Of a DNA stretch of 64,000 nt, positions 1 through 64,000 are shown one piece after another. The stretch covers positions 21,766 to 85,765 of the forward strand of contig CAVTUG010000001.1 in assembly GCA_963737865.1 (NCBI GenBank). Reading direction: 5' to 3'. Origin of the DNA: an uncultured Actinomycetota bacterium. GTDB taxonomy: Bacteria; Actinomycetota; Actinomycetes; Streptosporangiales; Streptosporangiaceae. The translations under genes were made by a program, and so were the position numbers. The notes beneath the pieces were generated by a model, which worked only from the letters and a program-made list of their open reading frames with translations, was not told where the DNA came from and ran no database searches. How positions within the stretch are numbered: the first letter of the stretch is position 1; every line of letters begins with the position of its first letter.

Positions 1-73
1 GGAAGGTGGAAATTGAAATGGCGATCAGCACCAGTAGCATCTGGGCTGTTCGCCGGACGATAAACTTTGTCAT
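1..73 (-). CDS. ABC transporter permease (DppB/OppB-like), first 24 codons only; gene runs off the left edge
   Basis: Reverse-strand ATG at 73-71 abuts the stop (76-74) of the upstream permease gene. My translation MTKFIVRRTAQMLLVLIAISISTF looks like the first TM helix of a binding-protein-dependent permease. Confidence 0.5.
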   Translation of the reverse strand, partial: MTKFIVRRTAQMLLVLIAISISTF

Positions 74-1081
74 TCAGCGGCCCAGCCGGATCTGGCTTTT
101 CGGGTCAAGCGAATCTCTGACGCCCTCGCCGAAGACGTTGACGCCGAGGACTGCCAGCACCAGCATCCCGCCCGGCACCAGCACCAGCTGCGGTGACGTC
201 GTGAGCAGCGGCAGCCCGGTCTGGATCATGGTCCCCCAGGAGGCGTTCGGCGGCTGCACGCCCGCGCCCAGGAACGACAGGGACGCCTCGAGCAGGATGG
301 CGCCGGCCACGATCAGCGGCACGAAGACGACGATCGTGGAGCTGAGGTTCGGCAGGATCTCCCTGATCATGATCTGCAGGCTGCCGCAGCCCAGGCCGCG
401 GGCCGCGTCGACGAACTCCTTTTCCCGCAGCACGAGCACCTGGCCCCTGATCGGCTTGGCCACATAGGGGATGTAGACGAAGCCGATCAGGAACGCCGGG
501 ATGAAGATGGAGTTGCCCTCGAGGTTCAGCGGGCCGATCTTCAGGCCGCCGAGCGCGAGCGACGTGCCGATGGCCACGCCGAGCAGCACGGCCGGGTACG
601 CCCAGATGATGTCGAGCAGCCGGGCCAGGATGCCGTCGACCACGCCTCGGTAAAAGCCGGCGACGACGCCGGCGGCGACGCCGAAGATCATGGTGATGGC
701 CGCCGCCATGAAGCCGATGGCCAGGGAGACCCGCCCGCCGTAGAGCAGGCGGACCGCGACATCCCTGCCGTTGGTGTCGGCGCCGAAGAAGTAGCGAGCG
801 TGCCAGGTCGGGCCGACCGGAATGCCGTCAGGCGACACGATGTCGACCTTCCGGCCGCCGATCCTGACCGTGCCGGTCACGTTGTTGGCGTTCGGACCTA
901 CATGCGCGATGTCACGGGCGTAGACCGGCGCCAGCAAGCACAGGGCCACGATCAGGAGGAAAAGGATCCCGAACCCGATTGCGGCGCGGTCGCGCCGCAA
1001 TCGGCGAAACGCCAGCCGGTAAGGGCCGACGCCCGGGACGACACTGATGTCCTGAACGACGCTGTCGACGATGATCGCCAT
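74..1081 (-). CDS. ABC transporter permease, peptide/nickel (DppC/OppC-like) type
   Basis: 335-aa hydrophobic ORF with several TM segments. It has the conserved permease loop region FVDAARGLGCGSLQIMIREILPNL and follows a family-5 binding-protein gene after a 6-nt gap. Confidence 0.85.
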   Translation of the reverse strand: MAIIVDSVVQDISVVPGVGPYRLAFRRLRRDRAAIGFGILFLLIVALCLLAPVYARDIAHVGPNANNVTGTVRIGGRKVDIVSPDGIPVGPTWHARYFFGADTNGRDVAVRLLYGGRVSLAIGFMAAAITMIFGVAAGVVAGFYRGVVDGILARLLDIIWAYPAVLLGVAIGTSLALGGLKIGPLNLEGNSIFIPAFLIGFVYIPYVAKPIRGQVLVLREKEFVDAARGLGCGSLQIMIREILPNLSSTIVVFVPLIVAGAILLEASLSFLGAGVQPPNASWGTMIQTGLPLLTTSPQLVLVPGGMLVLAVLGVNVFGEGVRDSLDPKSQIRLGR

Positions 1082-1087
1082 CGGCTC

Positions 1088-2833
1088 TTACTTGCTCAGC
1101 TGCCAGGAGGACCAGTCGTTGAACCAGATCGGGCTGAACACCGCCGCCCCGTAGTCGATCCGGTTGGACATGAACTTCGGCGAGGTGCCGTACCCGAAGA
1201 CGAGCTCGTCGGCCTGGCTGGCCGTGTAGTAGTCCAGGGCCTGCCACCTGGCGGCCACGCTTGGCAGCTGGGTGGTGGGTACCGTGTCGAGCGTGGCCAG
1301 CTGACTCTGGATGTGCGGGTCTTCGACGTAGCTGCGGTTGCGGTTGCCCACCGGCTGGATGCTGGTCTTGTCGACCAGCAGGTAGAAGTCCACCGGGTTC
1401 GGGAAGTCCTGCGCCCACGCGCTGTAGCCGGTCTGCGGGTCCGCCGTCTTGGAGCCCACGGTCGGGAAGTAGGTCGAGCCGTCGACGAACTTGATCGTCA
1501 CCGTGAAACCGATCGACTTCAGCACCGAGGCGTAGTACTCGACCCACTGCTGTACTGGGCTGACCTGCTCTCCGTAGACCGTCACCGGAGCTCCCGCCAG
1601 GTGGGCCTGCCTGAGCAGGCTCCTGGCCCTCGGCAGGTTAGCGGAGTCCAGGGTGCCCCACGGACAAGGCTGGGTCGGGTGGCCGATGAGCCCGGCCGCC
1701 AGCAGGTAGCAGCCGGGGTTGACGGTCCCCCCGGCGAGGCGCTGGAAGGACTCGCGGTTGACGGCCAGATTGACCGCCTCGCGAGCCAGCTTGCTGTCGA
1801 ACGGCGCCTTGGACTGGTTGAGGAAGAAGTAGTAGGTCGTCTCGACCGGCTGGAGCGAGAAGCGGGTCGAGGCCTGCGACTTGACCTGGGCGGTCAGCGC
1901 GGCCGGCACCGTGTCGCCCGCGTCGAAGTTGTCGACCTGGTTGTCGAGTACCTGCTCAGCCTCGGTCGTGGTGTTGGTGATGATGGCGACCTTGATCGTG
2001 TCCAGGTGACCGGCCGGGATCCCCGGGATGCGGAAGCGAGCGAAGGCCGGATTCCTGACCAGCTCGAAGCCCTGGTTCGGGACGACGTTCCTGATGATGT
2101 AAGCCCCTACGCCGGGCGGGGGGCTGGTCGGCAGATTTTTCATCGGCGTGCCTGATGGGATCGGCGCCACCGAGGGGAAAGCCAGCAGGTTATCGAAGGC
2201 GCCGTAAGGAGCGACGAGCTGGATCGTGATCGTGCCGGTCGCGTCGTCGGCCGAGATGCCGCTGATCGAACTCGCCTTGCCGGCGAGGTAAGCGGCGGCT
2301 CCCTCGATGGTCTCGGTGAAAAACGCGTCGCCGCCCCAGTTCAGCTTGAGCATCCGCTCGACCGCGTAGGTGAAGTCCGACGCCTTGACCGGCGCGCCGC
2401 TGGAGAACTTCAGTCCCTTGCGCAGCGTGAGGGTATAGGTCTTCCCGCCGTTGGTGACCACGGGCAGGGCAGTCGCGAGGCCAGGGATGACCTTGGTGCC
2501 CGCCTGGCCATTCGCGTGGGCGTAGGTCAGCAGCGGCGTGTACACGATCCAGTCGGCCTCGCCTGCCTCGATCGTGTAGCCATACTGCGGATCGAGCGAG
2601 TCAGGCGCCGAGGCCATGTCGATGGTGGCGGTACCGCCGTTCGTGCCGCCGCTCGCGCCGTGCGGCGAGGACTGGCCCGATGAGCCCCCCGAACTGCTGC
2701 AGGCGGCTAAGAGGATGATGAGCACCGCGCCGATGGCGGCGCGTGCGGCGACACGCGGCGATGTCCTTGCCGGTCGGATCACAAGAGGCCTCCTCGCTCG
2801 CCAGCTGGCGAGTTTCCCTACTTTGCCGATCAA
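1088..2833 (-). CDS. ABC transporter substrate-binding lipoprotein (family 5, peptide/nickel type)
   Basis: 581-aa ORF with an N-terminal signal sequence and a lipobox-like LLAACSSSGG. Size and sequence are typical of DppA/OppA-like binding proteins. The true start may be an internal codon. Confidence 0.8.
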   Translation of the reverse strand: MIGKVGKLASWRARRPLVIRPARTSPRVAARAAIGAVLIILLAACSSSGGSSGQSSPHGASGGTNGGTATIDMASAPDSLDPQYGYTIEAGEADWIVYTPLLTYAHANGQAGTKVIPGLATALPVVTNGGKTYTLTLRKGLKFSSGAPVKASDFTYAVERMLKLNWGGDAFFTETIEGAAAYLAGKASSISGISADDATGTITIQLVAPYGAFDNLLAFPSVAPIPSGTPMKNLPTSPPPGVGAYIIRNVVPNQGFELVRNPAFARFRIPGIPAGHLDTIKVAIITNTTTEAEQVLDNQVDNFDAGDTVPAALTAQVKSQASTRFSLQPVETTYYFFLNQSKAPFDSKLAREAVNLAVNRESFQRLAGGTVNPGCYLLAAGLIGHPTQPCPWGTLDSANLPRARSLLRQAHLAGAPVTVYGEQVSPVQQWVEYYASVLKSIGFTVTIKFVDGSTYFPTVGSKTADPQTGYSAWAQDFPNPVDFYLLVDKTSIQPVGNRNRSYVEDPHIQSQLATLDTVPTTQLPSVAARWQALDYYTASQADELVFGYGTSPKFMSNRIDYGAAVFSPIWFNDWSSWQLSK

Positions 2834-2851
2834 ATCATACCATTGCCTTGC

Positions 2852-2880
2852 AACCGATTATTTAAGCATCTAAATCGGTT
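2852..2880. promoter_or_regulatory. Inverted repeat AACCGATT-N13-AATCGGTT in an AT-rich divergent promoter region
   Basis: Perfect 8-bp arms at 2852-2859 and 2873-2880. It lies between the divergently transcribed binding-protein gene and the radical SAM operon, in a locally AT-rich stretch of otherwise GC-rich DNA. Confidence 0.3.
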
Positions 2881-2967
2881 AGTGCGCAGCTTAGAATGAC
2901 CGGGCTGTGCAAAGGGAGTTGCCTGGCCTACTGTTGTCCTGAGCGATTAGGCGGCTGGGGAGGCGTC

Positions 2968-4377
2968 ATGGTTGCAGGCGTACGCGTTTATTCGCCAGAC
3001 GCCCTATTGCCAGAGCGCGCCCGGGCGTGGCTGGAAGCGGCCGATCTGCAATTCGACACCTGTGACAGCCCAGCAGCGCTCGCTCGGCTGCCCGGGGCAG
3101 ATGTGGCCGATGTGGTCTACGTTCCACCAGGTCGGGATCTGGACGCCGGTCGTGCCGCCGAGATGATCGAGCACTCCGCAGCGTCGCATTTCGGGATTCT
3201 GTCAGCAGAATCTGGGCTGGTTATTCATCGCGCGCACCGCGCGGCGCTGTCGTTATTCTACCGTCCGTTCGAACACCAGGCTGATGCGGCAGTCTATGCC
3301 AAAGGCGGCAGTTACCGAACAGATTACGGCTCCGGTCAGGTGCCGTTGCCCCGCCAGGTATATCTGGGACTGACCCAGCGATGCAACCGGACCTGCACGT
3401 TCTGTGTCTCGCGCTCGTTCGCTTATGACCTGCTCTCCGTCGCGCAGGTTAAGCGCCTGTGCGAGGAACTTCGCGGCGCGGTTGACTTTGTTGCCTTGAC
3501 CGGAGCCGGCGAGGCGATGATGCACCCGCAATTCTGGGACATCCTGGACGTGCTATGCGAACGGCTGCCCGGAATCCAGTTCAAGATGAACACCAGTGGT
3601 CTAGCGCTGCCACGCACGGCACGTCGGCTGCTCGGGTATCCGATAAAGAATATTACGGTATCTCTTAATGCGGCCACAGAGCCCACCTACCGGCGTTTCG
3701 TCGGTCCTGGCTTTGATGCGGTTCTCAAGGGAATAGAAACCCTCGTGCAGGCGCGCGCCGAACTGGATCGAGGGGATCTTCACCTCTGCCTGTCAATGGT
3801 GCTCATGAACAGCACGATTGCCGAGACCGCGCAGCTGGCGACTATTGCCGCAGAGCTGGGAATCGAGGAAATACAAGGGATCTACCTGATGATCAATGAC
3901 GATACCCTGGCAGCAGAGTCGCCCTGGCACGAGCCAGATCGCAGCAACGCTCTGCTGGCGCAGGCGGCCAGGCATGCCGCAGCTCTGGGCGTTCGGGCGA
4001 GCCTCCCGCCAGCTTTTCAGACTGGCGAGCTGCGGCGAGATCGTGACCAGTCCACTTCCCTGCCCACTATGCAGGGCCAGCGCTGCACGGAGGCCTGGTC
4101 GACGGTGTACGTCCGGCCGGACGGCCACATCATGTCCTGCCCCTACATGGACCGCGCTATGGGCAGCATCCGGACTCAGCCACTGGCGGAGATCTGGAAC
4201 GGCGAGTCGTACCGCGATCTTCGGCAAGGTCTGGTCGAGCAGAACCACTGCCAGGAATGCCGCTCCTGCTGCGGCTTCAACGAGACTGGCTCAGTCGACG
4301 AGTACCAGAGTCACTGGCTGGGCGAGCGGCGTCCCAGCGAGCCAATCCATCCTGATCGGCTATGGGAGCGCAGGTGA
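2968..4377 (+). CDS. Radical SAM enzyme with C-terminal SPASM/twitch-like Cys-rich domain
   Basis: CNRTCTFCVSR is the CxxxCxxC cluster motif. The C-terminal Cys-rich segments (CTEAW..SCPYMD..CQECRSCCGF) fit an auxiliary Fe-S domain. ATG 2968 is preceded by GGGGAGG, and the frame is open from 2896. Confidence 0.8.
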   Translation: MVAGVRVYSPDALLPERARAWLEAADLQFDTCDSPAALARLPGADVADVVYVPPGRDLDAGRAAEMIEHSAASHFGILSAESGLVIHRAHRAALSLFYRPFEHQADAAVYAKGGSYRTDYGSGQVPLPRQVYLGLTQRCNRTCTFCVSRSFAYDLLSVAQVKRLCEELRGAVDFVALTGAGEAMMHPQFWDILDVLCERLPGIQFKMNTSGLALPRTARRLLGYPIKNITVSLNAATEPTYRRFVGPGFDAVLKGIETLVQARAELDRGDLHLCLSMVLMNSTIAETAQLATIAAELGIEEIQGIYLMINDDTLAAESPWHEPDRSNALLAQAARHAAALGVRASLPPAFQTGELRRDRDQSTSLPTMQGQRCTEAWSTVYVRPDGHIMSCPYMDRAMGSIRTQPLAEIWNGESYRDLRQGLVEQNHCQECRSCCGFNETGSVDEYQSHWLGERRPSEPIHPDRLWERR

Positions 4378-6087
4378 GCGAAGTTGTGCTCGGGGTAAAT
4401 CTCGGTCACGACAGGTCGGCGTGCGTCGCCGTCGACGGAAAGCCGAGATACGCGATTGCCGAGGAGCGCCTGTCCAGGCGCAAGCACGACATCCCGCTGA
4501 ATGAACGCGGCGAGTACTACTGCTGCTTTCCGCACCGGGCGACTCGTTACTGCCTCGACGCGGCCGGTCTCACTTGCGATGACGTCGATCTGGTGGTCGC
4601 CAGCACCACCTACGTCCTCGACGTGAATTCCGGCGGCCGCAGGAATCTGGTTCCCGACGACGTTACCTGGCAGTGCCCCGAGCTGGCCGCCGCGCGAGTG
4701 GAGGTCGTACTACACCACCTTTCGCATGCCGGCAGCGTCGCGTTGTGCTCCGGGTTCGCGAGCGCGGCAGTCATAGCTATCGACGGCGGTGGCAGCGTTG
4801 TCCGCTACGAGAATAGCGATCCCGCTGATTTCGAGCGCACAACTTTGTTTCATTTCCTGGATGGTGACCTGGTTCCGGTCAGCCGTGTTGTCGGCGGGCC
4901 GCCCGCTTATGGTAACTCCATTGGAGATTTCTACCAGGTAATTACAGCCTATCTAGGATTCAGGCGCGGTGAGGAAGGAAAGACAATGGGGCTGGCCTGG
5001 CTGCGACGCCGGAGCCAGCTCCGGCGGCCCGGCCTGGCAGCCGCTAGCTGAGTTCAGTGACGCGATTGTCGTCAAGCCCGATGGCTGGCACGACGTCGCT
5101 GAGATGTTCCAGTTCACTCCGGACGGCGGTTTCGACCCTCGGCTCATCGCCGCGTTCGGGCCGCCGCGACGTGAGCCGAGCGCCGACAGTGCGCTCGACC
5201 GGCACATCGCCGCGTCGGCGCAGTGGGCTCTGGAGGAAGCAATGCTGCAGCTCACTGCGGCAGCTAGTCGCCTTACTGGTGAGCGCCGGCTCTGCCTGGC
5301 TGGCGGAGTCGCGCTGAACTGCGTCGCCAACGGCCGAACGGTACGGCAAGGATTGTTCGATGAGATATTTATTCAGCCGGCCGCAGGCGACGATGGCACG
5401 GCGCTAGGCAATGCCCTCCTAGGCATCTCGATGCTTGCCGATCGACCTCCCAGCTGGATCTTCAGGTCGCCCTATCTGGGCCGGACCTATGACGACGACG
5501 AGATCGCGGAGGAACTCAGCTCAGCGGGTGCCGCGGTGACGGTGGAGTTTCCGCCGGACGTTCCCGCCTGCCTCGCGGAAGACCTGGCGGCCGGCCGGAT
5601 CGTCGCCTTGTTCACAGGTGGCAGTGAGTACGGTCCGCGGGCGCTCGGCCATCGCAGCATCCTGTGCGATTCGCGATCGGCGGCGATGAAGGATTACGTC
5701 AACGCTCGGGTGAAGCACAGGGAGCCGTTCCGGCCCTTTGCGCCGCTTGTCCTCGAGGAGCGCGCGGCGGAGTACTTTGATCTTGCCGTGCCGAGTCCGT
5801 ATATGCTCCTGGCGGCGGACGTGCTCCGGCCCGATGAGATCCCGGCTGTTACCCATTTCGACGGTACGGCTCGAGTGCAGACGGTGAGTGCCCGGCAGGA
5901 GCCGTTCCTTCATGCGGTACTCAGCCGATACGCGGACCGCACCGGCGTTCCCGTATTGCTCAATACTTCTTTCAACGACCAGGAGCCGATCGTCGAGACT
6001 CCGGCCGACGCCATGCGCTGCTTCCTCGGCACTGGTATTGACGTCCTGTACCTAGCTGGTCGTCGTGTCATCAAGGCGGTGCCGTGA
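4374..6087 (+). pseudogene. Carbamoyltransferase (NodU/CmcH family); reading frame broken once near 4990-5010 (true frameshift or assembly indel)
   Basis: The N-terminal part (VLGVNLGHDRSACVAVDG, AEERLSRRKHD, GEEGKTMGLA) is in the frame of ORF 4362-5051. The remainder (CLAGGVALNCVANG, LNTSFNDQEPIV) is in the frame of ORF 4969-6087. GTG 4374 overlaps the upstream stop as GTGA. Confidence 0.8.
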
Positions 6088-8074
6088 TAGGCGCGGTCGA
6101 CGGCCTGATCTCGGCGGTCATGCTGGTGCGCGATCGGCCCGAGTACACTCGACAGGCTCTGGAGACCTTAACGGCCTGCGATGCCGAGCTGGAATTCGTG
6201 ATTGTCGACAACGGTTCTGGCCCGGATACCAGAGAACTCCTCGACGAATGGCGCGGCCGTGGCGGTCGCCCGGTGCAGGTGATACGTTTCGATTCCGATG
6301 CGGGTGGAGTTTCTCCCGCAACGCGGGCGCTGCCGCAGCCCGCGGTGAGTTCTTGTTCTTCGTGGACAATGATGTCGTCGCGGATGACCCGAAGGCGCTG
6401 CGGGTGCTTGGGTCAGCGCTGGCCGCAGATGCCGGTCTTGCGGCAGTCTCGCCGCTGCTGCTTTTTCCTGGTGATTGCGGACTGGTCCAGTGTGCGGGCG
6501 GGGCGTCAACCACCGATGGTCACATTGGCCTGCTGGGCAGGGCAGAAGTGCTCGCCGATCGGCACCGGCTGGCGCGCGAGCAGAGCTGGGCACCGGCGGC
6601 GGCGCTACTTGTCCGGCGTACGTCCTTCGACCGAGCCGGCGGCTTTGACGAGTCGTTCGACCCGGTTGCCCTGTGCGAGGACGTCGACCTGTGCTGCCGG
6701 CTCCGGGCGGCCGGCGAGCGCATCGGCTACGTGGGCGAAGCTTCGCTGCGCCACTACGAAGGAACGACCTTCAACCACATCGGCGTCGACAAGCTGGCGA
6801 TCTGGAAGGGTCATGTCCGGGTTCTGCGCGCCCGCTGGCACCGTGAGTTCGCCAGCGGCCCGATCCACCAGCTAGCCGACCTCGCCTGGCGACCGGTTCT
6901 CAAGGACTACGCCGACGTGGCCAGGCCACGGGTGAGCCTGCTCGCGACCAGTGCGCCTGCCCCCACGGACGCGACGTTCTTCGCGACCGACGCGACGCTG
7001 TCCGCCGGGCGGCCGGCGCCGGATGTGAGAGTCGGCATCGTGGGTTGCGGCCAGGCGGCGGTCAAGGGCGCGCTGCCAGCACTAGCCGCTCGGCAGAGAC
7101 GGGGTGACGCGCCTCCCGCTGCTCCGTTCCTCGACTTCGGCCCGGTGCAGGGGGTGCGCGTCAGCGGGGTCGCGGATCCCGATCTCGTGAACCTGCTCGC
7201 TGCGGCGCAGTGGTATGCCGTGCCGCACGCCACTCGCGACGCGTCAGCATTGCTCGATACCGTGCCCGCCGAGGGCGTCGTCATCTGCACGCCGCCGCAA
7301 TGGCACAGCAAGATCGCGGTCGAGGCGCTTCGGCGGGGGCTGCACGTCCTGGTAGAGAAACCAGCCGTGCTGACCAGGGACGCGCTGGACGAGCTGCTTG
7401 CCGCCATGCGGGCCAGACCCGAGCAGCATGTGGTGGTGAACCTGCCGTGGTCCTGCCATCCTGCCCTTGGCGTCCTCCGCCAGCTGGCCGGCACGGCGAC
7501 GACGGGTGACGTGCGCTCTTTCCACGTCGTCTTCGAGCACAGCGGCCCGCAGGCCTGGGCACCCAGGGCCTCCTGGTACCGGGAGGCGCCTGGCGGTGTT
7601 GTCACCGACCTGGGCCTGCACGTTCTCGACGCCGTCGGGCGCGCGATCGGCACGCCGCTCGGGCAGCTGCGTGCAGAGTCCGGCTGGGTGACCGGGACGC
7701 CGCCGGCACGGGCCAGGGCCGAGGTGACAGCGGCCGGCGTCAGGGGAGAGGTCGAGGTCAGCTGGGAGGCGCCAGCTCCTCGATTCACCATCGCCATCAC
7801 GTGCGATCTGGCGACGCTGCATGCGAGCCTCATTCCATATCGGACCGCTGGCCAGGCGGTCGAAGTACGAACTGCCGAGGGTGTCCGGCGGATCGCGGTG
7901 CCAGATTCGGGGCCGGCAGGCGACGGCCCCTACGCCGAATTTGTCGCGGCGCTCCGGGGCGGCCCGAGTCCCCGGACGTCGTTGCCGGCGTTGGCGGAGG
8001 TCTTGCGGACAATGATCGACTGGTCAGCGGCGATCCCTGCCCGGCCGGTACCTGTCATCGGCGGAGCCTCGTGA
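6084..8074 (+). pseudogene. Family-2 glycosyltransferase fused to a Gfo/Idh/MocA-type NAD oxidoreductase; frame broken near 6305-6312
   Basis: The GT2 N-terminus (SAVMLVRDRPEYT, FVIVDNGSGPDT) is in the frame of 6084. It continues as FSRNAGAAAARGEFLFFVDNDV and CEDVDLCCRL in the frame of 6065. The C-terminal half (VRVGIVGCGQAAVKG, VVICTPPQWH, HVLVEKP) is oxidoreductase-like. GTGA overlap at 6084-6087. Confidence 0.75.
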
Positions 8075-9369
8075 CAATCTGCGGTAGCTGCGCGCTGGCG
8101 GGTGTGCCTGCTCGGTCCGGGATCGCGCTCCTGGATGACCTGGCGGCGGAGCTCTGGTGGTTCGCGCGGTCGATGTTCTTGTGCGCTGGCTGCGATGCCG
8201 CCCTGCCGAGCCTGCGGTTCCAGCCAGCCGACAGCCCTGACGTGGTAACGACCGCAACCGCCAGCCCGCGTCTCGTCTTCGGATTCCGCGCCGATACGCC
8301 GATGCGGCGGTGGGCAGAGCGGCACAGCGCCATGGTCGCGATGCCTGCGGCTGCCGTGACCGCCCGGCTCGGCGACAAGACCTACCTGCCGGAGCTGGCA
8401 AGACAAGCGGGGGTGACGGTGCCCAGGTCGGTCGTCCGCCGGTCGGCCGCCCCTGGAGATGCCGAGGCGCTCTGGCGCGAACTTGCCGCAGAACGCGCCG
8501 TCGCTCAGCTCGCAGCCAACGACCTTACCGGCGTCGGCACCTGCCGGGTCGATGGCGTGGATGCACTCGCCGGCTGCCTTCGGCGCTGGACGGGCCTTGA
8601 TGTCAAGCTTGCCGAGTATGTCGATGGGATGCCGCTCACCATCAGCGGTGTCGTTACGGCAGGCGACGTCATGGTGTCAGGCATTTCCTATCAGCTAGTT
8701 GGCTACGAGCGAATCACTCCGGTGTGGGGGGCGCACTGCGGAAACCAGCTCACCGGCGATACGGATCTGCCACCCGGCGTCGCCGCAGCCTGTCGCGAGG
8801 CGGGCAGGCGAGTCGGTACCGCCATCGCGCGCGCAGGCTTCCGTGGCATGTTCGGAATGGACGTGCTGGCGACCGCCACCGAAATCGTGGTACTCGAACT
8901 GAACCCGCGTATTCAGAGCGTCACGTCGCTGCTCAACGCGGCCGAGTACGCCGCAGGGCTGCTGCCCTCGCCGATCGTGCACGCGCTGACCTTCGCTTCC
9001 GGGGCTTCGCTGCCGGTTACCGAGGCGGGCGGGGCTCTCCCGCCGCTAGGCCAGCTTGTCGTGAGCAGCATGACGACGGGGCGGGTATCCGCCCTTCCGT
9101 TGGCAGGCGTCTGGCGGCTGACCGAGCTGGCTCCGCCGCGATGTGTCCCGCACGGACCTAGCGTGCCGCTCGCTGGACTGGGACCTGGCCAGGCGCTGAT
9201 CTGGCCGCTGACTCAGCCCGGCGGGCGGGTGGGGCAGGCCGACCGGCTGTTCGTGATGCAGACCTCAGAACCTGTCATCACCTTGCAGGATGGCGCGCTG
9301 ACCGAGCACGCCACGAGGTGGCTTGAGGCACTGAGCGGCCACGTCCGGGTGGAGGGAGCAACCGAATGA
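8071..9369 (+). CDS. ATP-grasp domain protein (candidate amide/peptide ligase)
   Basis: GTG 8071 overlaps the upstream stop (GTGA). GDKTYLPELARQAGVTVPRS and FRGMFGMDVL..VVLELNPRIQS resemble ATP-grasp segments. ORF-track entry 7801-9369 starts inside the previous gene. Confidence 0.65.
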   Translation: MTICGSCALAGVPARSGIALLDDLAAELWWFARSMFLCAGCDAALPSLRFQPADSPDVVTTATASPRLVFGFRADTPMRRWAERHSAMVAMPAAAVTARLGDKTYLPELARQAGVTVPRSVVRRSAAPGDAEALWRELAAERAVAQLAANDLTGVGTCRVDGVDALAGCLRRWTGLDVKLAEYVDGMPLTISGVVTAGDVMVSGISYQLVGYERITPVWGAHCGNQLTGDTDLPPGVAAACREAGRRVGTAIARAGFRGMFGMDVLATATEIVVLELNPRIQSVTSLLNAAEYAAGLLPSPIVHALTFASGASLPVTEAGGALPPLGQLVVSSMTTGRVSALPLAGVWRLTELAPPRCVPHGPSVPLAGLGPGQALIWPLTQPGGRVGQADRLFVMQTSEPVITLQDGALTEHATRWLEALSGHVRVEGATE

Positions 9370-10595
9370 CATCAGATCCGTCGACGAGAGCGCAGGCCAG
9401 GGCCGACGCGCCCGCCCGCTCCCGGCCAGACACCGACCGCGTGATGCGCCTCGGCTCGGCTCAAGTCGGGTCAGCCGAGCGTGACGCCATCGGGGAGGTG
9501 CTAGACAGTCAGATCTTCTACCGCTACCACGGAGCCGCGGTCGCGACCTTCGAGCGCGAGTTCTCGGCGGTGGTCGCGGGCGGGCAGCGAGCGCTCGCGG
9601 TCAATTCGGGCAGTTCCGCCCTGGAGGTCGCCTTTGCGGCACTGGATGAGGAGCCTGGTTTCGAGGTGCTCGTACCTGTGCTGGGCTTCATCACCGGGGC
9701 GACCGCCGTCATCGCTGCGGGCGGGACGCCGAGGTTCGTCCCAGTGGATGCCACGCTGGGCATCGACACGCAGGCCGCCCGCGACTGCGTGACCGCCAGG
9801 ACCAGGGCCATCCTGGCGGTGCACCCATATGGCGCGGCGTGCGATCTGGCGGCAGTCCGGCGACTGGCCGATGACGTCGGCCTTCATGTCGTCGAGGACG
9901 CAGCCCAGGCGTGTGGCGGCGCCTTCAACGGCCGGCCGCTCGGCACCCACGGGACGGTCGCCGCCTTCAGCTTCCAGCACTTCAAGCTGCTGAGCACCGG
10001 CGAAGGCGGCATCGTGACCAGTCAGGACGACGCCATCCTGGATCGCGCGCAATGCCTGCACGACGCCGCTTCATACTGGGTCGCGCCCGACCTCGCGAGC
10101 CGGGTTGCCCGCCTGCGGATGGCTCCTGGGAACTTGCGCATGTCGGAACTCGAAGGTGCGCTCGGAATCGCCCAGCTCGCCCGCCTCCGAGGCTGGATAT
10201 CCCGATTGCGGGAAATGAAGCGGCCATTGCAGGATTACCTCGCTAAGGTCGGCGGGGTCACGGTCCGGCCGCTGCCCGACGCGGCCGGGGAGATCGCCAC
10301 GAGCGTCGTATTCTCCTGCCCAGACCGGACCTCGGCGACCGAAGTCGTCGATCGTCTGCGCGCGGAGGGGGTCAATGCGGGAATGCTGCTCGGAGATCCT
10401 GGAACGAGCCGGCACTTCGCCGGCGACTGGTCTCACGTGCTCCGGCAGTGCGGGCATGACCCGGCTCCGGCGGCGATGCTCGACGAGGCCCGCGGCCTGC
10501 TCGGTGCGGCCGTCGTGCTCGCCCTGGACCTAAGGTACGACGACCGTGATGTCGCGGAGACGGTGGCGGCGCTGGAGAAGGTCGTGCCGGCTTAA
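9366..10595 (+). CDS. DegT/DnrJ/EryC1/StrS-family PLP-dependent (sugar) aminotransferase
   Basis: ATGA overlap with the upstream gene. It has VNSGSSALEVAFAAL and FSFQHFKLLSTGEGG (candidate PLP lysine). 409 aa. Confidence 0.85.
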   Translation: MTSDPSTRAQARADAPARSRPDTDRVMRLGSAQVGSAERDAIGEVLDSQIFYRYHGAAVATFEREFSAVVAGGQRALAVNSGSSALEVAFAALDEEPGFEVLVPVLGFITGATAVIAAGGTPRFVPVDATLGIDTQAARDCVTARTRAILAVHPYGAACDLAAVRRLADDVGLHVVEDAAQACGGAFNGRPLGTHGTVAAFSFQHFKLLSTGEGGIVTSQDDAILDRAQCLHDAASYWVAPDLASRVARLRMAPGNLRMSELEGALGIAQLARLRGWISRLREMKRPLQDYLAKVGGVTVRPLPDAAGEIATSVVFSCPDRTSATEVVDRLRAEGVNAGMLLGDPGTSRHFAGDWSHVLRQCGHDPAPAAMLDEARGLLGAAVVLALDLRYDDRDVAETVAALEKVVPA

Positions 10596-10647
10596 GCGGC
10601 CCGGATTCGCGCGCGTCTCGCATCGCCGACCGCGACGGCGCTAACAT

Positions 10648-12200
10648 ATGCCCATGCAAACAGACGCCGCTAGCATCCGACGTCCTGCGGCAGGTATCCT
10701 GCGGCAGTATCTTCAGGCGACACCGCTCGACCAAATTGATGCAGCCGCGACTGCCTTCTATGCCAGTCTGGATTCAATTGGCGCTGTCGCACCTGGCGTC
10801 GCCGCAGCTATAGTGCAAGAGCTAATTGATCAGCGTTCTAATGTCAAGCTAATCGCCAGCGAAAACTACTGCTCGATGGCAGTGCAGCTCGCGCAGGGCA
10901 ACCTGCTCACCGACAAATATGCGGAGGGGTTCGCAGGTCATCGCTTCTACGCTGGCTGTGACAATGTCGACGAGATCGAGCGAACCGCAGCGGATCTTGC
11001 CGGTCAGGTCTTCGGGGCAGATCATGCGTACGTCCAGCCTCATTCGGGCGCGGACGCCAATCTGGTCGCATTTCTCGCGGTGCTGGCGGCAACCGTGGAA
11101 TCGCCCGCGCTCGAGGCCCTCGGCGAGCGAAATCCGGCTGCGGTCACCGACGCTGACTGGGCGCGCCTGCGGCAGGACTTCGTCGGCCAGAGACTTCTCG
11201 GAATGGACTACTACTCTGGCGGCCACCTCACCCACGGATATCGCCACAACGTCTCCACCGGCTATTCGAGGCGCATACCTATACCGTCGATCGCGATACT
11301 AACCTGCTTGATCTCGACGCCATCCGGCGGCAGGCTATGGAAGTTCGGCCACGGATTCTCCTAGCCGGGTATAGCGCATATTCTCGGAAAATAAATTTCG
11401 CGAAGCTACGCGAGATAGCCGATGAAGTCGGTGCCACCTTTATGGTCGACATGGCGCATTTCGCCGGTCTGGTCGCCGGCCGGGTATTCACCGGTGATTT
11501 TGATCCCGTGCCTTTTGCTCATATAGTGACCACGACCACCCACAAGACGTTGCGTGGTCCTCGCGGCGGGATAGTGCTGTGCAAGGCGGAGTTCGCGCCT
11601 GCGGTCGACAAGGGCTGTCCGATGGTGCTCGGAGGCCCGCTGCCGCACGTGATGGCGGCTAAGGCGGTGGCGCTGAAAGAGGCGCTCGATCCGGGTTTCC
11701 AGGTCTACGCGCATGACATCGTCAGCAATGCTCGCACCCTCGCCGATGAATTGCAGAAACGCGGCGGACGGGTACTCACTGACGGCACCGACAATCATCT
11801 CGTGCTGCTGGATGTCGCAACGTCGTACGGCCTGACCGGGCGCCAGGCGGAGTCTGCCCTGCGCTCCTGCGGGATGACGCTTAATCGCAACTCGCTGCCC
11901 TTCGATCCAAATGGGCCGTGGTATACCAGCGGACTCCGGCTCGGCACGGCCGCGGTGACTACTCTCGGCATGCGCGCTGCTGAGATCACCGAGATTGCCG
12001 ACGTCATCGTGTCGGTGCTGAGTCAAGTGACTGCGGTGACAACGGTGAAGGATGACGGCGCTGTGACAGTAAGCAAGGCCAAGTTCGACGTTCCGGAGAG
12101 GGTCGTCGACGGCGCGCGCCGTCGCATCGCTGACTTGCTCAGCGGACATTGCCTGTACCCGGAAATCGATCTGGACTTCATCCTTAGTCCGGCGGGCTAG
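10648..12200 (+). pseudogene. glyA: Serine hydroxymethyltransferase homologue (SHMT fold); frame broken near 11262
   Basis: LIASENYCSMAVQLAQGNLLTDKYAEG, YAGCDNVDEIE and [13 protein letters not shown] are in the first frame. My translation of the shifted frame gives [41 protein letters not shown], then [12 protein letters not shown] and [14 protein letters not shown] (PLP lysine motif). Confidence 0.85.
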
Positions 12201-12211
12201 GCCTGCACGAT

Positions 12212-13777
12212 ATGCCTCGGCGAGGCGGCGGGACGGCAGTCGGGGGCCATCGGCCCGTCCGGCTCAACCTTGGCGCAGCGCTGGAGGCGATGGCGGCTGA
12301 GAATGGCTGGCTCGGTGAACGCGCTTACCTGGTGGGCGATCAGGTCTATACCTATGCCGCCGTGTACGAGGGAGCGCGAGCGTTAGCCGGGGTACTACTG
12401 GCGCACGGCGTGCAGCCCGGTCACCGGGTCCTGATCGCCTTGCCGGACAGTATCGAAGTCGTCTGGAGCTTCCTGGGCACCCTCAAGGCGGGTGCCGTGG
12501 CGGTAATGGCCAATCCCCGGCTTCCGGCTCACGAACTCCGCGCCGCGTGCGGCAGGACCGACCCAGCCGTCATCGTGTGTGATCCGTCGATCGCGGAGGC
12601 ATTCGACGGCGGCACTGTCCTCACCGCCGACCGAATGGTCAGCGAGGGCGAAAATGCCTGGCCAGCGACTGCGGCGATCTGCGCTCCGTCCGGCCTGGCG
12701 TACGCATTGTTCACGTCAGGTACCACCGGCGAAGCTAAATTGTGCTTCCACACTCATTCCGACGCGCTGGTCTATCATCGCGCTTTCGGCAAGCCGGTCC
12801 TTGGGCTTGCCCCCGGTGACGTGACCTTCTCCGTGTCGAAGTCGTACTTCGCCTACGGGCTTGGCAATTCAGTCCTGTTCCCGCTGCTGAGCGGCGCGAC
12901 GGCGGTGCTGGAGCCGGAGGTGCCGACGGCCGACAGGATCCTGGAGCTGACCGCCCGGCTTGGCGTCGGCACATTGTTCTCCGTGCCCAGCAATTATGCC
13001 CGGCTGCTCGCGCATCCACAGGCGAGCGTCCTGGGCGCTGTCGGCGTTGCCGTGTGCGCCGGCGAGGTCCTGCCGAGAGCCGTCGAGGACCGCGTCCTGG
13101 CCCTCGACGGCCCGATCCTGCTCAACGGCATCGGGTCTACCGAGGTAGGCCAGACCTTCGCGTCGAACACGATGGCCGAGCGACGTGCGGGCACTGTGGG
13201 CCGGGTCTTGCATCCGTACCGGGTCCGGGTCGCGGATGACGCTGGTGCCGATCTCCCCGCCGGGACGCGAGGCCGGCTGCTCGTGCGGGGCCCGACACTG
13301 GCGCTTGGGTGCGCCGCCGCGAACCGGTACCTGCCTGCCCCAGCGGGCTTGTGGTATCCGACCGGCGATCTTGCCGTGCGCGACGAGGAAGATTACCTGT
13401 CGATCATCGGGCGGCTAGACGACATCGAGATCGTCGGCGGGATCAACGTGCATCCGACCGAGATCGAGGAGTTGCTGGCCGGGCATCCTCTGGTGCTCGA
13501 CGCAGCGGTCTGTGCGACTGTCGATCCGCAGGGAGCATCCAGGCTGGTTGCGTACGTGGTCGCAGCTGACCATGCCGTCGATCAGGCGGCCATTGCGGAT
13601 GACCTGATCGCGGGCCTGCGCGGGCAGGTGGTCCCCTACAAGCTGCCCAGGGGCGTGGTCTTCGTGCCCGAGCTTCCACGCACCTTTACCGGCAAGCTGC
13701 GGCGGAATGCGCTGCGCCAGTCTGCCGTGCGACATTCGGAAACAGGCGTGTGGCCAGTGAGCTGGCCTGCCTTGTGA
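12212..13777 (+). CDS. AMP-dependent synthetase/ligase, benzoate/aryl-CoA-ligase-like
   Basis: It has the adenylate-forming motifs YALFTSGTTGEAK, GSTEVGQ, YPTGDLAVRDEEDYLSIIGRLDD and LPRTFTGKLRR. 521 aa, with no carrier domain. Confidence 0.8.
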   Translation: MPRRGGGTAVGGHRPVRLNLGAALEAMAAENGWLGERAYLVGDQVYTYAAVYEGARALAGVLLAHGVQPGHRVLIALPDSIEVVWSFLGTLKAGAVAVMANPRLPAHELRAACGRTDPAVIVCDPSIAEAFDGGTVLTADRMVSEGENAWPATAAICAPSGLAYALFTSGTTGEAKLCFHTHSDALVYHRAFGKPVLGLAPGDVTFSVSKSYFAYGLGNSVLFPLLSGATAVLEPEVPTADRILELTARLGVGTLFSVPSNYARLLAHPQASVLGAVGVAVCAGEVLPRAVEDRVLALDGPILLNGIGSTEVGQTFASNTMAERRAGTVGRVLHPYRVRVADDAGADLPAGTRGRLLVRGPTLALGCAAANRYLPAPAGLWYPTGDLAVRDEEDYLSIIGRLDDIEIVGGINVHPTEIEELLAGHPLVLDAAVCATVDPQGASRLVAYVVAADHAVDQAAIADDLIAGLRGQVVPYKLPRGVVFVPELPRTFTGKLRRNALRQSAVRHSETGVWPVSWPAL

Positions 13778-13792
13778 CCATCCGGAGGTTCA

Positions 13793-15334
13793 GTGCTGAA
13801 AGCAGATGACGCTGTCTTCTTGCGAGAGGACGTCCGCGCCGAGCCGCTGGTGAATGGATTCCGGGCGTGGCCGCACCTGGTGGCGCCGCACACCTACGCG
13901 CGCTGCGTGATCGCCAGGCATCTGCCGGCGTTGCTGGCTGCGCTCGAGAGAGCCGAGAAGGCGAAGGACGCAGGACAGGCAGCGGAGGTGCGGCAGCTGA
14001 TGGCTGCGATCGAGGAGCACCGACCGCACATCCTCGCTGCGGGCCAGGCCATCGCCGACCTCGATACGCTGCTGATCGCGCGGGCGCGGGGATTCAGCCT
14101 GGAGAGCCTGTATCCGCTGGTGCCAGCTGCGATTCGCGGGCTAGTTGAGCTCGTCTATGACCGCTACAACTCTCCTGGAGTCCGTTTCCTCGAAGGTGCC
14201 CTTTACCGCACCCCGCTGTACGACCCCGCATTGCAGGGTGTTCGGCTCGAGCAGGCGAATCCGGACCTGCCGGAGGCGGGAATGTCGGTTCCTCGCCTGT
14301 CAGCGCAGGGCCGGCTTGTGCTCCCGGCTCGCTTCGACAGCGAGGCGTGGGACTTGCTCGGCCGAGCCCGGCGTCGTCCAGAGCAGGCCGGCGACCTCGC
14401 TGACCTGCTCGGTACCTCGATAGCGACGATGAGCCCCTATCTGACGGAAAGATCATCTCTCCGGTCAGCTGACCCACGGCCTTCGGAAGTGCAGGTGCGC
14501 TTCCTGAACCATGCCTGCGTCCTGATGGAATCGAGACGGACCTCGGTCCTGGTGGACCCGCTTCTCGCGCATCGCCAGCCTGGCTCAGCCAGCCGGTACT
14601 CGTTCGCGGATCTACCTGACCAGATTGACTGCCTGGCCATCACGCACGGGCATCTGGATCACTTTGATATCGAGACGCTGCTGCAAATCCGGCATCTGGC
14701 CAGAGTCGTTCTGGTCCCGAGAACCGGGGGCGGCGACCTCGTCGACCCCAGCCTGAAGCAGGTTCTCCAGGCGCTGGGATTTCGCAACGTGCACGAAATG
14801 GATGACTATGAGTCACACTCACTTGCCGACGGCGCTGTCACGGCGGTGCCGTTCTTCGGCGAGCATTCCGATCTGGCTGTGCGCGGCAAGACCGGTTACG
14901 CCGTTACCCTGCAGGGTCGGACCGCCGTGTTCGTGGCCGACTCGCAATGCCTGGAGCCACGAGTCTACGAACTGGCGCGTGACCAGCTCGGGCCGGTGAG
15001 CATGCTGTTCGTTGGCATGGAATGCGCGGGCTCGCCAATGGCGACGGCAAGCCGCCCGTATCTGCCGGAGGGCAGGTACACGCCCGCGATGTCAGAGTCG
15101 CGCCGGACCAGGGCGTCCGACGCTGCCGGGGGACTGGCGCTGGTGCGCGCGCTCAGGCCGAGCCGGGCCTACCTGTATGCGATGGGCCTGGAACCGTGGC
15201 TGGCCTATATGTTCGGCGTTCCGGATGGTGCCAGAACCTACAGTCTCTCGCAAGCAGAGATATTCATCAGCGCGTGTGCCGAGCTGGGGGTACCGGCTGA
15301 GTTGCTGCGCGGCCCGCGAGTTCTCCCGCTCTGA
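13793..15334 (+). CDS. MBL-fold metalloenzyme with a ~230-aa N-terminal domain (candidate CmlA-like diiron beta-hydroxylase)
   Basis: It has the HxHxDH motif ITHGHLDHFD. The two-domain layout and ~513-aa size match my recollection of CmlA-type hydroxylases. GTG start is preceded by GGAGG at -6. The MBL fold is well supported; the CmlA-like function is inferred. Confidence 0.6.
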   Translation: MLKADDAVFLREDVRAEPLVNGFRAWPHLVAPHTYARCVIARHLPALLAALERAEKAKDAGQAAEVRQLMAAIEEHRPHILAAGQAIADLDTLLIARARGFSLESLYPLVPAAIRGLVELVYDRYNSPGVRFLEGALYRTPLYDPALQGVRLEQANPDLPEAGMSVPRLSAQGRLVLPARFDSEAWDLLGRARRRPEQAGDLADLLGTSIATMSPYLTERSSLRSADPRPSEVQVRFLNHACVLMESRRTSVLVDPLLAHRQPGSASRYSFADLPDQIDCLAITHGHLDHFDIETLLQIRHLARVVLVPRTGGGDLVDPSLKQVLQALGFRNVHEMDDYESHSLADGAVTAVPFFGEHSDLAVRGKTGYAVTLQGRTAVFVADSQCLEPRVYELARDQLGPVSMLFVGMECAGSPMATASRPYLPEGRYTPAMSESRRTRASDAAGGLALVRALRPSRAYLYAMGLEPWLAYMFGVPDGARTYSLSQAEIFISACAELGVPAELLRGPRVLPL

Positions 15335-15342
15335 CCGACGTC

Positions 15343-16164
15343 CTATAACTGCGGGCTGAAGGCAGCAAGCACGGCCGCCGCCACTACGTCAGGATTCTCT
15401 AGCGGGCCTAGGTGTCCTATTCCCGGCAATTCCGTTACCTTGCCGTTCGGCAGCAGGTCCGCGATGCGGCGGATCGAGGCAGCGTCCATCACCAGGCTGA
15501 GACAGCCACGGGCAACGGTCACCGGACAGCTGACGTCAGGGATCTGTCGGTGAGCGTCGCACGTCCAGGCCGCCGTGTACCCGGCCGCCTCGGTGGCGGG
15601 GGAGCAGCGGAGGATCACTGAGCCATCCGGCTGATCGGACAGGCCATGCTCGAGGTAAGCGCGCAGAGCTTCGGGGTGAACGGCCCGGAAGGCCGGTCGG
15701 CCGGACAGGTAGTCGCTCGCGGCGGCCCTCGACGTAAACCGGCTGACCCTTCGCAGGGTCCGGGATGCCACCTCGGTGCCGTCTTGCACTGCGGCCTGGC
15801 TCGTCAGCCTGGGCAAGATGGGCTCGTAGCAGAATAGCGCCCGGAGCAGGCCGGGCTCCGCCGCCGCTGCGGCCAGCGCCGCGGTACCGCCCATAGAATG
15901 GCCGATCGCGTACGCGCCGCGCGCCGGTATCGCATCGAGCGTCGTCAGAATGTCCTGGCGGTACTCATCCCAGTGCAGGTCACCGTGCGCGGTCCGGACC
16001 GACGCGCCATGTCCGCGAAAGTCGAGTGCCACGCACCGGAACCGCTGCCTGAGCCGTTCGGCCACCGGGCGCCAGACCAGGCCGTGAAATCCGTTGGCAT
16101 GACACATGAGCAGCGTAGGGCCGGACCCGCCAAAGTCATGAACGAATACCTCTGCGCTGGTCAC
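15343..16164 (-). CDS. Alpha/beta-fold hydrolase
   Basis: It has the nucleophile elbow GHSMGG and an N-terminal HGF..LVW oxyanion region. 273 aa. GTG start at 16164-16162 overlaps the stop of the upstream kinase gene (GTGA). Confidence 0.8.
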   Translation of the reverse strand: MTSAEVFVHDFGGSGPTLLMCHANGFHGLVWRPVAERLRQRFRCVALDFRGHGASVRTAHGDLHWDEYRQDILTTLDAIPARGAYAIGHSMGGTAALAAAAAEPGLLRALFCYEPILPRLTSQAAVQDGTEVASRTLRRVSRFTSRAAASDYLSGRPAFRAVHPEALRAYLEHGLSDQPDGSVILRCSPATEAAGYTAAWTCDAHRQIPDVSCPVTVARGCLSLVMDAASIRRIADLLPNGKVTELPGIGHLGPLENPDVVAAAVLAAFSPQL

Positions 16165-18300
16165 GACGTGATCGCGATCGCCAGCGGACTGCTTCCGACG
16201 CGGATCGGGGCGCCAGGCGGCCGGTGGCCACGTCGATCGGCGTCACCGTGCCGCCGCCGTAGTTGGTGACGTAAGCGGTAGTGCCGTCCGGCGTGATCGC
16301 GATCGCCACCGGGCCGTCTCCGACCCGGATCGGGGTGCCCGCGCGGCCGGTGGCCACGTCGATCGGCGTCACGGTGTTGCCGCCGCCGTTGGCGCCGTAG
16401 TTGGCGACGTAGGCGGTCTTGCCGTCCGGCGTGATCGCGATTCCCCACGGGCCGCTCCCGACCCGGATCGGGGTGCCCGTGCGGCCGGTCGCTACATCAA
16501 TCGGCGTCACCGTGCCGCTCCTGCTGCTGCCATGGCTGGCGACGTAGGCGGTCTTGCCGTCCGGGGTGATCGCGATCCCATCCGGGCCGCTCTCCGACCT
16601 TGATCGGGGTGCCCGCGCGGCCGGTGGCCATGTCGATCGGCGTCACCGTGTTGCCGCCGTTGGCACCGTAGTTGGCCACGTAGGCGGTATTGCCGTCAGG
16701 CGTGATCGCGATCGCCCACGGGCCGTTCCCGACCCTGATCGGAGTGCCCGGCGCGGCCGGTGGCCACGTCGATCGGCGTCATGGTGTCGCCGCTGCCGTT
16801 CTTGTCGCCGTAGTTGCCGACATAGGCGGTCTTGCCGTCCGGCGTGATCGCGATCGCATCCGGGCCGTTGCCGACCTGGATCGGAGTGCCCGGCGTGGCC
16901 GGTGGCCACGTCAATCGGCGTCACTGTGTTGCCGCTGCCGTTGGTGCCGTAGTTGGCGACGTAGGCGGTCTTGCCATCCGGCGTGATCGCGATCGCATCC
17001 GGCGCGTTCCCGACCTGGATCGGGTGGCCCGCGTGGCCGGTGGCGGCGTCGATCGGCGTCACGGTGTCGCTGCCCGCGCTGGCGACGAAAGCACCTTTCG
17101 GGCCGTCGGGCGAGCTCCCGGCCGATGACGCCGGCGGCGATCACTGCGGCCGCCGCCACGGCGCCGGCGGCGACGAGAGCGATCAGCTCCGCCGCTTCGC
17201 TGGGCGTGGTCTCCGGCGTCGCCCGCTGCGGTCCGGCGGCGGTCTCCCCGCTGCGGCGATCGGCAGCTCGCGCTCCGCCCGGCCGGCATCGGCGGGCCGA
17301 CGGGTAAGCGGGCCGCGGCTCGACGGGCGGGGGCGCGGTCGCTACGGGCGCTGGCGCGGTAAACGACTCGGCGGCCTGCCCGGGCGGGCGCTGCGGCGAA
17401 CCCTCCGCCGATCCGGCCCCGTAGCGGGCCAGGCCAAGCGCCGCTCGCAGCGCCTCAGCGAAATCTCCGCAGGAAGCAAACCGGTCGGACGGCGACTTCG
17501 CTAGCGCCCGGGCGAATACGTCGTCAGCCTGGGCAGGCAGTTCCGGGCCGCCGGGAGGTCACCGGCGGCGGCGGCGCGTACAGGCGCGCGAACGCCTCCG
17601 CCAGGCCCTGATCCCGCCGGAATGGCGGGCCGCCGGTCAGCAGCTCAAAGGCCGCGCAGGCCAGCGCGTACTGGTCGGCCCGGCCGTCAACCGGGCGGCC
17701 CTCTAGCTGCTCCGGGGACATGTAGTCCAGGGTCCCGATGAACTGCCCCGAACCGGTCAGCCCGCTGGCTCGCCAGCGACCCCTTGCTCAGCCCGAAGTC
17801 CGACAGGTAGACATGATCAGGACGGCCCGGCCGGACATCGAGCAGCATGTTGGCGGGCTTGACGTCCCGGTGCACCAGTCCGGCCGCGTGCGCCGCGTCC
17901 AGCGCGGATGCCACCGGGGAGATGATCGCCGCCACCCGCTGCGGCGGTAGCGGGCCGTCCCGGTGAACCAGCGACAGCACGTCCCCGCCGTCCACGTACC
18001 GCATGGCGATGAAGAGCACGCCGTCGGCCTCGCCCGCTTCGTAAACGGGGATGATGTGCGGGTCGTCTACGGCTGCCGCCGCCATCGATTCGCCCGCGAA
18101 GCGCTGCCGGAACGCTAGGTCCCCGCCAGCGCCGGCGCCAGCAGCTTCAGGGCCACCCGGCGGTTCAGGCGCGTGTCATGCGCCCGAAATACGACCGCCA
18201 TGCCGCCCTGGCCAATCCGGTCCTCCAGCCGGTACCCGCCGATCAGCGAGCCAGCCGGCAACCAGCCCAGCGCCCACGACGGGGAGACATCATCACTCAA
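16161..18300 (-). pseudogene. Ser/Thr protein kinase with C-terminal YVTN-type beta-propeller repeats; at least 5-6 frame breaks
   Basis: The kinase N-lobe (YRLEDRIGQGGMAVVFRA, VALKLL) is in ORF 18115-18300. The catalytic loop (HRDVKPANMLL, SDFGLSKG) is in 17687-18085, and MSPEQLEG..DQYALACAAFELLTG is in 17524-17721. Repeats of the form YVANYG..NTVTPIDVATGRAGTPIRVG..P.AIAITPDGKTAYV are spread over five overlapping ORFs in 16136-17159. Confidence 0.75.
16165..17065 (-). repeat. Tandem ~132-142-bp coding repeats (about seven beta-propeller blades)
   Basis: The DNA string ccgtccggcgtgatcgcgatcgc recurs near 16284, 16424, 16556, 16694, 16836 and 16975. The translated repeat is about 46 aa. Confidence 0.7.
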
Positions 18301-18457
18301 CTAGCCCTCCAGGACTCCCGAGCGAGACTGCCGCCCCCAGCGAGAGTGTCCCCCATCATCCCCGCCCGGCCAATCAGGTACAAGTGGCACACCCGGGAGA
18401 TAGCCCCGAATCTCGATGAGCGGCTAGCTGATGGCGCAGAATTTTGGGCGCAGTCCG

Positions 18458-18593
18458 TCCACAAGCTGGTGGCATATCCACAGCGTGAGCCGGCTTCTTC
18501 GCTGGAACTCTAGGGTTGGCCGTCCACAGGGTGTCATGTCCTGCGGCGGAGTTTCCCACAGCCGAGGCCAGTTTATGCACGTTGTGATCCACA
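18458..18593. promoter_or_regulatory. Cluster of five TCCACA(G/A)G direct repeats in a divergent promoter region
   Basis: TCCACA occurs at 18458, 18477, 18523 and 18588, and CCCACA at 18555. All five are on the same strand within 136 bp, between the kinase pseudogene start (18300) and the MazG-like gene (18708). Confidence 0.25.
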
Positions 18594-18707
18594 GGTTGCT
18601 GCGGGTAGCGTGCCGTTCCTGGCTGCGGGATTAATATGCGCTACTGAATAATGGTGCAGCGACCCCGGCCGCTTGTGAGCAAATTCGGTCAGCGGTGGAG
18701 GTGCAAA

Positions 18708-19034
18708 GTGGACATCCGATCGGTGCAGAAGCTTGCCTGGGATAACAAGGTCGCTAAAGGCTTCAATACGACCGATGTACCCATGGAGTTCTGCCTGCTG
18801 AGCGGTGAGGTGGCGGAGGCGTTTGACTCCTGGCGCAAGGGCCAGGCGGACGTGGCGGAAGAACTCGCGGATGCGGCGATCTTCCTCGCCGGTCTGGCGG
18901 AAATGGTCGGCTCGGACTTGCAAGATGCAGTAGAAGCGAAGTTGGCTGCAAACGAGGCGCGGGTGTATCGACCACTTTCCAACGGGGTGTTGGTCAAGGC
19001 TCAGAAACCAGGCTCATCGCTGAACTCGGCATGA
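18708..19034 (+). CDS. MazG-like nucleoside triphosphate pyrophosphohydrolase (small all-alpha type)
   Basis: SGEVAEAFDSWRKGQADVAEELADAAIFLAGLAE matches the EExxE..EELAD metal-binding pattern of MazG-type enzymes. GTG 18708 is preceded by GGAGG. The 3' end overlaps the convergent kinase gene. Confidence 0.6.
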   Translation: MDIRSVQKLAWDNKVAKGFNTTDVPMEFCLLSGEVAEAFDSWRKGQADVAEELADAAIFLAGLAEMVGSDLQDAVEAKLAANEARVYRPLSNGVLVKAQKPGSSLNSA

Positions 19035-19525
19035 ACGCCGGTTGTAGTGTCGATGTTCAGAACGGTCGCGTGCTCGGATAGTTGCTTGAAGACGTTGGCG
19101 TAGCCGGCGATGAGCGAGTGGATGTGGGCTTGTGGCGGTGCGTGGCCGTCGCGTTCCTGGAGGCGCGCGGTGATGCGGTCCGGCTGGCCGGTGAGGTGGA
19201 CGAGGATTCCCTGGCGGTCGGCGACAATTGCGGCCAACTGGGCAGCCTGTTCCTGAGTGAGCCGGGAAGTTCCGCGTTCAAGAGGTCCATAGACTAGTTC
19301 GCTCACAAAACTCCGGTCAAGAACGAGTGGTCCCGGACTAGTAAGAATGGCTTTGTATCTGACGAAGAGATCCGTCCCGGCATCGCTGAGACTGGAATGG
19401 ATCACGCGGTGGCCGAAAATGGCCGATATCTGTCGTACGAGGGTGGTTTTGCCGGTTCCGTCGCAGCCGTCGAGCACGATGAGCGCGTATTGTCCGATGC
19501 TATTTGCCGGTTCTGTGAGGGTCAT
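19001..19525 (-). CDS. P-loop (deoxy)nucleoside-monophosphate kinase-like protein (thymidylate-kinase-like)
   Basis: The Walker A region IVLDGCDGTGKTT resembles the dTMP kinase EGxDGxGKTT motif. About 174 aa counted from ATG 19525, which overlaps the upstream stop as ATGA. Confidence 0.65.
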   Translation of the reverse strand: MTLTEPANSIGQYALIVLDGCDGTGKTTLVRQISAIFGHRVIHSSLSDAGTDLFVRYKAILTSPGPLVLDRSFVSELVYGPLERGTSRLTQEQAAQLAAIVADRQGILVHLTGQPDRITARLQERDGHAPPQAHIHSLIAGYANVFKQLSEHATVLNIDTTTGVHAEFSDEPGF

Positions 19526-20472
19526 CGTGCGGCCAGCAGCGCTGCGAGTTCGCTCAGATCGGCGAACTCGCCGGTGACCGCATACTGGACCATGAGATTC
19601 CGCCAATTAGGCTCGCGGCCCTCCGCGAAAGTCCAGCACTTCTTGCGGGGTAGGGCCAGAACGCGTCTTCCGGTGGCGGCGCAGGCTCCGGCGATCAATG
19701 CTGCGCCTGGTGGTGTCTCAGGTCCGGCTGTATCGATGAGAGCCAGGCTTGCGGCTTGTGCCGCTGCCCAGTCGGCTGCGGCAGCCTGTAGCGGCTCCGG
19801 CTGAGGACGGAATCTGGTGGCGATGCGCACGTCCCATCCTCTGGAAGTCAGCAATCGGGTCGCGTCCTGCCATATGTCGCATGCGGCATACGGCGATGGC
19901 TCGATATACGCTTGCCGTCTGGCTGCGTCGGTCCGGGCAATTGGTAACGTCGGCCTGGCGATTTGCAACGCCGTGATAGAACGGTCGGCGGCCTCCCGCA
20001 GTGGCTGCACATTACGTCGCAGGAAGGCGTGGTATCGGTCGTAGGTTCCTTCCGGAGACACAGCAAGCCTGCAGACTCGGATCACTTTGGCGAGCACGCT
20101 GTGGAGGAGTGGGTCGGGAAAGTCCAGCGCCGGTCCGCCCATGGTCAGCCCGTAGGTCTGGAAGTCGGTGGTCAAGGCGACAACCGGAACGCCGAGAGCG
20201 GCCGCGTACCCGATCTCCATGCATACGCCATCGTCCAGGCTTGGGCCGTGGAGCACGGCAAGCATCTTGTCGACATGAGCCAGCCGCTGACGGTCGAGTT
20301 CATACAGTCGGCGGCCTTTGCAAGGGTCGGCGAGGTCTTCCTCGTTCGTGTCGCAGAAAGGCAAGAACACTGCGTCCGTGCCAACGCGACGGGCTAACTG
20401 ATCGGCTAGGTAGGCGCCCAGGGCGCGGTCATGCAGAGAAAACAGCCGGTGGGCTACGTAATACTGTGCCAT
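19522..20472 (-). CDS. Tandem nucleoside 2-deoxyribosyltransferase/Rcl-fold protein (candidate N-glycoside hydrolase or base-exchange enzyme)
   Basis: The N-terminal half (YYVAHRLFSLHDR, FLPFCDTNEEDL, LHGPSLDDGVCMEIGYAAALGVPVVAL) fits the NDT/Rcl pattern. The C-terminal half (IDTAGPETPPGAALIAGACAATGRRVLAL) is a weaker second copy. Confidence 0.6.
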   Translation of the reverse strand: MAQYYVAHRLFSLHDRALGAYLADQLARRVGTDAVFLPFCDTNEEDLADPCKGRRLYELDRQRLAHVDKMLAVLHGPSLDDGVCMEIGYAAALGVPVVALTTDFQTYGLTMGGPALDFPDPLLHSVLAKVIRVCRLAVSPEGTYDRYHAFLRRNVQPLREAADRSITALQIARPTLPIARTDAARRQAYIEPSPYAACDIWQDATRLLTSRGWDVRIATRFRPQPEPLQAAAADWAAAQAASLALIDTAGPETPPGAALIAGACAATGRRVLALPRKKCWTFAEGREPNWRNLMVQYAVTGEFADLSELAALLAAR

Positions 20473-20482
20473 GATCCGCCTT

Positions 20483-21283
20483 TCAGGCCAGTATCGCTAA
20501 GCCTGGTTCGGTGACTGCCAGCGAGGCTGCGGCAACGGCCACTCGGAGCGCAACGGCAGGGGGATCTCCGGATGTGACGCGTGCCAGGAACGTTCCGGCG
20601 AGCGTGTCGCCAGCCCCCGTGACTTCGACAGGGTCAATGCGTGCTGGAGATACTTCGGCGACCCGACGTCCGTACCGGTGCAGCAGGACAGGTCGCGGTC
20701 CGTCAGAGACGACCACCGCAGCCAGGCTGTTGGGATCGATCAGTCCGGTAAGAGCGGAGTACTCGGCCGCGTTGACGAACACTACTTCTGCCTGGCACAG
20801 AAACGGTGCCGTGGACTTGATGAGAGCGCTCGCGCTGGCTATGTGAAAGTCCGCGCTGAACGGCGTTTGCTCGCGAGCCAAGCGGCTGAGAACCGCTTGA
20901 GCATCCAGGGGGCGCCGGCACGACACGTGGTACCGAGTGCGGCCACCGAGGGTATCGAGGCTGTGGCGAGTGAGCCAGCGGGCGACACCGAACGAGGAAG
21001 CAATGCTGCTTAACTCTCCCGTAGCGGTGTAGGTGAGTTTGAATGTGCAGGACTTGCCGACGGCCAGTCTGACGTCGGTCAGATCAATATTGGCGAGGCG
21101 CGGGTCGCTGTGAATCCATCTAAGGTCGGCGCCGATGACCGAAATGGGCGCCGCAGGGACTCCCGCTTTAACGGCCGCCCGCGCGACGTGGAACGCCGCC
21201 CCGCCCAATTGCTCAAATCGGCGGCCGTCCGGATAGACCGCAAGATCACGGGATATGTTGCCGATGACTGCCAGGGTGCTCAT
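20483..21283 (-). CDS. PfkB/ribokinase-family sugar or nucleoside kinase
   Basis: It has the C-terminal signature VTGAGDTLAGTF and an N-terminal VIGNISRDL..GGAAFHVA motif. 266 aa. Confidence 0.8.
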   Translation of the reverse strand: MSTLAVIGNISRDLAVYPDGRRFEQLGGAAFHVARAAVKAGVPAAPISVIGADLRWIHSDPRLANIDLTDVRLAVGKSCTFKLTYTATGELSSIASSFGVARWLTRHSLDTLGGRTRYHVSCRRPLDAQAVLSRLAREQTPFSADFHIASASALIKSTAPFLCQAEVVFVNAAEYSALTGLIDPNSLAAVVVSDGPRPVLLHRYGRRVAEVSPARIDPVEVTGAGDTLAGTFLARVTSGDPPAVALRVAVAAASLAVTEPGLAILA

Positions 21284-21289
21284 CAGATG

Positions 21290-22117
21290 TCACGGGGACC
21301 GTACGCACCGGCAGTTGAAGACCGCAGGGCACGCAGGTTCAGCATGGCACAAGTCGCGGGTTGGCCTGTTCAGGTAGAGACGTTTGAAGTAGATGAGTAC
21401 TAGATGAGTGAACCAGGTCGGTGAGACAGTATCGGGAATAGTGATCCGGTATCCGAGACCTGACGCCAGGTCCCGGTACGTGTCAGCGTTGTCATTTACT
21501 GCCCACTCTAGGAGTCTGCGCAGGTGCTCGTAGCCCTTCGCGCCTCGGGGCGCCGTTACTCCAAGCATCGGGGCCAGTTTGGTAACCATGCCGGCATCGA
21601 CGGGAATAATTCCGCTGTGGTATCCACGCGCATACAACACGGCACACTGTGCCGTGTTGTAGCCCGCCCCGTCGACCTTGGCGGCGAGCGAACTGATCAG
21701 GTCGTCTGCGGGCGTCGTGCCCAGATCGATTCCCGCATCGTTAGAGCAGCTAAGGAAACGATCTAGTGATCGAAGATATCTGGCGCGGGCGGACGGCAAC
21801 CCTATGGGGCGGATCAGGTCGATGAGAGATTCGTCGTCAGCGGCCGTCAGCACATCCCAGCCAGTGGCGTGCGCCCGGGCAACGACGCTGGAGTAGGTGT
21901 TGACCATCGAGTACGACACGCGCGAACTCCAGCCAGCTACAGCCATGCGGATCCGCCAGTCGGTCACGTATGTCGGCCACCACCGGTTCTCGTCATGATT
22001 GGCCTCTACGGCTGCCTGGACGTCAGGTCGCGCTGCCACTGCGGCGACAAAAGAACATAGCCTTCCGGCAACTTCGGGGGAAGGCATGGTCGGGGCTCCG
22101 GCTGGAGTTGACCTCAT
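21290..22117 (-). CDS. HhH-GPD superfamily (DNA-glycosylase fold) protein
   Basis: It has a helix-hairpin-helix-like GAGYNTAQCAVLYARGY followed by IIPVDAGM (candidate catalytic Asp), and an upstream SLIDLIRPIGLPSARARYLRSL. ATGA overlap at 22114-22117. Confidence 0.55.
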   Translation of the reverse strand: MRSTPAGAPTMPSPEVAGRLCSFVAAVAARPDVQAAVEANHDENRWWPTYVTDWRIRMAVAGWSSRVSYSMVNTYSSVVARAHATGWDVLTAADDESLIDLIRPIGLPSARARYLRSLDRFLSCSNDAGIDLGTTPADDLISSLAAKVDGAGYNTAQCAVLYARGYHSGIIPVDAGMVTKLAPMLGVTAPRGAKGYEHLRRLLEWAVNDNADTYRDLASGLGYRITIPDTVSPTWFTHLVLIYFKRLYLNRPTRDLCHAEPACPAVFNCRCVRSP

Positions 22118-22815
22118 GAGTTGTCTCCCAAAGTGAGTGCGTCGGTCACGATGGCCTGGTTTGAAGAGATGACGACCATTCCCAGATCCTGTGCGAGATC
22201 CTCGGCTAGGCCAAATGTCGGCCAGCCGGTGCAGGAAAGCACGATGGCCTGAGCGTGCTTTACCGCTTCGCTCCCGATCCGCCTGAGCAGGGCCTTCACT
22301 TCGGTGGGTTCGATACGTGAATAGCCATCCTCCAGGTTCAGCGTGGCATAGCCGGTGACCATGATGCCGTGTCTGCCTAGCGTGTCGGCCTCATCGTCTG
22401 CCATCGCTTGCGGGTACGGAGTGAGCAGCACGATGCGGCTGATTTGCCGATGTCGGAGAGCACTAAGTATGGCGTCGAACGCTGTGATCATCGGCACAGG
22501 GAAGGCGGCGCTGGCAGCCTGTGCCTGGTCCGGCATCATGAATGCTGCTGAGGTGCATGCCAGGTATACCCGGCCTAGAGGCAGTTCCGTCAGCTGACCG
22601 AGAGCGGCCGGGACCGCACTGATGAGGCCCGAGAGGAATTCCTGGCCAAGAGCCGTGCACCGCGAAGCTGGTACAAGTCGAGCGTAATGCCAGGTGATCG
22701 ACTCACCCGACCATAGTGGTAACTCGGCTTCAACAACCGAGTTCGCCCAAGGCACCAGGACGCCGGCATGCCCGACGAACCGCATCCGTGCTGGCTTAGG
22801 CGGCTGCTGTTGCAT
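22114..22815 (-). CDS. Asp/Glu/hydantoin racemase superfamily protein (maleate isomerase / arylmalonate decarboxylase-like)
   Basis: It has two cysteine motifs spaced as in this superfamily (YLACTSAAF and VLSCTGWPT). 233 aa. The start may be the internal MRFVGHAG. Confidence 0.6.
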   Translation of the reverse strand: MQQQPPKPARMRFVGHAGVLVPWANSVVEAELPLWSGESITWHYARLVPASRCTALGQEFLSGLISAVPAALGQLTELPLGRVYLACTSAAFMMPDQAQAASAAFPVPMITAFDAILSALRHRQISRIVLLTPYPQAMADDEADTLGRHGIMVTGYATLNLEDGYSRIEPTEVKALLRRIGSEAVKHAQAIVLSCTGWPTFGLAEDLAQDLGMVVISSNQAIVTDALTLGDNS

Positions 22816-24323
22816 GCCGGCTCTCCGATGATGTAGCGAGCCTCATGCGCAGTCACCACTAGGTCGACGGGTTCGCGCAGCGGTCGGACAGTCCCTAGTT
22901 CGAGCACCTGGATGGGGTAGGAACCGAGTCGGCGGTGCCAGGTGCCCTTTGATGTGACAAAGAACGAATGGAGTTCTGGGATCACATGTCCAGCCGGGTA
23001 GACACGCTGTTTCATCGGCTTGTCGAAGATTTGCGATACGTCAGCCTTCCAGGTCTCGAAATGCTCCGATGATGGAGGTTCCGCGACGTCACTCAACGCG
23101 GCGAGCGGTGTGCCGTCGTAGGCGTGAGCCTGACGTACGTTGATGCGATGGCACAAGTAGCCCTCATCCAGGATCCGTACCAGGCCAGCGAGATTCTCAT
23201 AGTGCGTCCGGTGAGTCTCGCCCGGGAGTCCGTAGACTAGGTTCAGCCCTGGCAGCAGCTTCGGTAGGCCTCCAGGGCCGGGGCCGGCCCCGGCCTCATT
23301 GATATTCGCGATCGCGCGCATCAGTATCTCCCGAGTGCACGTCAGAGAATTCTGGCCGATCACCTCGGGGTCAAAGCTTTCGATGCCCATGGGCGCACAG
23401 TTACCTTCAGTGCAGTAGGTGGCTACCAATCGCGCGATCGTCGCTCCGCTGCGTGATGCAACTGCCAGTGGATCAGCATTATCAATGTGAAGAACCTGCA
23501 GTTCGGGATTATTTGCTCGGATCGCTCCGAGAAGGCGCTCGATCGCTTGAGCATCACGGTTCAGATAAGAGAAGAAACAGGTCTGCTGGCCCAAACGTAG
23601 GTTTCGTACTCCACCACGGTACAGCGCTGAGATCTCGTCTATTACATCATCAGGATCCCGGAAGGCGACGATGCTGCTCTTGACCGGCTCATTGCAGAAT
23701 GAGCAATAGCGTCGCCGGGTGCAACCGCGGTACAGTTCGATCTCTGCGACTGGCTGCCAGCCAAGTTGGCTGATCAGGCCATCGAATGTGCTGCGGTCGG
23801 CCCTAAGCGACTCGTATGACGCTGCCTGTCGGCTACCTCCGGCAAGGTCGGCGGAAGTCACGGTGTGCGTGTGCGTGGCGTCGAACAACCCAGCGAATGC
23901 CGGATGTCCACGAACAACGGTCGTGCCGAGTGGGCCGAGCAGGATTCGCCTTCCTCGGGCGCAAGCCAGCGCGCGCACGATCTCATCTGCCGACCCATTA
24001 CGGGCATGTAAGTGGAATGAAGGAACGGCGTCACCCGCCACCACGACGGTCATTTGCGAATCGGCGAGAATCCTCAGTGTTTCCTCGCGATTGACGGTTG
24101 CCGAATAAGTTAGTGCGTCGGTGACAGGGGGTTGCGTGTATGGTTGGCACCCGTTAACGCACCAGCGCACGTCGTCAATGGTTACATACCGGACATCGTA
24201 TCCCGGAAATGCCTTTGTAAGGGCACTGTACGCGACTCTGGCATACGTAGATAAGTACGGCGGCACGCCCAGCCCACTCGGTTCCACCGTATAACAGTCC
24301 AAGATGGCGACGATCCCGGTCAT
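22590..24323 (-). CDS. Large radical SAM enzyme with CX5CX2C motif; the last ~75 codons overlap the next gene and are probably read-through
   Basis: YRGCTRRRYCSFCNEP is at 23694-23723. A downstream LVYGLPGETHRTHYENL resembles the methylthiotransferase-type radical SAM core. ATG 24323 is preceded by GGAGG. The ORF has TGC where an ATGA-type stop is expected at 22812-22814. Confidence 0.7.
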   Translation of the reverse strand: MTGIVAILDCYTVEPSGLGVPPYLSTYARVAYSALTKAFPGYDVRYVTIDDVRWCVNGCQPYTQPPVTDALTYSATVNREETLRILADSQMTVVVAGDAVPSFHLHARNGSADEIVRALACARGRRILLGPLGTTVVRGHPAFAGLFDATHTHTVTSADLAGGSRQAASYESLRADRSTFDGLISQLGWQPVAEIELYRGCTRRRYCSFCNEPVKSSIVAFRDPDDVIDEISALYRGGVRNLRLGQQTCFFSYLNRDAQAIERLLGAIRANNPELQVLHIDNADPLAVASRSGATIARLVATYCTEGNCAPMGIESFDPEVIGQNSLTCTREILMRAIANINEAGAGPGPGGLPKLLPGLNLVYGLPGETHRTHYENLAGLVRILDEGYLCHRINVRQAHAYDGTPLAALSDVAEPPSSEHFETWKADVSQIFDKPMKQRVYPAGHVIPELHSFFVTSKGTWHRRLGSYPIQVLELGTVRPLREPVDLVVTAHEARYIIGEPACNSSRLSQHGCGSSGMPASWCLGRTRLLKPSYHYGRVSRSPGITLDLYQLRGARLLARNSSRASSVRSRPLSVS

Positions 24324-24536
24324 AGTACAGCCTCCATGAACTTCGGGTGTACCTCACGCAACGCGTTCAGGTGCGACTCATTGTGGCACTTGATGTCTTT
24401 TTAGACAATGCCGATAGCTGTGTGTCGCGCGATATTAGAGTGACGCCGACCTAGAAGGGACAGTTGGCGCAGGGCAATATTTCATCGTGTTCTTAGTTCT
24501 CGCCGGTTCGCCGGGAAAAGGCACGCGAGCTGAACG

Positions 24537-24880
24537 CTAGCGGTCGTGGATGTGGATGAATCGGGTGGGCCAGTCTGAGATTGTAGCGATCGTCCGTACT
24601 CTGGAGCCGTTGTCGTCGTGGTAGTTCATTTCGGAGATCACGACCGAGGTTGGCGAATTGACCTTTTCGACGTAGGCGACGTGGCCGGCGGAGTACCAGG
24701 CCAGCGCGCCGACCGCCCATCGAAGATCGGATCATCCTGCCGGGCGAGGTCAGCCAGTACACGTCACGGGCCGCGCGACCGATGCCGTGACGCCCGAGCG
24801 AGCATCGTGCGGGGAGAACGGCAGAACTTGGAACGGCCAGATATCGGCGCCTAGCTCGCGCGCCGGTCAACCGGGGGCAG
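24537..24880 (-). pseudogene. Remnant of a CHAP/NlpC-P60-type peptidoglycan amidase (3' fragment, frameshifted, no start)
   Basis: My reverse-strand translation gives ALAWYSAGHVAYVEKVNSPTSVVISEMNYHDDNGSRVRTIATISDWPTRFIHIHDR, with the stop at 24539-24537. An in-frame TGA lies just upstream, and the upstream sequence is only readable by switching frames. Confidence 0.4.
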
Positions 24881-24940
24881 TAGTTGCGCGTCTGATTGTT
24901 GGAAGTACCTGTGACAGCGATTCCGGAAGGCGGTGACGCA

Positions 24941-26168
24941 GTGCGGAAGCGCGCCACGTCCGTTTTGATCGTGCTCGCCGCGGCCATTGCGGCGACCGGC
25001 ACGCTAGCTGAGATCGAGGGCACAGCACTCGCGGCTGGTGGGCCTGGAGCGGGGCGGGGGTCTGGCCCGGTCGCGTCGGGGAGCCTGCTGGCCTGGGGCA
25101 AGAACGTGAACGGCGAGCTCGGCGACGGCACCAGGAAGACGCGCAGCGTCCCCGTGACCGTCACCCTGCCTACGGGCACCAAGGTGACGGCGGTGACGGC
25201 CGGCGCGCATCACACCCTGGCCCTCACCGCAGCGGGGAGCGTGCTCGCCTGGGGGAGTAACACCGACGGGGAACTCGGCGACGGTGCCACGCAGACCAGC
25301 CTGGTGCCGGTCAGCGTCAACCTCGCGCCCGGCATCCGGATCACCGCCGTGCAGGCCGGGCTGCCACGACAGCATGGCTCTGACCGCTGCGGGTCGGGTG
25401 CTGACCTGGGGCGACAACGGCTTCGGCGAGCTCGGCGACGGCATCAGGACTAGCAGCGACGTTCCCGTGCAGGTGCGGCTGCCGGCCGGGACGACGGTTA
25501 CGGCCATCAGCGCTGGCTGCTTTTTCGACCTGGCGCTGACTTCGACTGGGCGGGTTTATGCCTGGGGGCGCAACTACGGCGGCTCGCTCGGCGACGGCAA
25601 GTTCAGTGCCGGAAGCACGGTCCCGGTCAGGGTCCGGCTGCCGGCCGGGGTGCGCGTCACGTCCTTCGGCGCGGGTTCACTCAACGCGCTAGCGGTCACC
25701 GCGACTGGCAAGGTCTACATCTGGGGCAATCTCACCGGCGGCACCCCACAGCTGGTCCACCTGCCCGTCGGGCGCCAGTCTGGCCGGGTGGTCGCGGTGG
25801 CGCTCGGCGCGCTGCACGCACTGGCTCTGACCTCGCGCGGTGTCATCATCGCCTGGGGTTACGACTACGCCGGCCAGCTGGGCGACGGCAAGACGTGCAA
25901 CTGCGACTTCGGCCCGGCGCGGGTGCTGCTGCCGGCGGGCGTGAAGGCCACCGGCATCGGCGCGGGCTTTTACGAGAGCTATGCGATCACGAGCGGGAAT
26001 CAGGTGTACGCGTGGGGTGACAACCGCCTCGGCCAGCTCGGGGCTGGCACCACGGCGATCAACAGCGACATTCCTGTCCTGGTGGCGCTGCCACCTGGCC
26101 AGCACGCGATCAGCATCGGGGGCGGGCCGAACGCCAACCACGGTCTCGCGGTCACGGTTGCGGGCTAG
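24941..26168 (+). pseudogene. Secreted RCC1-repeat (beta-propeller) protein; frame broken at the GGG run 25358-25360
   Basis: It has the signal-like VRKRATSVLIVLAAAIAATG. Repeats are LAWGKNVNGELGDG, LAWGSNTDGELGDG, LTWGDNGFGELGDG, YAWGRNYGGSLGDG, AWGYDYAGQLGDG and YAWGDNRLGQLGAG. Removing one G at 25358-25360 joins ITAVQAG to CHDSMALTAAGRVLTWG. Confidence 0.8.
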
Positions 26169-26230
26169 CGGGCCTGCCGGCGCTCCGGGACAGCAGCAAC
26201 GCGGGCCACGCCGTCGGCGCGGGCTGGTTC

Positions 26231-26426
26231 CTGTTGAAAATAGCCCGCCAACAGCAGCAAGTAGGAACTTGCTGCTGTTGCCGGGGCGGCCTCTCATGGA
26301 AGAAGCAAGTCCAGGTCGGTAAACCGTGCCGGGGGTGACCTGCGTCTTGTCATCGGGACACCAACTAAGTCGGAGGATTCTCGATGTCGCGACGCACAGC
26401 CGGAACGCGGTCCGCGCGGGTGCAGG
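26231..26426 (+). repeat. Direct repeat copy A: duplicated upstream region, RBS and first ~14 codons of gene 27021, ending in a truncated 44-codon ORF (26384-26518)
   Basis: The 26311-26426 block matches 26949-27063 at roughly 90 percent or better by eye, including GGAGGA and ATGTCGCGACGCACAGC. The 26231-26280 block matches 26841-26890. Confidence 0.8.
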
Positions 26427-26466
26427 ACCGAGGCTGCCCGGTGCCAGCCGCCGGTGCCAGCCGCCG

Positions 26467-26587
26467 CAGGAGGGTTCTCGGGTCCTCCGGGGAGGGTTTC
26501 CGCATGCAGGAGACTTAGGGGTGCTATCACGCGGTCAACTCTCCCCGACGCGGAACGCCTCCCCCAGGAACCCGAGAACTCTCCCCC
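26467..26587. repeat. Long imperfect palindromic element (about 50-nt arms, about 20-nt loop), copy 1
   Basis: The left arm is caggagggttctcgggtcctccggggagggtttccgcatgcaggagact. The reverse complement of the right arm is ggggagagttctcgggttcctgggggaggcgttccgcgtcggggagagttg. The two are about 80 percent identical by eye. Confidence 0.7.
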
Positions 26588-26840
26588 CACACGGAAAACC
26601 TCCCCGCCCGAACCGGACCCACCCGGAAAACCTCCCCAGCCGAACCGGAAAACCTCTCGCGCCAGCCCGCAGAGCCTCCACCCAGCGAGAACCCTCCTGA
26701 CAGCACCCGAAAACCTCCCCCAGACAACAGCCCGCCCCCGCACCCACCCCAGCGGCTCCCCAAACCGGGCCCATCGCGACTCAAGATCAACCTAAGCCAA
26801 GCGGCATTGCGTCAGGACGACAGTAAGTAGGACCATGGTG

Positions 26841-27063
26841 CTGTTTAAAATGGCCCGCCGACAGCAGTAAGTAGGAACTTGCTGCTATTGCGCGCCGGTC
26901 GCGAGCTTGCGGCGCGTTGCCGGCGCGGTCGCTGGGGAGGAAGAAAGGCCAGGTCGGTAAACCGTGCGGGGGTGACCAGCGTCATGTCATCGGGACACCA
27001 ACCAAGTCGGAGGATTCTCGATGTCGCGACGCACAGCAGGAACGCGGTCCGTGCAGGTGCAGG
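26841..27063 (+). repeat. Direct repeat copy B (functional 5' region of the secreted repeat-protein gene)
   Basis: See copy A. This copy contains an extra ~25 bp in its central, diverged part. Confidence 0.8.
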
Positions 27064-28526
27064 TGGTCGTGTCGGCGACTGCGGCTGCCATTGTCGCCAT
27101 CCTCGGCGCCGGACCGGCCGGTGCAGTTACCACAGTCAAGCCGAACGGCGGTGCCGAGGCGAGACTGGCCGCCATCTCCTGCACCTCGGCCCTCAACTGC
27201 ACCGGCGCCGGGTTCATGAGCACGCCGGGCAACGAAAAGCCGCCGGGCCAGAATCTGGCCTTCGTGGTCAGGGAGCGCAATGGCGTCTGGGGCAAGGCCG
27301 AGCGGATTCCCGGCCTGGCCGCCCTGCAGGGCAGCCAAGCCGGACGCGCCGGCGCGACGGTGTCCGTGTTGTCGTGCTCCTCGGCTGGTAACTGCAGCGC
27401 GGGCGGTGCGTACACGGACCACGCCGGAAAGAACCAGGCGTTCGTGGTCAGCGAGAAGAATGGCCTGTGGGGCAATGCGCAGGAAGTCCCCGGACTCGCT
27501 GCCCTGAACGTGGGCGGGGACGCCACCATCGAGCAGATGTCCTGCACGCTCGCGGGCGGCTGCCTGGCGGCCGGGACCTATGAAGGCGGCAGCCCGGCAG
27601 GTCAGCAGGTGTTCGTCGTGCAGGAGATCAGCGGCGTCTGGGGCACCGCGCAGGACGTCCCCGGCCTCGACGCGCTCAACACCGGCGGCGTCGCCCAGGT
27701 GCGGACGATGTACTGCGTCCACCCGGGCAACTGCACCGTCGGCGGCGACTACAACGACTCTGCCGGAACCCAGCCGTTCGTCGCCTACCAGAACTACGGC
27801 GAGTGGTACAGCGCGCAGACGTTCCCGGACGTCGCCGCCGCGAACACCGGGCTCAGCGCCAGCATCAACGCGCTGTCGTGCGAGCGAAGGGGCATCTGCA
27901 CGGGCGTCGGGACCTACCAGACCTCTGATGGCGATGCGCACGCCTTCTCAGCGACCGAGCAGAGCTACCTCTGGAACGCCTACCAGCCGATCCCTGGGGT
28001 GGCGGCGCTGCCGAAGGGAGGGGCGGCGAGTTCCTCCATCGGACTTCTCTCCTGCCCGTCGGCCGGGAACTGCACCGCCGGCGGCAAGTACGTCGACGCG
28101 TCCGGTAACACGCAGTCCTACCTCGTCACCCAGACCAACGGCGTCTGGGGCAACGCGGAGGCACTGCCTGGCCTGGCGGCCCTGGGACCCATTCACTCCC
28201 CGGTGCTGGCCAGCCTGTCCTGCCGGGCGGCTGGCAACTGCACCGCGACCGGCAGCTACAGCGCCAGTTCCGGGACTTCCGCCGGGCGGATCTTCGTCCT
28301 GTCCGAGCAGAACGGCACCTGGGGCAAGGCGCAGCCGCTGCCCGGCGCACTGGCACTGAGCAAGGGCGGGAAGCTTGCGCCGCAGGCCTTGTCCTGCGGC
28401 GCTCCAGGCGACTGCAGCCTCGGCGGCACCTACACCACCCAGAGCGGCCGCCTGGCACCATTCCTCGCCACCCAGAAGAACGGCATCTGGGGCAACGCGC
28501 ACAGAGTCCCGGGCACCCGCCCATAG
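27021..28526 (+). CDS. Secreted protein built of about nine ~50-aa repeats, each with a C-x5-C pair; function unknown
   Basis: The repeat consensus is SC.sAGNC.AGG.Y.d..G..qaFVv.E.NG.WG.A..vPGLaaLn.GG. It has an N-terminal hydrophobic signal-like segment and GGAGGA 8 nt upstream of the ATG. Confidence 0.75.
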   Translation: MSRRTAGTRSVQVQVVVSATAAAIVAILGAGPAGAVTTVKPNGGAEARLAAISCTSALNCTGAGFMSTPGNEKPPGQNLAFVVRERNGVWGKAERIPGLAALQGSQAGRAGATVSVLSCSSAGNCSAGGAYTDHAGKNQAFVVSEKNGLWGNAQEVPGLAALNVGGDATIEQMSCTLAGGCLAAGTYEGGSPAGQQVFVVQEISGVWGTAQDVPGLDALNTGGVAQVRTMYCVHPGNCTVGGDYNDSAGTQPFVAYQNYGEWYSAQTFPDVAAANTGLSASINALSCERRGICTGVGTYQTSDGDAHAFSATEQSYLWNAYQPIPGVAALPKGGAASSSIGLLSCPSAGNCTAGGKYVDASGNTQSYLVTQTNGVWGNAEALPGLAALGPIHSPVLASLSCRAAGNCTATGSYSASSGTSAGRIFVLSEQNGTWGKAQPLPGALALSKGGKLAPQALSCGAPGDCSLGGTYTTQSGRLAPFLATQKNGIWGNAHRVPGTRP

Positions 28527-28569
28527 CTAGACGGCGCGGGAGCGCTGTGGTGAGAAGGAGGAGAGACAG

Positions 28570-29978
28570 ATGATGGGTACCATGCGAGCGCTGCTTGCGG
28601 CAATTGCAGGTCTTGGCCTGGCTATTTCCGGGCTTGCCGGCCAGGAGGCGGAGGCGGTCACGGGCGCGGCTGCCGGCAGCCAGTTGTGGACGAGCCTGTA
28701 TAACGGGTCAGCGAATGGCTTCGACTTCGCGACGAGCGTGGCGGTCAGCCCGGCTGACGGGACGGTGTTCGTCAGCGGAACCACCCAGGGTCCCCTTGAC
28801 ACGGCTTACGACACGACGATCGCCTACGATCCGGTGACCGGCGACCAGCTCTGGGCGGCGCTGTTCAAGGGCGGCGGCGAAAGCGGCAGCCCCACCTCGA
28901 TCGCGGTCAGCCCCGATGGCACGACAGTGTTCGTGACCGGCTTCTTCGACAACGACGCCGTGATCGCTTACAACGCGGCGACCGGCGCCCAGCTGTGGGT
29001 CGACCGGTTCAACGTCAAGGCCGGGTTCAACCAGACCAGGTCGCTGGTCGTCAGCCACGACGGCAAGGCCGTCTACGTGACCGGGTACGTCCCTGCGGCC
29101 AAGGGCTCGGGCAACGACTACCTCACGGCCGCCTATAACGCGGCGACGGGCGCGCGGCTATGGCAAAGGCGATACGACGGGCCAGCGCACGGCAATGACC
29201 AGGGACGCGCGGTCGCCATCAGCCCGAACGACGGCACCGTGTACGTGACCGGCCGTAGCACGGGCAACGGCACCGGCTACGACGACGCGACCATCGCCTA
29301 CAACGCGGCGACAGGGACGAGGCTGTGGATCGCCCGCTACAACAACAGCAAGGCCAACGGCAGCGAGTTCGCGAACGCGATCAGCGTCGGACCCGGTGGG
29401 CAGACGATCTACATCACCGGCGGAAGCGCGGGCAAGACCTCGAACACCGATCTCACCACCATCGCGTACCGGGCCGCTTCTGGGGCTCAGCTATGGGTCG
29501 CCCGGTACAACGGCCCGGCCAGCTTTATTGACTCGGGCACCGCGCTCGCCGTTACCCCGAACGGCAGCACCGTCGTGGTGACCGGCTCAAGCTGGGCGGC
29601 GCCACCAACACCGACTACGCCACGATCGGCTACAACGCCGTGACCGGAGCGGCCCGGTGGACCGAACGGTACGCGGGCGTGCCCGGCGGCTATGACAGCG
29701 ACGACCCAGCCGGTGTAGTGATCAGCCCGGATGGCAGCACGGTGTACGTCACCGGCACCAGCGAGACCGAGAGCACCGAGGTTGACTTCGCCACCGTCGC
29801 CTACTCCGCCGCCACCGGCGCGCAGCAGTGGGTGACCCGCTACGACGACCCGCAGCACGAATTCGACGGAGCGTCCGCCCTCGCCCTCAGCCCGTCAGGA
29901 CACATGCTCTACGTCGCCGGATACAGCCAGCAGGCAACAACGTCCTACGACATGACCACAGTCGCCTACCAGACGTAG
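28570..29978 (+). pseudogene. Secreted beta-propeller repeat protein (PQQ/SBBP-like repeats); frame broken near 29588
   Basis: It has the signal peptide MMGTMRALLAAIAGLGLAISGLAG and a strong RBS AAGGAGGAG. Repeats are TIAYNAATGAQLW..RYNG..D....AVSPDGSTVYVTG. The shifted frame reads KLGGATNTDYATIGYNAVTGAARWTERY, continuing into ORF 29640-29978. Confidence 0.75.
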
Positions 29979-30226
29979 CCGGCTCGTGGCTAGGCTGCAA
30001 TTTCAACAGTGTTGACTCCTGACTATTAGGGAGATACCAGTGACAGATGGTGCGAAGGGGAGCCGGGGGTTGTTCGGGGAGTTGCTGAACCGGTTCGGGG
30101 CGCTGGGCGGGGTTGAGCTGGAGATTCCAGCTCGGTCGGTGCGGCCGCGCGCGGCTCGAGTACGCGGGTGTCATAGCGGCTTATCTCGCACTATAGTTAA
30201 GCGGCCAATTGGTATGGGAGGGCATC

Positions 30227-31066
30227 GTGGCCGAACTGGCAGCCGACACTGAGGTGCTTGCCAAAGGCGATGACTGGACGGCCACGGTCTCGGAAGACTG
30301 GATGGTGTGGAGCCCGAACGGCGGGTACCTGGCCGCCATCGCGTTACGCGCTGCGGCGACCCAGGCGCCGGCCATGGTCCCCGCCAGTCTCGAGTGCCAT
30401 TTCCTGAAGGCCGCCAAGCCCGGTCCGGTGGATCTTTCGGTCCGCACGCTCCGCGCTTCTCGCCGCGCTCAGTCGCTGAACGTGCGGATGACGCAGGACG
30501 GCTCGGACGTCCTGGAGACCCTGATCTGGCTGGTCGCTCCCGGGCTCGACGGCTATGCGCGACGGTCGCGCCAGGCTCCGCCGGCCGCGCCCCCGGACGC
30601 ACTCCGCTCTCTGGATGGCGTGACTCCGCCGGGGGTGTGGGACTGGTGTCGCTTGTGGGATCGCATCGAAGAACGCCCGCTGGAGGATTTCGAGCGCTAC
30701 GCGGCCTGGCCGGGCGAGACTTTCGCCGAGCCGACTCGCCGAAGCTGGGTGCGCTTCCGCCCGCTGGTAGCGTCCGACGAACCGGTGATCGACGCGGCGC
30801 GATCCCTGATCACGATCGACGTGTTCCCCTACATAGCCGCGAACATGATCCACGGATTCGACGAGCTCACCCACGTCGCGCCCACGCTGTCGCTGTCGGT
30901 TCGCTTTCACTCCCTGAAGCCGGCTTCAGCCTGGCTGCTGGAGGAGACGACGAGTTCCTTCGCCGGTGACGGCCTGGTGGCCGGCGAGGTCGCGGTGTGG
31001 GCGCAGGACGGCGAACTGGTCGCTTCGGGCACCTCGCAGATGCTCTGCTATCGAGTAGCCGGATGA
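30227..31066 (+). CDS. Acyl-CoA thioesterase (TesB-like double hot-dog family)
   Basis: PNGGYLAAIALRAA, LECHFLKAAKPGPVDLSVRTLRASRRAQSLNVRMTQDG and a second half ending in VASGTSQMLCY fit the family. GTG 30227 follows GGGAGGG; the ORF-track start is 30209. Confidence 0.65.
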   Translation: MAELAADTEVLAKGDDWTATVSEDWMVWSPNGGYLAAIALRAAATQAPAMVPASLECHFLKAAKPGPVDLSVRTLRASRRAQSLNVRMTQDGSDVLETLIWLVAPGLDGYARRSRQAPPAAPPDALRSLDGVTPPGVWDWCRLWDRIEERPLEDFERYAAWPGETFAEPTRRSWVRFRPLVASDEPVIDAARSLITIDVFPYIAANMIHGFDELTHVAPTLSLSVRFHSLKPASAWLLEETTSSFAGDGLVAGEVAVWAQDGELVASGTSQMLCYRVAG

Positions 31067-31112
31067 TCCTCAGGATCTGACCGGTGCAAGGATGGCGGCT
31101 CCAGAGCTGGCG

Positions 31113-32294
31113 TCAGAGTTGTTCAAGCAATTCGGGGACGAGCAGGTCATCCGGGGCTTTTAGGCCGGCCACGATGGACAGATAGAGGTCTGTGAGACTC
31201 GGCGACTGGCTGATGATCTCCAGCATCGCTATCCGGCCGGCCGAGATGTCGAGCCTGGCCAGGTCGAGAGTGCTGCGGTAGGGCTCGATGAGGGCCTGAT
31301 CGCGCAGGTCGGCGAACCGGCGCAGCCCGGCGGCGAGCGCGCCAGGATTCCGCAAGTCGGGGCCGACGGCAGTGCTCAGAGCGTCAGCCTGGATGAACGC
31401 GTCGGTGATTCCCCTGGCGGTGATGCTGTCCTTGTGACATCCGGCGTCGCCGACGAGCACCCAGCCCCTGCCGCAGGCCTGACGGAAGAAGTTACGCTGC
31501 CGTCCGGTGCCGCGCAACTGCTCGACCCGCTGGGCGCAGCGCATTCGCTCGTGCAGTTCCGGATTGGTGCGGCGGACGGCCTCGGCGCAGTACGTCGCCG
31601 CGTCCTTGCGTACTTCCTGAAACAGCCGCTGCGGAAAGTAGACGGAGACGACGGTCAGGTCGTCGTTCGTCGGAATAACCGCGATCCAGTTGCCGGGCCG
31701 CTCGTAGAATTCGAATTCTGCGGGCAAATTCTGCCAGACGTCATAATAGACGCAGGTCATAAGCGGATCTTCGGTGAGCGTCTCGGCCCCGGCCTGATCC
31801 GCGACGGCCGAGCGCATTCCATCCGCGCCGACGACGAGCTGAGCCCGTTCCGCGATTTCCTGACCACCCGGCGTGAGTAACCGTACGCCGCTGACCCCGT
31901 CCCCGTCATGCAGCAGGCCGATCACGCGGCACTGGTCCCGGAACTCGGCGCCAGCGGCGATAGCGGCCTTCACGATGATCTGGTCGAGGATAATGCGGCG
32001 CGGCGCATAGGTGCCGTCGATGTCGCCGAGCACCGGAGCTGGCCCGTGCACCATTACCCCGGGAACTCCGTATCTCACCCGGTCCAGCTTCTGGGCGCCC
32101 GACCGGATCACCGCATCCAGCAGCCCCCATTCCTTCAGCAGGGCCACGCCCGCCTGGTGAATGTAGAGCGTGGACATAGTCTCCGACGGGAAAGGCGCGC
32201 GATCAACTAACAGGACCCGATAACCATTTCTGGCCAGCAGCATCGCGGTCGCGCCGCCTGCGCATCGTGCGCCGACCACGATCGCGTCGTACAT
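31113..32294 (-). CDS. FAD-dependent oxidoreductase/monooxygenase
   Basis: It has the N-terminal dinucleotide fold MYDAIVVGARCAGGATAMLLARNGYRVLLVDR and a later GDAGCHKDSITARGITDAF. ATG 32294 is chosen because the GxGxxG motif follows it immediately; the ORF is open to 32432. Confidence 0.8.
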   Translation of the reverse strand: MYDAIVVGARCAGGATAMLLARNGYRVLLVDRAPFPSETMSTLYIHQAGVALLKEWGLLDAVIRSGAQKLDRVRYGVPGVMVHGPAPVLGDIDGTYAPRRIILDQIIVKAAIAAGAEFRDQCRVIGLLHDGDGVSGVRLLTPGGQEIAERAQLVVGADGMRSAVADQAGAETLTEDPLMTCVYYDVWQNLPAEFEFYERPGNWIAVIPTNDDLTVVSVYFPQRLFQEVRKDAATYCAEAVRRTNPELHERMRCAQRVEQLRGTGRQRNFFRQACGRGWVLVGDAGCHKDSITARGITDAFIQADALSTAVGPDLRNPGALAAGLRRFADLRDQALIEPYRSTLDLARLDISAGRIAMLEIISQSPSLTDLYLSIVAGLKAPDDLLVPELLEQL

Positions 32295-32487
32295 GCCCCT
32301 ACCATTGTCTCGCCGGCGGGACGATGCAAGGACGGATCGCCCTTGCACGCGTCTCAGCCCCGCTGTTAGCGTGCACAGATCGAGTCCCGATGCCGTCGGA
32401 GGAATCCACGATCCGAATGGCTGCCGTCTCATTTGCGCAACGAACAGAATTGCCAGAAATCACGCCAGCGGGGTTAGCGAGCGGCCG

Positions 32488-35400
32488 GTGCTGAACGAGC
32501 GGGACGCCAGGCCGACTCCGCTTGACCGCTCGGGCTTGGCCTCCTTCGGGCAGGAGCAGCTCTGGCTCGTCGAGCAGGTCGTGCCTGGCACCTCGGTCAG
32601 CAACGACACCCGCGCGTGGGATCTGCATGGTCCGCTCGACAGCATCGCACTTCAGGCCGTCACTGACCAGTTAGTGGCCAGCCACGAAGCGCTGCGCACG
32701 TCGCTGCGCCACCAGGACGGACACCTCTGGCAGCAGGTCGGCCCGGCCGGACCTGCGGTGTTCGTGCACCGCTCCGCCGACAGCCCGGACGCCGCGGTCA
32801 CGATGCTGGGAGAATTCGTCGCTGCGCCCTTCGATTTAGCGGACGCGGCGCCGTTGAGAGCGATCCTGATCCGGATCCGGCCCGAGCATCACCTCTTCGC
32901 CATGGTCATTCACCATTCGGCCGGTGACGGGCAGTCCTGGGTGTGCCTTCGGGAGGAGCTTGCGAGCCGCTACGCCGCGCTCCTGGCCGGACGGCCAGTG
33001 CCGACGGCGGCAGCGGGTGCGGACTACCTGGATTTCGCCGAGCAGGAGCGGGCGCACTGGGCGGCGAACTCCGGTGCGGCGCAGGACTGGCTGGAAGGTC
33101 TGCGGAAGGCGGCCGGAAATTACGCGACGCTGCCGGCCGGCCAGTCCAGGGTGCTGGTGGCCGCCGCGCGGGCGCTGTCCTTCGATCTCCCGCAGCCCGC
33201 GCTCGACCGCCTCCTCAGCCGGGCGGCAGAGACGGCCTGCACCCCCAACATGGCCCTCACCGCACTATTCGCGGTCACCCTGAGCCGCTGGACGGGTCGC
33301 CCCAGGATCCTCTTCAGCTCCCCGGTCAGCTCCCGGCTCGATCCCCAGTTCCATCGCACGGTGGGAATGTTCGTCAACAGCATGCCGATGCTGCTGGACC
33401 TGACCGGCAATCCCGGCTTCGGCACGCTGCTGGGCCGGGCGCGAGCCGCCGTGCTGGACGGCTTAGCCCAGGTGCAGGTGCCGCCAGCTCAGATCCAGGC
33501 CGCGCTGGCCGACGGTGCACCAGCGACGGACCTGCTCCATCAGGTCACGCTGGCCGTAGAGCGGACCGGCCCTTCGCGGTTCACGATGGCCGACGTGACC
33601 GGAGTGGATCGCCGGCTTGTGCCACCGCAGACGATCTTCGGCCTTACCGCCCGAATCGAGCTGGGTGTCAGTCGCTCCCAGCTCTTCCTGTACTACGACC
33701 CCGCGATGCTCTCCGGCAGCGAAGCGGCCCGGTTCGGCGCCCACTTCACCGAGACGGTGGCCGTGGCGGCGCAGGCCCGCACGGCGGCGGACCTGCCAGC
33801 TGTCCCCGAGGTCGACCGGCGCCGGTTCCTTGACTGGTGCGCAGGTCCGCGCCGGAAGGACGCTGCCGGCCTGGTCGAGCGCATCGCGAGCCACACCCGT
33901 GAGCAGCCAGAGGCGCTCGCAGTCTGCGACGGGGAACAGCGACTCAGCTACCGAGCGCTCTGGACGGCGTCAGCGGCATATGCCCGGCGGCTGCGCGAAC
34001 TAGGCGTCGGGGCCGAGGACGTCGTAGGCGTCTGCCTGCCCCGCTCAGTCCGGCTGCCCGTGGCGATCCTCGCGATCCTGCTGGCCGGCGGCGCCTTCCT
34101 GCCGCTGGATCCGCGCAACCCGGCCGACCGGAACGCGACGCTGCTCACCGCCACGCGAGCCCGCGCCCTCGTCGCGGACCACGGCCCGGCGGCCGGCGAC
34201 TGGGACGGACCAGTGCTAGCCGGACCAGTGCCAGCCGGACCAGTGCTAGCCGGACCAGTGCTAGCCGGACCAGTGCTAGCCGGACCAGTGCTAGAGAGAC
34301 CAGTGCCAGCCGCAGCCCGGTCCGATGCCAGCTGGGACGGGCCACGCGTGCCGGCCGCCCCCTCGGCGCTGGCCTACATCATCCACACCTCCGGCTCCAC
34401 CGGTGCTCCCAAGGGTGTCATGGTCAGCCACCGAGGACTCGCCAACTACCTGCGCTGGGCCAGCGCCGCCTACGGCCTCGCTCCCGGTGGCGTGGTGCCA
34501 CTGCACACCTCACCCGCGTTCGACCTCGCGATCACCAGCCTCCTCGGCCCGCTCTACGCGGGCGCCGCGCTGCGGGTGCTGCCTGACACCGCAGGGCCGC
34601 TGGCCGTCGCCGAGCTACAGCCCGAGAACTACCAGATGGTGAAAGGGACGCCGAGCCACCTGATGGCACTGCACGACGCGGCGGATTCCGGCTGGTCCCA
34701 AAGAGCGCCGCAGGTGCTGGTCTTCGGCGGCGAGAACTGGCCGGCCGAGCACGCGCAGCGCTGGCGAGCCAGATTGCCCGGCTCGCTGCTGATCAACGAG
34801 TACGGGCCCACTGAGACGGTGGTCGGCTCGACCGCGTTCTCGGTGACCGGTCCGCTGGCCGGCACCCTGGTGCCGGTCGGAAGGCCGGTCGACAATACCC
34901 AGGCGTATGTCGTCGATGCCGAGCTTCCGGCTCGTGCCGGCCGGGGTGACCGGCGAGCTGGTGCTCGGCGGCGTCGGGGTGGCCAGGGGCTACCAAGGCG
35001 CGCCCGCCCTCACCGCTGAGCGGTTCGTGCCAGACCCGTTCAGCCCGGCGGGCGGCGAGCGCCTGTACCGCACCGGTGACCTGGCCCGCTGGAACGCCGA
35101 CGGCGAGCTGGAACTGACCGGACGTGCCGACGACCAGCTAAAGATCCTCGGGTACCGGGTGGAACCCGGTGAAGTGGAGGGCTGGCTGGCGCGCTGCCCC
35201 GGGGTCAGCCAGGCGGCCGTCATCGGCGACCGGAGACCAGACGGGAACCGGCTGGTGGCCTTTCTGGTGCCGGAGGCTGCGGCGGCGACGACCCTGCCCG
35301 AGGCTACCCTGCCCGGGGCGACCCGAGCCTGGCTCAGTCGCTGGCTTCCGCCGTATCTGGTGCCCGATCAGTTCGTGCTCCTGGATCGGATGCCGACGAC

Positions 35401-35716
35401 GGCGAGCGGAAAGCTGGACCGGTCCGCGCTGGTGCCGCCGCAGTCGCCGGCCACCGCTCCGAGTTCGGCTGGCCTGCCCACGAGGTGGCACGAGGTGATC
35501 CATGCCACCTGGTGCGAACTGCTCGGACGTGATCACATCGCGGCCGACCTCAACTTCTTCCAGGCTGGCGGGAACAGCCTGATGCTGATGCGGCTGCAGG
35601 CCGTGCTGCGCGAACAGGGGGTCAGCGGGCTGTCGCTTACCGAGTTCTTCCGGCTGGCCACCATCAACGACCTGGCGGCTCGGATCGACGCGTTGTCCAA
35701 GGGGATCTCGTCATGA
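32488..35716 (+). pseudogene. NRPS module C-A-T; frame broken near 34924-34928
   Basis: C domain: MVIHHSAGDGQS. A domain: LAYIIHTSGSTGAPKG and NEYGPTETVVG. After the shift it reads [45 protein letters not shown] and TTASGKLDR. T domain: FFQAGGNSLMLMRL. GTG 32488 is a tentative start. Confidence 0.85.
34207..34311 (+). repeat. Seven tandem copies of a 15-bp unit (ggaccagtgctagcc) inside the A domain, encoding (GPVLA)n
   Basis: The units are contiguous from 34207 with few substitutions. They translate to GPVLAGPVPAGPVLAGPVLAGPVLAGPVLERPVPA and lie between the A2-like LPLDP motif and the A3 motif. Confidence 0.9.
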
Positions 35717-37377
35717 AAACGCTTCCGATCTTTCCGGCCCAGCGCAGTCTGTGGATCGCCGAGCAGATGGGTACCGCTGGTGCCGCCATGCACGCGGAGC
35801 AGGCCGTCGAACTGGACGCCCCGGTGGACACCGGAGCGCTGTGCGAGGCGATCCAGGAAATCGTGCGCCGGCACGCGGCTCTCCGCACCACGTTCGCGCT
35901 GGCGGACGGCGAAATCTGGCAGCAGGTCCATCCGGACGCGGTGATCCCCGTGCCGGTCATCAACCTCGATCAAGCCGGCTCGGCCCGGCAGCCCGAGGGA
36001 TACTGGCTGCGCCACCCGCAGGTCCGGCCGATCATCGGTGCGCCGTTCGATCTCGCCAAGGACTTCCCTATCCGGGCGGGCCTGGTGAGGCTGCCAGCCG
36101 GGCGATTCGGCCTGCTCGTCGTCGTCCACCACATCGTCTCTGACCTGGCCTCCGCGCAGATTCTGAGGTCCGAGCTCACCGCTGTCTACGCGGCTTTCGC
36201 GCGCGGCGCACCGTCCCCGCTGCCTGCCTTGAGAGTCCCGTACGAAGAGCTGATGAGCCGGAATCGGCCCGCTGGCAATGCAGCCGAAAGCAGCCGGCGA
36301 AGCGCTACTGGGCACAGCGCCTCGCGGATCTCGCTGCGCCGATCGACCTAGCCTGCGGCGCGCCGAGGCCGAAGGTGCCGAGCCGTCAGGGTGCGGTACT
36401 GCGAACCGAGCTGACTGCGGCGCAGGTGCGCAAGGTGACCGCCTTCGCGCAGGCAGAGCACGTGAGCGTGTTCGCCGTCGCACTAGCGGCCTACTACCTC
36501 ACCCTGGCGGCCCACACCGGGCAGCGCGACCTGCTCGTGGCCGTCCCGAACCTGCAACGTGAGGACACGGCATCGGCCGACCACCTCGGATGTTTCCTCA
36601 ATATGCTTGTTCTCCGCGAGTCCGTGGTCGGTGCTGCCTCGCTGACGGAGTTCCTCGGGAACGTGTGGGACACGGTCATCGGAGCACTCGAGCATCGCGA
36701 GCTGCCGTTCGCCGAAGTAGTGGAGATCGCGTCGCCGCGCCGTTACCCCGGCTACCGTCCGCTGACGCAGGTTGGCTTCACCGTGGCCGAGGCTGAGTCC
36801 GGAGCGCTCGACTTCGGTCCGACCAGCGGCAAGATGCTGACCATCGACCGAGAGTGGATCGCGTACGACCTGATGGCGTCGGTGCAGCTCGCCGGGGAAT
36901 CGATGCTGATCTCCTTCGAGTACTGCCCTGCCGTCGTGCCGGAAGCTACGGCCGCGACCCTGCTGCGGAACTTCACCAGCATTCTGGGCCGGATGTGCGA
37001 GAGCACCGGGCTCCTGGTGCACGACCTGACAGCGGGAGGGGCGGACGCCGACCATCGCGCGGGAGCGCCAGCAACGCCCGTCGCAGCCATCACAGACAGC
37101 GGCCCGGATGGGCAGGAAGTGACCGGCGGCCCGGCGGCACTGTCGAAACTGGCGGCACTGTGGAAAGAGGTACTCGACGGAGTCGAGCCAGCGCCTGAGG
37201 ACGACTTCTTCCTGCTCGGCGGCCACTCGCTGGCCATGATCAACCTGATGATGCGCATCGACGAAGTGTTCGCCATCGAACTGCCACTCGACGACTTCCT
37301 GCAGCTGCCGACCCTGCGGGAGCAGGCCTGCAGTCGCCCGGCTGGCCATGGCCCCGGCCGGCGACGAGGAAGCGTGA
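35713..37377 (+). pseudogene. NRPS C-T didomain protein; frame broken near 36255 and again near 37329
   Basis: The C domain has MKTLPIFPAQRSLWIAEQ and VVHHIVSDLAS. The shifted frame reads RYWAQRLADLAAPIDL. The T domain has FFLLGGHSLAMINL. A third segment reads AVARLAMAPAGDEEA with the stop at 37375-37377, just before the next ATG. ATGA overlap at 35713-35716. Confidence 0.8.
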
Positions 37378-37381
37378 CCCC

Positions 37382-39247
37382 ATGTGCGGACTGGCCGGCG
37401 TGGCCGCGCTCCGGGGCGACGCGCCGGTACCCGAAGAGCTAGTGAACGCCATGGCGCAGGCGCTCGTTCACCGGGGCCCTGATGACGAGGGCTACTTCTG
37501 CGCGACCGGCATCGGGCTCGGCTTCCGCCGCCTGAGCATCGTGGATCTGACCTCCGGAGGTCAGCCGATGTTCAGCGAGGACGGGAACGTGGTGATGATC
37601 TGCAACGGCGAGATCTTCAACCACCGGGAGCTCCGGGATCGCCTCGTCGCCAGGAACCACGTGTTCCGCACCCACTGCGATGTCGAGGTCCTGGTCCATC
37701 TCTACGAGGACGAGGGGATGGGACTGCTCGGCCACGTGAACGGACAGTTCGCGTTCGCTCTCTACGACCAGGCCCGGAGGCAGCTGTTCCTGGTCCGCGA
37801 CCACCTGGGCATCCTGCCCCTTTACTACACGACCACGGCGGATCACCTGGTATTCGGATCGGAGATCAAGGCGATCTTGCGGCACCCGGACGTCAGCCCG
37901 GAGGTCGACCTGACGGGGCTCGATCAGATCCTGTCTTTCCCCGGCATCGTGAGCCCGCGCACCATGTTCCGCGGCATCCACGCGCTGGAGAACGGTGAGT
38001 ACCTGTCCTTACACGACGGTGCGATCGAACGGGTCCGCTACTGGGACCTAAACTACCCGCCGGACGGCGAGGCGCCCCCGAGCGCGGGCGAGGACTACTA
38101 CGCGGACACGCTGGCTGAGCTCCTGTCCCGGTCAGTGCGGCGCCGGCTGCGCGCGGACGTGCCTGTCGGCCTGTACCTGAGCGGCGGCCTTGACTCCTCG
38201 CTCATCGCGGCGCTGGCGAGCGAGGAAGCCGCTGGCGTCGACTCCTTCTCCATCGTGTTCCCCGGCGCGGCGATCGACGAGTCCGCCTATCAGCGGCTCA
38301 TGTCGGACGTCATCGGATCGCGTCATCACGAGAGCGAATGCGACATCGCCTATATCGCCGACCATCTGCAGCAGATGGTCTACCACGCCGAATGCCCGGT
38401 CAAGGAGACGTACAACACGTGCTCGCTCCGGCTGTCGGAGATGGCTCATGCGGCCGGCACCAAGGCTGTGCTGAGCGGGGAGGGCGCCGATGAGCTCTTC
38501 GGCGGCTACGCCGGCTACCGATTCGATCACTCGCGTCGCGGCCGGGACTTCCCGCAGCACAGTCTCGAGGCGGCGCTTGAGGGGGAAATCTCCCAGCGGT
38601 TGTGGGGCGATGCTGCCATCCGGTATGAGCGGAACTACCACGCCTGGCGCGAGACCAAGGCGGAGATCTACTCGGCGGAACTGGCCGCCTCGCTCGATGA
38701 CTTCGACTGCGCCGGCTTCCCGCTCGTCGACAAGAGCAAGCTGGCCGGCAGGCATCCCGTTCATCAGCGGTCCTACCTCGACGTGCGGCTGCGGCTCGCC
38801 GACCATCTGCTCGCCGACCACGGGGACCGGATGGCCCTTGCCCATTCCGTCGAGGTGCGTTACCCATTCCTGGACCGCGAGGTGGTCGAATTCGCTACGA
38901 CGATTCCGGCCGGCTTCAAGGTGAACGACCACGGCGAGAAGTACCTGCTGAAGCGGATGGCCTGCCGCCTTCTGCCCGCTCCCATCGTCGAGCGTGAGAA
39001 ATTCGGTTTCCGGGCTCCGTCCAGCCCGGCCCTGCTCAGACGCGATACCGAGTGGATCAACGACCTGCTGTCGCCGGCCAGGATCAAGCGCCAGGGTTAC
39101 TTCAACGTCGCCGTGGTCGAGCATCTGAAGAACGAGTTCCTGGCGGAAGGAGGCGATCTCCATCCTCATCTGAGCGACGACCTGCTCCTGGTCGTGCTGA
39201 CCTTCGGGATCTTGCTGGACACGTTCGGCCTGCCCGGCCATTCCTGA
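37382..39247 (+). CDS. asnB: Asparagine synthase (glutamine-hydrolysing) family amidotransferase
   Basis: The N-terminal MCGLAG carries the Cys2 nucleophile. It also has the SGGLDSS PP-loop motif. The 621-aa ORF is intact. Confidence 0.9.
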   Translation: MCGLAGVAALRGDAPVPEELVNAMAQALVHRGPDDEGYFCATGIGLGFRRLSIVDLTSGGQPMFSEDGNVVMICNGEIFNHRELRDRLVARNHVFRTHCDVEVLVHLYEDEGMGLLGHVNGQFAFALYDQARRQLFLVRDHLGILPLYYTTTADHLVFGSEIKAILRHPDVSPEVDLTGLDQILSFPGIVSPRTMFRGIHALENGEYLSLHDGAIERVRYWDLNYPPDGEAPPSAGEDYYADTLAELLSRSVRRRLRADVPVGLYLSGGLDSSLIAALASEEAAGVDSFSIVFPGAAIDESAYQRLMSDVIGSRHHESECDIAYIADHLQQMVYHAECPVKETYNTCSLRLSEMAHAAGTKAVLSGEGADELFGGYAGYRFDHSRRGRDFPQHSLEAALEGEISQRLWGDAAIRYERNYHAWRETKAEIYSAELAASLDDFDCAGFPLVDKSKLAGRHPVHQRSYLDVRLRLADHLLADHGDRMALAHSVEVRYPFLDREVVEFATTIPAGFKVNDHGEKYLLKRMACRLLPAPIVEREKFGFRAPSSPALLRRDTEWINDLLSPARIKRQGYFNVAVVEHLKNEFLAEGGDLHPHLSDDLLLVVLTFGILLDTFGLPGHS

Positions 39248-39281
39248 CCTTAGTCGCAAACGAGAGGGCCGCGATTTTCAG

Positions 39282-41109
39282 ATGAGCTTCGAGCCCATTC
39301 ATCACATGGTGGAGCGGACCGCCAGCCGATTTCCGGGCAGCGTGGCGATCGAGTCGCCGGAAGGCCAGCTCACGTATGCGCAACTCGAGGCCGGGGCGAA
39401 CCACCTGGCCCGGCAACTGCAGGCTGCGGGGGCCGGCCCGGGCTGCCTCGTGCCGATCGTCGCCGATGATCGCCGCGAGGTCGTCATCGCCGTCCTAGCC
39501 GCCCTGAAAGCCAGGGCGGTGTTCGCGCCGCTCGATCCGCACAGCCCCCGCGAACGGCTGGGGGGCATCCTGGACGGCTCGCACCGCGATGGGTGCTGCT
39601 CGGCGCGGGCAACCGGGCTCGCGACGCCGAGCTGGTGCAGCGGCACGCGCCGGCCGCGACGCAGGTCACGGTGGACCCGGCCGATCGCGGTAGTGGCCTG
39701 CCCGAGCCGACCCGGCCAGAGCCGGACGACGAGTGCTACGTGTTCTTCACCTCCGGCTCCACCGGCCGTCCCAAGGGCATCGTGGGCCGGCGAAGGCCGT
39801 GGACCACTACATCCGCTGGGAAACGGAGGCACTCGGCGTGGAACCCGGGTGGCGCTGCAGCCACCTCACCTCCCCGGCTTTCGACGCGATGCTCAGGGAC
39901 ATTTTCCTGCCGCTGTGCTCCGGAGGGACGATCTGCGTGCCGCCACCAGCCTCCGCCCTCGACGCGCACCAGCTCAGCAAGTGGATCGATGCCGAGAAGA
40001 TCAGCCTGGTGCACTGCGTCCCCGCCGTGTTCCGTGGCCTGGCGCGGGTGGCGGACTCGGCGCCGCAGGAATTCCGGGCGCTCCGCTGGATCGCTCTGGC
40101 GGGGGAGCAGCTCCCGCCCGATGACGTCCGCCGGTGGCTCGGCCGCTACGGGGAAAGGATCGGCCTGGTCAATCTCTACGGCCCGTCCGAGGCGACGATG
40201 ACGAAGACCTATCACTTTGTCACCCCCGCCGACGCCGGCCGGGACTCGGTCCCGATCGGGGTGCCCATACCGGACACCGAAGCGCTGCTCGTGGACAGCC
40301 GAGACCAGCTCTGCCGCGACGGCGAGATCGGCGAAATCTATCTGCGCACTCCGTACCTGACGCATGGCTACTACCGGCAGCCGGACGCGACGAGCCAGGT
40401 CTTCGTCCCGAACCCCGTCACCGGGGACCGCGTCGACATCGTCTACCGCACGGGGGACTTCGGCCGTCGGCTGGCCGACGGTGAGCTGGAGTTTCTCGGA
40501 CGCAAGGACCATCAGGTCAAGATCGGCGGAGTGCGGGTCGAACTGGAGGACGTGGAGCGCACGCTCCGCGAACTGCCAGCCGTGCGCGACGCCGCAGTGG
40601 CGCTCGACCAGTCTGGCGACGTCCCTTGCCTCTGCGCTTTCGTGGAGGCGGACGGCGAAGTTGACGAGGATCTCCTGCGGAGCAGGCTGCGCGCGCGGCT
40701 CCCGGTGGCTGCCATTCCAGCCTCGATCGTCGTCCTGGACCGGATCCCGCGCACCGTGAGCGGGAAGACCGACCGCCGGTCGCTGCCGCTCGGCCTGGCC
40801 AGGCGCGGTCGCGGGGACAGCGAGGGGACGAGGCCAGGCACGCCGACCGAGCGAGCTCTCGCCGGACTGCTTCACGAGCTGGCGCCCGCCGTGGCGGTGG
40901 ACGTCCGGGCGGATCTCCTCGACCTCGGCGCCAACTCGCTGCTGATCATGCAGCTCCTGCTCCGGCTCAACGATGACTTCGATCTCGAGGTCCCGCTTCA
41001 GACGTTCCTCGCCGCACCGACCCTGGCGGCGCTGGCGCGCTGGATCGACACCGAGGCGCGGGACGAGGACCATGCGCTCGACCGATTGCAGCGACATGCC
41101 ACGACCTGA
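39282..41109 (+). pseudogene. NRPS A-T didomain protein; frame broken near 39581 and near 39790
   Basis: It uses three frames. The first has TYAQLEAGANHLARQL and FAPLDP. The second has WVLLGAGNRA and CYVFFTSGSTGRPKGIVG. The third has AKAVDHYIRWE, NLYGPSEATM, YRTGDFGRR, GRKDHQVKIGGVRVELEDVE, VSGKTDR and the T motif LGANSLLIMQL. Confidence 0.85.
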
Positions 41110-42025
41110 GCGGACCCCCGGGGCCTACGTGTCCGCCATCGGATTCGCGGTCGGGGAGGCTGTCGCCCTGCAGGAGCTGAGCGATCCGGGGATCATGGCC
41201 GAGCTGGCCAGCCTCCACAAAGACGGGCTGCGCGAATGCCGGGTCGCGAGCTGCGGCCGGGCGTCGCTGGCCGCCGCCGCCGCGCGGCAGAGCGTTGGTG
41301 ACGAAACCCGGCCAAGGCCCAGCGCAGTGGTCTACTGCACGGACACCGTCAGCGACTCGCCGACCTTCGAGGCGCAGCGGCTGCTGGCGGCCATGTCCGG
41401 ACCGCCAGGTCACGTCGTCATGGTCGGCGGAAACGCCTGCGCGAACTTCGGATCGGGGCTGCAGCTCGCCATGGCCTGGCTCGCGGCAAGCCAGGCCGAA
41501 TCGGTGCTCCTGGTGACGTCCGACGAGGTGATCAAGGGGTCTCGCTACCTCGCAAGCGGCCGGACGGTGCTCAGCGACAGCGCCGCGTCGTGCCTGGTCT
41601 CGGCCAGTCCGGTCGGCCCTAGCTTCAGGGTGCTCGGGATGTCCTCCGGAGGCGGGCCCGCATCGGAGTCCGATCTTGCCGGAAATCAGGCGCTGCGGCA
41701 GACCGCGGCGGGAGTGGAGCAGACGGTCCGCGCCGCGCTCGCGGCTGCGGGCAGGCAGGCGTCGGATTGCCGGTACATCCTGACCGGGAATCTCGGCGGC
41801 ACGCTCCGAGGCTTCCTGGCCATGGCGGCCGGATTCAGGCCGGCCAAGGTCTATGCCCACGGTGGCGAGACGCTGGCACATTGCTTCGCCGCCGACATCC
41901 TGATCGCCCTGCGCGCCGTTGTAGCGGACGAGCTGGTGGCCCCGGGTGACCTGGTCATGCTGCTGCCCACTAGCCCAGTCTCGTGGTCGGCGATCGTAGT
42001 GGAATATGTGCCTGGGTCATCCTGA
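41096..42025 (+). CDS. KAS III (FabH)-like condensing enzyme
   Basis: It has the candidate active-site Cys in GGNACANFGSGLQLAMAW. The ~310-aa size and thiolase-like layout fit the family. ATG 41096 overlaps the end of the A-T gene. Confidence 0.6.
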   Translation: MPRPERTPGAYVSAIGFAVGEAVALQELSDPGIMAELASLHKDGLRECRVASCGRASLAAAAARQSVGDETRPRPSAVVYCTDTVSDSPTFEAQRLLAAMSGPPGHVVMVGGNACANFGSGLQLAMAWLAASQAESVLLVTSDEVIKGSRYLASGRTVLSDSAASCLVSASPVGPSFRVLGMSSGGGPASESDLAGNQALRQTAAGVEQTVRAALAAAGRQASDCRYILTGNLGGTLRGFLAMAAGFRPAKVYAHGGETLAHCFAADILIALRAVVADELVAPGDLVMLLPTSPVSWSAIVVEYVPGSS

Positions 42026-42058
42026 AAGTGCCGCGAATTCTTGATCCATCCGCCAACT

Positions 42059-42081
42059 GTCCAATCTGCGCAGTTGGACAA
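42059..42081. promoter_or_regulatory. Near-perfect palindrome TGTCCAAtCTGCGCAGTTGGACA between the KAS III-like and LmbU-like genes
   Basis: It has 7-bp outer arms (TGTCCAA/TTGGACA) around the 8-bp palindrome CTGCGCAG. It lies 34 bp after the KAS III stop and about 95 bp before GTG 42176. Confidence 0.3.
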
Positions 42082-42175
42082 GTGGGTGCGCAGGTAGGGC
42101 GAACCCTTCCATAGGTGAACAGTTCGGGGTTAAAGTCGCGTTGACCTTGAAGAGCAGCGATCTTGGGGGTTCATA

Positions 42176-42836
42176 GTGCCTCGGCCGATCGAGCAGCGAA
42201 CAGCACCGAGATTGCATCAGCAAAATAGGCCGAGCGGGAGTTCTGCGCAGCTTGCCCGACAGCCTATCCCGAATGACAAGATCATGGTGACTGAGGTGGG
42301 TCTCCAGATCTCGCAGGCGGTCGATTTCGATACCTGGCAGCAGGCGGGTCGCAAAATCGGGCGAATTTCCGAATCCTCTACGTGGTGCCTGGGTGACTGG
42401 CTGATCTATGGCCAGGACCAGTACTCAGATAGATACCGGCTGGCAATCGACTCCGCTCAGCTGGATTACCAGACACTGCGCAACTATGCCTGGGTAGCCC
42501 GCCGATTCGAGCTGAGCCGCCGCCGGAGCCGGCGGCTTCCAGCACCACGCGGAGGTCGCCGCACTGCCGCCCGATGAGCAGGATCGCTGGCTGGATCTCG
42601 CGGAGGGCAAGGGCTGGTCACGGAATGAATTACGCAAAAACATTCGGACCAATGCCCGCGGCAGGGAACTTCCGGATTCCTCGATCACCCTCCTTCCTCG
42701 GCTGTACGTGCCCGCCGAGCACCTCGTTCGCTGGCGCGAGGCGGCGAAGCGCCTCGACCAGGACTTCCAGCTCTGGATGGTGACTGTCCTTAACGAGAGC
42801 GCCGCGCGCGATCTTCGGCGCCGCGAGTGCGAATGA
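42176..42836 (+). pseudogene. LmbU-family pathway regulator; frame broken near 42540; contains a TTA codon
   Basis: STWCLGDWLIYGQDQYSDRYRLAIDSAQLDYQTLRNYAWVARRFELSRRR is in the first frame. My translation of the shifted frame gives GFQHHAEVAALPPDEQDRWLDLAEGKGWSRNELRKNIR through to the stop at 42834-42836. TTA codon at 42630-42632. Confidence 0.65.
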
Positions 42837-43766
42837 GACCCGCAAGGGATCTCGATCAGGCGCTTGTCGGTTACGGCCCGCAGACCCGCAGCCTCGCGGA
42901 GAGCGTGGTGCGCGAATGGCCCGACCACGAGGACTACCTCGTGCGGCGCTTCGACGGACGCGAAGGCGATGCCTTTATCGCGGAGACCCTGGCAGAGAAG
43001 ATCCTGCGCATTCTTGGCCCGCGGCGCACCGAGGCGATCGAGAATTACCGCTGGACCTGCGACCTTATGCTGGCTCACGAGTATGCGTTCGCGGGCACCG
43101 GGCGATATATGAACTCCTCATTTGCCGAGATCCGGGCCGCGGTCTACGACGACGCTAAGTTTATGTCGCGATACACCGACGGGCTGCTTATCTCGCAGCT
43201 GCTCTGGGCCAATCACAGCGCATCGATCGCTAGCTACCGCGCTGATTTCCTGACCCGGCTGCATCCGGACTCCGAGCTGCTCGAAGTCGGTCCTGGGCAC
43301 GGTCTTCTGCTCGCGCTCGCCGCTGCGGAGCTTGCCGTTCCGGTGACCGGCTGGGACATCAGCGAGACGAGCCTGGCGGCCACCCGGCATGCTCTGGAGG
43401 CGATGGGCGCTGGAAGCGTCGTCCTGCGCCGCGCGGATATCAGGCAGGCGCCGACGCAGGACACCTTCGACGCGGTCGTCGCGAGCGAGTCTCCTCGAGC
43501 ACCTGGAGGACCCCGCCGCCGCCCTGCTGCGGATCGGGGAGATAACCCGGCCAGGCGGGCTGCTTTTCCTCAACATTCCGGTCAACAGTCCTGCCCCTGA
43601 CCACATATTCCTGTGGACCACGCCCGAAGAGGTTCTAGAATACGTTACGTCCACCGGACTTGAAGTGCTTGACGCGCAGGTATTTCCGCTGACTGGCAAG
43701 ACGGAAGCTCAGGCTCGCAAAGCTGGAATGACCATCTCGTGTGTTGTTATCTGCCAGCGCCCGTAA
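42833..43766 (+). pseudogene. Class I SAM-dependent methyltransferase; frame broken near 43488
   Basis: It has the motif I LLEVGPGHGLL. After the shift it reads LLEHLEDPAAALLRIGEITRPGGLLFLNIP. ATGA overlap with the regulator gene at 42833-42836. Confidence 0.8.
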
Positions 43767-43779
43767 TAGATTGCGTTAT

Positions 43780-44061
43780 ATGTCAGACGCCGATCGGCTG
43801 CGTGATCAGCAGGTCATCCGGATGATCGTAAGCCAGCTCGCTCCGGTCAATATCGATGGCCTCACGGCGGAAGCCCGCCTTATCGAGGATCTCGGTTACC
43901 ATTCGCTAGCGCTTCTCGAACTCGCATTCGCGCTCGAGGACGAGTTCGGCCTCCCGCCGCTGGATGAGGAGACGGCGCGGAAGATTCGCACTGTCCGGGA
44001 CGTGGAGGACTTGGTTGCACAACGGCTGTCGACAGCAGAACGCAGCGCTGACGCAAGCTGA
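43780..44061 (+). CDS. Free-standing acyl/peptidyl carrier protein
   Basis: About 93 aa. It has the phosphopantetheine-site context IEDLGYHSLALLELAFALEDEFG. Confidence 0.8.
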   Translation: MSDADRLRDQQVIRMIVSQLAPVNIDGLTAEARLIEDLGYHSLALLELAFALEDEFGLPPLDEETARKIRTVRDVEDLVAQRLSTAERSADAS

Positions 44062-45347
44062 GGGGGCGCGCGAGGCCGGCCTTTATCGGGCAGCGCCTGA
44101 TCTGGCTTCTGGAGCGACGCGGCGGAGTAACCGGCGTCCTGAACGTCTTCAGCGCCTTCCGCCTCCGGGGGCCACTGAGCGAAGAGGCCCTGCTTGACGC
44201 GCTGCGGGAATTGCCGGTGCGGCACGAGAGCTTACGCACTACTTTTTCCGGGAATGGTCCCAGGCTCTCGCAGCTAGTACATCCTTCGCATCCGGTGCCA
44301 GCTCACGTCGTGAAGTTACTGGACATCCGGGCCGCCGAGCTCACCGATGCCGTGCGAGCGGAGGCGCGCCTGCACTTCGACCTGGGGACGCAGTGGCCGT
44401 GCCGGATGCGGCTGTTCCGGGTCGGCCCTGATGACCATGTGCTCACCATCGTGATCCACCACATCGTGACCGATGGCTGGTCCATGGCCGTCCTCATGGA
44501 CGAGCTGCGGACGCTGTATGCCGTGCGGCTCGGGGAGCGGGTCGAGCCGCCGGAACCGTGCGCGTGGCACCAGGCCGACTTCGCCCTGTGGCAGCGTCAG
44601 TGCATGGAAGACGGTTCTTTCGACGGGAAGACGGCCTACTGGCGGGAAGCTCTGGGGACGGCCCAGCCGATCAGCCTGCCGTCGGCACTCCAGGTGCCGT
44701 CGCCAGACCCCGAGCACGAACCGGGCGTCCTGCAGTACGACGTCCCCGCGAAGGCCGAAACGGTATTCCGGGAAGCCGCACTGCGGCATCGCAGTAGTTT
44801 CTTCGCGGTGCTCGTCGCGGCTTTCAGCGGGTACCTGGCCGCCAGCGGCAGCCAGGGGAAGATCCTCGTGCCGGTGTTCTTCGCTAACCGGACCCGCATG
44901 CAGGTACGCCGGACCGTCGGCTACTTCTCGAACTTGATGCTGCTTCCTATCGATCTCACGGATCAGCCATCATTCGCGGAGCTGATTGGCCGCTCAATGC
45001 GTACAATCTTGAAAGCCATTGCCAACCAAGATGTTCCGTACCATGTCGTGCCGCCGCCAGAACATGGAATCGAGCGGCGGAAGCATCCGGAGCTGGTGCT
45101 GGACTACTTCAAGATTGCCGGAAACGATGCGCTCGAATTATCTGGGCTCGACGTAAGGTCGTACGGTCTCGATGTCGCTACCGGAACGCGATTCGCTGTC
45201 GAGTTCCATTTTGTCGAGCGGAGCGATGGTCTCAAGATAGCGTGTGTCTACTCTCCCGATTACACCTGCGCTGGTGCCATTACCCGATTTCTTGACGGAT
45301 TTGCTGACTTCGCGTCGCAGCTTGGTGCCGGTAGTCTTAGCGGGTGA
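44052..45347 (+). CDS. Stand-alone NRPS condensation domain (start unresolved; possibly fused to the preceding carrier protein)
   Basis: It has the N-terminal C1-like RPAFIGQRLIWLLERR and RHESLRTTF, and the HHxxxDG motif VIHHIVTDGWS. The frame opens at 44052 with no ATG/GTG before the TTG at 44211. Confidence 0.8.
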   Translation, partial: RKLRGRARPAFIGQRLIWLLERRGGVTGVLNVFSAFRLRGPLSEEALLDALRELPVRHESLRTTFSGNGPRLSQLVHPSHPVPAHVVKLLDIRAAELTDAVRAEARLHFDLGTQWPCRMRLFRVGPDDHVLTIVIHHIVTDGWSMAVLMDELRTLYAVRLGERVEPPEPCAWHQADFALWQRQCMEDGSFDGKTAYWREALGTAQPISLPSALQVPSPDPEHEPGVLQYDVPAKAETVFREAALRHRSSFFAVLVAAFSGYLAASGSQGKILVPVFFANRTRMQVRRTVGYFSNLMLLPIDLTDQPSFAELIGRSMRTILKAIANQDVPYHVVPPPEHGIERRKHPELVLDYFKIAGNDALELSGLDVRSYGLDVATGTRFAVEFHFVERSDGLKIACVYSPDYTCAGAITRFLDGFADFASQLGAGSLSG

Positions 45348-46435
45348 GCAGCGCTCCGATCCCCGAGGTCGCTGAGCTGGATGCCACGTGGCTGACGGCC
45401 ATGCTGGCCGTCTCGGGGGCCGCGCCCTCGGGTGCACGCATTGTCGGGGTACGGCCGGAGAAGCTGTCCGCCGGCAGGCTGGCCAGCACCGTCCGCTTCC
45501 TGCTCACCTGGGCCGACGACGACAACCGCGGCCCCGGCTCGCTCGTGGGCAAGTTCCCCGCCGAGGGTGCTCGAAGCCGGGCGACCGGGCACGCCACCGA
45601 CGCCTACGCGATCGAGCTGGCCTTCTACCGCCAGCTCGCGCCGACGCTGCGGGTGACGGTGCCCCGCTGCCACTTCGCGGGCAGCGACCAGGCGACCGGC
45701 CGGTTCGCCTTGATCCTGGATGACGTGAGCCCCGCCAGGAAGGTCGATCAGGTCGCGGGAGCGTGCGAGGACGAGGCGGCGGCTGCGCTCGTCGAGCTGG
45801 CCAGGCTGCATGTCCAGTTCTGGGACTGCGACCAGTCGGGACCCCTGCGGTGGGTGCCGGTTCGGGCCGCACCAGAGAACGCCCGGCGGCTGGCCGCCGC
45901 CTACCGGCTCCTGCACCGGAGGTTCCTGGATCGGTTCGGGGGACGTCTGTCCGACCGCGCGGTTCGGGTGATCGAGCTCTTCGACACCGTGATCCGGCGA
46001 TGGCCGAGCCGGGACAGCCTGCCCTGCACTTTGCTGCACGGCGACTATCGCGTGGACAACTTGCTGTTCGGAGGCGACGGCGTGGTACCTGGTGTCACCG
46101 TGCTCGACTGGCAGAACTTAGGTCTCGGCACTGGCGCGACCGACGCCGCGTACCTGATCGGCGGCAGCCTGCCGATCGAGACCCGCAGGCGCCGGGAGGC
46201 GGAACTGGTGCAGGTCTATGTGGACGCCCTGGCCGCCCAGGGCGTCGCGGTCGGCGAACGTGAGTTTCGCGCCGCCTACCGTGCTAACGCTCTCGCCGGC
46301 CTGCATATGACGGTCGTGAGTGCGATGCTGGTGGACGACGGCCCAGGCAATGATGAGCTGTTCGTGACGATGGCCGAGCGTCATGCCGCCCACGCGGACG
46401 ACGTGAATGCACTGGACGAGTTTGCTGAACTCTAG
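45344..46435 (+). CDS. Phosphotransferase-family kinase (APH/EcKL-like)
   Basis: It has the catalytic-loop-like LLHGDYRVDNLLFG and VLDWQNLGLGTGATDAAYLIG. GTGA overlap with the upstream C-domain gene. Confidence 0.7.
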   Translation: MSSAPIPEVAELDATWLTAMLAVSGAAPSGARIVGVRPEKLSAGRLASTVRFLLTWADDDNRGPGSLVGKFPAEGARSRATGHATDAYAIELAFYRQLAPTLRVTVPRCHFAGSDQATGRFALILDDVSPARKVDQVAGACEDEAAAALVELARLHVQFWDCDQSGPLRWVPVRAAPENARRLAAAYRLLHRRFLDRFGGRLSDRAVRVIELFDTVIRRWPSRDSLPCTLLHGDYRVDNLLFGGDGVVPGVTVLDWQNLGLGTGATDAAYLIGGSLPIETRRRREAELVQVYVDALAAQGVAVGEREFRAAYRANALAGLHMTVVSAMLVDDGPGNDELFVTMAERHAAHADDVNALDEFAEL

Positions 46436-46450
46436 GAGAGGCGCTCGCAG

Positions 46451-47656
46451 TTGGCTCGCGAAATGTTTAGCTCGTTGCAGCATCGGCAATTCAGGCTATT
46501 TTTCTGGTCCCAGCTTGCCTCCGCCTCAGGAGACTGGGTCCAGATAGCCACCTTCAATATCGCGGTGCTTCGCCTGACCGGCGGCGGGAATCAGCTCGCG
46601 ATCGCCAACCTTGCCGCGTTCGTGCCAGCGATCTTGCTCACGCCCGTGGCGGGTGCCTGGGCGGACACCCGAGACAAGATCCGGCTGCTGGCCTTTGTCA
46701 ATGCCGGGCTGCTGGCGGCGGCCGCATTACTTGGCGTGCTGGCACAGACCAACTCGCTGTCGTTGCCGGTCATTTATGTCGCTGCGGCGGTGACCGGCTC
46801 GCTGGCCGCCTTCGATATCACTGTGCGCCAGGCGCTGGTCGCCGATCTCGTGCCGCTGAGCGATCTCGGCAATGGCATCGGGCTGAGCGTGACGTCCATG
46901 ACCGTCGCCCGGGCTGTAGGCCCGTTCAGCGCGGCCGTCCTCGTCCCGCTTCTCGGAATTTCCGGCTGCTTCTACGTCAATGCCGCCAGTTATATATTTC
47001 TGCTGGCCTGCCTGCCGCGACTGCGCGCTCCCCGTAACGAGGTTGCCAAGAAATTCGTACCGCGGTCAAGCCCGCAGGCCGTTGCGCGGACTCTTTGGGA
47101 AAATCGGGCTTTGCGAATTCCGATGCTTCAGATCGCAGCGCTGAGCGGATTCGGGATCACGTCTATTGTGCTGCTGCCGCTGTTTGTAGTCCGGACTTTG
47201 CATTCACCAGACTGGATCTACGCGCTGCTGGCTGGACTCGTGGGCACCGGATCAGTAGTCGGCGGCCTGACCATGACAGCTCGGCAGGTTATCGGGCCTC
47301 GTGCCGTTGCCACCTGTGCTATCGGCCTGTCGGCGATGCTCGCCATCGTCGGCCTGTCCACGTCCGCAGCAATCGCTGGGCTGCCGCTCTTCCTTTCTGG
47401 CGTTTTTGCCGCTTGCGCTATCGCGGCGGCGCTAGCGACGATGCAGATAGCCGCAGCACCTGAGATGCGCGGGCGAGTGATTGCCTCGTATACGATGGTA
47501 TTTACGATCTCGACGGGCCTGGTGGCACCGGCAACTGGGTTTATTGCCGAGGCCACGTCGCCGCGCGTAGGGTATTTCATCTGTGCTTCTGTGGTCGCGG
47601 CATCAGCGGTGCTCGTATTGTCCGGGCGGGAGCGATTGAAAGCGGCAATTCAGTGA
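46451..47656 (+). CDS. MFS transporter (EntS-like exporter type)
   Basis: 401 aa with about 12 hydrophobic segments. The N-terminal FRLFFWSQLASASGDW is typical of this MFS subgroup. Confidence 0.8.
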   Translation: MAREMFSSLQHRQFRLFFWSQLASASGDWVQIATFNIAVLRLTGGGNQLAIANLAAFVPAILLTPVAGAWADTRDKIRLLAFVNAGLLAAAALLGVLAQTNSLSLPVIYVAAAVTGSLAAFDITVRQALVADLVPLSDLGNGIGLSVTSMTVARAVGPFSAAVLVPLLGISGCFYVNAASYIFLLACLPRLRAPRNEVAKKFVPRSSPQAVARTLWENRALRIPMLQIAALSGFGITSIVLLPLFVVRTLHSPDWIYALLAGLVGTGSVVGGLTMTARQVIGPRAVATCAIGLSAMLAIVGLSTSAAIAGLPLFLSGVFAACAIAAALATMQIAAAPEMRGRVIASYTMVFTISTGLVAPATGFIAEATSPRVGYFICASVVAASAVLVLSGRERLKAAIQ

Positions 47657-47665
47657 GGGGTCACT

Positions 47666-48970
47666 GTGATCGCACATCAGTTTGGAACACCGCCATCCTT
47701 GCCGTTAGGTAACGCTGCCTTAGGTAACGCTGCCTTAGGTAACGCTGCCTTAGGTAATGCTGCCGACCTCGCGTCGTTCGACCTGCGGCAGCGCGGCCTG
47801 ATTGATGATCCGTGGCCGATCTACACCTGGCTGCGGAACCTTGGTCCCGTGCATTACCTGCCTCGCCATGACCTGTGGATAGTCACCAGGTATCAAGAGG
47901 CGGTCACGGTCCTGCGCGAGCCGGCCGTGCTTTCCTCCAAGCTCGGCATGAGCTTTGACCTGGCCAGGCCAGGCACCGTGAACGCTGGCTTCGATTACCG
48001 CTTCGGCGGGCCGAATGTCCGGGTGCTGGTCGCCACCGACCCGCCGGAGCATCAGGTTTTCCGGCACGCCGTCGCCGGGGTGTTCAGCCGGGCGTCGGTG
48101 GAGAACATTTCCGAGCGCATCGCCCAGCGGGCCCGATCGTGCGTGCGCGATCTGCTCGAGCACGCCGCGCACGGCACGGCTGATTTCTACCGTCAGGTCG
48201 CGGCGCCACTGCCGGTTCTGGTGCTGGCCGAGTTGTTCGGCATGCCGGAGGACCTGCATGGCAAGTTCCGGGCCTGGGCGACCCTGATGACGGCGGATCT
48301 CGACAACGGGGCTGGTCCGACTGCGGTTGGCCGAGGCCTAGACATGTTCCGATACTTCAGCGAGCAGCTGAAAAGCCCGCCGGGCCTCGGCCGGCCTACG
48401 GTCTTCGATTCGGTCAGGTCCGCGCGTGGTGCCGACGTCAGTGAGCACGAGCTACTCGCCTTCTGCGCCTTCCTGCTAGTCGCCGGCATCGAGACGACGA
48501 CAAACCTGCTGACTAACCTGCTGGCCGCCTTGATCGCCTTCCCGGCCGCGTTCCGTCAGCTGCGGGCGTCCCCGGAACTATTGCCGGCGGCGATCGAGGA
48601 GGGCCTCAGGTACGAATCGCCCCTGCAGGTTCTGTGGCGAGGGACAACTGAGCCCACGGAACTGGGAGGACATCGCCTCCCGGCCGGCGCCCGGATCATG
48701 GTCGCCTTCGGCTCAGCCAATCGAGACGAACGCGAGTTCACCACGCCAGATGTCTTCCGGCTGGATCGTGACCCCAATCCGCACCTAGGTTTCGGCGCCG
48801 GGCCGCACTACTGCCTCGGTGCGCGCCTAGCCCGGCTGGAAGTAACGTCCGTGCTGCGCGAGCTGCTGGCGACGACAGCCGATCTCGAACTAGCCGGTCC
48901 GATAACGCGGACGAACAGCATCGTCCTGCGCGGCTGCACGAAGCTGCCAGTCCGAATACGCCCAATTTAG
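47666..48970 (+). CDS. Cytochrome P450
   Basis: It has the heme loop FGAGPHYCLGARLA, the I-helix LLVAGIETTTNLL and ExxR-like EEGLRYESP. Confidence 0.9.
   Translation: MIAHQFGTPPSLPLGNAALGNAALGNAALGNAADLASFDLRQRGLIDDPWPIYTWLRNLGPVHYLPRHDLWIVTRYQEAVTVLREPAVLSSKLGMSFDLARPGTVNAGFDYRFGGPNVRVLVATDPPEHQVFRHAVAGVFSRASVENISERIAQRARSCVRDLLEHAAHGTADFYRQVAAPLPVLVLAELFGMPEDLHGKFRAWATLMTADLDNGAGPTAVGRGLDMFRYFSEQLKSPPGLGRPTVFDSVRSARGADVSEHELLAFCAFLLVAGIETTTNLLTNLLAALIAFPAAFRQLRASPELLPAAIEEGLRYESPLQVLWRGTTEPTELGGHRLPAGARIMVAFGSANRDEREFTTPDVFRLDRDPNPHLGFGAGPHYCLGARLARLEVTSVLRELLATTADLELAGPITRTNSIVLRGCTKLPVRIRPI
47705..47764 (+). repeat. Four tandem copies of a 15-bp unit (ttaggtaacgctgcc) in the P450 N-terminus, encoding (LGNAA)4 with four TTA codons
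   Basis: The units are contiguous at 47705, 47720, 47735 and 47750. They are in frame with the GTG 47666 start. Confidence 0.9.
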
Positions 48971-49168
48971 CCGCCCTATCGGCGATTTCCGCGAACTGCC
49001 GGACCGCAACGAAGCCGCGTCCAAGTGACCACTCTGCGCAGTTGGACGCGAGCGAGCGGACACCGACTCGCCCGCCAGCGGCATCCGGCCGCCGCCGGCA
49101 CGGAACGGACCACACCCCCAACTCGGCGCTCACCCGACCCGCATCACCCGGCCCGATCAGGGCCAATC

Positions 49169-49395
49169 GGGCCGTGATCCGGTTCTGGCTGCCTGCCTGT
49201 TCCGGGTTGCTTGGGCCGTGATCCGGTTCCGGCTGGCTGCCTGTTCCGGGTTGCTCGGGCCGTGATCCGGTTCCGGCTGGCTGCCTGTTCCGGGTTGCTC
49301 GGGCCGTGATCCGGTTCCGGCTGGCTGCCTGTTCCGGGTTGCTCGGGCCGTGATCCGGTTCCGGCTGGCTGCCCGTTCCGGGTTGCTCGGGCCGG
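49169..49395. repeat. Non-coding tandem repeat, 44-bp unit x 5 plus a partial copy
   Basis: The unit gggccgtgatccggttccggctggctgcctgttccgggttgctc starts at 49169, 49213, 49257, 49301 and 49345, with a partial copy from 49389. The period is not a multiple of 3. Confidence 0.9.
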
Positions 49396-49481
49396 GGCCC
49401 GATCCAACCCGCAAACCCGATCGCGGGCCCCTAAGTGAGCTTGGCGAAACGATGGCCGAAGCGTGAAGTTTCCCGCGTGCT

Positions 49482-49620
49482 GGAGGGTTCTCGTGCGCTG
49501 GCTGGAGGGTTTCCGGGTTCCTGCAGGAGCCGTTCCGCATCGGGGAGACTTGACCGCGCTATACGACGGCAGGTCTCCTGCATGCGAAATCTCTCCCGCA
49601 CCCGCCCGGAAATTCTCGCG
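49482..49620. repeat. Palindromic element, copy 2 (inverted relative to copy 1 at 26467-26587)
   Basis: The reverse complement of 49520-49615 aligns with 26490-26585, for example gcatgcaggagac..gcgcggtcaa.tctccccga.gcggaacg.ctcc..caggaacccg. Confidence 0.7.
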
Positions 49621-49721
49621 CACGCGACCGCCTACTCGCAGCAACCGCCCCGCCGCCGAAGCAGTTCCGCCAAAGCCACCTAACCGGGCTCGGGCGGTGC
49701 CTCCGGCGCCGGCCGTGGCCG

Positions 49722-50144
49722 GTCGTTGTGAGTTTGCTGGTGCTGGTCCTCGGCTGGCCGCCCGGCCCTGGCCCGTCGTTGTGAGTTTGCTGGGGCTGGG
49801 GCGCGGTCGTTGTGAGTTAGCTGGGGGTCAAGTTGGGGTTGAGGGTTTGGCCGCGCGGCGGCGGGTCCGCCGGGCTGGCCCCTTTTGGCGGTTTTTGGGT
49901 GGTTTGGGGTTCGCGGGTGTGCGCCGGACGGAGTCGAGTGGCCTGGTCTGGCCTCGGCTCGGCGCGGCTGGCTCTGACCGGGTGGGCTGGCCCGTCGTTG
50001 TGAGTTTGCTGGGGCTGGATCTCCCCGGCCGTCCGGCCCTGGCCCGTCGTTGTGAGTTTGCTGGGGCTGGGGCGCGGTCGTTGTGAGTTTGCTGGGGGTC
50101 AAGTTGAGGGGGCGAGTGCGCGCGGCGGGGTGGTTGTGAGTTGG
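49722..50144. repeat. Six full and one partial copy of a 19-bp motif GTCGTTGTGAGTTTGCTGG, arranged as two ~130-bp higher-order repeats
   Basis: Copies start at 49722, 49775, 49806, 49994, 50046 and 50077, with a partial copy at 50132. Spacings of 53/31 and 52/31 bp recur, and the two triplets are 272 bp apart. Confidence 0.85.
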
Positions 50145-50304
50145 GGGAGGTTCGGGCGAGGTGGGCCTGACCAGGGCCTGGAGGACTATCCCTACTAAAT
50201 CGTATGTTAAGGGTTGTGGGTCGATTGTCGATGGGCTAGCTTGGCAAAGCCGGCCTGGGCTGGCCGCCGTTACCTGGGCATAACTCACGCGCGCTGGAGG
50301 TAAG

Positions 50305-51275
50305 GTGTCGCAGGCTGCCGTGGAAATGGCTAACACTCATCTGATCAGCGATTTACTGCCTGCGGACTCGCCTCGGATCGCCGCGAAAGCAGCGGGCACG
50401 TCCGCGTCCTCGCGGAGTCATCGACGCAGCTTCCGCCGATCCTGGTGCACCGGCAGAGCATGCGGGTCATCGACGGGATGCATCGCCTGCAGGCAGCGGT
50501 GTGGCGCGGAAAGTCCACTATAGAAGTGGAATGGTTCGACGGAACGGCGGAAGACGCCTTCATCGAGGCGGTCCGCGCCAACGTCAGCCACGGGTTGCCG
50601 CTCACGCTCTCGGACCGGGAGGCGGCCGCGATGCGGATAATCCAGACGCATCCCAGCTTCTCCGACCGTCGTATCGCGACGATCACCGCGCTTGCTCCCG
50701 GTACGGTGGCGGTCGTCCGTCAGCGGTGCGGGTCTGCGGGCGATACCGGCGCTCGCATCGGGCGCGACGGCAGGATCCGGCCGCTGACGAGCATCGACGG
50801 CCGAAGAGCCGCTCAGCAGGCGATCGCGGCTCATCCCGACGCGTCCTTACGCATGATCGCGGAGCAGGCCGGCATTTCGCCGACAACGGTCCGTGACGTG
50901 CGCGAGCGCATGCTCCGAGGCGAAGACCCGATCCCCGCTGGCCTCTCGCATCGCGAGTCAGCAGGCCGGCAGCAAGGGCCTGCCAGGACCAAGGGCAAGG
51001 TCCGGCGCCTTAGGGGCGCCGAGAGCGGCCGCGGGCGGCTGACGCTGCTCCAGGACCTGTGCCGCGACCCGTCGTTGCGGCTGACGCAGCCAGGTCGCCA
51101 TTTTCTGTACTGGCTCAAGAACCGGGCCGCCCCGCTCCAGATCCAGCCCGAGGAACTGAACACCATTCCCACCCACGCCCTGTTCCTGGTCGCCCAGATC
51201 GCTAATCAGTGCGCGGATGAGTGGTACGAGTTTGCGCAGAAGCTTGAGGAACGCCTTCAGGACGCGAAGCAGTAG
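50305..51275 (+). pseudogene. StrR-like / ParB-N-domain transcriptional regulator; frame broken near 50378
   Basis: ISDLLPADSPRIA is in the frame of GTG 50305. GHVRVLAESSTQLPPILVHRQSMRVIDGMHRLQAA (ParB-like DGxHR) follows in the frame of ORF 50445-51275. HTH-like segments are IATITALAPGTVAVVRQR and IAEQAGISPTTVRDVRER. Confidence 0.7.
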
Positions 51276-53184
51276 CTAGCGCCCCGCCCACGAACGAGTG
51301 CCAGAGCAGACGGCGCTTCGGCTTGCCGCTCGACGTCCGCGCGATGGCGCCACGGGGGACGGGCGCGATGACCACGGAAGCGCCATCTGTCCGTCGGCGC
51401 ACGATCTGCTCGGCGAGTTCGGTCCAGCCGGGCTGCGGACGCTCGAGCACCGCGACAGCCGTTGGTCGTCCGTCGTGGACGCCGAGGGCGACTGCCAGCC
51501 TATGTCCCGGGAGACCAGCGGTTGCCAGCGCGGCCTCGATGTCCTCGGCGAAGACGGCACGACCTCGGACCTTGAGGGAATCGCCCAGGCGCCCGAGCAC
51601 GTACAGCTGGCCGCCGAGCAGGAAGCCGGCGTCACCGGTCGCCAGGCGCCCGCCCTCGATGGACGTCAGTGACGAGGACTCGGCGACAGAGAGGTAGCCC
51701 GAGGCCACCGACGGCGCGTGCACGACGATTTCCCCGACATGGCCGTCCGGCAGCGGCTGACCGTGCTCGTCGGTCACGGTCACCTCCGCACCGGTGACCG
51801 GAGGGCCGCACCCCACCACCACATTGCCGTCAGACGCATTGCCGTCAGACGCGTTGCCGTCAGACGCGTTGCCGTCAGACGCGTTGCCGTCAGACGCGTT
51901 GCCGTCAGACACGTTAGCGTCAGACGTATTGGCGTCAGACGTGTTGGCGTCAGACGTGTTGGCGTCAGACGTGTTGGCGTCAGACGTGTTGGTGTTGGGT
52001 GCGTTGCGGTTGGACATATTGCCGTCGGACGTGTTGCCGTTGGATGCGTTGCCGTTGGATGCGTGGCCGTTGGATGCGTGGCCGTTGGGTGAGTTGCGGT
52101 TGGGTGCGTGGCTGTCGGGTGCGGGGTCGGTGAGTGCGATCGCGTCGCCGATCGCCAGCGGTCCCGGGCGGATGCCTACCGAGCGCCAGCCAGTGAAGAG
52201 CGGCAGCCCGGTTACTGCAAGCGTCGCCTCGGCCAGCCCGTAGGCGGGGAGGATCGCGCTGCGCTGGAGTCCGAACGGCTCGAGCAAGCGGTGGAACTGG
52301 TCGAACACGTCAGCGTCGAGACGCTCGGCCCCGACGATGACCGCTCGCCACAGCGCGAAGTCGAGTCCTTCGAGCATGGCCGGGGGGACCCGGCGGGCGA
52401 TGTAGGCCAGGCCGAACGCGGGCATCGCGGTCAGCCGCGCCCCCGACTCGCCGAAGCACCTGAGGTAGCGCACGGGGGTGTGCACGAACTGCTCGGGCTG
52501 CATCAGCCAGACGTCGCTTCCGTTCACGACCGGGGTCAGCAGGCAGCCGATCAGCCCCATGTCGTGGTGGACCGGAAGCCACGTCGCGGTGGCGTCGTCG
52601 GTCGTCATCTGGAGCCATTCCCGGATCGCGCCGACGTTGGCTTCGAGAGCTTCGAAGCTGATCCGCACCCCCCGAGCGCGGCCGCTCGACCCTGACGTGA
52701 ACTGGAGCAGCGCGAGGCTCGCCGGGCGGGCTGCGGCGCCCCGCCCGTTGCCGCTGGCGAGCACCTCGTCGATCGTCGTCACCGAGGCGACGTCGGCCCG
52801 GCGGGCGAGCTGACCGATCGAATCGCCGAGCCTGGGATCGGTGATCACCATCCGGGGCCGGGCCGTCCGCAGCACGCCGGCGACATGGTCGTCGTACACG
52901 CCGACATCCTGGAACGCCATGGGCGGTGCCAGCGGCGACGGCACGGCACCCGCGAGCATCGTGCCGAACAGCGCGGCCACGAAACCCGGTCCTGACGGGA
53001 GCACGATCGACACCACGTCGTCGGGCCTCACGCCCAGCGCACGGAGCCCGCTAGCGACCCGCACGGTCGAGTCCGCGAGAGTGCCATAGGACCAGAACTC
53101 CCATTCGCCGTCGTTAGCGGCGAACCGGATTCCGCGATCACCGGACGGATCGTCAAGCCATAAAAGAAGACTCCGATGATCCAC
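51202..53184 (-). CDS. Fatty acyl-AMP ligase (FAAL) with a ~100-aa pentapeptide-repeat insertion
   Basis: It has LLQFTSGSSGRARGV, WLPVHHDMGLIG and TSSGKPKRR. The intact 660-aa ORF overlaps the convergent regulator gene by 74 bp at its 3' end. Confidence 0.85.
   Translation of the reverse strand: MDHRSLLLWLDDPSGDRGIRFAANDGEWEFWSYGTLADSTVRVASGLRALGVRPDDVVSIVLPSGPGFVAALFGTMLAGAVPSPLAPPMAFQDVGVYDDHVAGVLRTARPRMVITDPRLGDSIGQLARRADVASVTTIDEVLASGNGRGAAARPASLALLQFTSGSSGRARGVRISFEALEANVGAIREWLQMTTDDATATWLPVHHDMGLIGCLLTPVVNGSDVWLMQPEQFVHTPVRYLRCFGESGARLTAMPAFGLAYIARRVPPAMLEGLDFALWRAVIVGAERLDADVFDQFHRLLEPFGLQRSAILPAYGLAEATLAVTGLPLFTGWRSVGIRPGPLAIGDAIALTDPAPDSHAPNRNSPNGHASNGHASNGNASNGNTSDGNMSNRNAPNTNTSDANTSDANTSDANTSDANTSDANVSDGNASDGNASDGNASDGNASDGNASDGNVVVGCGPPVTGAEVTVTDEHGQPLPDGHVGEIVVHAPSVASGYLSVAESSSLTSIEGGRLATGDAGFLLGGQLYVLGRLGDSLKVRGRAVFAEDIEAALATAGLPGHRLAVALGVHDGRPTAVAVLERPQPGWTELAEQIVRRRTDGASVVIAPVPRGAIARTSSGKPKRRLLWHSFVGGALATASRPEGVPQASAQTRTTHPRTD
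51826..52125 (-). repeat. About 20 tandem 15-bp units inside the FAAL gene, encoding N/S/D/G/A-rich pentapeptides
   Basis: On the plus strand there are six gccgtcagacgc.tt-type units, five ggcgtcagacgtgtt-type units and gccgttggatgcgtg-type units. They translate to HASNGHASNGNASNG..NTSDA x5..NASDG x5. Confidence 0.9.
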
Positions 53185-53233
53185 TTAGTCATTCCTTTCT
53201 CAGATATCGGGCCGCTCTCAGATTTCGCCTTTC

Positions 53234-54184
53234 TCAGATGTCACCTTTCTCAGGTCGGCCGGACCAGTCATGATCACGCCATCCCGGTGGCTGATTCCAC
53301 TCCGTCCAGCCGAATCCCGTTCTCCCGTCGGCGACCTCGAAGCGGCAAAGTGCCCGTGGAAAGTGGCCAACCTGACCTTCAGGCGAGGTCAGGCCCACCG
53401 GCGCGAAACTTATTGGCACGGCAGTCATGCGCATCGTGCCGAGCTGGATCGCCGATCGCTGCGGGAACTGATCAGGGCCGAAGGTGGTCGCCGCCGAGAA
53501 GCCGCTCAGTCGCCTGAGCTGACCTTCGGGCGTCACCGCGAATGACGGCGGGATCAGCGGTGCGTTGTTGGCCTGCATCCCATGAAACGCGGTGCCGTCG
53601 CCAATTCGGCCGGCCGACCACAGCCAGGAGGTCGTCCACCAGTCGCGCACGCCCCAGCTGTGATCGCGTTCGCCCCATCCGTTTACCGTCAGTCGATCAG
53701 CACCGATCCGAACGGTTCCGGCGACCTGGCACGGAATCTCATAGCGCGGAACCATGCGGTACGGATAGACGCCACCGAAAGTCACCCATTCCAGGTCCAG
53801 TTCCAGCCGAACCGGCGAGAAGGCGGCCAGGTCGCCGTACCCGGCGGCTGGTTCCTCCAGCACCACCGCAGTAGCTTCGAGCCTGACGTGAGCCGACTCC
53901 AGCGGGCCGGTGACTTCCTGGGCGGCGGAAATGGACTCGGTTTCTACCGAGGTACCGCGCGGCCACGGAACCGCGTTGTCGACTACGAGCGCCGTCGGCT
54001 GTCCAGGACGGACCGCGCACGCCCAGTACCAGCAGCGCCCCCACGTCGGATACAGGCCCAGCCGCACGTAGCCGGCGACCGATCCGTCCGAGGCCGCGAA
54101 GTCGAAGTAGTACGACTCGTTCCACAGCAGCTCCGATCCAGGCGGATGAAGCTGCTCGTCCTCCCGGGTCAGCCGCCAGGTCAT
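53234..54184 (-). CDS. Conserved hypothetical protein (about 316 aa), translationally coupled within the NRPS operon
   Basis: ATG 54184 overlaps the upstream stop (ATGA). The sequence (LWNESYYFDFAASDG, GWGERDHSWGVRDWW) looks like a soluble beta-rich enzyme. The ORF-track entry extends to 54433 through the upstream gene. Confidence 0.5.
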   Translation of the reverse strand: MTWRLTREDEQLHPPGSELLWNESYYFDFAASDGSVAGYVRLGLYPTWGRCWYWACAVRPGQPTALVVDNAVPWPRGTSVETESISAAQEVTGPLESAHVRLEATAVVLEEPAAGYGDLAAFSPVRLELDLEWVTFGGVYPYRMVPRYEIPCQVAGTVRIGADRLTVNGWGERDHSWGVRDWWTTSWLWSAGRIGDGTAFHGMQANNAPLIPPSFAVTPEGQLRRLSGFSAATTFGPDQFPQRSAIQLGTMRMTAVPISFAPVGLTSPEGQVGHFPRALCRFEVADGRTGFGWTEWNQPPGWRDHDWSGRPEKGDI

Positions 54185-55917
54185 GGCACGCTCTTCGCGG
54201 CCCGTGCCGAGGCGATGGCGTCCGCTTCCCGCGCGCCCCCCACCTGGCTGTCGATTACTGCGAGCAGCCGCACGAGCGTCCGTGCCTCGAACAGCGCGTC
54301 GACTGGCACGGGGACCTTGAACAGCATGCGCAGCTTGCCTATCACCCGAACCGCGGCGAGCGAATCCCCGCCCGCGCGGAAGAAGTCTTCCCTGGCGGTG
54401 GCAGGTGGCCGTCCCAGGGCCTCGGTCCACCACTCCCGCAGGACCTGGGCCGCCGGGCGGCAGAAAAGATCAGCCTCAGCCGCCGGGCCGGCCTGTTCCA
54501 GGGCCGGGCCGGCGCCATTGACGGGCGCCGCATCCGATTCCCGGGCGGACTCTGCTGTGTCTGCTGGCTCGGTGCCCGTGCCGCTGGCATGCCACTGCGC
54601 CGCGCCCAGCCGGCCTACTTCACGGCCGAGCCCGTCGGCGAGCCCGGCAAGCACCGCCTCGAAGCGGCCAAGCAGCGTGGCGATCATCTCGGCGGTGAAC
54701 AAGGCTGGCAGGTACAGCAACTGGAGCCGGGACCTCGGGTGCCGGGGAAGGACGGTCAGAGTCAGCGGGAATCCGGCGTCCTCGATGACCTCGCGGATCC
54801 TGAGCCGCAGCCCATCGCCAAGATCGAACTCGGGGTTCTCGTCCGGATAGTTCTCGAACACGACGATGCTGTCGAACAGCGGGGCCGTTGCGGGCAGTCC
54901 CGCGAATCTCGCCAGGTCCGCCAGGCCCGCGTGCTGGTGCGGGAGCGTGTCGAGATAGTCGCGCTGAACCTCCCGCAAGAAGGCGCCGACCTCCGCCGCG
55001 TCGTCGACACCGATCCGGCGCGGGATGGTGTTGATGAACACCCCGACCATGTCAGCGATGCCGGGAAGCTCGGCTGGCCGCCCCGACACCGCCGCGCCGA
55101 AGACCACGTCGTCCGAACCCGCGTGCCGGGCGAGCAGGACTGACCAGGCCGCGTAGAACACGGTACTGAGAGTGACGCGGGCCTGCCGCGCCGCAGCCGC
55201 CAGGGCCGTGCTCAGCTCGGAGCTGAGGTCGAGGTACGCCCGTCCCGCCGACACCTCGCCCGCCCGCTCTGCCTCTGGTCCCGGAGTCCGCAGCCGCAGC
55301 GGAGCAGGCCGGATCCCCGCCAGCCGCTGCCGCCAGAAGGTCTCGAGCGCCGGGGTCTGATTCTGGCCGAGCCAGCTCACGTAGTCCCGGAACGGCCGGG
55401 GCTCTGGCAGTGCGGGCGCCGAGCCTTCAGCGCAGGCCCGGTAGTGGGCGGCGACTTCGGCGATCGTGATCGGCATGGACCAGCCGTCCATGATCAGGTG
55501 ATGCAAGGTCCAGACGACGACACAGCCCCGATCGCTGGCAAGGATCGTGTGCCGCATCAGAGGCGCGGCTGCCAGCGCGATCCCGCGATCGCGGTCCTCG
55601 GTGAGGAACTGCTGCACCGCAGCCTCCACCTGATCCTGCTCTAGGTCCTTCAGGTCACGGCACTCGACCTGGACGGCGCACTCGTCCATCACGATCTGCA
55701 GCGGCTCGTCGACGCCTTCCCAGACAAAGGCGGTGCGAAGGGCGGGATGCCGCCGGACCACGGCCGTCCAGGCGGCCGCCAGGCGCTCCGGGTCGGGCGT
55801 CCGGTCCGCCTCGAAGACGAACTGCTCGATGTAGGGGCCGGGCCGGTCCTCCTTGACGACATGGAACAAGATTCCGGCCTGCATCGGGGTGAGCGGATAG
55901 ATATCCTGGATGTTCAA
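54181..55917 (-). CDS. NRPS C-T didomain protein
   Basis: It has DIYPLTPMQAGILFH, the HHxxxDG motif TLHHLIMDGWS and the C-terminal T motif FFRAGGDSLAAVRV. The TTG start overlaps the upstream stop. Confidence 0.85.
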   Translation of the reverse strand: MNIQDIYPLTPMQAGILFHVVKEDRPGPYIEQFVFEADRTPDPERLAAAWTAVVRRHPALRTAFVWEGVDEPLQIVMDECAVQVECRDLKDLEQDQVEAAVQQFLTEDRDRGIALAAAPLMRHTILASDRGCVVVWTLHHLIMDGWSMPITIAEVAAHYRACAEGSAPALPEPRPFRDYVSWLGQNQTPALETFWRQRLAGIRPAPLRLRTPGPEAERAGEVSAGRAYLDLSSELSTALAAAARQARVTLSTVFYAAWSVLLARHAGSDDVVFGAAVSGRPAELPGIADMVGVFINTIPRRIGVDDAAEVGAFLREVQRDYLDTLPHQHAGLADLARFAGLPATAPLFDSIVVFENYPDENPEFDLGDGLRLRIREVIEDAGFPLTLTVLPRHPRSRLQLLYLPALFTAEMIATLLGRFEAVLAGLADGLGREVGRLGAAQWHASGTGTEPADTAESARESDAAPVNGAGPALEQAGPAAEADLFCRPAAQVLREWWTEALGRPPATAREDFFRAGGDSLAAVRVIGKLRMLFKVPVPVDALFEARTLVRLLAVIDSQVGGAREADAIASARAAKSVP

Positions 55918-57482
55918 GTTCGCTCCGTCTCAACCGCGGCAGCCACGGCGTCGCGGTCGGCCTTGCCGCTGGGCGTCTTCGGGAGGCTGCCGAGCACGGT
56001 CACCGACAACGGCACCGAGACCTCGGGGAGCACCTCGGCGAGTTGGCGCCGGACGGCCTCTTCGTCGATTCGGTGCAGCGGGTCCTTGAGCGTGACCCCG
56101 GCGCGGAGCGCGCGCGGCATCCCGTTCCCGCCCGTGATGACGGCGACGGCCGCCGAGATCTCGCCTAGGGCGAGCAACTGGGCCTCGACCTCGGTCAGGC
56201 TGATCCGGACGCCTCGGAGCTTCACGTCGTCGTCGATCCGGGCCAGCATCTGCACCCGGCCCCCTTCGAACCGCACGAGGTCGCCGGTGCGGAACGCCCG
56301 GGTATTTCCGTGCCCGGTCTCCTCGATCTGGATATACCGGCGCGCGTTGAGTTCGGGCTGTCCCAGATAGCCAAGCGCCAGCGGCGTGCCGGCGACGAGA
56401 AGCTCACCCTCTGCGTCGCTGCCTTCCTCCGCATCGATAAGGAGCTCGCACCCTGGCAGCGGGATTCCGATGGGCGGCAGCGTCGGCCAGTCGCCGACGG
56501 AATCGGGCAGGACGTGGTAGGTGACCATCGCCGATTCGCTCTGCCCGTAGTGGTTCACCAGCCGGCATCCGGCCGCGCGCTTGAAGAAGGACGTGATCTC
56601 GTCGGTGCGGACGAGCTGCTCGCCGGCGACGTTGATTTCCCTGAGCGCCAGCGATTCCACCGGGCCGTCAAATCCCCCGGCCACGGCGAGCATCTGCAGC
56701 GCCACGTACGGGAGGAAGAGCCGCTCGATTTCGTTGCCGACGAGCCAGTCGAGCAACCCGAGCGAGTCGCGCCGCAGGGATTCCGGTATGACGACCAGCG
56801 TGCCGCCGGCGCCGAGCGTTCCGAAGATCTCCTGGAACGACACGTCGAAGTTGAGCGGCGCGAATTGCGCTGTGCGGAGGTCGGGCGCGGCCGACGCCGC
56901 AGCCTGCCATTCGACGACGTTGTCGAGACAGCTGTGCGGTAGTTCCACGCCCTTGGGCCAGCCGGTGGAACCCGAGGTGTAAATAACGTAGACCGCTAGA
57001 TCAGGGTCGTGATCAGTCAGCCAGGACTGGTCATCGCCGTCAGGATCGAAGTCCGGGGCGGGGTCCGGACGCACCAGCGGGATGCGGATCAGGTCATCGC
57101 CCAGGCCGCGATCGGCGCCGTCGCAGAGCACGACCTCGGTCGCGCTGTCCCTGAGCATGTGCTCAAGCCGGGCCCTCGGGTACTCCAGGTCGAGTGGGAC
57201 GTAGGTCCGGCCGGACAGCGTGACTGCCAGCATCGCGGCCACGGCGCCGGCGCCGCGCGGGCAGGCGATGCCGACGCGGCCCCCTCGCTGACTGCCGCAG
57301 CGATCCAGGTCGCCCGCGATGTGCGCCGCCCACCGCATCAGCTCCCCGTAGGTCAGGGTGAGATCGCCGTCCACCAGTGCGACAGCAGCAGCGTTTCGGC
57401 TGGCGACGTCGGCCAGGGTCGGGACGAGACACGGCGGGTCAGCCGGTCCGCCCCATAGGGATCGGGCGTAGTCGATGGTCAT
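55914..57482 (-). CDS. Stand-alone NRPS adenylation domain
   Basis: It has VYVIYTSGSTGWPKGV, NHYGQSESAM, FRTGDLVRF, ARIDDDVKLRGVRISLTEVE and KTPSGKADR. 522 aa with no carrier domain. Confidence 0.85.
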   Translation of the reverse strand: MTIDYARSLWGGPADPPCLVPTLADVASRNAAAVALVDGDLTLTYGELMRWAAHIAGDLDRCGSQRGGRVGIACPRGAGAVAAMLAVTLSGRTYVPLDLEYPRARLEHMLRDSATEVVLCDGADRGLGDDLIRIPLVRPDPAPDFDPDGDDQSWLTDHDPDLAVYVIYTSGSTGWPKGVELPHSCLDNVVEWQAAASAAPDLRTAQFAPLNFDVSFQEIFGTLGAGGTLVVIPESLRRDSLGLLDWLVGNEIERLFLPYVALQMLAVAGGFDGPVESLALREINVAGEQLVRTDEITSFFKRAAGCRLVNHYGQSESAMVTYHVLPDSVGDWPTLPPIGIPLPGCELLIDAEEGSDAEGELLVAGTPLALGYLGQPELNARRYIQIEETGHGNTRAFRTGDLVRFEGGRVQMLARIDDDVKLRGVRISLTEVEAQLLALGEISAAVAVITGGNGMPRALRAGVTLKDPLHRIDEEAVRRQLAEVLPEVSVPLSVTVLGSLPKTPSGKADRDAVAAAVETERT

Positions 57483-57526
57483 GAGCTCCTGCCTAGTGCC
57501 GGATGGTTCGCTGGCGGGACATCGGT

Positions 57527-59032
57527 TCAGGCACCGAGGGTCAGCTGCTGCAGGCGTCCGGGCTCAGCCTCGGCTTCGAGGAAGCTGCGGCAGATCCGGG
57601 CAGCGACCTCCTCGACGGACGCGGCCCGCTCGCGGCCGGCGGGAGTGTTCACCTGGTCGGTCAGCACCAGGCCAGGACGCACCACGAAGCAGCTGATCCC
57701 CGGATACGTGGTCGCGGTCCAGTGCGCGAGACCCTCGACTGCCGCCTTCGCCGCCACGTAGTGCGGCCATTCCGCAGGAGGAGCGTCCAGAGCCGCCGAA
57801 GACACCGTGAGGCAGCGGCCGTGCGAGCGTTCTAAGGCGGCCGCCAGCCCGGACAGCGGCACGCCGACGAGATCCAGAGCCCTGGCTGTGTAGCTGCCGA
57901 TCCGCAGCGAGCCCTCCGGGGTGAAGACGGCGGTGCCGATCGGCGGCGCCGCGCTCAGGATGAGATAGTCCAGCCGCCCGCCGTGGTCGGCTAGTCGCCT
58001 GAGCACCGCTGCCGGCCACTGCGCTGTCGATGCGTCTCCGATGACCGAGAGCAGCTCACCCCGCCCGGTCAGCTGCTGGCTCACCGGAGCGAGGGCGCCG
58101 GCCTCCCGGTGTCCGACCAGAACCCGGCAGCCCTGCCCGGCCAGGGCGAGCGCAAGGCCCGCTCCAAGCCCGCGCGAACCGCCGACCACGACGGCGCTGC
58201 GACCGGCGAGCCGCTGCGAAGGGGCCAGCACCCGGTCGATCGACGCCAGCGAGGGAATCGGCGCCGGCGCGCAGACCATGGCGTCGAGCTCGACCTCGGC
58301 GACCACTGACTCGCCGGCGAGCAACTGCCCCTGGACCGTCACCAGACCGAACCGATCATCGACGTCGACGACCCGCGCCGTGTAGCGGAGTGCGTCCCTG
58401 CGGGTCACCGGATACACCTGCAGCCGGACTCGGCACAGCAGCCCGTGCCGGCCAGGAAGGTCCATGCCGGCCACATAGCTGGCCCATGCCATCGCGGTGA
58501 TCCAGCCCGTCCCCAGCCCGCGCACGGCCCTCGGCCATCGTCGGGCCAGTTCCGCGCCGGCTGCTTCGCTCGGCGCGTATCCGCCGGACGCCTCGGCATC
58601 GCCCGTCAGCCCTGCCAGGGCTCGATCGGCCCGCCCGGCTGGGCTATCGCCCGGCCCGTCCAGCGTTCTCGGCACGGCAGCGCCGCCGGCGAGCGAGATG
58701 CGCAGGCACCGGTAAGGGCCATCGGAGACGGTAAGCCGGGCGGTGGCGGTGGACGACACGTCATACGACGTGTCAGGGAACAGCGGGCGGGGAAACTGCA
58801 CTTCCAGTTCACGCAGTTCCGCGACCTCGAGCGGGATTTCGTCGAGCGCGGCGATGCAGCCGAGCATGCCATGAGCGATCGGCTCGCCGAATGGAGTGCG
58901 GCGCGCGAACGACTCAGACAGATGCATCGGGTTGGCGTCTCCGCTGAACCGGCGGAACGCTTCAACATCGTCTTTTGTCAAGCGCACTGAAGACTCCCGC
59001 CAATATCTCGACCCGGCGCGCTGAATTAGCAT
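57527..59032 (-). CDS. Fusion of MaoC-like (hot-dog) dehydratase domain(s) with a short-chain dehydrogenase/reductase
   Basis: The N-terminal [29 protein letters not shown] marks the MaoC domain. A second hot-dog-like segment follows. The C-terminal part has [18 protein letters not shown] and [11 protein letters not shown] (YxxxK). The start may be an internal GTG. Confidence 0.75.
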
Positions 59033-59135
59033 CGATCAAGGCTTGGAAAGTGTCAACGGCGGCGGCTTGAACGTCCTTGTCTTTCCGGCCAAGCTGGAGT
59101 GTCAAGAACAATATGCTGGGAAACGGTGGTCTTAT

Positions 59136-62100
59136 ATGGCGCGTGAACTCCGTCGAGCTCAGGATATTCTTAGCGCCGTCAGCGGAGGCCGACCGCGAGA
59201 TACCGACTCGCCTGCCGATGGCAGTGCTCACTCAGATGGCACGGCTCACTCAGATGGCACGGTCCGGTCAATCGTCATCGAGGTTTTCAAAGATATCCTG
59301 GGAATCGATGACGTCGACCCTGATGCGCCTTTCGGCCGTCTAGGCGGGGAATCACTGCTCGCGGTCCGGATCCTGTCGCGCTGCCGCCGCGCGCTCGGCG
59401 TGGAGCTTCCGCTGCGCTCACTGGGGTCGGCGGTGACATTGAGCCAGTTCGTCGTCGCCGTTCGGCAAGCGCAGGACACGCGGTGCACCGCGCGCGCCGA
59501 AGAACCCGCAGCCGACAGTGCGACCTTCCCGCTGCCGGCTGGAACGGCCTCGCTGGTGAGCCTGCACGCGCTGGACCCCGATTCACCCTTGTACAGCGTT
59601 GCCATGAAACTCGTCCTGACCGGTCCGCTCGATCCGAATCGGCTCCGCGCGGCGGTGACCGCCCTGGTGCGGCGGCACGAGGCGCTCGGGCTGACCTTCC
59701 TGCTCGTGGAGGGGCATATCACCGCGCGGATCGCCGCAGACCCGGTCGTCGACTACGAGGTGATCGACGCTTCCGGGCCGGACGGGACAGCAGCACGCCT
59801 GATCCGGGGCATCACCCTGCGGCCACTCGACCTCGAGCGGTCGCCGCTGCGCGTCCGCCTGGTCGCCGAGTCAGCGCAGCGCCATCACCTGATCCTGGTG
59901 GTGCATCACGCGGTCTGCGACGGACTGTCCGTGCGGATTCTCCAGCGCGACCTGCTGACCCTGTACCGCGACGGGAGCGATGCCGCCCTGCCCCGGCTCG
60001 AAGCCGGGGTGGCTGAACTCGCGCGCCGCGAGGCCTGGCTGACTCCCGAGCGGCAGGCCGAGCTGGCCGGCCGATGGCGCGGGAGGCTTGCCGGCGCGCC
60101 GGACGTCCTGCGGCTGCCGATGGAGGGCGGCCGCCCCGCCCGCCCGTCGCTGCGGGGGCGGCGCGCGGAGCTGCGCGTGCCAGCGGATCTGCACGGCCGG
60201 GTCCAGGACCTGGCGGCGTCCCTCGGAGTCTCGGTCTTCAGCGTCCTGCTCGGCGCGCTGGCCTCCATGCTCCGCCGCTACGGCGGGCAGCCGGACATCG
60301 TCATCGGCATCCCGGTCGCGGGGCGCGCCGATCCTGACAGCCAGGATGTGGTGGCCAATCTCGCCCGGATGATCCCGATCCGGCTGACCGTAGCCGACCG
60401 GACCGCCGCCGCTGATCTGGTCATCGGCGCCCAGGAGGCGATCTTGTCCGCGCGGGAGGACGCCGACCTGGCCTTCGCCGCCATCGTCGAGGCGGTGCGC
60501 CCGCGCCGCGCGGCGAGCCACCATCCCTTGTTCCAGGTCGCGCTCACGCTGCTGACCGGGTCGGACGAGCGCGTGGAGGTGCCGGGCCTGGACATCACGC
60601 GTCATGATCTCGACACCGCGACCTCCAAGTTCGATATGACCTGGTTGCTGCAGGAGGCGGACGGCGCCTTGGAAGGCCACGTCGAGTACGCCTCGGACCT
60701 GTTCCCACTGGTGCTTGTCGAGCAGATGGCGGGAAACCTGACCGCGATCCTGGACGCGATGGCGCGCCACTCCGCCACGACGGTCGAGCGGCTCGCCCTG
60801 TTCAGCGGACCGGAGCGGCGCCGGCTTCTCGACGAGCTGCACGGCGGAACTGACGGCGAGTGGCTCGCCATCGGTGACCTGGTGCAGCGGCATGCGGCCG
60901 AACGCCCCGACCATCCTGCCCTGTGGCACGAGGGGCGCGAGACGTCCTACGGCGAGCTCGACGCGGCCGCGAACCGCCTGGCCGCGCGGCTGGCCGCAGC
61001 CCGGATCGGCCCCGAGGACGTGGTGGGGGTGTGCGTCGAACGTTCTCCGGCGCAGCTCATCTCCGTCCTTGCGGTGCTGAAAGCGGGTGCCGGGTACCTG
61101 CCGCTGGATCCGGCCGGTCCGGCGGAGCGGCTGACCGGCATCGTGGCCGCCTCAGGGGCGGTCTGCGTCCTCGCCACGGCCGCGAGCCGGGCCATGCTGC
61201 CGACGCTCCGGCCGGGGCTCACCGTGCTCGACATCGACGACCGCGCAGACACCGGCACCGCCGCAGCTCCGGCGAGCCGGCCGGCCGCGAGCCAGCTGGC
61301 CTGCGTCAGCTATGCGTGCGACGCGACGGGGCAGGGCAAGGGCATCCAGCTCACCCACGCGGGCCTGGCGAACCTGGTGAAGAGCACGGGCCTGGCCTTC
61401 GGGCTGGGCCAGGACACCCGGGTACTCCAACTCGGCGCTCTGGACTGCGACGCCGCGGTCTGGGCGACGTTCACGGCTCTGAGCTGGGGTGCCACCTTGT
61501 GCCTGGCGCCCGCGAACGTCGCCGGCGACGATCGCTGCGTCGAGGAGGCGATCCGGGCTTGCGGCGCCACGCTGGTCTATCTTCCGCCGGCCCTGCTCTC
61601 CGTCGTCGATCCGGGACGAGTGCCCAGCGTGCGCCTGGTGGTCACGGGCGGCGACCGGATCTCCGCCGGGCTGCGTGACCGCTGGCTCGCACGGTGCCGG
61701 CTCGTCACGGCGTACGGCGCCACCGAAGGCACCATCTTCGACGCCTGGCAGGAGCGGTCAAGCGACGAGCCGGGGAATGACGATCTCCCGATCGGCAGGC
61801 CGATCACGAACGTGCAGCTCTACGTCCTGGACGGGGCGCTGGAGCCGGTGCCACCTGGCACGGTGGGCGAGGTCTACGTAGCCGGTGTCGCCGCCGCTCG
61901 CGGGTACCTGGGCCGGCCCGGCCTGACCGCTGGCCGGTTCGTCCCCGATCCGCACGCCACCCGAGCCGGGATGCGGATGTACCGGACCGGCGATCTGGTG
62001 CGCCGCGAGCTGTCAGGTCAGCTGCGGTGGGCCGGGCGCGTCGACCGTCAGGTGAAGATCGGCGGGTACCGCGTCGAACCGGGCGAGATCGAGGCTGCCC

Positions 62101-62432
62101 TGCTGGAACTGCCTGGCGTGCGGGAAGTCCTGGTGACCGCCGAAGCCGGATCGTCGGGAGCCGCGCGGCTGATGGCCTACGTCGCCGCGACCTCATCGGA
62201 GCAGCCGGGCCTGGAACGGCACTGGCGCGACCGGATGACAGCTCGCCTGCCCGGCCACCTGGTGCCGGCGCGGATCTTCCCGGTGCCGGCGTTCCCGCTG
62301 ACCGCCGACGGGGAAGTCGACCTCGCCATGCTGAGCGTCCTGGCGAGGATGCGGCGAGCTGAGCGGCGAGCCTTGCTGGCGCGGGTGGAATCGGCGGCCG
62401 GGACGACCATGACGGCCCGGGAGCAGGCGTGA
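59136..62432 (+). CDS. NRPS T-C-A protein whose A domain has degenerate A3 and A10 core motifs
   Basis: T domain: [15 protein letters not shown] domain: [12 protein letters not shown] domain: [31 protein letters not shown] and [14 protein letters not shown]. However, A3 reads [16 protein letters not shown] and A10 reads LTADGEVD (Glu in place of Lys). No downstream T domain. The ORF is open from 59043. Confidence 0.8.
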
Positions 62433-64000
62433 CGGCGGAGAGGAGCGCCCCTGCTGAGGTCGTCCTGGCGGGGACGTTCGCGCTCGACCTGATCGCCCAG
62501 ACCGCATCCTGGTGGCTGGCGAGGACGCAGCCGCAGGTTCGGCTGACCGAGGCGCCCTACGGGCAGCTGCTCGAGTCGCTGTACGACCCGGCCGGGCCGC
62601 TGCGGGTCAGCCGAGGCGTCAACGTGCTGGTCATCCGCCCTGCTGACTGGCTACGAGATCCCGACGATGCCAGCTACGCGGTGTCGGACCGGTCGGTTCA
62701 GGCGGCCGACGAAGCCGTGCGAGCCTTGCGCGGGGTGACGGCGAGCAGCCAGGCGACGTGGCTGGTGGCCGTGCCTCCGCCGGCACCGTCGCTGAGCGCG
62801 GTGCCGGGGGCCGGCGCCTGGGTCGCCGAGCAGACGGGCCGGCTGCTGGACGCGGTCCGCAGCACCCCGGCGATGTACGAGGTCGACGTGCGGACCGTGG
62901 CCGAGCTGTACGAGGTCAGCTCGATCCACGACGACTACGCGGACCGGCTCGCCCACCTGCCCTACACCGATGCCTACCTGGCGGCGCTCGGCACCTGGCT
63001 GGCGCGGGCGGTGAGCGCCGCGCTGTCGCGACCCCGCAAGCTCGTCGTGCTGGACTGCGACAACACGCTCTGGTCGGGCATCTGCGGTGAGCAGGGCCCG
63101 GAGAACGTCATCGTCTCTGAGCCTTATCTGCGGCTGCAGCGATTCATGCGCGAGCAGCGTGCCAAGGGCAAGCTGCTCGCCTTATGCAGTCGAAACGACG
63201 AGGCCGACGTGCTGGCGGTCTTTGCGAGGGCAGACATGGAGCTGCCCCTGGAGGAGATCGCCGCCCGCCGGATCGGCTGGGGCTCGAAGGCGGCCGCCAT
63301 CGGTGAGCTCGCGGCCGAGCTCGGCTTCGCCCTGGACGCGGTGGTCTTCGTGGACGACGACCCGGTGGAGTGCGCCCTGGTCGCCGACGAGCTTGCGGAC
63401 GTCGCCGTGTTCGGCGTCCCCGAGGAACCCGGGGACATTCCGGCGGCGCTCGCTCACGAGTGGGCGTTCGACCAGCTCGTGGTGACCGACGACGACCGGT
63501 TCCGAGCCGACCGCTACGTCCAGGAGAGCCGCCGGCGCGAGGCCAGGGATACAGCCGCGGACTACGCCGCGTTCCTGAAGCGGTGCCGAACCGAGATCGA
63601 CCTGGTGCCACTGGACGAAGCTGCGGTCGAACGAGCCGCCCAGCTCACGGTGCGGACCTCGCAGTTCAACCTGACGTCAGAAGCGTTCACGCCGGCGGGC
63701 CTGCGTGCCTTCCTCGCCGAGGGCGATGGCTGGACGGTGCGGGTCAGGGACCGGTTCGGCGACTACGGCACCGTCGGGGTGGTGCTGACCGGACCCGCCA
63801 GCGACGACGTGCTTGGTGTCCGCCTGCTGCTCCTGAGCTGCCGGGTGCTGAATCGCGGGGTGGATGCCGAGATCGTGCGGTTCCTCAGGCGACGGGCGGC
63901 GGAGCTTGACTGCTCGTCGCTGCGGCTGCCCTACCGCAAGACCGCGCGCAACCTGCCAGCTCGGCTATTCCTCGAACAGCTGGCCGGCGTCGCTATCCCC
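62429..64000 (+). CDS. FkbH-like HAD-IIIC family protein (glyceryl-carrier-protein loading type); 3' end beyond the window
   Basis: This ORF is not in the ORF track because it has no stop in the window. My translation from GTG 62429 (GTGA overlap) is open for 524 codons. It contains [35 protein letters not shown] and [13 protein letters not shown]. Confidence 0.75.

Follow-up and report, generated by a model that had tools for sequence, protein, structure and literature searches.

Long-read assemblies, those from ONT and PacBio among them, have been described as prone to indel errors that fragment genes (e.g. in the Kastor paper, PMC12007338). The frame breaks reported here resemble such errors in being single-base and genome-wide, and in splitting conserved genes into adjacent out-of-frame ORFs; they were found in the window, by which we mean the whole analysed stretch of 64,000 nt, and in the genome to which it belongs. 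Also shared with long-read assembly errors are a low marker completeness despite very high contiguity and the lack of clear nonsense mutations. Errors in long homopolymers are the textbook nanopore signature; unlike it, the errors seen here lie mainly outside long homopolymers, are locally clustered and include slightly more insertions than deletions. Many frameshift-interrupted genes are also a trait of pseudogene-rich genomes of the Mycobacterium leprae type. In true decay, however, essential genes are spared, nonsense codons and deletions accumulate, and conservation declines downstream of a break, whereas here essential genes are broken, clear nonsense codons are lacking and downstream conservation is kept. 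At programmed frameshift sites, e.g. prfB (+1) and dnaX (-1), a slippery sequence is conserved, and so is its position in orthologues; the breaks described here are similar in that the protein continues in another frame, but they occur in varied contexts and the orthologues lack them. On the evidence given below, we consider it highly probable that the frame breaks are consensus errors of a long-read assembly and do not reflect gene decay.

A preliminary description of the window had listed about 20 single-base breaks of reading frame in otherwise conserved genes. ORF pieces were scanned one by one against Pfam, with X-masked frames used as well, and conserved motifs were followed through three frames; a GC3 frame plot was too noisy at the window's GC3 of ~0.8, and frames were mapped by homology instead. 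The piecewise scan and the three-frame motif reading verified 21 switches in the deposited sequence (11 insertion-type and 10 deletion-type). All listed sites were recovered at or within a few bases of their positions, with the exception of 37329, which is only plausible. The features are as follows:

4998-5043, plus strand: break in the carbamoyltransferase gene, insertion-type (+1)
6300-6307, plus strand: break in the GT2 glycosyltransferase gene, deletion-type (-1), placed by Pfam and motif continuity
11257-11261, plus strand: break in the SHMT-like gene, deletion-type
16212-18120, minus strand: gene of the architecture Ser/Thr kinase - TM - YVTN beta-propeller repeats, broken at 8 sites
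18113-18120, 17755-17779, 17541-17553, ~17069-17120, 16888, 16746, 16589 and 16212-16216, minus strand: the switches of the kinase gene
24537-24880, minus strand: weak C-terminal remnant of a CHAP domain with in-frame stops
25361-25364, plus strand: break in the RCC1-repeat gene, insertion-type
29593-29603, plus strand: break in the gene of a secreted beta-propeller protein (PQQ_2-like), deletion-type
34927-34933, plus strand: break inside the A domain of the C-A-T NRPS gene, insertion-type
36256-36299, plus strand: break inside the C domain of the C-T gene, deletion-type
37320-37340, plus strand: possible break in a T-domain tail, candidate only
39579-39589, plus strand: first break in the stand-alone A-T gene, deletion-type
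39788-39795, plus strand: second break in the stand-alone A-T gene, deletion-type
42527-42536, plus strand: break in the LmbU-like regulator gene, insertion-type, from motif reading only
43490, plus strand: break in the SAM methyltransferase gene, insertion-type, outside a homopolymer
44041-44075, plus strand: break at a T-C junction, deletion-type, additional to the earlier list
50380-50393, plus strand: break in the StrR-like (ParB-N + HTH) regulator gene, deletion-type

For most sites the two halves of a single Pfam profile fall into different frames. Carbam_trans_N is matched over positions 126-213 in the ORF at 4362-5048 and over positions 268-346, together with Carbam_trans_C, in the next frame at 4969-6084; the motif GEEGKTMGLA ends at 4997 and LAEFSDAIVV begins at 5044. 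In the glycosyltransferase gene, frame 0 matches Glycos_transf_2 over positions 1-64, and the match to Glyco_tranf_2_2 over positions ~71-202 is in frame 2. SHMT profile positions 6-109 are likewise separated in frame from positions 167-399, and the motif GGHLTHG...NVS carries on in the shifted frame past the break. The methyltransferase profile (Methyltransf_23) is interrupted most sharply, with positions 7-89 ending at 43489 and positions 90-125 beginning in the next frame at 43491. RCC1 repeats are present in both pieces of the RCC1 gene, where GIRITAVQAG is followed by HDSMALTAAGRV across the break, and the PQQ_2-like repeat pattern of the propeller protein runs from ...STVVVTGSS to TNTDYATIGYNA. 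In the two regulator genes we read WVARRFELSRRR followed by FQHHAEVAAL (LmbU-like, for which there is no match to a Pfam model) and ISDLLPADSPRI followed by GHVRVLAESS...PPILVHR (StrR-like). The downstream pieces in the window score from 1e-20 to 1e-73 in Pfam, e.g. 9e-62 for Carbam_trans_C and 6e-73 for the C-terminal part of SHMT.

The NRPS genes behave in the same way. In the C-A-T gene, AMP-binding positions 4-359 end at 34924, and AMP-binding_C and PP-binding follow in the next frame; in the C-T gene, the Condensation profile is divided between two frames, with positions 4-177 in one and 230-437 in the other, in both cases by Pfam and by reading of the motifs. The same evidence places the first break of the A-T gene between AMP-binding positions 2-90 and 151-190, while the second, directly after the core motif STGRPKGIVG, separates positions 151-190 from 200-384. 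A frame break at 37329 is plausible from the reading frames: the T-domain ORF overlaps asnB by 60 nt, and a second possible frame stops shortly upstream of the asnB start codon (ATG at 37382), where AsnB begins cleanly with MCG, so that either frame could end the T-domain tail. At the T-C junction, the C domain of the called ORF starts at profile position 54, and the conserved N-terminus of the domain (PAFIGQRLIW) is found at 44076. The T and C domains probably belong to one gene split at 44041-44075, because the frame of this C domain, which begins at about 44076, offers no start codon upstream of 44211.

The kinase gene stands apart. The preliminary description had counted at least 5 breaks there; three-frame translation yields 8 switches, 6 of the insertion type and 2 of the deletion type, with kinase motifs and 47-aa repeats running on from frame to frame. 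About six 138-nt units form a tandem array in the gene, and two of its breaks, at 16888 and 16746, occupy an identical position in adjacent repeat units, where the same extra base stands in an identical 13-nt context. Such a recurrence requires an error that is systematic and specific to the context, or else a real event.

We compared the window with the rest of the genome, which comprises 7.56 Mb in 12 contigs with a marker completeness of 86.2% and a complete 16S inside a contig. These statistics match an assembly of the long-read type, with high contiguity and depressed marker completeness; in a sister assembly, with 8 contigs and a completeness of 71%, rpoB is broken. A tblastn search with ORFs from 800 kb of a genome of the same genus gave 305 orthologues (median amino acid identity ~77% in the first 400-kb set), and within the 345 kb aligned we found 78 tight frame switches. 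Densities range from 0.20 to 0.34 per aligned kb on contigs C1, C9, C10 and C11, i.e. at least four contigs are affected. The identical pipeline applied to a control genome (G010) gave 4 switches in 211 kb (0.019 per kb). Random indels planted in the control genome served for calibration and translate the 0.226 per kb that we observed into ~0.33 true indels per kb. In the window there are 21 breaks in 47 kb (~0.45 per kb) with the kinase gene and 13 breaks in ~45 kb (~0.3 per kb) without it. Thus breaks occur in conserved core genes genome-wide at a density like that of the window, and, the kinase gene being the only outlier, the density of the window is otherwise no higher than that of the genome. 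Comparison of near-identical repeats in this genome gives ~0.4 one-base gaps per kb for each copy, which speaks for error; the gap-free, 100% identical copies of some multi-copy elements speak against it. The rpoB gene of this genome is intact, a result that fits a density of 0.33 per kb (P ~0.3) and is not evidence against error.

Among the broken genes are the single-copy essential genes rplB, rpsD, trpS and glmM (named by NCBIfam), for none of which we found a second intact copy in the genome. Identities of the two flanks are 92% and 91% for rplB (break at C1:313488), 97% and 89% for rpsD (C1:326885), 82% and 77% for glmM, and 86%/87% and 87%/57% for the two breaks of trpS (C1:398915 and C1:399298); cofGH carries at least 4 breaks. 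In DNA alignments the core-gene breaks are 1-nt indels relative to genome G002, with which G010 is collinear there. Genome-wide we counted 47 insertion-type and 31 deletion-type breaks, a mix like that of the window (11 and 10). Their contexts are mostly runs of three bases or fewer; the breaks are not concentrated in long homopolymers, and the pattern points to no single platform. No k-mer dominates the junctions: the best, GCCGGC, occurs at 13% of junctions and at 4% of controls, and the enrichment of GCCGGC, GGCGCA and AGCTCG is modest and insufficient to name a methylation motif or a platform. No clear genuine nonsense codon accompanies the breaks. Of the 34 stops inside HSPs, all but a few, which were not individually classified, visibly fall into upstream stretches that are not translated, into shadow frames, or into short out-of-frame segments bounded by two neighbouring indels. 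In the window itself, the pieces overlap or abut as open frames, in agreement with the earlier statement that in-frame nonsense codons are absent from the breaks.

The exception noted before was a CHAP remnant at 24537-24880. It contains in-frame stops and its N-terminal half is absent in every frame there; the domain match itself is a weak one, with 23.4 bits (cut-off 26) over profile positions 47-81 only. This possible remnant nearby, together with the concentration of many breaks in one locus, would suit a biosynthetic gene cluster that is truly decaying, with real frameshift mutations and a non-functional product. The locus also has no close relative elsewhere, as might be expected for a dispensable island: the syntenic locus was not found by DNA in 40 relatives, which gave only ~70% matches to NRPS domains; the exact AsnB protein has no record in public assemblies; and no independent copy emerged from searches of genome contigs with AsnB (best match 58%, in unrelated phyla) or of metagenome contigs with the C-A protein (best match 41%). 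We nevertheless regard decay of the cluster as very improbable, as the density outside the kinase gene does not exceed the calibrated genome-wide value, single-copy essential genes are broken likewise, the corrected frames of the window are free of nonsense codons and deletions, and full-strength domain scores are retained downstream of the breaks. If decay is extended to the whole genome, as massive pseudogenization by reductive evolution of the M. leprae type, frame breaks in 61 of the 305 sampled conserved genes (~20%) speak in its favour. Against it stand the large size of the genome, the breaks in single-copy rplB, rpsD and trpS, which are indispensable to the cell, shifted-frame flanks that are mostly 77-97% identical to orthologues, the lack of clear genuine nonsense codons among the HSP stops, and lesions consisting of 1-nt indels only; this explanation is extremely improbable. 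Programmed ribosomal frameshifting or transcriptional slippage is effectively refuted: nothing favours it except that +1 and -1 junctions exist, and the shifts go in both directions, share no slippery motif, are scattered within catalytic domains and are lacking in the G002 and G010 orthologues at the core-gene sites.

More specific is the idea that most breaks are errors but that the kinase-propeller gene (16.2-18.1 kb) is truly a pseudogene or has genuinely variable repeats. Its 8 breaks in ~2 kb are far above the genome mean (~0.7 expected), two of them are identical in neighbouring repeat units, and the frame is restored by three successive +1 shifts. Errors cluster elsewhere as well, though: an ABC ATPase gene has 4 breaks within 0.64 kb, cofGH has at least 4, and 6 genes carry at least 3 breaks (1.3 expected). 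The kinase region combines the highest GC content of the window (72.6%) with a tandem array, the kind of region where consensus polishing is weakest, and its corrected path contains no stop codons; we therefore hold a genuine lesion of this gene to be quite improbable. Somewhat broader, and still unlikely, is the reading that some breaks are genuine, chiefly the kinase cluster of eight, which would then mark a recently inactivated or phase-variable sensor kinase beside an orphan NRPS cluster; as another possibility, a DNA-modification motif that derails base-calling would be marked by the recurrent context. Among the individual breaks a minority could be genuine.

We thus return to assembly error as the preferred explanation. 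The breaks exist in the deposited sequence, genome-wide and in essential single-copy genes, without clear genuine nonsense codons. Since the ribosomal proteins L2 and S4, among others, are broken in like kind and at like density throughout the genome, the breaks are attributed to assembly error and not to decay. The support for read or consensus error as their cause is indirect but strong, and we hold this cause with high confidence; the preference for indel-type sequencing error over pseudogenization, voiced in the preliminary description, is backed by the whole-genome test, i.e. by the core-gene density and the broken essential genes. A long-read assembly of the metagenome type would have kept uncorrected single-base insertions and deletions in its consensus, scattered over the entire genome at about one per 3 kb with some clustering in GC-rich or repetitive patches. 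The 'pseudogene' flags, gene calls and domain predictions for the NRPS-type cluster would then be assembly artefacts.

With errors distributed genome-wide, the NRPS-type, antibiotic-type cluster of the window is most probably intact in the organism and functional there. An assembly-wide rate of ~1 indel per 3 kb extrapolates to a number of the order of 2,000 indels in the genome, which distort gene calls, domain architectures, pseudogene counts, completeness and BGC predictions in this assembly; similar assemblies in the genus, e.g. G013, are likely affected likewise. The breaks themselves hold no new biology, and their value is that of a warning: any prediction of the chemistry of the NRPS-type cluster must be preceded by frameshift-aware annotation or by polishing.

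The observation that conserved genes between positions 4374 and 51275 are interrupted by about 20 single-base frame breaks is correct. We scanned the ORF pieces singly against Pfam and read three frames around each claimed site. At every listed site except 37329, where a break is only plausible, consecutive parts of a profile are covered by two pieces in different frames, the junction intervals fall within a few bases of the positions first proposed, and conserved motifs run directly over each junction. As Pfam gives no model match or only an HTH match for the LmbU-like and StrR-like genes, their breaks are read from motifs alone.

Pfam profile coverage by pieces in different frames
Carbamoyltransferase: Carbam_trans_N 126-213, then 268-346 and Carbam_trans_C in the other frame
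SHMT-like gene: SHMT profile 6-109, then 167-399 in the other frame
NRPS adenylation (A) domain: AMP-binding 4-359, then AMP-binding_C and PP-binding in the other frame
NRPS condensation (C) domain: Condensation 4-177, then 230-437 in the other frame
NRPS A-T (adenylation-thiolation) gene: AMP-binding 2-90, 151-190 and 200-384 over frame-shifted pieces
Methyltransferase: Methyltransf_23 7-89, then 90-125 in the other frame

A further break, missing from the preliminary description, lies at a T/C domain junction (44041-44075), where the C domain has its conserved N-terminus but no start codon. All pieces overlap as open frames, so that no in-frame stops are required, as had been stated; the proposed CHAP remnant does match the last 35 profile positions, but below threshold. 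By frame arithmetic 11 breaks are of insertion type and 10 of deletion type. Runs of identical bases at the breaks are mostly ≤3 nt long, and the one inserted base at 43490 clearly falls outside any homopolymer.

Since no second copy of the locus was found in any collection searched, the rest of the source assembly (G000, GCA_963737865.1) was examined for the same kind of breakage. Long ORFs from 800 kb of a good same-genus genome (G002) were translated and searched against it with tblastn; a tight junction was counted wherever two same-strand HSPs of one query adjoin but differ in frame. Among 305 orthologues (345 kb aligned; median amino acid identity ~77% in the first 400-kb set) we found 78 tight junctions in 61 genes, at similar rates (0.20-0.34 per kb) across contigs C1, C9, C10 and C11. 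The same pipeline run against 400 kb of a control relative (G010), with no indels planted, yielded 4 in 211 kb. When random 1-nt indels were planted in this control at known densities, ~55-75% were recovered; the observed 0.226 per kb thus corresponds to ~0.33 indels per kb. The window without its kinase gene holds 13 breaks in ~45 kb (~0.3 per kb), and with it 21 in 47 kb (~0.45 per kb). Breakage in the cluster thus does not exceed that of the genome overall. Junction types genome-wide (47 insertion, 31 deletion) also resemble those of the window. One-base gaps separate near-identical repeats inside the assembly at ~0.4 per kb per copy, in agreement with the calibrated rate, although some copies are identical.

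Decay of the locus would be the alternative, and the core genes bear on it. NCBIfam names among the broken genes those for 50S protein L2, 30S protein S4, phosphoglucosamine mutase, tryptophan-tRNA ligase (two breaks), FO synthase CofGH (at least four), GuaB3 and glycerol-3-phosphate dehydrogenase. With tblastn, neither rplB nor rpsD nor trpS proved to have another intact copy in the assembly. Identity to the orthologue is high on either side of the break (L2, 92/91%; S4, 97/89%), DNA alignments to G002 reduce the breaks to single-base gaps or insertions, and at these genes G002 and G010 align collinearly; the broken core genes cannot be pseudogenes. Nearly all of the 34 stop codons within HSPs visibly precede a real start, belong to antisense shadow ORFs or fall where two neighbouring indels enclose a short out-of-frame stretch. 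A few were left without individual classification, and in no conserved context did we see a clear nonsense substitution. A distant trpS paralogue (~29% identity; G000:C9:159852-160810) is likewise divided over two frames.

The window lies at C1:21766-85765 of G000. The assembly itself (7.56 Mb, 12 contigs, 68% GC) has a full-length 16S gene within a large contig and a whole rpoB, and its marker genes give 86.2% completeness and 4.06% contamination. High contiguity with depressed completeness would suggest that long reads were assembled and some indel errors left uncorrected; PMC12007338 describes gene-fragmenting errors in long-read assemblies, with which this picture is consistent. In G013, a same-genus assembly of 8 contigs (71% complete), rpoB lies in two frames (957 aa and 267 aa; G013:C1:268020-271324, L012). 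Several assemblies of the genus probably share the artefact.

The breaks are unevenly distributed: six genes carry at least three junctions versus 1.3 expected, and GC content around the junctions is slightly raised (0.702 versus 0.691, p = 0.02). Enrichment of k-mers is modest (GCCGGC, 13% versus 4% of controls; GGCGCA, 10% versus 2%) and points to no platform and no methylation motif. Breaks are dense in one gene of the window and at two local error hot spots outside it:

16212-18120, minus strand: Ser/Thr kinase-TM-YVTN-propeller gene, eight switches ('at least 5' in the preliminary description)
G000:C1:124750-125400: ABC-transporter ATPase gene, four switches in 0.64 kb
G000:C10:39900-42400: FO synthase gene (cofGH), at least four switches

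The kinase gene lies where GC content peaks in the window (72.6% over 2 kb) and includes about six 138-nt units repeated in tandem. The breaks at 16888 and 16746 (minus strand) fall in adjacent YVTN propeller repeat units, share their position within the unit and add the same base within an identical 13-nt context, GCCGGGCACTCCG; GCCGGGC, around the RCC1 break at 25361, is similar to it. The paired breaks fit either a consensus error tied to sequence context or reads placed in the wrong repeat unit, and they, perhaps with the RCC1 break, may reflect systematic error of the former kind. These repeats are also the one place where a genuine event is a credible, though improbable, reading. For the window as a whole, indel-type error, preferred over pseudogenisation from the start, is very probably the right reading, the same breakage being found genome-wide and in core genes.

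The affected cluster is NRPS-centred and spans 2896-62432; two stretches within these bounds are listed after its parts:

Assembly line: several C, A and T pieces, stand-alone A domains, an AMP-binding (fatty-acyl-AMP-ligase-like) gene, a KAS III-like gene
Tailoring: CmlA-like di-iron beta-hydroxylase, AsnB-type amidotransferase, carbamoyltransferase, GT2 fused to or followed by a GFO/IDH/MocA oxidoreductase, DegT aminotransferase, SHMT-like enzyme, ATP-grasp enzyme, radical SAM/SPASM enzyme, methyltransferase, P450
Other: APH-like kinase, MFS exporter, LmbU-like and StrR-like regulators
6065-8074: single open frame, C-terminal part of the GT2 and complete GFO/IDH/MocA oxidoreductase, no stop between
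18500-24400, minus strand: nucleoside 2-deoxyribosyltransferase, PfkB kinase, HhH-GPD protein, Asp/Glu-racemase-like protein, P-loop kinase, radical SAM enzyme

The frame at 6065-8074 is either a natural fusion or one whose stop was lost through further indels. The 18500-24400 stretch, with lower GC (60-63%) and no frame breaks seen, may form a nucleoside-modifying module or island of its own. No close relative of the cluster was found among 185k species genomes and JGI metagenomes; AsnB has its best match (58%) in unrelated phyla among the former, and the C-A protein reaches 41% in the latter. The frame breaks in the window, being an artefact of assembly, tell little about biology but are a useful caution for users of this genome, while the orphan cluster is worth re-annotating once the assembly has been polished.

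Follow-up and report, generated by a model that had tools for sequence, protein, structure and literature searches.

The stretch of DNA studied here (the window, 64,000 nucleotides from an uncultured Actinomycetota bacterium, GCA_963737865.1 CAVTUG010000001.1:21766-85765) contains between positions 18708 and 24323 a set of genes that raises the question of what a radical SAM enzyme, a racemase fold, a glycosylase fold, two kinases, a nucleoside deoxyribosyltransferase (NDT) fold and a MazG-like pyrophosphohydrolase might do together. All seven ORFs are present and intact, and they are listed below with their coordinates and the evidence for each assignment.

24323 to 22590, minus strand: radical SAM ORF of 577 codons, of which aa 1-503 (window 22815-24323) make up the conserved protein
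22590-22814, minus strand: 3' extension of about 74 codons on the radical SAM ORF, not conserved, which overlies the beginning of the racemase-fold gene in a different frame
22114-22815, minus strand: Asp/Glu-racemase/maleate-isomerase-fold protein (Pfam; conserved C87 and C195)
21290-22117, minus strand: HhH-GPD glycosylase, Endonuclease III-like (AlphaFold/Foldseek; conserved residues)
20483-21283, minus strand: PfkB-family kinase, 266 aa (Pfam; motifs)
19522-20472, minus strand: tandem NDT-fold protein (Pfam PF05014; PDB 7m5h)
19001-19525, minus strand: small P-loop kinase of thymidylate-kinase/deoxynucleoside-kinase type, 174 aa, ATG at 19525 (PHROG; YorR)
18708-19034, plus strand: MazG-like all-alpha NTP pyrophosphohydrolase, 108 aa, GTG start (PHROG; conserved acidic residues)

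The original prediction described the minus-strand genes as joined by ATGA overlaps or short gaps. The overlaps at 22114-22117 and 19522-19525 and the gaps of 6 and 10 nt are real, but the junction between the radical SAM and racemase-fold genes has no short gap; here the 577-codon ORF reaches 226 nt into the racemase-fold gene. Relatives of the radical SAM enzyme are about 501-515 aa long and span 87% of the window ORF, and the long overlap arises because the stop that these relatives have at about 505-515 aa is missing, whereas at loci L001 and L002 the two genes overlap by just 17-32 nt. The MazG gene converges on the 3' end of the operon as predicted, the 3' ends of the MazG and kinase genes overlapping tail to tail by 34 nt (19001-19034). 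Independent gene calls agree with both of these genes (108 aa for MazG, whose GTG is preceded by GGAGG 6 nt upstream; 174 aa for the kinase). Pfam, PHROG and AlphaFold/Foldseek bore out every fold that had been assigned, with Radical_SAM, Amdase/Asp_Glu_race, PfkB and Nuc_deoxyrib_tr scoring above their Pfam thresholds.

A genome-neighbourhood survey of 74 species-representative loci, in Streptomyces, Nonomuraea, Actinoplanes, Kitasatospora and other genera, recovered all seven genes in the same order at 64 of them, so that the arrangement is beyond chance and no local accident; the gene order is kept in more than 60 actinomycete species. The MazG gene is co-directional with the others, as a seventh gene, at 55 loci and convergent at 9, the window copy belonging to the latter. 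The radical SAM and HhH families are similarly small (374 and 365 matches, respectively), and these near-equal sizes suggest that the two are mainly partners within the cassette. Four large Streptomyces plasmids bear the cassette, large linear plasmids being among the carriers, and its flanks differ between loci, with integrases, transposases, HTH regulators and scattered defence genes. Its GC3 is 0.65-0.71, compared with 0.75-0.88 for most flanking genes. Low GC3, integrase and transposase flanks and plasmid carriage together mark it as accessory, and the seven genes constitute a single self-contained, horizontally mobile operon.

This independence bears directly on one of the readings originally offered, namely that a modified base or nucleoside from the operon feeds the tailoring and NRPS-type genes of the window, giving a peptidyl-nucleoside product. 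A DegT aminotransferase, an AMP-binding enzyme, a CmlA-like hydroxylase and a hydrolase do lie 3-15 kb away beyond MazG, and NDT-fold enzymes begin the known peptidyl-cytosine pathways. However, these NRPS-like genes are absent from every other cassette locus, a protein-kinase fragment and a repeat-protein gene stand in between, and the GC3 of the cassette is unlike theirs. The missing co-occurrence largely refutes this reading, which we regard as extremely improbable.

The radical SAM enzyme was modelled (AlphaFold, pLDDT 87) as an N-terminal Rossmann-like domain, a radical SAM core and a C-terminal beta-barrel, and it scores 36.6 bits against PF04055 (cut-off 29.5). The cluster-binding cysteines follow the variant pattern CX5CX2C (C201/C207/C210), which is shared without exception by 73 cassette copies and 90 distant relatives. 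The best Foldseek matches to the full-length model are the methylthiotransferases MiaB, MtaB and RimO (E 4e-17 to 6e-15, TMt 0.66-0.73), which share its three-domain architecture, including a TRAM-like C-terminal beta-barrel (strands 447-502 in the model). In contrast to these enzymes, it lacks the three UPF0004-type N-terminal Cys of the auxiliary cluster, C10 alone being conserved in the N-domain. Membership of the MiaB/RimO methylthiotransferase family was accordingly rejected, the NCBIfam scores being about 15 bits against cut-offs of about 355 (TIGR01574, 15 bits and 355). Prokaryotic viperin was likewise discarded, since viperin structures align with the core only (E ~6e-4, TMq 0.31). 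The enzyme belongs to an uncharacterised family of the COG1031 type that elsewhere is mostly archaeal, and the archaeal relatives stand alone, with RNase III and KsgA as neighbouring genes. In the cassette clade, invariant Cys, His and Asp residues have been added (C309, C329, C391, D98, H104 and H151 are specific to it). The MiaB/RimO architecture, the archaeal neighbours and the gained residues indicate a probable modifier of nucleobases or nucleic acid that was re-tooled for the cassette.

The racemase-fold protein scores 47.7 bits against PF17645 (Amdase) and 45 bits against PF01177 (Asp_Glu_race), and in the PDB it matches arylmalonate decarboxylase and maleate isomerase. Both catalytic-type cysteines of the superfamily, C87 and C195, are 100% conserved, a two-Cys layout that we take to be the racemase/isomerase pattern and not the single-Cys pattern of arylmalonate decarboxylase.

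For the glycosylase, the HhH-GPD Pfam score is below threshold (20.8 bits; threshold 26.2), whereas the AlphaFold model (pLDDT 86) finds EndoIII, Ogg and MagIII as best Foldseek matches (probability 1.0, TM ~0.5). The protein has the same fold as EndoIII/MutY-type glycosylases, with a helix-hairpin-helix and, following it, the catalytic Asp (D174, aligned with the EndoIII Asp and 100% conserved); most members also have a Lys at the corresponding hairpin position, and a Cys-rich putative metal loop lies at the C-terminus. It differs from them in the spacing of the four ligand-type residues of that loop, which is C-x5-C-x5-C-x-C/H (C257, C263 and C269 being 100% conserved) instead of C-x6-C-x2-C-x5-C, and in an additional conserved N-terminal motif, EANHDxNRWWP. 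The hairpin Lys, at the position of EndoIII K120, is found at 51 of 52 species-representative loci, whereas the window copy has Asn. Judged from alignment and model, the glycosylase looks DNA-directed, since a lyase Lys makes sense on DNA only.

All seven proteins have 100% conserved catalytic residues. In the PfkB kinase (PF00294, 67.6 bits) these include the GAGD and NxxE motifs (G223-A-G-D226, N171 and E174); its profile matched generic PfkB structures only, and the substrate is presumably a sugar or a nucleoside. The N-terminal half of the NDT protein (aa 5-111) scores 59.5 bits against PF05014 (cut-off 28.8), matches PDB 7m5h with an E of 2e-11 and retains the nucleophile E86 in its DxGxxxExG loop. 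The C-terminal half is weakly supported (7m5h, E 0.013 in the homologous loop; hhalign, E 0.008) and degenerate, the catalytic Glu being replaced by Leu or Ile. In the PDB the N-half is closest to classical deoxyribosyltransferases and Rcl, and it retrieved neither MilB nor BlsM. The small kinase gave full-length profile matches to PHROG 761 (thymidylate kinase, 1e-18) and to YorR of prophage SPbeta (2axp, 8e-17), with P-loop K26 and D70-R71 conserved throughout, and reached 24 bits against the thymidylate kinase equivalog TIGR00041 (cut-off 83); it is predicted to be Tmk/dNK-like. MazG matches PHROG 3301 (pyrophosphatase, 3e-15), although its Pfam MazG-like score of 21 bits is below the threshold of 27, and the metal-binding residues of the ExxE...EExxD pattern (E27, E34, E37, E51, E52 and D55) are all invariant.

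From these folds and their relatives we infer substrate, order of steps, product and biological role. The cassette most likely produces a non-canonical nucleotide and keeps it in check. This nucleotide would be of the DNA type, because the NDT N-half is near classical deoxyribosyltransferases, the kinase resembles phage Tmk and YorR, and the glycosylase is EndoIII-like. The NDT protein, its catalytic and degenerate halves forming a built-in pseudo-dimer, would add a base to a 2'-deoxyribosyl unit or remove one from it, and the PfkB and phage-type Tmk/dNK-like kinases would phosphorylate the nucleoside to the mono- and diphosphate levels. Modification of the nucleotide or nucleic acid may fall to the MiaB-like radical SAM enzyme, aided by the two-thiol isomerase/epimerase. 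Finally, MazG could protect the producer by hydrolysing the toxic triphosphate, and the glycosylase by excising the odd base from its DNA. We therefore tentatively favour, with less than even confidence, the explanation that the cassette makes a modified 2'-deoxynucleotide, probably a base-modified pyrimidine, which would act as an antimetabolite on competitors or phages while MazG and the glycosylase guard the producer. This model combines two other readings originally proposed, a non-canonical deoxynucleotide or DNA-modification route and a self-resistance or defence module.

The antimetabolite reading draws by analogy on thmABC of Photorhabdus asymbiotica, in which a radical SAM enzyme, a nucleoside kinase and an NTPase produce 4'-thiothymidine, the NTPase by itself conferring self-resistance on the producer and the flanks differing in every species (PMC12691670). 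Both are small clusters that combine a radical SAM enzyme, a (deoxy)nucleoside-type kinase and an NTP-hydrolysing enzyme in varying surroundings; the likeness drawn here is one of functional roles. The thmABC cluster has three genes, occurs in Gammaproteobacteria and lacks the NDT, PfkB, racemase-fold and glycosylase genes, whereas the cassette has seven genes. Its product is modified in the sugar, while the cassette glycosylase points to modification of the base. A glycosylase would protect against a base-modified analogue only, and if the radical SAM enzyme modified the sugar this protective role would fail. The missing hairpin Lys of the window glycosylase also counts against the antimetabolite reading, as does the lack of an exporter in the cassette, a lack shared by thmABC.

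The two kinases and the NTP pyrophosphatase suit a DNA-modification pathway equally well, and this is the main rival. Here MazG would convert a canonical dNTP to the dNMP, the radical SAM enzyme and isomerase would modify it, and the Tmk-like kinase would re-phosphorylate it for incorporation into the DNA of the cell or element, while the glycosylase and NDT protein would edit or recycle the unmodified or modified base. The logic is that of hydroxymethyl-dCTP in phage T4, where the dCTPase gp56, the dCMP hydroxymethylase gp42 and the dNMP kinase gp1 lead to a modified dNTP; in that classical phage arrangement, as in the cassette, an NTP pyrophosphatase and a dedicated dNMP-type kinase bracket the nucleotide-modifying enzyme. 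The cassette kinase and MazG match phage protein families (PHROG), the glycosylase is seemingly DNA-directed, and plasmids and integrase-bearing islands would benefit from protected DNA. The phage modifier is a ThyA homologue, however, whereas the cassette has a MiaB-like radical SAM enzyme and is chromosomal or plasmid-borne, and no relatives were found in phage genomes or IMG/VR. Neither a polymerase, nor a DNA transglycosylase of known type, nor a restriction partner is conserved alongside the cassette, and the NDT protein and PfkB kinase are left without explanation. On balance hypermodification seems somewhat unlikely.

A further point on this rival concerns a MilA-like CMP 5-hydroxymethylase gene that lies within 10 kb of the cassette at 11 of the 74 loci, accompanied by a tandem NDK, a second radical SAM enzyme, or a glycosyltransferase-like protein with a carbamoyltransferase, partners typical of hypermodification; the module is missing from 85% of loci and from the window. 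MilA/MilB, BlsM and BcmA/BcmB serve base release from CMP in the mildiomycin, blasticidin S and bacimethrin pathways, and the mention of MilB and BlsM in the original prediction is unexpectedly echoed by the MilA-like gene, albeit elsewhere than in the window. The cassette resembles these pathways in having an NDT-fold enzyme that would act on a pyrimidine nucleotide, and in this recurrent MilA-like neighbour at other loci. It differs from the MilB/BlsM type in that its N-half is nearer to deoxyribosyltransferases and Rcl, in that the window has no hydroxymethylase, and in that genes for peptidyl-nucleoside tailoring are not conserved.

The flanks also contain defence-type genes (TIR-Macro, Cas3-like and AAA_11/12 helicases, MADS, HEC-01, AbiLi, AriA, JetD, Abi_C and AAA_15/21), and a divergent HTH-TPR regulator is present at about 40 loci. 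A secreted antibiotic accounts for the scattered defence genes no better than an anti-phage role inside the cell would. MazG and the NDT-fold protein, acting as a hydrolase, could drain a phage-specific or general dNTP pool to base and sugar phosphate while the glycosylase attacked phage DNA with modified bases and the other enzymes processed the freed base. Nucleotide depletion and DNA glycosylases are established means of phage defence, and in Ophion a radical SAM enzyme protects against phage together with nucleotide-handling enzymes. The defence neighbours are sporadic, though, and interspersed with ordinary genes, two anabolic kinases would be senseless in a purely degradative system, and a sensor or effector of known type is absent. 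PADLOC (PADLOC-DB 2.0) returned no match for six of the proteins and P-loop-only matches for the kinase, and hence no catalogued anti-phage system. We consider nucleotide destruction quite unlikely. Since NCBIfam, the RefSeq annotation of a plasmid copy and the literature searches likewise name no system for the cassette, the claim that the combination fits no known pathway stands, and the cassette appears undescribed so far.

There is, finally, a very slim chance that the cassette salvages or detoxifies a modified nucleoside from nucleic-acid turnover or the environment, in the manner of queuosine salvage, in which the base is recovered by a hydrolase together with a radical SAM lyase. A kinase with an N-glycosidase acting after it would make a logical salvage pair, but base salvage needs neither MazG nor a Tmk-like kinase, no transporter is conserved among the cassette neighbours, and a patchy, island- or plasmid-borne distribution with foreign codon composition speaks against such a role. 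The glycosylase model does resemble the queuine salvage enzyme DUF2419/Qng1 weakly (Foldseek rank 22, E 0.09), while being far nearer to DNA glycosylases. One plasmid copy has a VUT-family gene (queuosine-precursor transporter type) 10 kb away.

The cassette at window positions 18708–24323 comprises seven open reading frames, all of which are intact in the window.

Genes of the cassette in the window (coordinates in the direction of reading, strand, product)
24323->22590, minus strand, radical SAM enzyme (rSAM), 577 codons
22815->22114, minus strand, Asp/Glu-racemase-fold protein
22117->21290, minus strand, HhH-GPD protein
21283->20483, minus strand, PfkB kinase
20472->19522, minus strand, protein of the nucleoside 2-deoxyribosyltransferase (NDT) fold
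19525->19001, minus strand, small P-loop kinase
18708->19034, plus strand, MazG-like gene, GTG start preceded by GGAGG

The MazG-like gene is convergent with the kinase gene, and the two share 34 nt. The original prediction, that the six minus-strand genes are joined by ATGA overlaps or short gaps, holds for the overlaps at 22114–22117 and 19522–19525 and for the gaps of 6 and 10 nt, but the junction between the rSAM and racemase-fold genes is a 226-nt overlap. Relatives of the rSAM are 501–515 aa long and cover only the N-terminal 87% of the window protein, and in two related loci from other genomes (L001 and L002) the corresponding overlap is 17–32 nt, indicating that the last ~74 codons of the window rSAM are a non-conserved read-through tail. 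In the window the usual stop is missing, and the extra codons (22590–22815) are read in another frame than the start of the next gene. Extended rSAM ends were also seen in L005, L070, L009 and L071, so the stop position appears to be unstable in this family. An exact-sequence look-up of the window rSAM gave no match, which we ascribe to the unusual tail. A promoter and terminator scan yielded background-level signals.

With regard to the encoded proteins, the predicted folds stood up to profile and structure searches. Radical_SAM, Amdase/Asp_Glu_race, PfkB and Nuc_deoxyrib_tr all exceeded the Pfam threshold for the respective proteins. The HhH-GPD protein was sub-threshold in Pfam, and its AlphaFold model (pLDDT 86) best matched endonuclease III, Ogg and MagIII (probability 1.0, TM ~0.5). 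MazG matched a phage pyrophosphatase family at 3e-15, and the thymidylate-kinase-like protein matched a phage thymidylate-kinase family at 1e-18 and YorR of prophage SPbeta at 8e-17 in a profile comparison. The rSAM model (pLDDT 87) aligned over its full length with MiaB, MtaB and RimO (E 4e-17), its best viral structural match likewise being an MtaB. Pfam searches with the isolated N- and C-domains of the rSAM, the C-terminal half of the NDT protein and the N-terminus of the HhH-GPD protein gave no match even at E 10. In the Protein Data Bank (PDB), the C-terminal NDT half best matched the same NDT structure as the N-terminal half, although weakly (E 0.013), and its nucleophilic Glu is replaced by Leu/Ile. 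Since NDT active sites are formed across a dimer interface, the NDT protein, with one active half fused to a degenerate one, could be a pseudo-dimer with a single site.

Residues conserved at 100% across the family alignments were found in all seven proteins: C201/C207/C210 of the rSAM (a CX5CX2C variant), C87 and C195 of the racemase-fold protein, D174 and C257/C263/C269 of the glycosylase (position 271 being C or H), D226 of the PfkB kinase, E86 of the NDT protein, K26 and D70-R71 of the small kinase, and E27, E34, E37, E51, E52 and D55 of MazG. The position equivalent to the lyase Lys K120 of endonuclease III is Lys in 51 of 52 species-representative glycosylases and Asn in the window and its closest relatives; the window protein reads N154-T155 (window 21656–21661), as against Lys-Val in 51 of the 52 orthologues. 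The window clade's glycosylase may have lost lyase activity.

Co-occurrence of these genes was seen when one genome per species was surveyed for loci with a close rSAM relative. Such loci numbered 74, all but one in Actinomycetota, and 64 of them carry all seven genes colinearly, a further four being cut by contig ends. In 55 loci MazG comes seventh and reads in the same direction as the other genes; in nine, among them those of the window's clade, it is convergent. The families are small and of nearly equal size (374 matches for rSAM and 365 for HhH in 5.8 billion proteins). RefSeq and other public names of the genes are generic only, PADLOC and NCBIfam returned no system and no equivalog for the cassette proteins, and full-text searches with combinations of the component names found no paper on the seven-gene set. 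Small operons that modify nucleotides or make nucleoside analogues are already known as a kind; this seven-gene architecture, its rSAM family and its glycosylase family are absent from the catalogues and literature searched. Ophion (rSAM, PHP and PRTase) was considered as an identity for the cassette and rejected as a different system.

The rSAM belongs to a COG1031-type family (470 clusters at 50% identity), labelled by JGI as 'radical SAM superfamily enzyme with C-terminal helix-hairpin-helix motif', whose distant full-length members are archaeal. None of the six partner genes was found beside distant relatives in 80 metagenome loci (L081–L160), and an Armatimonadota copy also stands alone. 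Recurrent neighbours of the archaeal-type relatives in those loci are RNase III (13 loci), KsgA (6) and a DUF655-like gene (6), and a separate TRAM-domain gene follows a haloarchaeal copy (L163), which hints at an RNA-directed role of the parent family. These archaeal relatives have neither a model nor a name in NCBIfam. The cassette clade has gained C309, C329, C391, C249, C304, D98, H104 and H151, which are invariant there and missing in the archaeal relatives, and unlike methylthiotransferases it does not have their three N-terminal Cys. We read the cassette rSAM as a recruited and re-tooled scaffold for modifying nucleobases or nucleic acids. The cassette also offers a first functional handle on an rSAM family, widespread among archaea, for which no reaction has been assigned.

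The surroundings of the cassette vary among loci and include tyrosine integrases, DDE transposases and HTH_31/DUF397/HATPase_c_2 genes; four large Streptomyces plasmids bear the cassette, and one Streptomyces plasmid copy is at NZ_CP109056.1 21446–27100. In the window its GC content is 0.60–0.63 compared with 0.65–0.73 around it, and its GC3 is 0.65–0.71 compared with 0.75–0.88 in most neighbours; the window showed neither a tRNA gene nor flanking repeats resembling att sites. A phage origin was rejected because no phage or IMG/VR contig bears the cassette, and searches of IMG/VR (single sequences and profiles) and of GenBank phages found no relative of the rSAM, the NDT protein or the HhH protein. 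Defence genes are scattered in the flanks (TIR-Macro, Cas3-like and AAA_11/12 helicases, MADS, HEC-01, AbiLi, AriA, JetD, Abi_C and AAA_15/21), and PADLOC, as noted, recognised no system in the cassette itself; that it is a degradative anti-phage system we consider unlikely.

About 40 loci, mostly from Streptomyces, have a divergent HTH-TPR gene just upstream of the rSAM gene, for example at 8404–9789 (minus strand) of L069, while the window has none. The protein of ~461 aa has an HTH at its N-terminus and TPR repeats at its C-terminus and is a likely regulator of the cassette. A few loci (L001:15377–15886, minus strand; L007; L019:15727–16236, plus strand; probably L080:8196–8711) have an eighth gene, coupled in translation to MazG and encoding a flavoprotein of the HFCD type (PF02441, phosphopantothenoylcysteine decarboxylase family); it too does not occur in the window. 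At L164:5172–9936, from a Pseudonocardiaceae genome, the cassette directly follows kdpF...kdpC with an annotation gap between, which suggests insertion into or beside the kdp operon.

Of the 74 loci, 11 have a ThyA-like gene no more than 10 kb from the cassette (L064:5607–6617, L004:3129–4160 and L029:4610–5632, all minus strand, and eight others). The best PDB match of its product is the CMP 5-hydroxymethylase MilA (5b6d), with E 1e-36 versus 1e-18 for thymidylate synthases. Its partners are a glycosyltransferase-like protein and a carbamoyltransferase at L004, a tandem NDK and a second radical SAM enzyme at L029, and a P-loop kinase at L064 and L019. The MilA-like set does not belong to the core cassette, and the window has no copy of it. 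It suggests that pyrimidine nucleotides are a theme of these islands, in which it may be a second nucleotide-modification module.

As judged by its components, the cassette would handle a base at every level: in DNA by the EndoIII-like glycosylase, on the deoxynucleoside by the NDT protein, and at the phosphate level by two kinases acting upwards and MazG acting downwards. The only candidates for new chemistry would be the radical SAM enzyme and the two-thiol isomerase. The closest published logic we found, comparing gene roles, is that of thmABC of Photorhabdus, which pairs a radical SAM enzyme with a nucleoside kinase and an NTPase to make 4'-thiothymidine; there the NTPase confers self-resistance on its own, and every species has different flanks (PMC12691670). 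On the strength of this span of levels and the thmABC logic, we tentatively favour, at somewhat less than even confidence, the view that the cassette is a portable pathway which makes a modified deoxynucleotide as an antimetabolite and protects its producer in two layers. Salvage or detoxification seems very improbable. A T4-like route of DNA hypermodification is rather unlikely. It is distinctly improbable that the cassette puts an rSAM-made base into host or mobile-element DNA and that the EndoIII-like glycosylase/lyase discriminates modified from unmodified DNA; if true, this would be modification-restriction by base excision, without a nuclease, built on a COG1031-type family.

Should the antimetabolite reading be correct, many Streptomyces and related actinomycetes would possess a small, transferable gene set for making, and resisting, a nucleoside or nucleotide analogue that no one has isolated. 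Such a set would be of direct use in the search for antibiotics and antivirals and in nucleoside biocatalysis. DNA modification would instead mean a new chemically modified base in bacterial DNA. The span of 5.6 kb makes heterologous expression feasible under either reading, and its compactness and direct testability give the cassette high practical interest.

The proposal that the operon feeds the flanking NRPS-type genes (DegT aminotransferase, AMP-binding enzyme, CmlA-like hydroxylase and hydrolase) was not sustained: they lie upstream of the cassette in the window and accompany none of its other copies. We conclude that it does not serve them, and a link is essentially excluded. In this neighbouring biosynthetic set a serine hydroxymethyltransferase gene (10648–12200) is split into overlapping ORFs (10648–11364 and 11337–12200, covering Pfam SHMT positions 6–109 and 167–399), pointing to a frameshift, to a pseudogene or to an error in the assembly.

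Decayed-looking DNA stands between the NRPS-type genes and the cassette. Six tandem units of ~138 nt (16164–17074) encode a repeat protein with YVANYG...TPID motifs, and this gene is followed by a 132-aa ORF (17687–18085) with the Ser/Thr protein-kinase catalytic loop HRDVKPANMLL, which looks like a gene fragment. Directly upstream of the rSAM gene, an RCC1-repeat gene (24896–26168) is split into overlapping frames (24896–25453 and 25284–26168) and is possibly frameshifted. Two intergenic segments of ~200 nt (26231–26426 and 26841–27063), 610–640 nt apart, are 89–94% identical, and both hold a hairpin that is nearly perfect, such as the one at 26244–26285.

Follow-up and report, generated by a model that had tools for sequence, protein, structure and literature searches.

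A conserved, dissociated NRPS gene cluster in an uncultured actinomycete with a proposed acyl-glycerate initiation and candidate carrier-to-carrier shuttles

Results and Discussion

Gene content of the locus

The whole stretch of DNA that was analysed, called the window in the following, is 64 kb long and encodes by Pfam five C, four NRPS-type A and six carrier (T) domains distributed over eight genes. Additionally, it encodes a FAAL (fatty acyl-AMP ligase), an AsnB amidotransferase, a KASIII-like protein and FkbH. The genes from 30.2 kb to an arabinofuranosidase beyond the right edge were scanned against Pfam and most of them also against NCBIfam, with three ORFs remaining without a match. 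The annotated genes of the window, which include a left arm (C-A-T, C-T, AsnB, A-T, KASIII, T, C) and most of a right arm (FAAL to the T-E protein beyond the edge), are as follows:

30209–31066, plus: TesB-like hot-dog acyl-CoA thioesterase (Pfam 4HBT_3 and 4HBT_3C; weak tesB match)
31113–32432, minus: FAD-dependent monooxygenase, divergent from the first NRPS gene (FAD_binding_3, 1.2e-23)
32488–35716, plus: NRPS 1, C1-A-T1 (Condensation 1.5e-48, AMP-binding 2.6e-62, PP-binding 1e-12)
35713–37442, plus: NRPS 2, C2-T2 without A domain, C3 motif HHIVSDL (Pfam)
37382–39247, plus: AsnB-type glutamine amidotransferase (TIGR01536, 464 bits, cut-off 267)
39282–41109, plus: NRPS 3, A-T3, code DARHAALMTK with a basic pocket (Pfam)
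41072–42025, plus: KASIII-like thiolase-fold protein (weak ACP_syn_III matches)
42176–42577, plus: LmbU-family transcriptional regulator (NF038070, 1.2e-35; conserved in L095 and L098)
42827–43600, plus: discrete SAM-dependent methyltransferase (Methyltransf_25, Methyltransf_11)
43780–44061, plus: stand-alone ACP-like carrier T4, motif DLGYHSL (PP-binding 2.7e-07)
44058–45347, plus: stand-alone C3, HHIVTDGWS (Condensation 1.7e-44; L096 ortholog 440 aa)
45344–46435, plus: APH/EcKL-type kinase (APH 8.9e-17)
46451–47656, plus: MFS exporter (MFS_3, MFS_1; 74% identity to the L095 ortholog)
47666–48970, plus: cytochrome P450 with a 15-bp array at 47700–47764
50445–51275, plus: NovG/StrR-like regulator (weak HTH matches)
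51202–53184, minus: FAAL (best NCBIfam match is a FAAL model, 293 bits, under the model's own cut-off)
53234–54433, minus: DUF7064/DUF7065 protein (Pfam)
54181–55917, minus: C4-T5, HHLIMDGWS (Condensation 3.1e-90, PP-binding)
55914–57482, minus: stand-alone A, Pro-like code DVQFNAHMVK (Pfam)
57527–59032, minus: MaoC dehydratase fused to an SDR reductase
59136–62432, plus: T6-C5-A* (Pfam)
62429–64000, plus, gene continuing to 64060 past the window: FkbH-type glyceryl loader (TIGR01686)

Every domain string that the original prediction had read from the letters was recovered by Pfam at its place. The five HHxxxD motifs given there were likewise found without any deviation, with MVIHHSAGDGQS at 32902–32937 (C1), VVVHHIVSDLAS at 36118–36153 (C2), IVIHHIVTDGWS at 44448–44483 (C3), WTLHHLIMDGWS at 55477–55512 (C4) and the fifth in the T-C-A* gene at 59895–59930 (C5). 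To these comes a fifth adenylating enzyme, the FAAL. The statement that E, TE, Cy and MT domains are lacking is correct for integrated domains within the window, but for E it does not extend to the cluster, as an E domain is present just beyond the right edge. A methyltransferase does exist in the window as a discrete gene, not as an integrated MT domain; its homologs (50–56% identity) adjoin T-C-A genes in the related loci L016, L017 and L098. PF00975 (TE) has no match up to a distance of about 250 kb from the cluster, which itself lacks MbtH. The PDB neighbours of the C domains, for example Txo1/2 and the fuscachelin PCP-C, do not separate C subtypes, and the E domains of this genome and 1.39 Mb of related loci are too few to label DCL references. 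A literature look-up of the A-domain specificity codes gave no match.

On the left side, the TesB-like gene marks a possible left edge of the cluster and is one candidate for chain release; the monooxygenase gene next to it has the same position in L095. NRPS 1 shows the Asn-like A code DLTKVGEVG(K) and contains an in-frame 7 × 15-bp array at 34206–34312. AsnB is 86% identical to its L095 ortholog, and in relatives its gene is always flanked by those for C-T and A-T; T4 shows 70% identity to its orthologs in L095 and L096. The stand-alone C3 has no ATG, GTG or TTG start in the sequence, and its probable start is the CTG at 44058, which would overlap the stop of the T4 gene as CTGA. The kinase may have a role in tailoring or self-resistance.

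A non-coding repeat-rich island of about 1.4 kb (49.0–50.4 kb) precedes the NovG/StrR-like regulator, whose ortholog (77% identity) carries PF27534 NovG_helical. In the FAAL, 15-bp repeats (51824–52123) form an in-frame insert of about 100 aa, which is absent from its orthologs of 537–559 aa. A PDB sequence search found no relative of the DUF7064/DUF7065 protein, the true start of which probably lies 3' of the C-T stop at 54181. C4-T5 (75% identity to the L098 ortholog) is translationally coupled to the A gene upstream, and orthologs of this A domain with the same Pro-like code occur in L015, L016 and L098 (61–84% identity). Divergent pairing of the MaoC-SDR gene with the T-C-A gene is conserved in Lentzea, Mangrovihabitans and a JGI contig. 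FkbH scores 257.5 bits with TIGR01686 (cut-off 146.65), and its start overlaps the T-C-A* stop as GTGA. In A* itself the A3 motif is degenerate with the P-loop lost and a Glu replaces the A10 Lys; T-C-A orthologs from Lentzea, Mangrovihabitans and metagenomes retain YTSGSTGRPKG and NGK, so that the degeneracy is confined to the window and a sister, P0002, with 68–70% identity. With the motifs for ATP binding and the catalytic Lys destroyed, A* is predicted to be dead.

Conservation and frameshifts

Three independent assemblies (L095, L096 and L098) show the same gene order with 65–86% identity, and the genes that are separate here are separate and intact ORFs there as well; thus the split into many genes is genuine. 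Intact ORFs in the relatives have 1057, 563, 621 and 609 aa, those of 1057, 563 and 609 aa being the L095 orthologs of NRPS 1, 2 and 3, and no fusion into multimodular synthetases results from frame correction. This agrees with the dissociated assembly line depending on in-trans contacts that had been proposed originally. Left-arm and right-arm genes are found on one 26-kb contig in L098, and the Streptomyces contig JBITIY010000010 carries an AsnB/A-T/KASIII cassette (L097) and an A-T-halogenase-hydrolase cassette (L099) about 25 kb apart. The best match in a same-genus search of 40 relatives was 38% identical. The cluster is a mosaic; its MaoC-SDR/T-C-A/FkbH/A/C-T core has other partners in Lentzea and Mangrovihabitans, so that parts could work independently.

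Four single-base frameshifts break three genes of the window, one each in NRPS 1 (near 34924) and NRPS 2 (within 36298–36374) and two in NRPS 3 (about 39577–39590 and 39772–39795, with the A3 motif intact in the middle frame), and all of them lie inside genes. Four frameshifts within 9 kb of NRPS genes, a fifth in the Thr A gene beyond the right edge, the degenerate A3 and A10 motifs of A*, the FAAL insert without counterpart in orthologs, the absence of the racemase that is present in all relatives and the probable CTG start of C3 could together mean a loss of function, the cluster then being a decaying, non-functional remnant. A decay specific for the cluster had first been suggested by intact rpoB and rpoC genes, but was overturned when a codon-potential detector was applied genome-wide: frameshift candidates are spread over all 12 contigs at a density of 7.2 per 100 kb, while the control loci (1.39 Mb) have 1.0 per 100 kb. 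As splits of this kind affect many further NRPS C domains in the genome and the 12-contig assembly is only 86% complete, assembly error is the likely cause. Moreover, the broken genes are 64–80% identical to intact orthologs in every frame segment, without internal stops and with A3 and other motifs preserved, the 15-bp arrays are a habit of the whole genome, and the sister P0002 is degenerate at the same A3 and A10 positions with the rest of the domain conserved, which looks like a retained scaffold. We consider a decaying remnant quite unlikely. For annotation this means that the assembly carries many indel errors and that its broken genes should not be read as pseudogenes.

The halogenase cassette beyond the right edge

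Reading the A-domain codes and extending the sequence to the right, as the original prediction had advised, gave the codes described here and a cluster that continues for about 6 kb, but no TE; a TE-terminated module directly downstream was looked for and is absent. Instead, these 6 kb encode a Thr-type stand-alone A (code DFWNIGMVHK, in the gene with the fifth frameshift), a hidden stand-alone carrier T7 (92 aa, DLGATSL) in another reading frame directly before the halogenase, a halogenase of the SyrB2 type, an alpha/beta hydrolase whose nucleophile is Cys, and a T-E didomain protein, and relatives show the same order A-T-Hal-hydrolase-T-E. The halogenase reaches 434.8 bits with TIGR01762 (cut-off 226.3) and matches SyrB2 (2FCT) with E=2.8e-135 and 454 bits; its DWHQADTFA aligns to H116-x-A118 of SyrB2 with H-x-A in place of H-x-D/E. 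The hydrolase has GLCGG as its nucleophile elbow, and 15 homologs show no variation at Cys226, Asp348/349 and His377. Because of this Cys elbow and its place in the A-T-halogenase-hydrolase-T-E cassette, the role of a chain-releasing thioesterase, one of the options named originally, was rejected, and the sequence points to a candidate aminoacyl shuttle of the SyrC/CmaE type. Two possible acceptors are without a functional A domain, the T-C-A* protein with degenerate A3 and Glu for the A10 Lys, and C2-T2 with no A at all.

The whole cluster thus holds five C domains, eight carriers (six in the window and two beyond its right edge), four intact A domains (Asn-like, basic-pocket, Pro-like and Thr codes) and a degenerate one, along with FAAL, FkbH, the SyrB2-type halogenase, the Cys-nucleophile hydrolase, the KASIII-like Cys enzyme, AsnB and one E domain. 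That C and T domains outnumber A domains had been taken as a sign of in-trans work, but can be explained more simply, since FAAL and FkbH are loaders other than A domains, one A is apparently dead and two enzymes are candidate carrier-to-carrier shuttles.

The KASIII-like protein

In the second of these candidates Cys123, Asn240 and His270 are invariant by alignment. Its family is small and has, at E<=1e-10, 251 representatives among 1.84 billion. A PDB sequence search gave no match; the predicted model (pTM 0.81) has its best PDB fold match in ChlB3 (E=1.2e-17, TM 0.77), followed by DpsC and FabH, with ChlB3, DpsC and ordinary FabH scoring nearly equally. ChlB3 is an ACP-to-ACP transferase. 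The KASIII-like protein shares the predicted thiolase fold and the conserved Cys with the ChlB3/DpsC/CerJ group, although the identity is only about 20%, its neighbours are NRPS A-T, AsnB and an A-less C-T instead of a polyketide synthase, and its substrate would be an aminoacyl group. Judging from this model, it might tentatively be seen as a candidate carrier-to-carrier acyl or aminoacyl transferase. A further step, which we regard as speculative and doubtful rather than probable, would be to see the conserved cassette of C-T, AsnB, A-T, (Asp/Glu racemase) and KASIII-like protein as a second, undescribed trans-loading unit, in which an acidic (D-)residue is amidated on A-T by AsnB and carried to the A-less C-T by a thiolase-fold Cys enzyme and not by a SyrC-type hydrolase. 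If true, one assembly line would use two mechanistically different aminoacyl shuttles. In the literature searched we found neither a published function for the AsnB/A-T/KASIII-like cassette nor a characterised cluster combining FkbH, AsnB and KASIII.

The joint occurrence of FkbH, an enzyme resembling FabH and an alpha/beta hydrolase in one cluster is also reminiscent of tetronate and butenolide pathways, where the thiolase-fold enzyme would condense the glyceryl-S-carrier with the finished chain and thereby release it. Such a release would explain the absence of a TE, and the KASIII cassette of Streptomyces L097 adjoins a 2-oxoacid_dh acyltransferase and a partial FkbH-like protein. This reading was rejected as very unlikely, as the scan of the cluster turned up neither a ketosynthase nor a PKS module for the required beta-ketoacyl thioester; furthermore, the KASIII-like gene always adjoins AsnB/A-T/C-T and not FkbH, and the hydrolase belongs to the halogenase cassette.

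Proposed assembly route

We favour, with a probability of roughly 65%, a single biosynthetic gene cluster that extends from about 30.2 kb to a point about 6 kb beyond the right edge and encodes a non-linear dissociated NRPS for an acylated, glycerate-containing short peptide, hence for a lipopeptide-like compound. According to this model, FAAL would load a fatty acyl group onto the ACP-like carrier T4 and FkbH would load glycerate onto T6, and the stand-alone C3, coupled to T4, would join both as in vioprolide initiation, presumably with formation of an ester. C5 would then transfer the acyl-glyceryl unit onto the T domain within the T-E protein, the latter being the proposed missing half of the C5-A* module. 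As A* seems to be dead, this T would be filled in trans, with the stand-alone A putting Thr on T7, the halogenase chlorinating it there and the Cys hydrolase acting as the shuttle. For C2-T2, the second A-less acceptor, the donor might be A-T3, whose tethered and probably acidic residue would first be amidated by AsnB; the putative shuttle from A-T3 to C2-T2 would be the KASIII-like enzyme. The remaining residues would be provided by C1-A(Asn)-T1 and by the Pro-like A together with C4-T5. From adjacency and counting, on which the carrier assignments rest, we infer six on-line carriers for five C domains and hence six units.

Alternatively, two or more independent small pathways could lie side by side, with the left and the right arm each having its own product. 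The repeat-rich island divides the two arms, and in Lentzea, Mangrovihabitans and Micromonospora the MaoC-SDR/T-C-A/FkbH/A/C-T/MT core has no left arm within 10 kb of it. Nevertheless, L095 and L098 have left arm, regulator, FAAL, C-T and A contiguous and in the same order, a single contig of the distant Streptomyces bears both trans-loading cassettes, the JGI sample 3300078620 holds a contig of the T-C-A family and one of the KASIII family, and the counts of carriers and C domains balance solely when the arms are taken together. Separate pathways therefore appear unlikely.

Comparison with known systems

For the single cluster, the best reading is that its logic would come closest to that of syringomycin SyrB1/B2/C/E, cystobactamid CysH/CysB/CysK-M3 and a vioprolide-type FAAL and FkbH initiation, and not to pacidamycin. 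With SyrB1/SyrB2/SyrC/SyrE module 9 of Pseudomonas syringae and with thr1–thr4 for 4-chlorothreonine in Streptomyces it shares a Thr A domain, a carrier, a SyrB2-type Fe/alpha-KG halogenase with H-x-A, an acceptor module without a working A and, as a candidate counterpart of SyrC, an alpha/beta hydrolase with a Cys nucleophile. In contrast to syringomycin, A and carrier are separate proteins, the acceptor is split into C-A* (with A* predicted dead) and T-E instead of C-T-TE, no TE is present and the host is an actinomycete. In thr1/thr2, A and carrier are separate proteins as well.

Cystobactamid biosynthesis uses a SyrC/CmaE-like shuttle to bypass an A domain without the A10 Lys (PMC7966384). 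Both systems, the cystobactamid part being CysH/CysJ/CysB/CysK module 3, have an on-line module whose A domain is without the A10 lysine and which is filled, here by proposal, in trans from a stand-alone module, with tailoring of the tethered residue followed by its move via a SyrC/CmaE-like shuttle, which is predicted in our case. The tailoring differs, being halogenation here (the AsnB amidotransferase belongs to the other cassette) and not the work of an AMDH domain, and the presumably dead A has also lost the A3 P-loop and has its carrier on the separate T-E protein. In vioprolide biosynthesis FkbH replaces an A domain and acts along with FAAL and an ester-forming C domain (PMC8949500). 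Our cluster resembles the vioprolide and cystomanamide initiation (PMC8949500) in combining NRPS C and T domains with FAAL and with FkbH as a glyceryl loader; it has an FkbH above the family threshold, the carriers T4 and T6 and FAAL. The differences are that here all parts are discrete proteins, FkbH follows the putatively dead A and the MaoC-SDR fusion is a conserved neighbour.

The suggested likeness to pacidamycin is true for the general fragmentation, as mono- and didomain proteins meeting in trans are shared with uridyl-peptide and andrimid-type NRPS, but does not extend further: the annotated cluster genes with matches in Pfam and, for most, NCBIfam include none of the nucleoside/uridine-modifying, DABA, tRNA-dependent or transglutaminase type.

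Conclusion

In summary, the cluster is a new example of an already known design and is conserved in several actinomycetes. It represents a compact and conserved case of an NRPS working from small parts, among them an apparently dead A domain kept as scaffold, the carrier of its module on another protein, two loaders other than A domains and two candidate shuttles. As the parts are encoded by single small genes, the proposed hand-overs are directly testable in vitro. The product may contain 4-chlorothreonine or a derivative, in addition to an acyl-glycerate cap.

Results and Discussion

Gene content and borders of the cluster

The cluster was found in an actinomycete assembly of 7.56 Mb with 68% G+C in 12 contigs, of which the window takes up C1:21766-85765. 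Using Pfam and NCBIfam scans we recovered every NRPS domain string of the original prediction where it had been placed, and the five HHxxxD motifs are all identical to those quoted there. The domains are numbered here as C1-A-T1, C2-T2, A-T3, T4, C3, C4-T5 and T6-C5-A* (A*, degenerate adenylation domain), followed beyond the window by the small carrier T7 and T8 of a T-E protein. The following enzymes accompany them:

30209-31066, TesB-like thioesterase, farther out than the FAD monooxygenase
31113-32432, minus strand, FAD monooxygenase, upstream of the NRPS genes
37382-39247, AsnB amidotransferase
41072-42025, KASIII-like protein
51202-53184, minus strand, fatty acyl-AMP ligase (FAAL), from profile scans
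62429 onward, ending at window-equivalent 64060, FkbH (TIGR01686, 257.5 bits against a cut-off of 146.65)

Other genes of the window encode an LmbU regulator, a discrete methyltransferase, an APH-type kinase, an MFS exporter, a P450, a NovG-like regulator, a DUF7064/7065 protein and a MaoC-SDR fusion. Between the two arms of the cluster lies a non-coding island dense in repeats (49000-50400). Its repeat units measure 44 bp and 19 bp, and it also holds a long palindrome that recurs at 26.5 kb (26467-26587).

The 20 kb downstream of the window (L001) were also examined and contain, in this order:

First gene after FkbH, stand-alone A domain with the canonical Thr code DFWNIGMVHK
L001:1809-2093 (window-equivalent about 65809-66093), stand-alone carrier of 92 aa, motif DLGATSL
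L001:2099-3046, halogenase (TIGR01762, 434.8 bits against a cut-off of 226.3)
After the halogenase, alpha/beta hydrolase of 407 aa, nucleophile elbow GLCGG
After the hydrolase, T-E protein, labelled T-C by Pfam, motifs HHLVVDGVS, EGHGRE, RTVGWFT and FNYLG

From its motifs the last protein is a T-E. The carrier gene is concealed beneath a longer off-frame ORF, namely the halogenase ORF extended by about 106 Arg-rich residues, and is absent from length-ranked ORF lists. The halogenase matches SyrB2 with E=2.8e-135 and retains the H-x-A motif. With 454 bits over 307 residues it is unusually near to SyrB2 of Pseudomonas syringae given the distance between the hosts, which suggests that the A-T-halogenase-hydrolase cassette spread horizontally. 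In the hydrolase, Cys226, His377 and Asp348/349 are invariant among 15 homologs from at least six genera. The T-E gene is followed by an uncharacterised gene and by MFS, GNAT and arabinofuranosidase genes, the last of which we take as the right end of the cluster. No MbtH gene and no PF00975 thioesterase was found in or near the cluster; the TE-terminated downstream module that would have counted against the predicted dissociated line is therefore absent.

Separate genes and the origin of the frameshifts

Three genes of the window are interrupted, at about 34924, at 36298-36374, and at about 39577-39590 and about 39772-39795, and the N-terminus of the Thr-type A gene lies in a different frame, giving a fifth frameshift. 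Three related contigs from independent assemblies (L095 and L096 from Logan, L098 from JGI) share the gene order at 65-86% protein identity and encode C-A-T (1057 aa), C-T (563), AsnB (621) and A-T (609) as intact separate ORFs, as they do KASIII-like, LmbU, T, C, MFS, NovG and FAAL. Frame correction therefore repairs genes and fuses none, so that the split layout of the original prediction stands. Lentzea, Mangrovihabitans and metagenome contigs likewise encode A and C-T, and also T-C-A and FkbH, as separate genes. Judged by these sequence comparisons, the dissociated layout is conserved and genuine. For the stand-alone C gene an ATG, GTG or TTG start is absent in all frames of 44040-44100, and at 44049-44061 a CTG overlaps the TGA of the carrier gene as CTGA; the relatives have a GTG start and a 73-bp spacer.

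In order to judge the frameshifts genome-wide, we used a codon-potential detector that records coding segments whose reading frame shifts while the strand stays unchanged and no stop occurs. It returned 544 candidates spread over all 12 contigs, or 7.2 per 100 kb, about seven times the rate of 1.0 per 100 kb given by the same detector on 1.39 Mb of high-G+C, NRPS-rich loci from other assemblies. The genome has many further NRPS C domains that are split in a similar manner, and marker completeness is 86% despite only 12 contigs. Within each broken gene every frame segment is highly similar to the intact ortholog, and in the A-T gene the A3 motif YVFFTSGSTGRPKG is complete in the middle frame. 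Genuine decay of these genes into pseudogenes would also interrupt them, but it is improbable, as the excess over the control loci is genome-wide and the similarity to intact orthologs persists in all frame segments. This indirect test points to assembly indels as by far the more probable cause, and calling broken genes in this assembly pseudogenes is unsafe without the reads.

Tandem repeats were analyzed by TRF over the whole genome. The most frequent period by a wide margin is 15 (667 of 3030 arrays), followed by 18 (376 arrays) and 21 (197 arrays); 291 of the period-15 arrays have at least 3.5 copies, their unit sequences are unrelated and they occur on all contigs. Those in the window are:

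34206-34312, in an A domain
47700-47764, in the P450
51824-52123, in the FAAL

They therefore reflect a genome-wide habit and not a property of the cluster. The FAAL orthologs do not have the 100-aa insert of the window FAAL, and a process generating in-frame 15-bp duplications seems to act in this lineage.

A degenerate A domain and recurrent cassettes

In T-C-A* the A10 Lys is replaced by Glu and the A3 P-loop is degenerate. Its sister protein (P0002, 68-70% identical) is degenerate in both motifs too, with residues differing from those of the window, whereas orthologs of 45-49% identity from Lentzea, Mangrovihabitans and two metagenomes retain YTSGSTGRPKG and NGK. Outside A3 and A10 the domain is conserved, and it looks catalytically dead and retained as structure.

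Three cassettes recur among the relatives. The first (C-T, AsnB, A-T, an Asp/Glu racemase and the KASIII-like protein) is present in L095, L096, L098, two JGI contigs and a Streptomyces contig (L097). The racemase gene lies between A-T and KASIII-like in all relatives (L095:9283-10008) and is absent from the window (41109-41111). The window also has a methyltransferase in place of the relatives' N-oxygenase and FMN-binding protein. The A domain code DARHAALMTK places Arg and His in the pocket and suggests an acidic substrate for A-T3. The KASIII-like family is small, with 251 representatives at E<=1e-10 among 1.84 billion; Cys123, Asn240 and His270 are retained, and the model (pTM 0.81) has ChlB3 as top fold match with DpsC and FabH close behind. 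The second cassette (A, T, SyrB2-type halogenase, Cys hydrolase, T-E) occurs in two relatives (L099, L100) and in the cluster described here, its T-E also in L017, and one Streptomyces contig carries the first and second together. The third, MaoC-SDR facing T-C-A and FkbH with an A domain (DVQFNAHMVK), C-T and a methyltransferase, was found in Lentzea, Mangrovihabitans and one JGI contig. L098 unites left-arm genes, FAAL, C-T and A on one contig.

Proposed assembly route

In total the cluster has eight carriers, five C domains and six loaders, four of which are live A domains and the other two FAAL and FkbH. Both T4 and T6 immediately precede a C domain, and T4, which is ACP-like, shows translational coupling to C3. 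T3 and the small T7 look like off-line tailoring carriers; T4, T6, T8, T1, T2 and T5 would then be the six on-line carriers, which fit five C domains and a six-unit chain. FAAL would place an acyl group on T4 and FkbH a glyceryl unit on T6, C3 would link the two, and C5 would hand the acyl-glyceryl unit to T8. T8 would receive Thr or chloro-Thr from T7 via the Cys hydrolase, with epimerisation by E, and C2-T2 would be charged from T3 after AsnB action, perhaps through transfer by the KASIII-like enzyme. C1-A(Asn)-T1, C2-T2 and the Pro-like A with C4-T5 would finish the chain, in one of several possible orders. Release could fall to the TesB-like thioesterase or to the KASIII-like enzyme, or it could result from chemistry at the chloro-Thr end. 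MaoC-SDR may process the glyceryl unit or act on the fatty acyl group; for the lactate starter of bryostatin a DH-KR pair probably processes a glyceryl unit.

Trans loading by SyrB1, SyrB2, SyrC and SyrE is known from syringomycin, a system cited in the cystobactamid work as well (PMC7966384). In cystobactamid biosynthesis CysK module 3 has an A domain that lacks the A10 Lys, and the SyrC/CmaE homolog CysB moves the tailored residue off CysH (PMC7966384). These two systems offer the closest published logic to that of the cluster. The proposed initiation by FAAL, FkbH and C3 parallels vioprolide, which combines FAAL, FkbH and an ester-forming C domain (PMC8949500). Of the predicted likeness to pacidamycin a generic resemblance remained and nothing beyond it.

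Conclusion

In the literature searched no described cluster has the same gene set. We file the cluster in a known class, the non-linear NRPSs with trans loading, and of its parts the AsnB/A-T/KASIII-like cassette has the best chance of containing something novel.

Follow-up and report, generated by a model that had tools for sequence, protein, structure and literature searches.

A probable lactyl-starter cassette among three proposed functional units of an orphan actinomycete NRPS gene cluster

According to PMC6162330, the starter of lankacidin is derived from 1,3-bisphosphoglycerate, and according to PMC4765723 (citing He et al. 2014), bifunctional DH-KR proteins of the lankacidin and FR901464 pathways turn glyceryl-S-ACP into lactyl-S-ACP. 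The lankacidin starter genes (Streptomyces rochei pSLA2-L and S. griseofuscus pSGRIFU1) encode an ACP, an FkbH-like protein and a DH-KR, and LkcA, an NRPS-PKS hybrid, receives the starter product at its C domain. In the loading module of FR901464 (spliceostatin) from Burkholderia sp. FERM BP-3421, homologous parts occur as an N-terminal fusion to a trans-AT PKS. The lines for vioprolide and cystomanamide have an FkbH in place of an A domain, together with a FAAL and a C domain that forms an ester (PMC8949500). What defines a tetronate cluster is the presence of genes for FkbH-like, ACP and FabH-like proteins (PMC4979870; PMC7489565).

Here we analyzed a 64-kb stretch of DNA (the window), in which a first-pass annotation had flagged positions 41096-64000 for five genes, encoding FkbH, a KAS III-like protein, an ACP, a FAAL and a MaoC-SDR fusion. 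All five were found at or very near the coordinates originally given, and the gene order bears out their interleaving with genes for condensation (C), adenylation (A) and carrier (T) domains (C, C-T, A and T-C-A; Table 1). On balance, the flagged span is probably part of an orphan, dissociated actinomycete NRPS gene cluster that comprises three distinct functional units instead of a single cassette; within this reading, unit 1 (57.5-64.07 kb) would be a lactyl-starter cassette composed of a carrier domain, FkbH and a dehydratase-reductase.

Table 1. Genes of the flagged span and its upstream border, with the basis of each assignment.
Feature	Position	Strand	Basis or remark
Glutamine-hydrolysing asparagine synthase homolog, starts MCG	37382-39247	+	TIGR01536, 464 bits
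A-T didomain, code DARHAALMT, two frameshifts	39282-41109	+	Always near KAS III-like gene
KAS III-like protein, uncharacterised subfamily	41096-42025	+	Weak Pfam; AlphaFold/Foldseek; alignment
Conserved ~184 aa protein, no known domain, frameshifted	42284-42830	+	Follows KAS III-like gene in L083/L084 too
SAM-dependent methyltransferase, frameshift near 43487	42827-43766	+	Pfam; orthologs
Free FAS-type ACP, LGYHSLALLE	43780-44061	+	PP-binding, 31 bits
Stand-alone condensation domain, HHIVTDG	44067-45347	+	Pfam; directly after free ACP
APH/EcKL-family kinase, possible self-resistance or tailoring	45344-46435	+	Pfam
MFS exporter (predicted)	46451-47656	+	Pfam; 74% ortholog in L083
Cytochrome P450	47666-48970	+	Pfam
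NovG-type helix-turn-helix regulator	50445-51275	+	Weak HTH matches; 77% L083 ortholog carries NovG_helical
Fatty acyl-AMP ligase (FAAL)	51202-53184	-	Best NCBIfam matches are FAAL families; PDB 7r7e, 3pbk, 3kxw
DUF7064/DUF7065 protein (Rv3169 family)	53234-54433	-	Pfam; NCBIfam
NRPS C-T didomain, HHLIMDG and GGDSL	54181-55917	-	Pfam; 48% ortholog in L001
Stand-alone adenylation domain, code DVQFAAHM (Pro/piperazate-like)	55914-57482	-	Pfam; 61% ortholog in L001
MaoC (hydratase-2 type dehydratase) fused to SDR	57527-59032	-	Pfam; divergent from T-C-A/FkbH
NRPS protein T-C-A	59043-62432	+	Pfam; T-C(-A) also precedes FkbH in L001, L087, L089
FkbH-type glyceryl transferase/phosphatase, stand-alone, predicted by family	62429-64000	+	TIGR01686; motifs; L086 C-terminus

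In the full-length FkbH (~546 aa), an N-terminal domain of ~200 aa precedes a HAD-IIIC domain, and the acyltransferase half lies at the C-terminus. It scored 257.6 bits against the FkbH domain model TIGR01686 (cut-off 146.65) and also matched TIGR01681 (HAD-IIIC). Both catalytic motifs, DCDNT and LSCRV, are retained; the motifs were located as LDCDNTLW and a second stretch of ten residues. The gene had been described as cut by the window edge, and L086, a short contig of the same strain with 99.95% identity, supplied the missing end: the gene is intact, its final 23 codons falling past position 64000, no carrier is fused to it and another adenylation-domain gene comes next.

The carrier for the FkbH product is inferred to be the N-terminal T domain of the T-C-A protein (~59274-59454, with a 14-residue motif), because gene order is conserved and the carriers are homologous: i) a carrier is encoded immediately upstream of FkbH in all close relatives (at least 44% identity, readable upstream flanks), as a stand-alone protein in Amycolatopsis and Streptomyces and as a fused T-C(-A) protein in L001, L087 and the window; ii) in L089, a cut gene presumed to encode T-C-A lies upstream of FkbH; iii) the T domain is 43-50% identical to the stand-alone carriers just upstream of FkbH in L002, L007 and L088 (Amycolatopsis, Streptomyces). 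Counting against the lactyl model, this T domain reads GGES and not the usual GGDS. The remainder of the protein carries a C domain with the motif HHAVCDG and an A domain whose code, DAWYVGAI, points to a hydrophobic residue, and no C-terminal T domain was found in it.

The MaoC-SDR fusion probably acts as the dehydratase-ketoreductase partner of FkbH (glyceryl-S-T to pyruvoyl-S-T to lactyl-S-T), since it adjoins FkbH in every close relative examined and has homologs in the lankacidin and FR901464 pathways. It lies within 4 kb of FkbH in all close relatives with at least 44% identity and readable upstream flanks (L001-L004, L007, L087 and L088/L091), and the pairing recurs in distant phyla, where the two genes are adjacent (L006, L015) or within 10 kb of each other (L021, L024). 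Moreover, the catalytic residues of both halves (D32/N34/H37, GxxRGLG and S411/Y425/K429) do not vary between the window protein and its lankacidin and FR901464 counterparts. Compared with the lankacidin cluster on pSGRIFU1, identity was 49% for FkbH, 50% for the carrier and 41% for MaoC-SDR; the nature of that locus is supported by its flanking genes (LkcE-like oxidase, trans-AT, PKS, DH and C-A-T-KS) and by PMC8443760. In the FR901464 producer, a giant PKS begins with fused MaoC-SDR-like and FkbH-like segments, which showed 33% identity each.

By analogy with these families, FkbH would dephosphorylate 1,3-bisphosphoglycerate and load the glyceryl group onto the N-terminal T domain of T-C-A; the MaoC half would then remove the C3 hydroxyl to give an enol-pyruvoyl and hence a pyruvoyl-S-T intermediate, and the SDR half would reduce the 2-keto group to lactyl-S-T. 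The fused C domain would condense the acyl group with the first amino acid, yielding an N-lactyl (or pyruvoyl) peptide. The substrate or product could differ from those of lankacidin and FR901464, because identity to the characterised proteins is 33-49%; for example, the SDR might go unused, leaving pyruvoyl, or the cassette might end at glyceryl.

The architectures of the window and the lankacidin genes are the same, with an FkbH of ~540 aa bearing an N-terminal extension, a MaoC-SDR of ~500 aa and a carrier directly upstream of FkbH. They differ in that the carrier is a small stand-alone PCP-like protein in lankacidin and is fused to a C-A protein in the window, where the downstream line is apparently purely NRPS, with no KS in the 64 kb, and the cluster also has a methyltransferase, a FAAL and a KAS III-like gene. 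In FR901464, for which a lactyl-S-ACP starter is reported, the homologous parts are fused in one PKS, while in the window they are separate genes feeding an NRPS. The methyltransferase, which adjoins FkbH in L001 and a half-FkbH protein in L082, is left unexplained by a simple lactyl scheme.

Unit 2 would consist of the FAAL, the free ACP and the stand-alone C domain, and probably supplies a lipid. The ACP-C pair and the nearby FAAL are conserved in L083/L084, the FAAL orthologs there being 78-81% identical; the FAAL of the window has an extra insertion of ~95 aa between its N- and C-terminal subdomains. The stand-alone C gene has no canonical start codon before 44211 and aligns with the C protein of L083 from 44067. 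No similarity was found between the free ACP and the carriers that partner FkbH, and the free ACP travels with the stand-alone C domain, not with FkbH.

The co-occurrence of FAAL, free ACP, stand-alone C domain, FkbH and T domain in one cluster would also suit a scheme in which FkbH-loaded glycerate is kept on the T domain and the FAAL/ACP fatty acid is esterified to its hydroxyl by a C domain, MaoC-SDR acting on the fatty chain or being irrelevant. The vioprolide and cystomanamide lines offer a precedent (PMC8949500): like the window, they have a FAAL and an FkbH that takes the role of an A domain by charging a T domain with a C3 hydroxy acid. However, their glycerate is kept and esterified with no dehydratase-reductase partner described, and their FkbH is a domain within the NRPS rather than a free protein. 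Furthermore, MaoC-SDR tracks FkbH and not the FAAL, being adjacent to FkbH at loci with no FAAL within 10 kb (L001-L004, L007, L087 and L088); its catalytic residues match those of glycerate-processing proteins; and 9-18 kb separate FkbH from the FAAL and ACP, which belong to other transcription units. We thus regard esterified glycerate as unlikely and retain the lactyl starter.

Unit 3 would comprise the asparagine synthase homolog, the A-T didomain and the KAS III-like protein; the asparagine synthase homolog is conserved beside the other two, and the closest KAS III-like relatives likewise sit with AsnS and A-T genes. The KAS III-like protein has a thiolase/FabH fold: the Pfam matches, with scores of 26 and 21 bits, were weak and did not exceed the cut-offs, and an AlphaFold model (pLDDT 78.9, pTM 0.83) retrieved FabH, ChlB3 and DpsC in Foldseek with probability 1.0. 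The Cys-His-Asn triad was absent with FabH as reference (characterised tetronate-forming enzymes may differ): the Cys is kept, with Gly at the position of FabH His244 and His at that of Asn274, a pattern that holds in 150 representatives of the subfamily. With its signature of C115, N232, H262 and D267, and with relatives in three other clusters adjoining adenylation and carrier genes, the protein belongs, as judged from sequence, to a separate uncharacterised subfamily found beside such genes.

An acyl-transfer role on carrier-bound substrates is proposed for this protein, which lacks the condensing triad. Like the acyltransferases ChlB3, NatS, DpsC and CerJ, the protein has the thiolase fold and the nucleophilic Cys, and its His at the FabH Asn274 position corresponds to CerJ His295 by alignment offset. 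NatS was the best PDB sequence match, and ChlB3 and DpsC, both acyltransferases, were among the best structural matches (TM-scores of 0.76 and 0.75). CloN2 is itself KAS III-like, and the order A-T, KAS III-like, ACP in the window resembles the CloN4/N5, CloN2, CloN1 logic of carrier-to-carrier transfer. On the other hand, the protein is 16-22% identical to any solved structure, is shorter (~305 aa) and differs from known acyltransferases in a signature of its own (N117, D161, N232 and D267). Most likely it would take the acyl group bound to A-T and pass it to a different carrier or nucleophile, for which the free ACP is a possibility; this is the weakest step of the scheme. From the sequence, a condensing activity is still conceivable, given that Cys, Asn and His are all retained in the subfamily, though differently arranged.

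These features bear directly on the original proposal that the five genes form a dispersed tetronate set or supply hydroxymalonyl/methoxymalonyl extender units; in the tetronate version, FAAL and MaoC-SDR would make the beta-ketoacyl partner. As in the glycerate operons for RK-682, tetronomycin, agglomerin and tetromadurin, the cluster combines an FkbH-like enzyme, an ACP and a thiolase-fold protein, and a MaoC and an SDR could in principle convert an enoyl thioester into a 3-ketoacyl thioester. Several lines of evidence nevertheless make this proposal highly improbable: i) the KAS III-like protein lacks the canonical FabH-type triad, and FkbH has no adjacent dedicated ACP, the free ACP being unrelated to FkbH partners; ii) at none of 80 loci with FkbH relatives was a FabH-fold ORF or a relative of the KAS III-like protein found within 10 kb, and in the window the FkbH and KAS III-like genes are 20 kb apart in different conserved neighbourhoods; iii) no ketosynthase, acyl-CoA dehydrogenase, 2-oxoacid_dh (Agg4-like), Agg4/Agg5-type or FkbI/FkbK-type gene was found within the 64-kb window, which has no PKS or beta-ketoacyl source; iv) L082, the sole related locus in which a 2-oxoacid_dh gene occurs, carries just the C-terminal half of an FkbH domain, with a score below cut-off. 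What survives of the glycerate cassette is the intact FkbH, which most likely feeds a C3 unit derived from 1,3-bisphosphoglycerate to the peptide line; the five-gene grouping does not.

Frameshifts affect the methyltransferase and the 184-aa gene inside the flagged span and the C-A-T, C-T and A-T genes just upstream, and they account for some of the impression that small domain genes are scattered across the window. The DUF7064/DUF7065 gene probably has its true start downstream of 54181. With eight or more frame breaks in genes whose counterparts at orthologous loci are intact (carbamoyltransferase, SHMT-like, C-A-T, C-T, A-T with two, 184-aa gene and methyltransferase), the cluster could be a decayed, non-functional remnant whose parts no longer cooperate, and if the frameshifts are real the pathway may be inactive. 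We consider decay decidedly improbable: in a G run, one base separates the window, which has the intact copy, from a second, independent assembly of this strain, pointing to sequencing indel errors; the genes are otherwise without internal stops and highly identical to their orthologs; and those for FkbH, MaoC-SDR, T-C-A, FAAL and the KAS III-like protein are all intact. The assembly probably carries several frameshift errors.

The FkbH trio is thus not a tetronate system but an ordinary building-block cassette of the type already known from lankacidin and FR901464. A lipidated peptide with a glycerate-derived unit, as the first-pass annotation more loosely suggested, is possible, and unit 1 likely caps a non-ribosomal peptide with an N-lactyl (or pyruvoyl) group.

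The first-pass annotation had read an FkbH-like gene, a FabH-like gene, a free ACP, a FAAL and a MaoC-SDR fusion, scattered among NRPS genes, as one glycerate/tetronate-type cassette. Because the G+C content of the window is high (62-73%), genes were called from Pfam and NCBIfam matches on long ORFs, and by the resulting gene table all five components are real and in place.

Genes called between 37 and 64 kb of the window
Feature	Position	Strand
Asparagine synthase homolog	37382-39247	+
A-T didomain	39282-41109	+
KAS III-like protein	41096-42025	+
Conserved gene, function unknown, 184 aa	42284-42830	+
Methyltransferase	42827-43766	+
Free ACP	43780-44061	+
Stand-alone C domain	44067-45347	+
APH/EcKL kinase	45344-46435	+
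MFS exporter	46451-47656	+
P450	47666-48970	+
NovG-type regulator	50445-51275	+
FAAL	51202-53184	-
DUF7064/7065 protein	53234-54433	-
C-T	54181-55917	-
A	55914-57482	-
MaoC-SDR fusion	57527-59032	-
T-C-A	59043-62432	+
FkbH	62429 to window end	+

At least eight reading-frame breaks were found in window genes whose counterparts at orthologous loci each form one ORF; they split the genes for the carbamoyltransferase, the SHMT-like enzyme, C-A-T, C-T, A-T (twice), the 184-aa protein and the methyltransferase, over the spans 4362-6087, 10648-12200, 32293-35716, 35713-37442, 39282-41109, 42284-42830 and 42827-43766. The simplest explanation is assembly indel errors rather than pseudogenes, and these breaks partly account for why the domain genes look so numerous, small and dispersed. 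The reading frame of the stand-alone C domain holds no ATG, GTG or TTG before 44211 (window 44062-44211), and its alignment with the ortholog begins at 44067, immediately past the ACP stop codon, suggesting either a start codon of an unusual kind or a further minor error in the sequence.

The window FkbH scored above the curated cut-offs of the family and domain models (TIGR01686, 257.6 bits against 146.65; TIGR01681, 43.9 against 35.75). The catalytic Asp and Cys residues, on which the glycerate reading hinged, are both in place: the HAD DxDxT motif (LDCDNTLW) and a Cys motif in the C-terminal half are found in the window, lankacidin and FR901464 FkbH proteins, the role of the conserved Cys in the acyltransferase half being reportedly derived from work on OzmB. 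The predicted function is transfer of a 1,3-bisphosphoglycerate-derived glyceryl unit to a carrier protein. Short Logan contigs of the window's own strain (L081 and L086) extended the sequence by 860 bp past position 64000, where the first-pass annotation had suggested looking for the rest of FkbH: in L086, which is 99.95% identical to the window over 2083 bases, FkbH ends 23 codons past the window edge with no fused carrier, and an adenylation-domain gene comes next. In L089, a close relative, A, T, PhyH, hydrolase and T-C genes occupy the region past FkbH. Near 62.7 kb, L086 and the window differ by a single G in the length of a homopolymer run, the intact copy being that of the window.

Genes that travel with FkbH were sought at 80 loci with relatives of the window protein in species-representative genomes, by searching the 10-kb flanks with all window proteins. 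The best match among the scanned GTDB species representatives was from Mangrovihabitans endophyticus (57% identity), followed by four Amycolatopsis genomes (48-50%), and in all five a MaoC-SDR fusion lies less than 4 kb from FkbH. Wherever the upstream flank of a close relative could be read, the two genes are adjacent; in other phyla the pair is adjacent at two loci (L006 and L015) and within 10 kb at two more (L021 and L024). Two further close relatives came from the protein database, one (L087, FkbH 68% identical) with the gene order A, MaoC-SDR, T-C, FkbH, and the other (L088, 49%) with the order MaoC-SDR, MFS, stand-alone 84-aa carrier, FkbH. Immediately 5' of FkbH, the Amycolatopsis loci encode a small carrier whose motif is GGDSLRAVRVLSR. 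The N-terminal T domain of the window T-C-A protein is 43-50% identical to the stand-alone carriers found upstream of FkbH, while the free ACP of the window showed no similarity to them. Therefore, by neighbourhood conservation and carrier homology, the conserved unit consists of a carrier, FkbH and the MaoC-SDR fusion, and in the window its carrier is fused to a C-A protein. A profile of the KAS III-like family found no member, and no FabH-fold ORF of any kind, within 10 kb of the 80 loci. The grouping of FkbH with a dedicated free ACP and the FabH-like protein was thus not borne out.

The same unit recurs in two clusters of known product. The lankacidin locus on Streptomyces griseofuscus plasmid pSGRIFU1, which closely resembles S. 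rochei pSLA2-L and bears both the lankacidin and the lankamycin cluster (PMC8443760), contains in order a FAD-dependent oxidoreductase, a trans-acyltransferase, PKS, a discrete PKS dehydratase and a C-A-T-KS hybrid, and onward MaoC-SDR, MFS, a carrier, FkbH, a PQQ-binding protein, and sugar and P450 genes. Its FkbH, carrier and MaoC-SDR proteins are 49%, 50% and 41% identical to those of the window, respectively, the MaoC-SDR gene lying at 14058-15557 of the fetched locus. The MaoC-SDR query also matched plasmid p1 of Burkholderia sp. FERM BP-3421, which we take to be the FR901464 producer. There the match covers the first ~460 residues of a 14.8-kb PKS gene and is directly followed in the same reading frame by an FkbH-like segment, each segment being 33% identical to its window counterpart. 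Both MaoC-SDR matches (lankacidin 41%, FR901464 33%) span ~90% of the protein. Across five aligned MaoC-SDR proteins (window, lankacidin, FR901464, and the FkbH-relative loci L001 and L087), residues D32, N34 and H37 are invariant, D32 and H37 being the Asp and His of hydratase 2, as are GGSRGLG, S411/S412 and Y425/K429 of the SDR half. The window thus has a bifunctional MaoC-SDR (DH-KR) protein with dehydratase and SDR catalytic residues, an FkbH and, close by, a dedicated carrier in the N-terminal T domain of T-C-A, as a lactyl-starter cassette does. A PQQ-binding beta-propeller protein is encoded directly 3' of the lankacidin FkbH (19269-20900 of the fetched locus), and a PQQ_2 beta-propeller protein occurs at 28570-29643 of the window.

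On these homologies, the most likely mechanism is a lactyl route, in which: i) FkbH would place a glyceryl unit onto the T domain of T-C-A; ii) the MaoC half would eliminate the 3-hydroxyl to give the enol of pyruvoyl-S-T, removal of a 3-hydroxyl being the usual reaction of a 3-hydroxyacyl-thioester dehydratase; iii) the SDR half would reduce the 2-keto group to give lactyl-S-T; and iv) the fused C domain (HHAVCDG) would couple the acyl group to the first amino acid. The lankacidin and FR901464 homologs are reported to convert glyceryl-S-carrier to lactyl-S-carrier (PMC4765723, citing He et al. 2014), and the lankacidin starter is described as pyruvoyl- or lactoyl-ACP derived from 1,3-bisphosphoglycerate (PMC6162330). 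The methyltransferase, whose homolog adjoins FkbH in locus L001 and whose window copy is frameshifted, is not accounted for by this scheme. Thus of the glycerate cassette first proposed, the FkbH-loaded C3 unit entering the peptide line stands, as a probable lactyl-starter cassette of known type located in an orphan cluster, and the FabH-like protein, the ACP and the FAAL belong to other units.

A tetronate operon requires a FabH-like enzyme, an ACP, Agg4 and Agg5 homologs and a beta-ketoacyl donor (PMC7489565, PMC4979870), and the methoxymalonyl pathway requires two dehydrogenases (PMC7489565). The sizeable ORFs of the 64-kb window yielded no ketosynthase, 2-oxoacid_dh acyltransferase, acyl-CoA dehydrogenase or 3-hydroxyacyl-CoA dehydrogenase. 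The tetronate reading therefore finds no Agg4-type acyltransferase (2-oxoacid_dh), Agg5-type dehydratase or PKS/FAS source of a beta-ketoacyl chain in the window, and a hydroxymalonyl or methoxymalonyl pathway of the FkbG-K type finds neither FkbK- and FkbI-type dehydrogenases nor a PKS module there, only a methyltransferase. One Streptomyces locus (L082, GCA_044459385.1), the only one with a KAS III-like relative and a 2-oxoacid_dh gene nearby, was considered as tetronate-like and rejected, its "FkbH-like" gene covering only the C-terminal half of the domain at 82 bits, below the cut-off. Positions 1-2731 of that locus hold the 2-oxoacid_dh gene, then a 566-aa protein without the HAD phosphatase part and then a methyltransferase homologous to that of the window, an arrangement that may be a different way to load a small acyl unit.

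Pfam matches of the KAS III-like protein itself were weak, and its thiolase fold is clear from an AlphaFold model (pLDDT 78.9, pTM 0.83), with which Foldseek retrieved FabH enzymes at probability 1.0, the top TM-scores being those of the acyltransferase ChlB3 (0.76) and DpsC (0.75). In alignments to Aquifex FabH, with the single sequence and with the family profile, Cys115 corresponds to the FabH cysteine, Gly231 to His244 and His262 to Asn274. In FabH the Cys serves transacylation, and the His and Asn are required for Claisen condensation (PMC5724707). Judged against FabH as the benchmark rather than tetronate-forming enzymes, the condensing Cys-His-Asn triad is thus absent, with the Cys kept and the His and Asn replaced. 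Loss of this triad had been named beforehand as a result that refutes the cassette reading, and it is what the alignments show. The solved structure closest in sequence, NatS (7vyu), likewise has Gly-His at the FabH His244 site; a literature search for the PDB code 7VYU found no paper.

The family at first appeared rare, a word-indexed search having given only 10 proteins, an impression dispelled by an exhaustive profile search that returned several hundred clusters: 180 representatives (clusters at 50% identity) at E <= 1e-30 and 742 at E <= 1e-10. Over the window protein and 150 subfamily representatives, Asp161 and Asp267 are invariant (151/151 each), and His262, Cys115 and Asn232 are kept in 149, 146 and 135 of the 151, respectively, with mostly Asn, Gly or Pro at the His244-equivalent position. 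A strongly kept signature without FabH counterpart comprises N117, D143, R150, S160-D161, C166, N232, H262, D267 and W297 (P0137-P0284 included). No characterised member was found in the subfamily. Its fold and residue pattern resemble those of acyltransferases of the ChlB3, NatS, DpsC and CerJ type, but identity is 16-22% and the conserved Asn232 sits beside the His244 position. By sequence and model, the KAS III-like protein represents an uncharacterised thiolase-fold subfamily whose active site is apparently rearranged relative to that of FabH.

The closest KAS III-like relatives (L082 and the orthologous cluster loci L083 and L084) are grouped with an asparagine synthase homolog and an A-T didomain, often with a gene of the Asp/Glu-racemase family. 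More distant members, from Streptomyces (on a contig), Rhodococcus and Nostoc (each on a plasmid), have genes for adenylation and carrier domains, acyl-CoA dehydrogenases and PLP decarboxylases as neighbours, and proximity to adenylation and carrier genes recurs in clusters of both actinomycetes and cyanobacteria. The residue pattern and this neighbourhood together suggest a carrier-linked acyl-transfer enzyme serving the A-T didomain, the least secure of our assignments; such an enzyme would possibly hand its acyl group to the free ACP two genes downstream. CloN2 presumably shares the KAS III-like fold. With ChlB3, it provides an analogy for carrier-linked transfer by the KAS III-like protein (PMC11218499). 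We consider it rather unlikely, though conceivable, that the carrier-linked chemistry of the subfamily in NRPS pathways is of a new kind. Such chemistry might consist in transfer of an A-T-bound acid onto the free ACP, for the stand-alone C domain to install, or in the formation of C-C or C-O bonds without decarboxylation.

The free ACP probably belongs with lipid supply. In L083 and L084 the gene next after it encodes the stand-alone C domain, with the FAAL a few genes beyond. The window protein can be assigned as a FAAL with confidence, being closer to FAAL models and structures (7r7e, 3pbk and 3kxw at the top of its PDB matches) than to CoA ligases and amino-acid A domains; its top NCBIfam match is the fatty acyl-AMP ligase model NF006624, with a score of 293 bits that falls short of the full-length cut-off (600). 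Between its aligned subdomains are ~130 residues against ~35 in 7r7e, unusually many, at the place of the FAAL-specific insert. On the usual reading, FAAL, ACP and C domain would load a lipid, for which a vioprolide-like acyl ester is a known precedent (PMC8949500).

Elsewhere in the window, positions 2896-16164 hold a second biosynthetic group with a radical SAM-SPASM protein, a carbamoyltransferase, a GT2-GFO/IDH/MocA fusion, an ATP-grasp protein, a DegT-type aminotransferase, an SHMT-like enzyme, a stand-alone A domain, a CmlA-type diiron beta-hydroxylase and an alpha/beta hydrolase. A capuramycin/A-102395 assignment, prompted by the genes for the SHMT-like enzyme, the carbamoyltransferase and the APH protein, was rejected since the window lacks the shared capuramycin set (Fe/2OG dioxygenases, CO-dehydrogenase-like genes and a CapW-type transacylase). 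The minus strand between the two biosynthetic groups carries nucleoside-related genes at 19001-24323 (a dNK/AAA-like kinase, a nucleoside 2-deoxyribosyltransferase-like protein, a PfkB kinase, HhH-GPD, an Asp/Glu racemase or arylmalonate decarboxylase-like protein and a radical SAM protein). Positions 16100-19000, where G+C reaches 72.6% (16-18 kb), hold no convincing full-length genes, only a 132-aa Ser/Thr protein kinase piece at 17687-18085 and lactonase-like and MazG-like pieces.

A Lys/Orn N-monooxygenase and an FMN_bind_2 (PaiB-like) protein, presumably the KtzI/KtzT piperazate pair, are encoded together in the cluster relatives L083 (11843-13869), L084 (5291-7317) and L001 (19124-21092), and KtzI/KtzT-like piperazate genes were recognised in L001 and L083. 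The window holds no ortholog of the pair at >=45% identity, and the methyltransferase sits in its place. A Pro/piperazate-like code (DVQFAAHM) was read for the stand-alone A domain at 55914-57482; like all Stachelhaus-type codes here, which were extracted with a GrsA fragment as reference, it is approximate and gives rough residue classes only. A literature search returned no report linking FkbH with piperazic acid.

For annotation, three units that resemble one cassette are now told apart. These results do not overturn current understanding; the most interesting loose end is the KAS III-like subfamily, a reasonable target for enzymology. As a rule, a lactyl or pyruvoyl starter, rather than a tetronate or methoxymalonate unit, would be indicated by an FkbH gene with an adjacent MaoC-SDR fusion and a small carrier. 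For the orphan actinomycete peptide, the predicted handle for mass spectrometry is an N-lactyl or pyruvoyl cap, perhaps together with a lipid.
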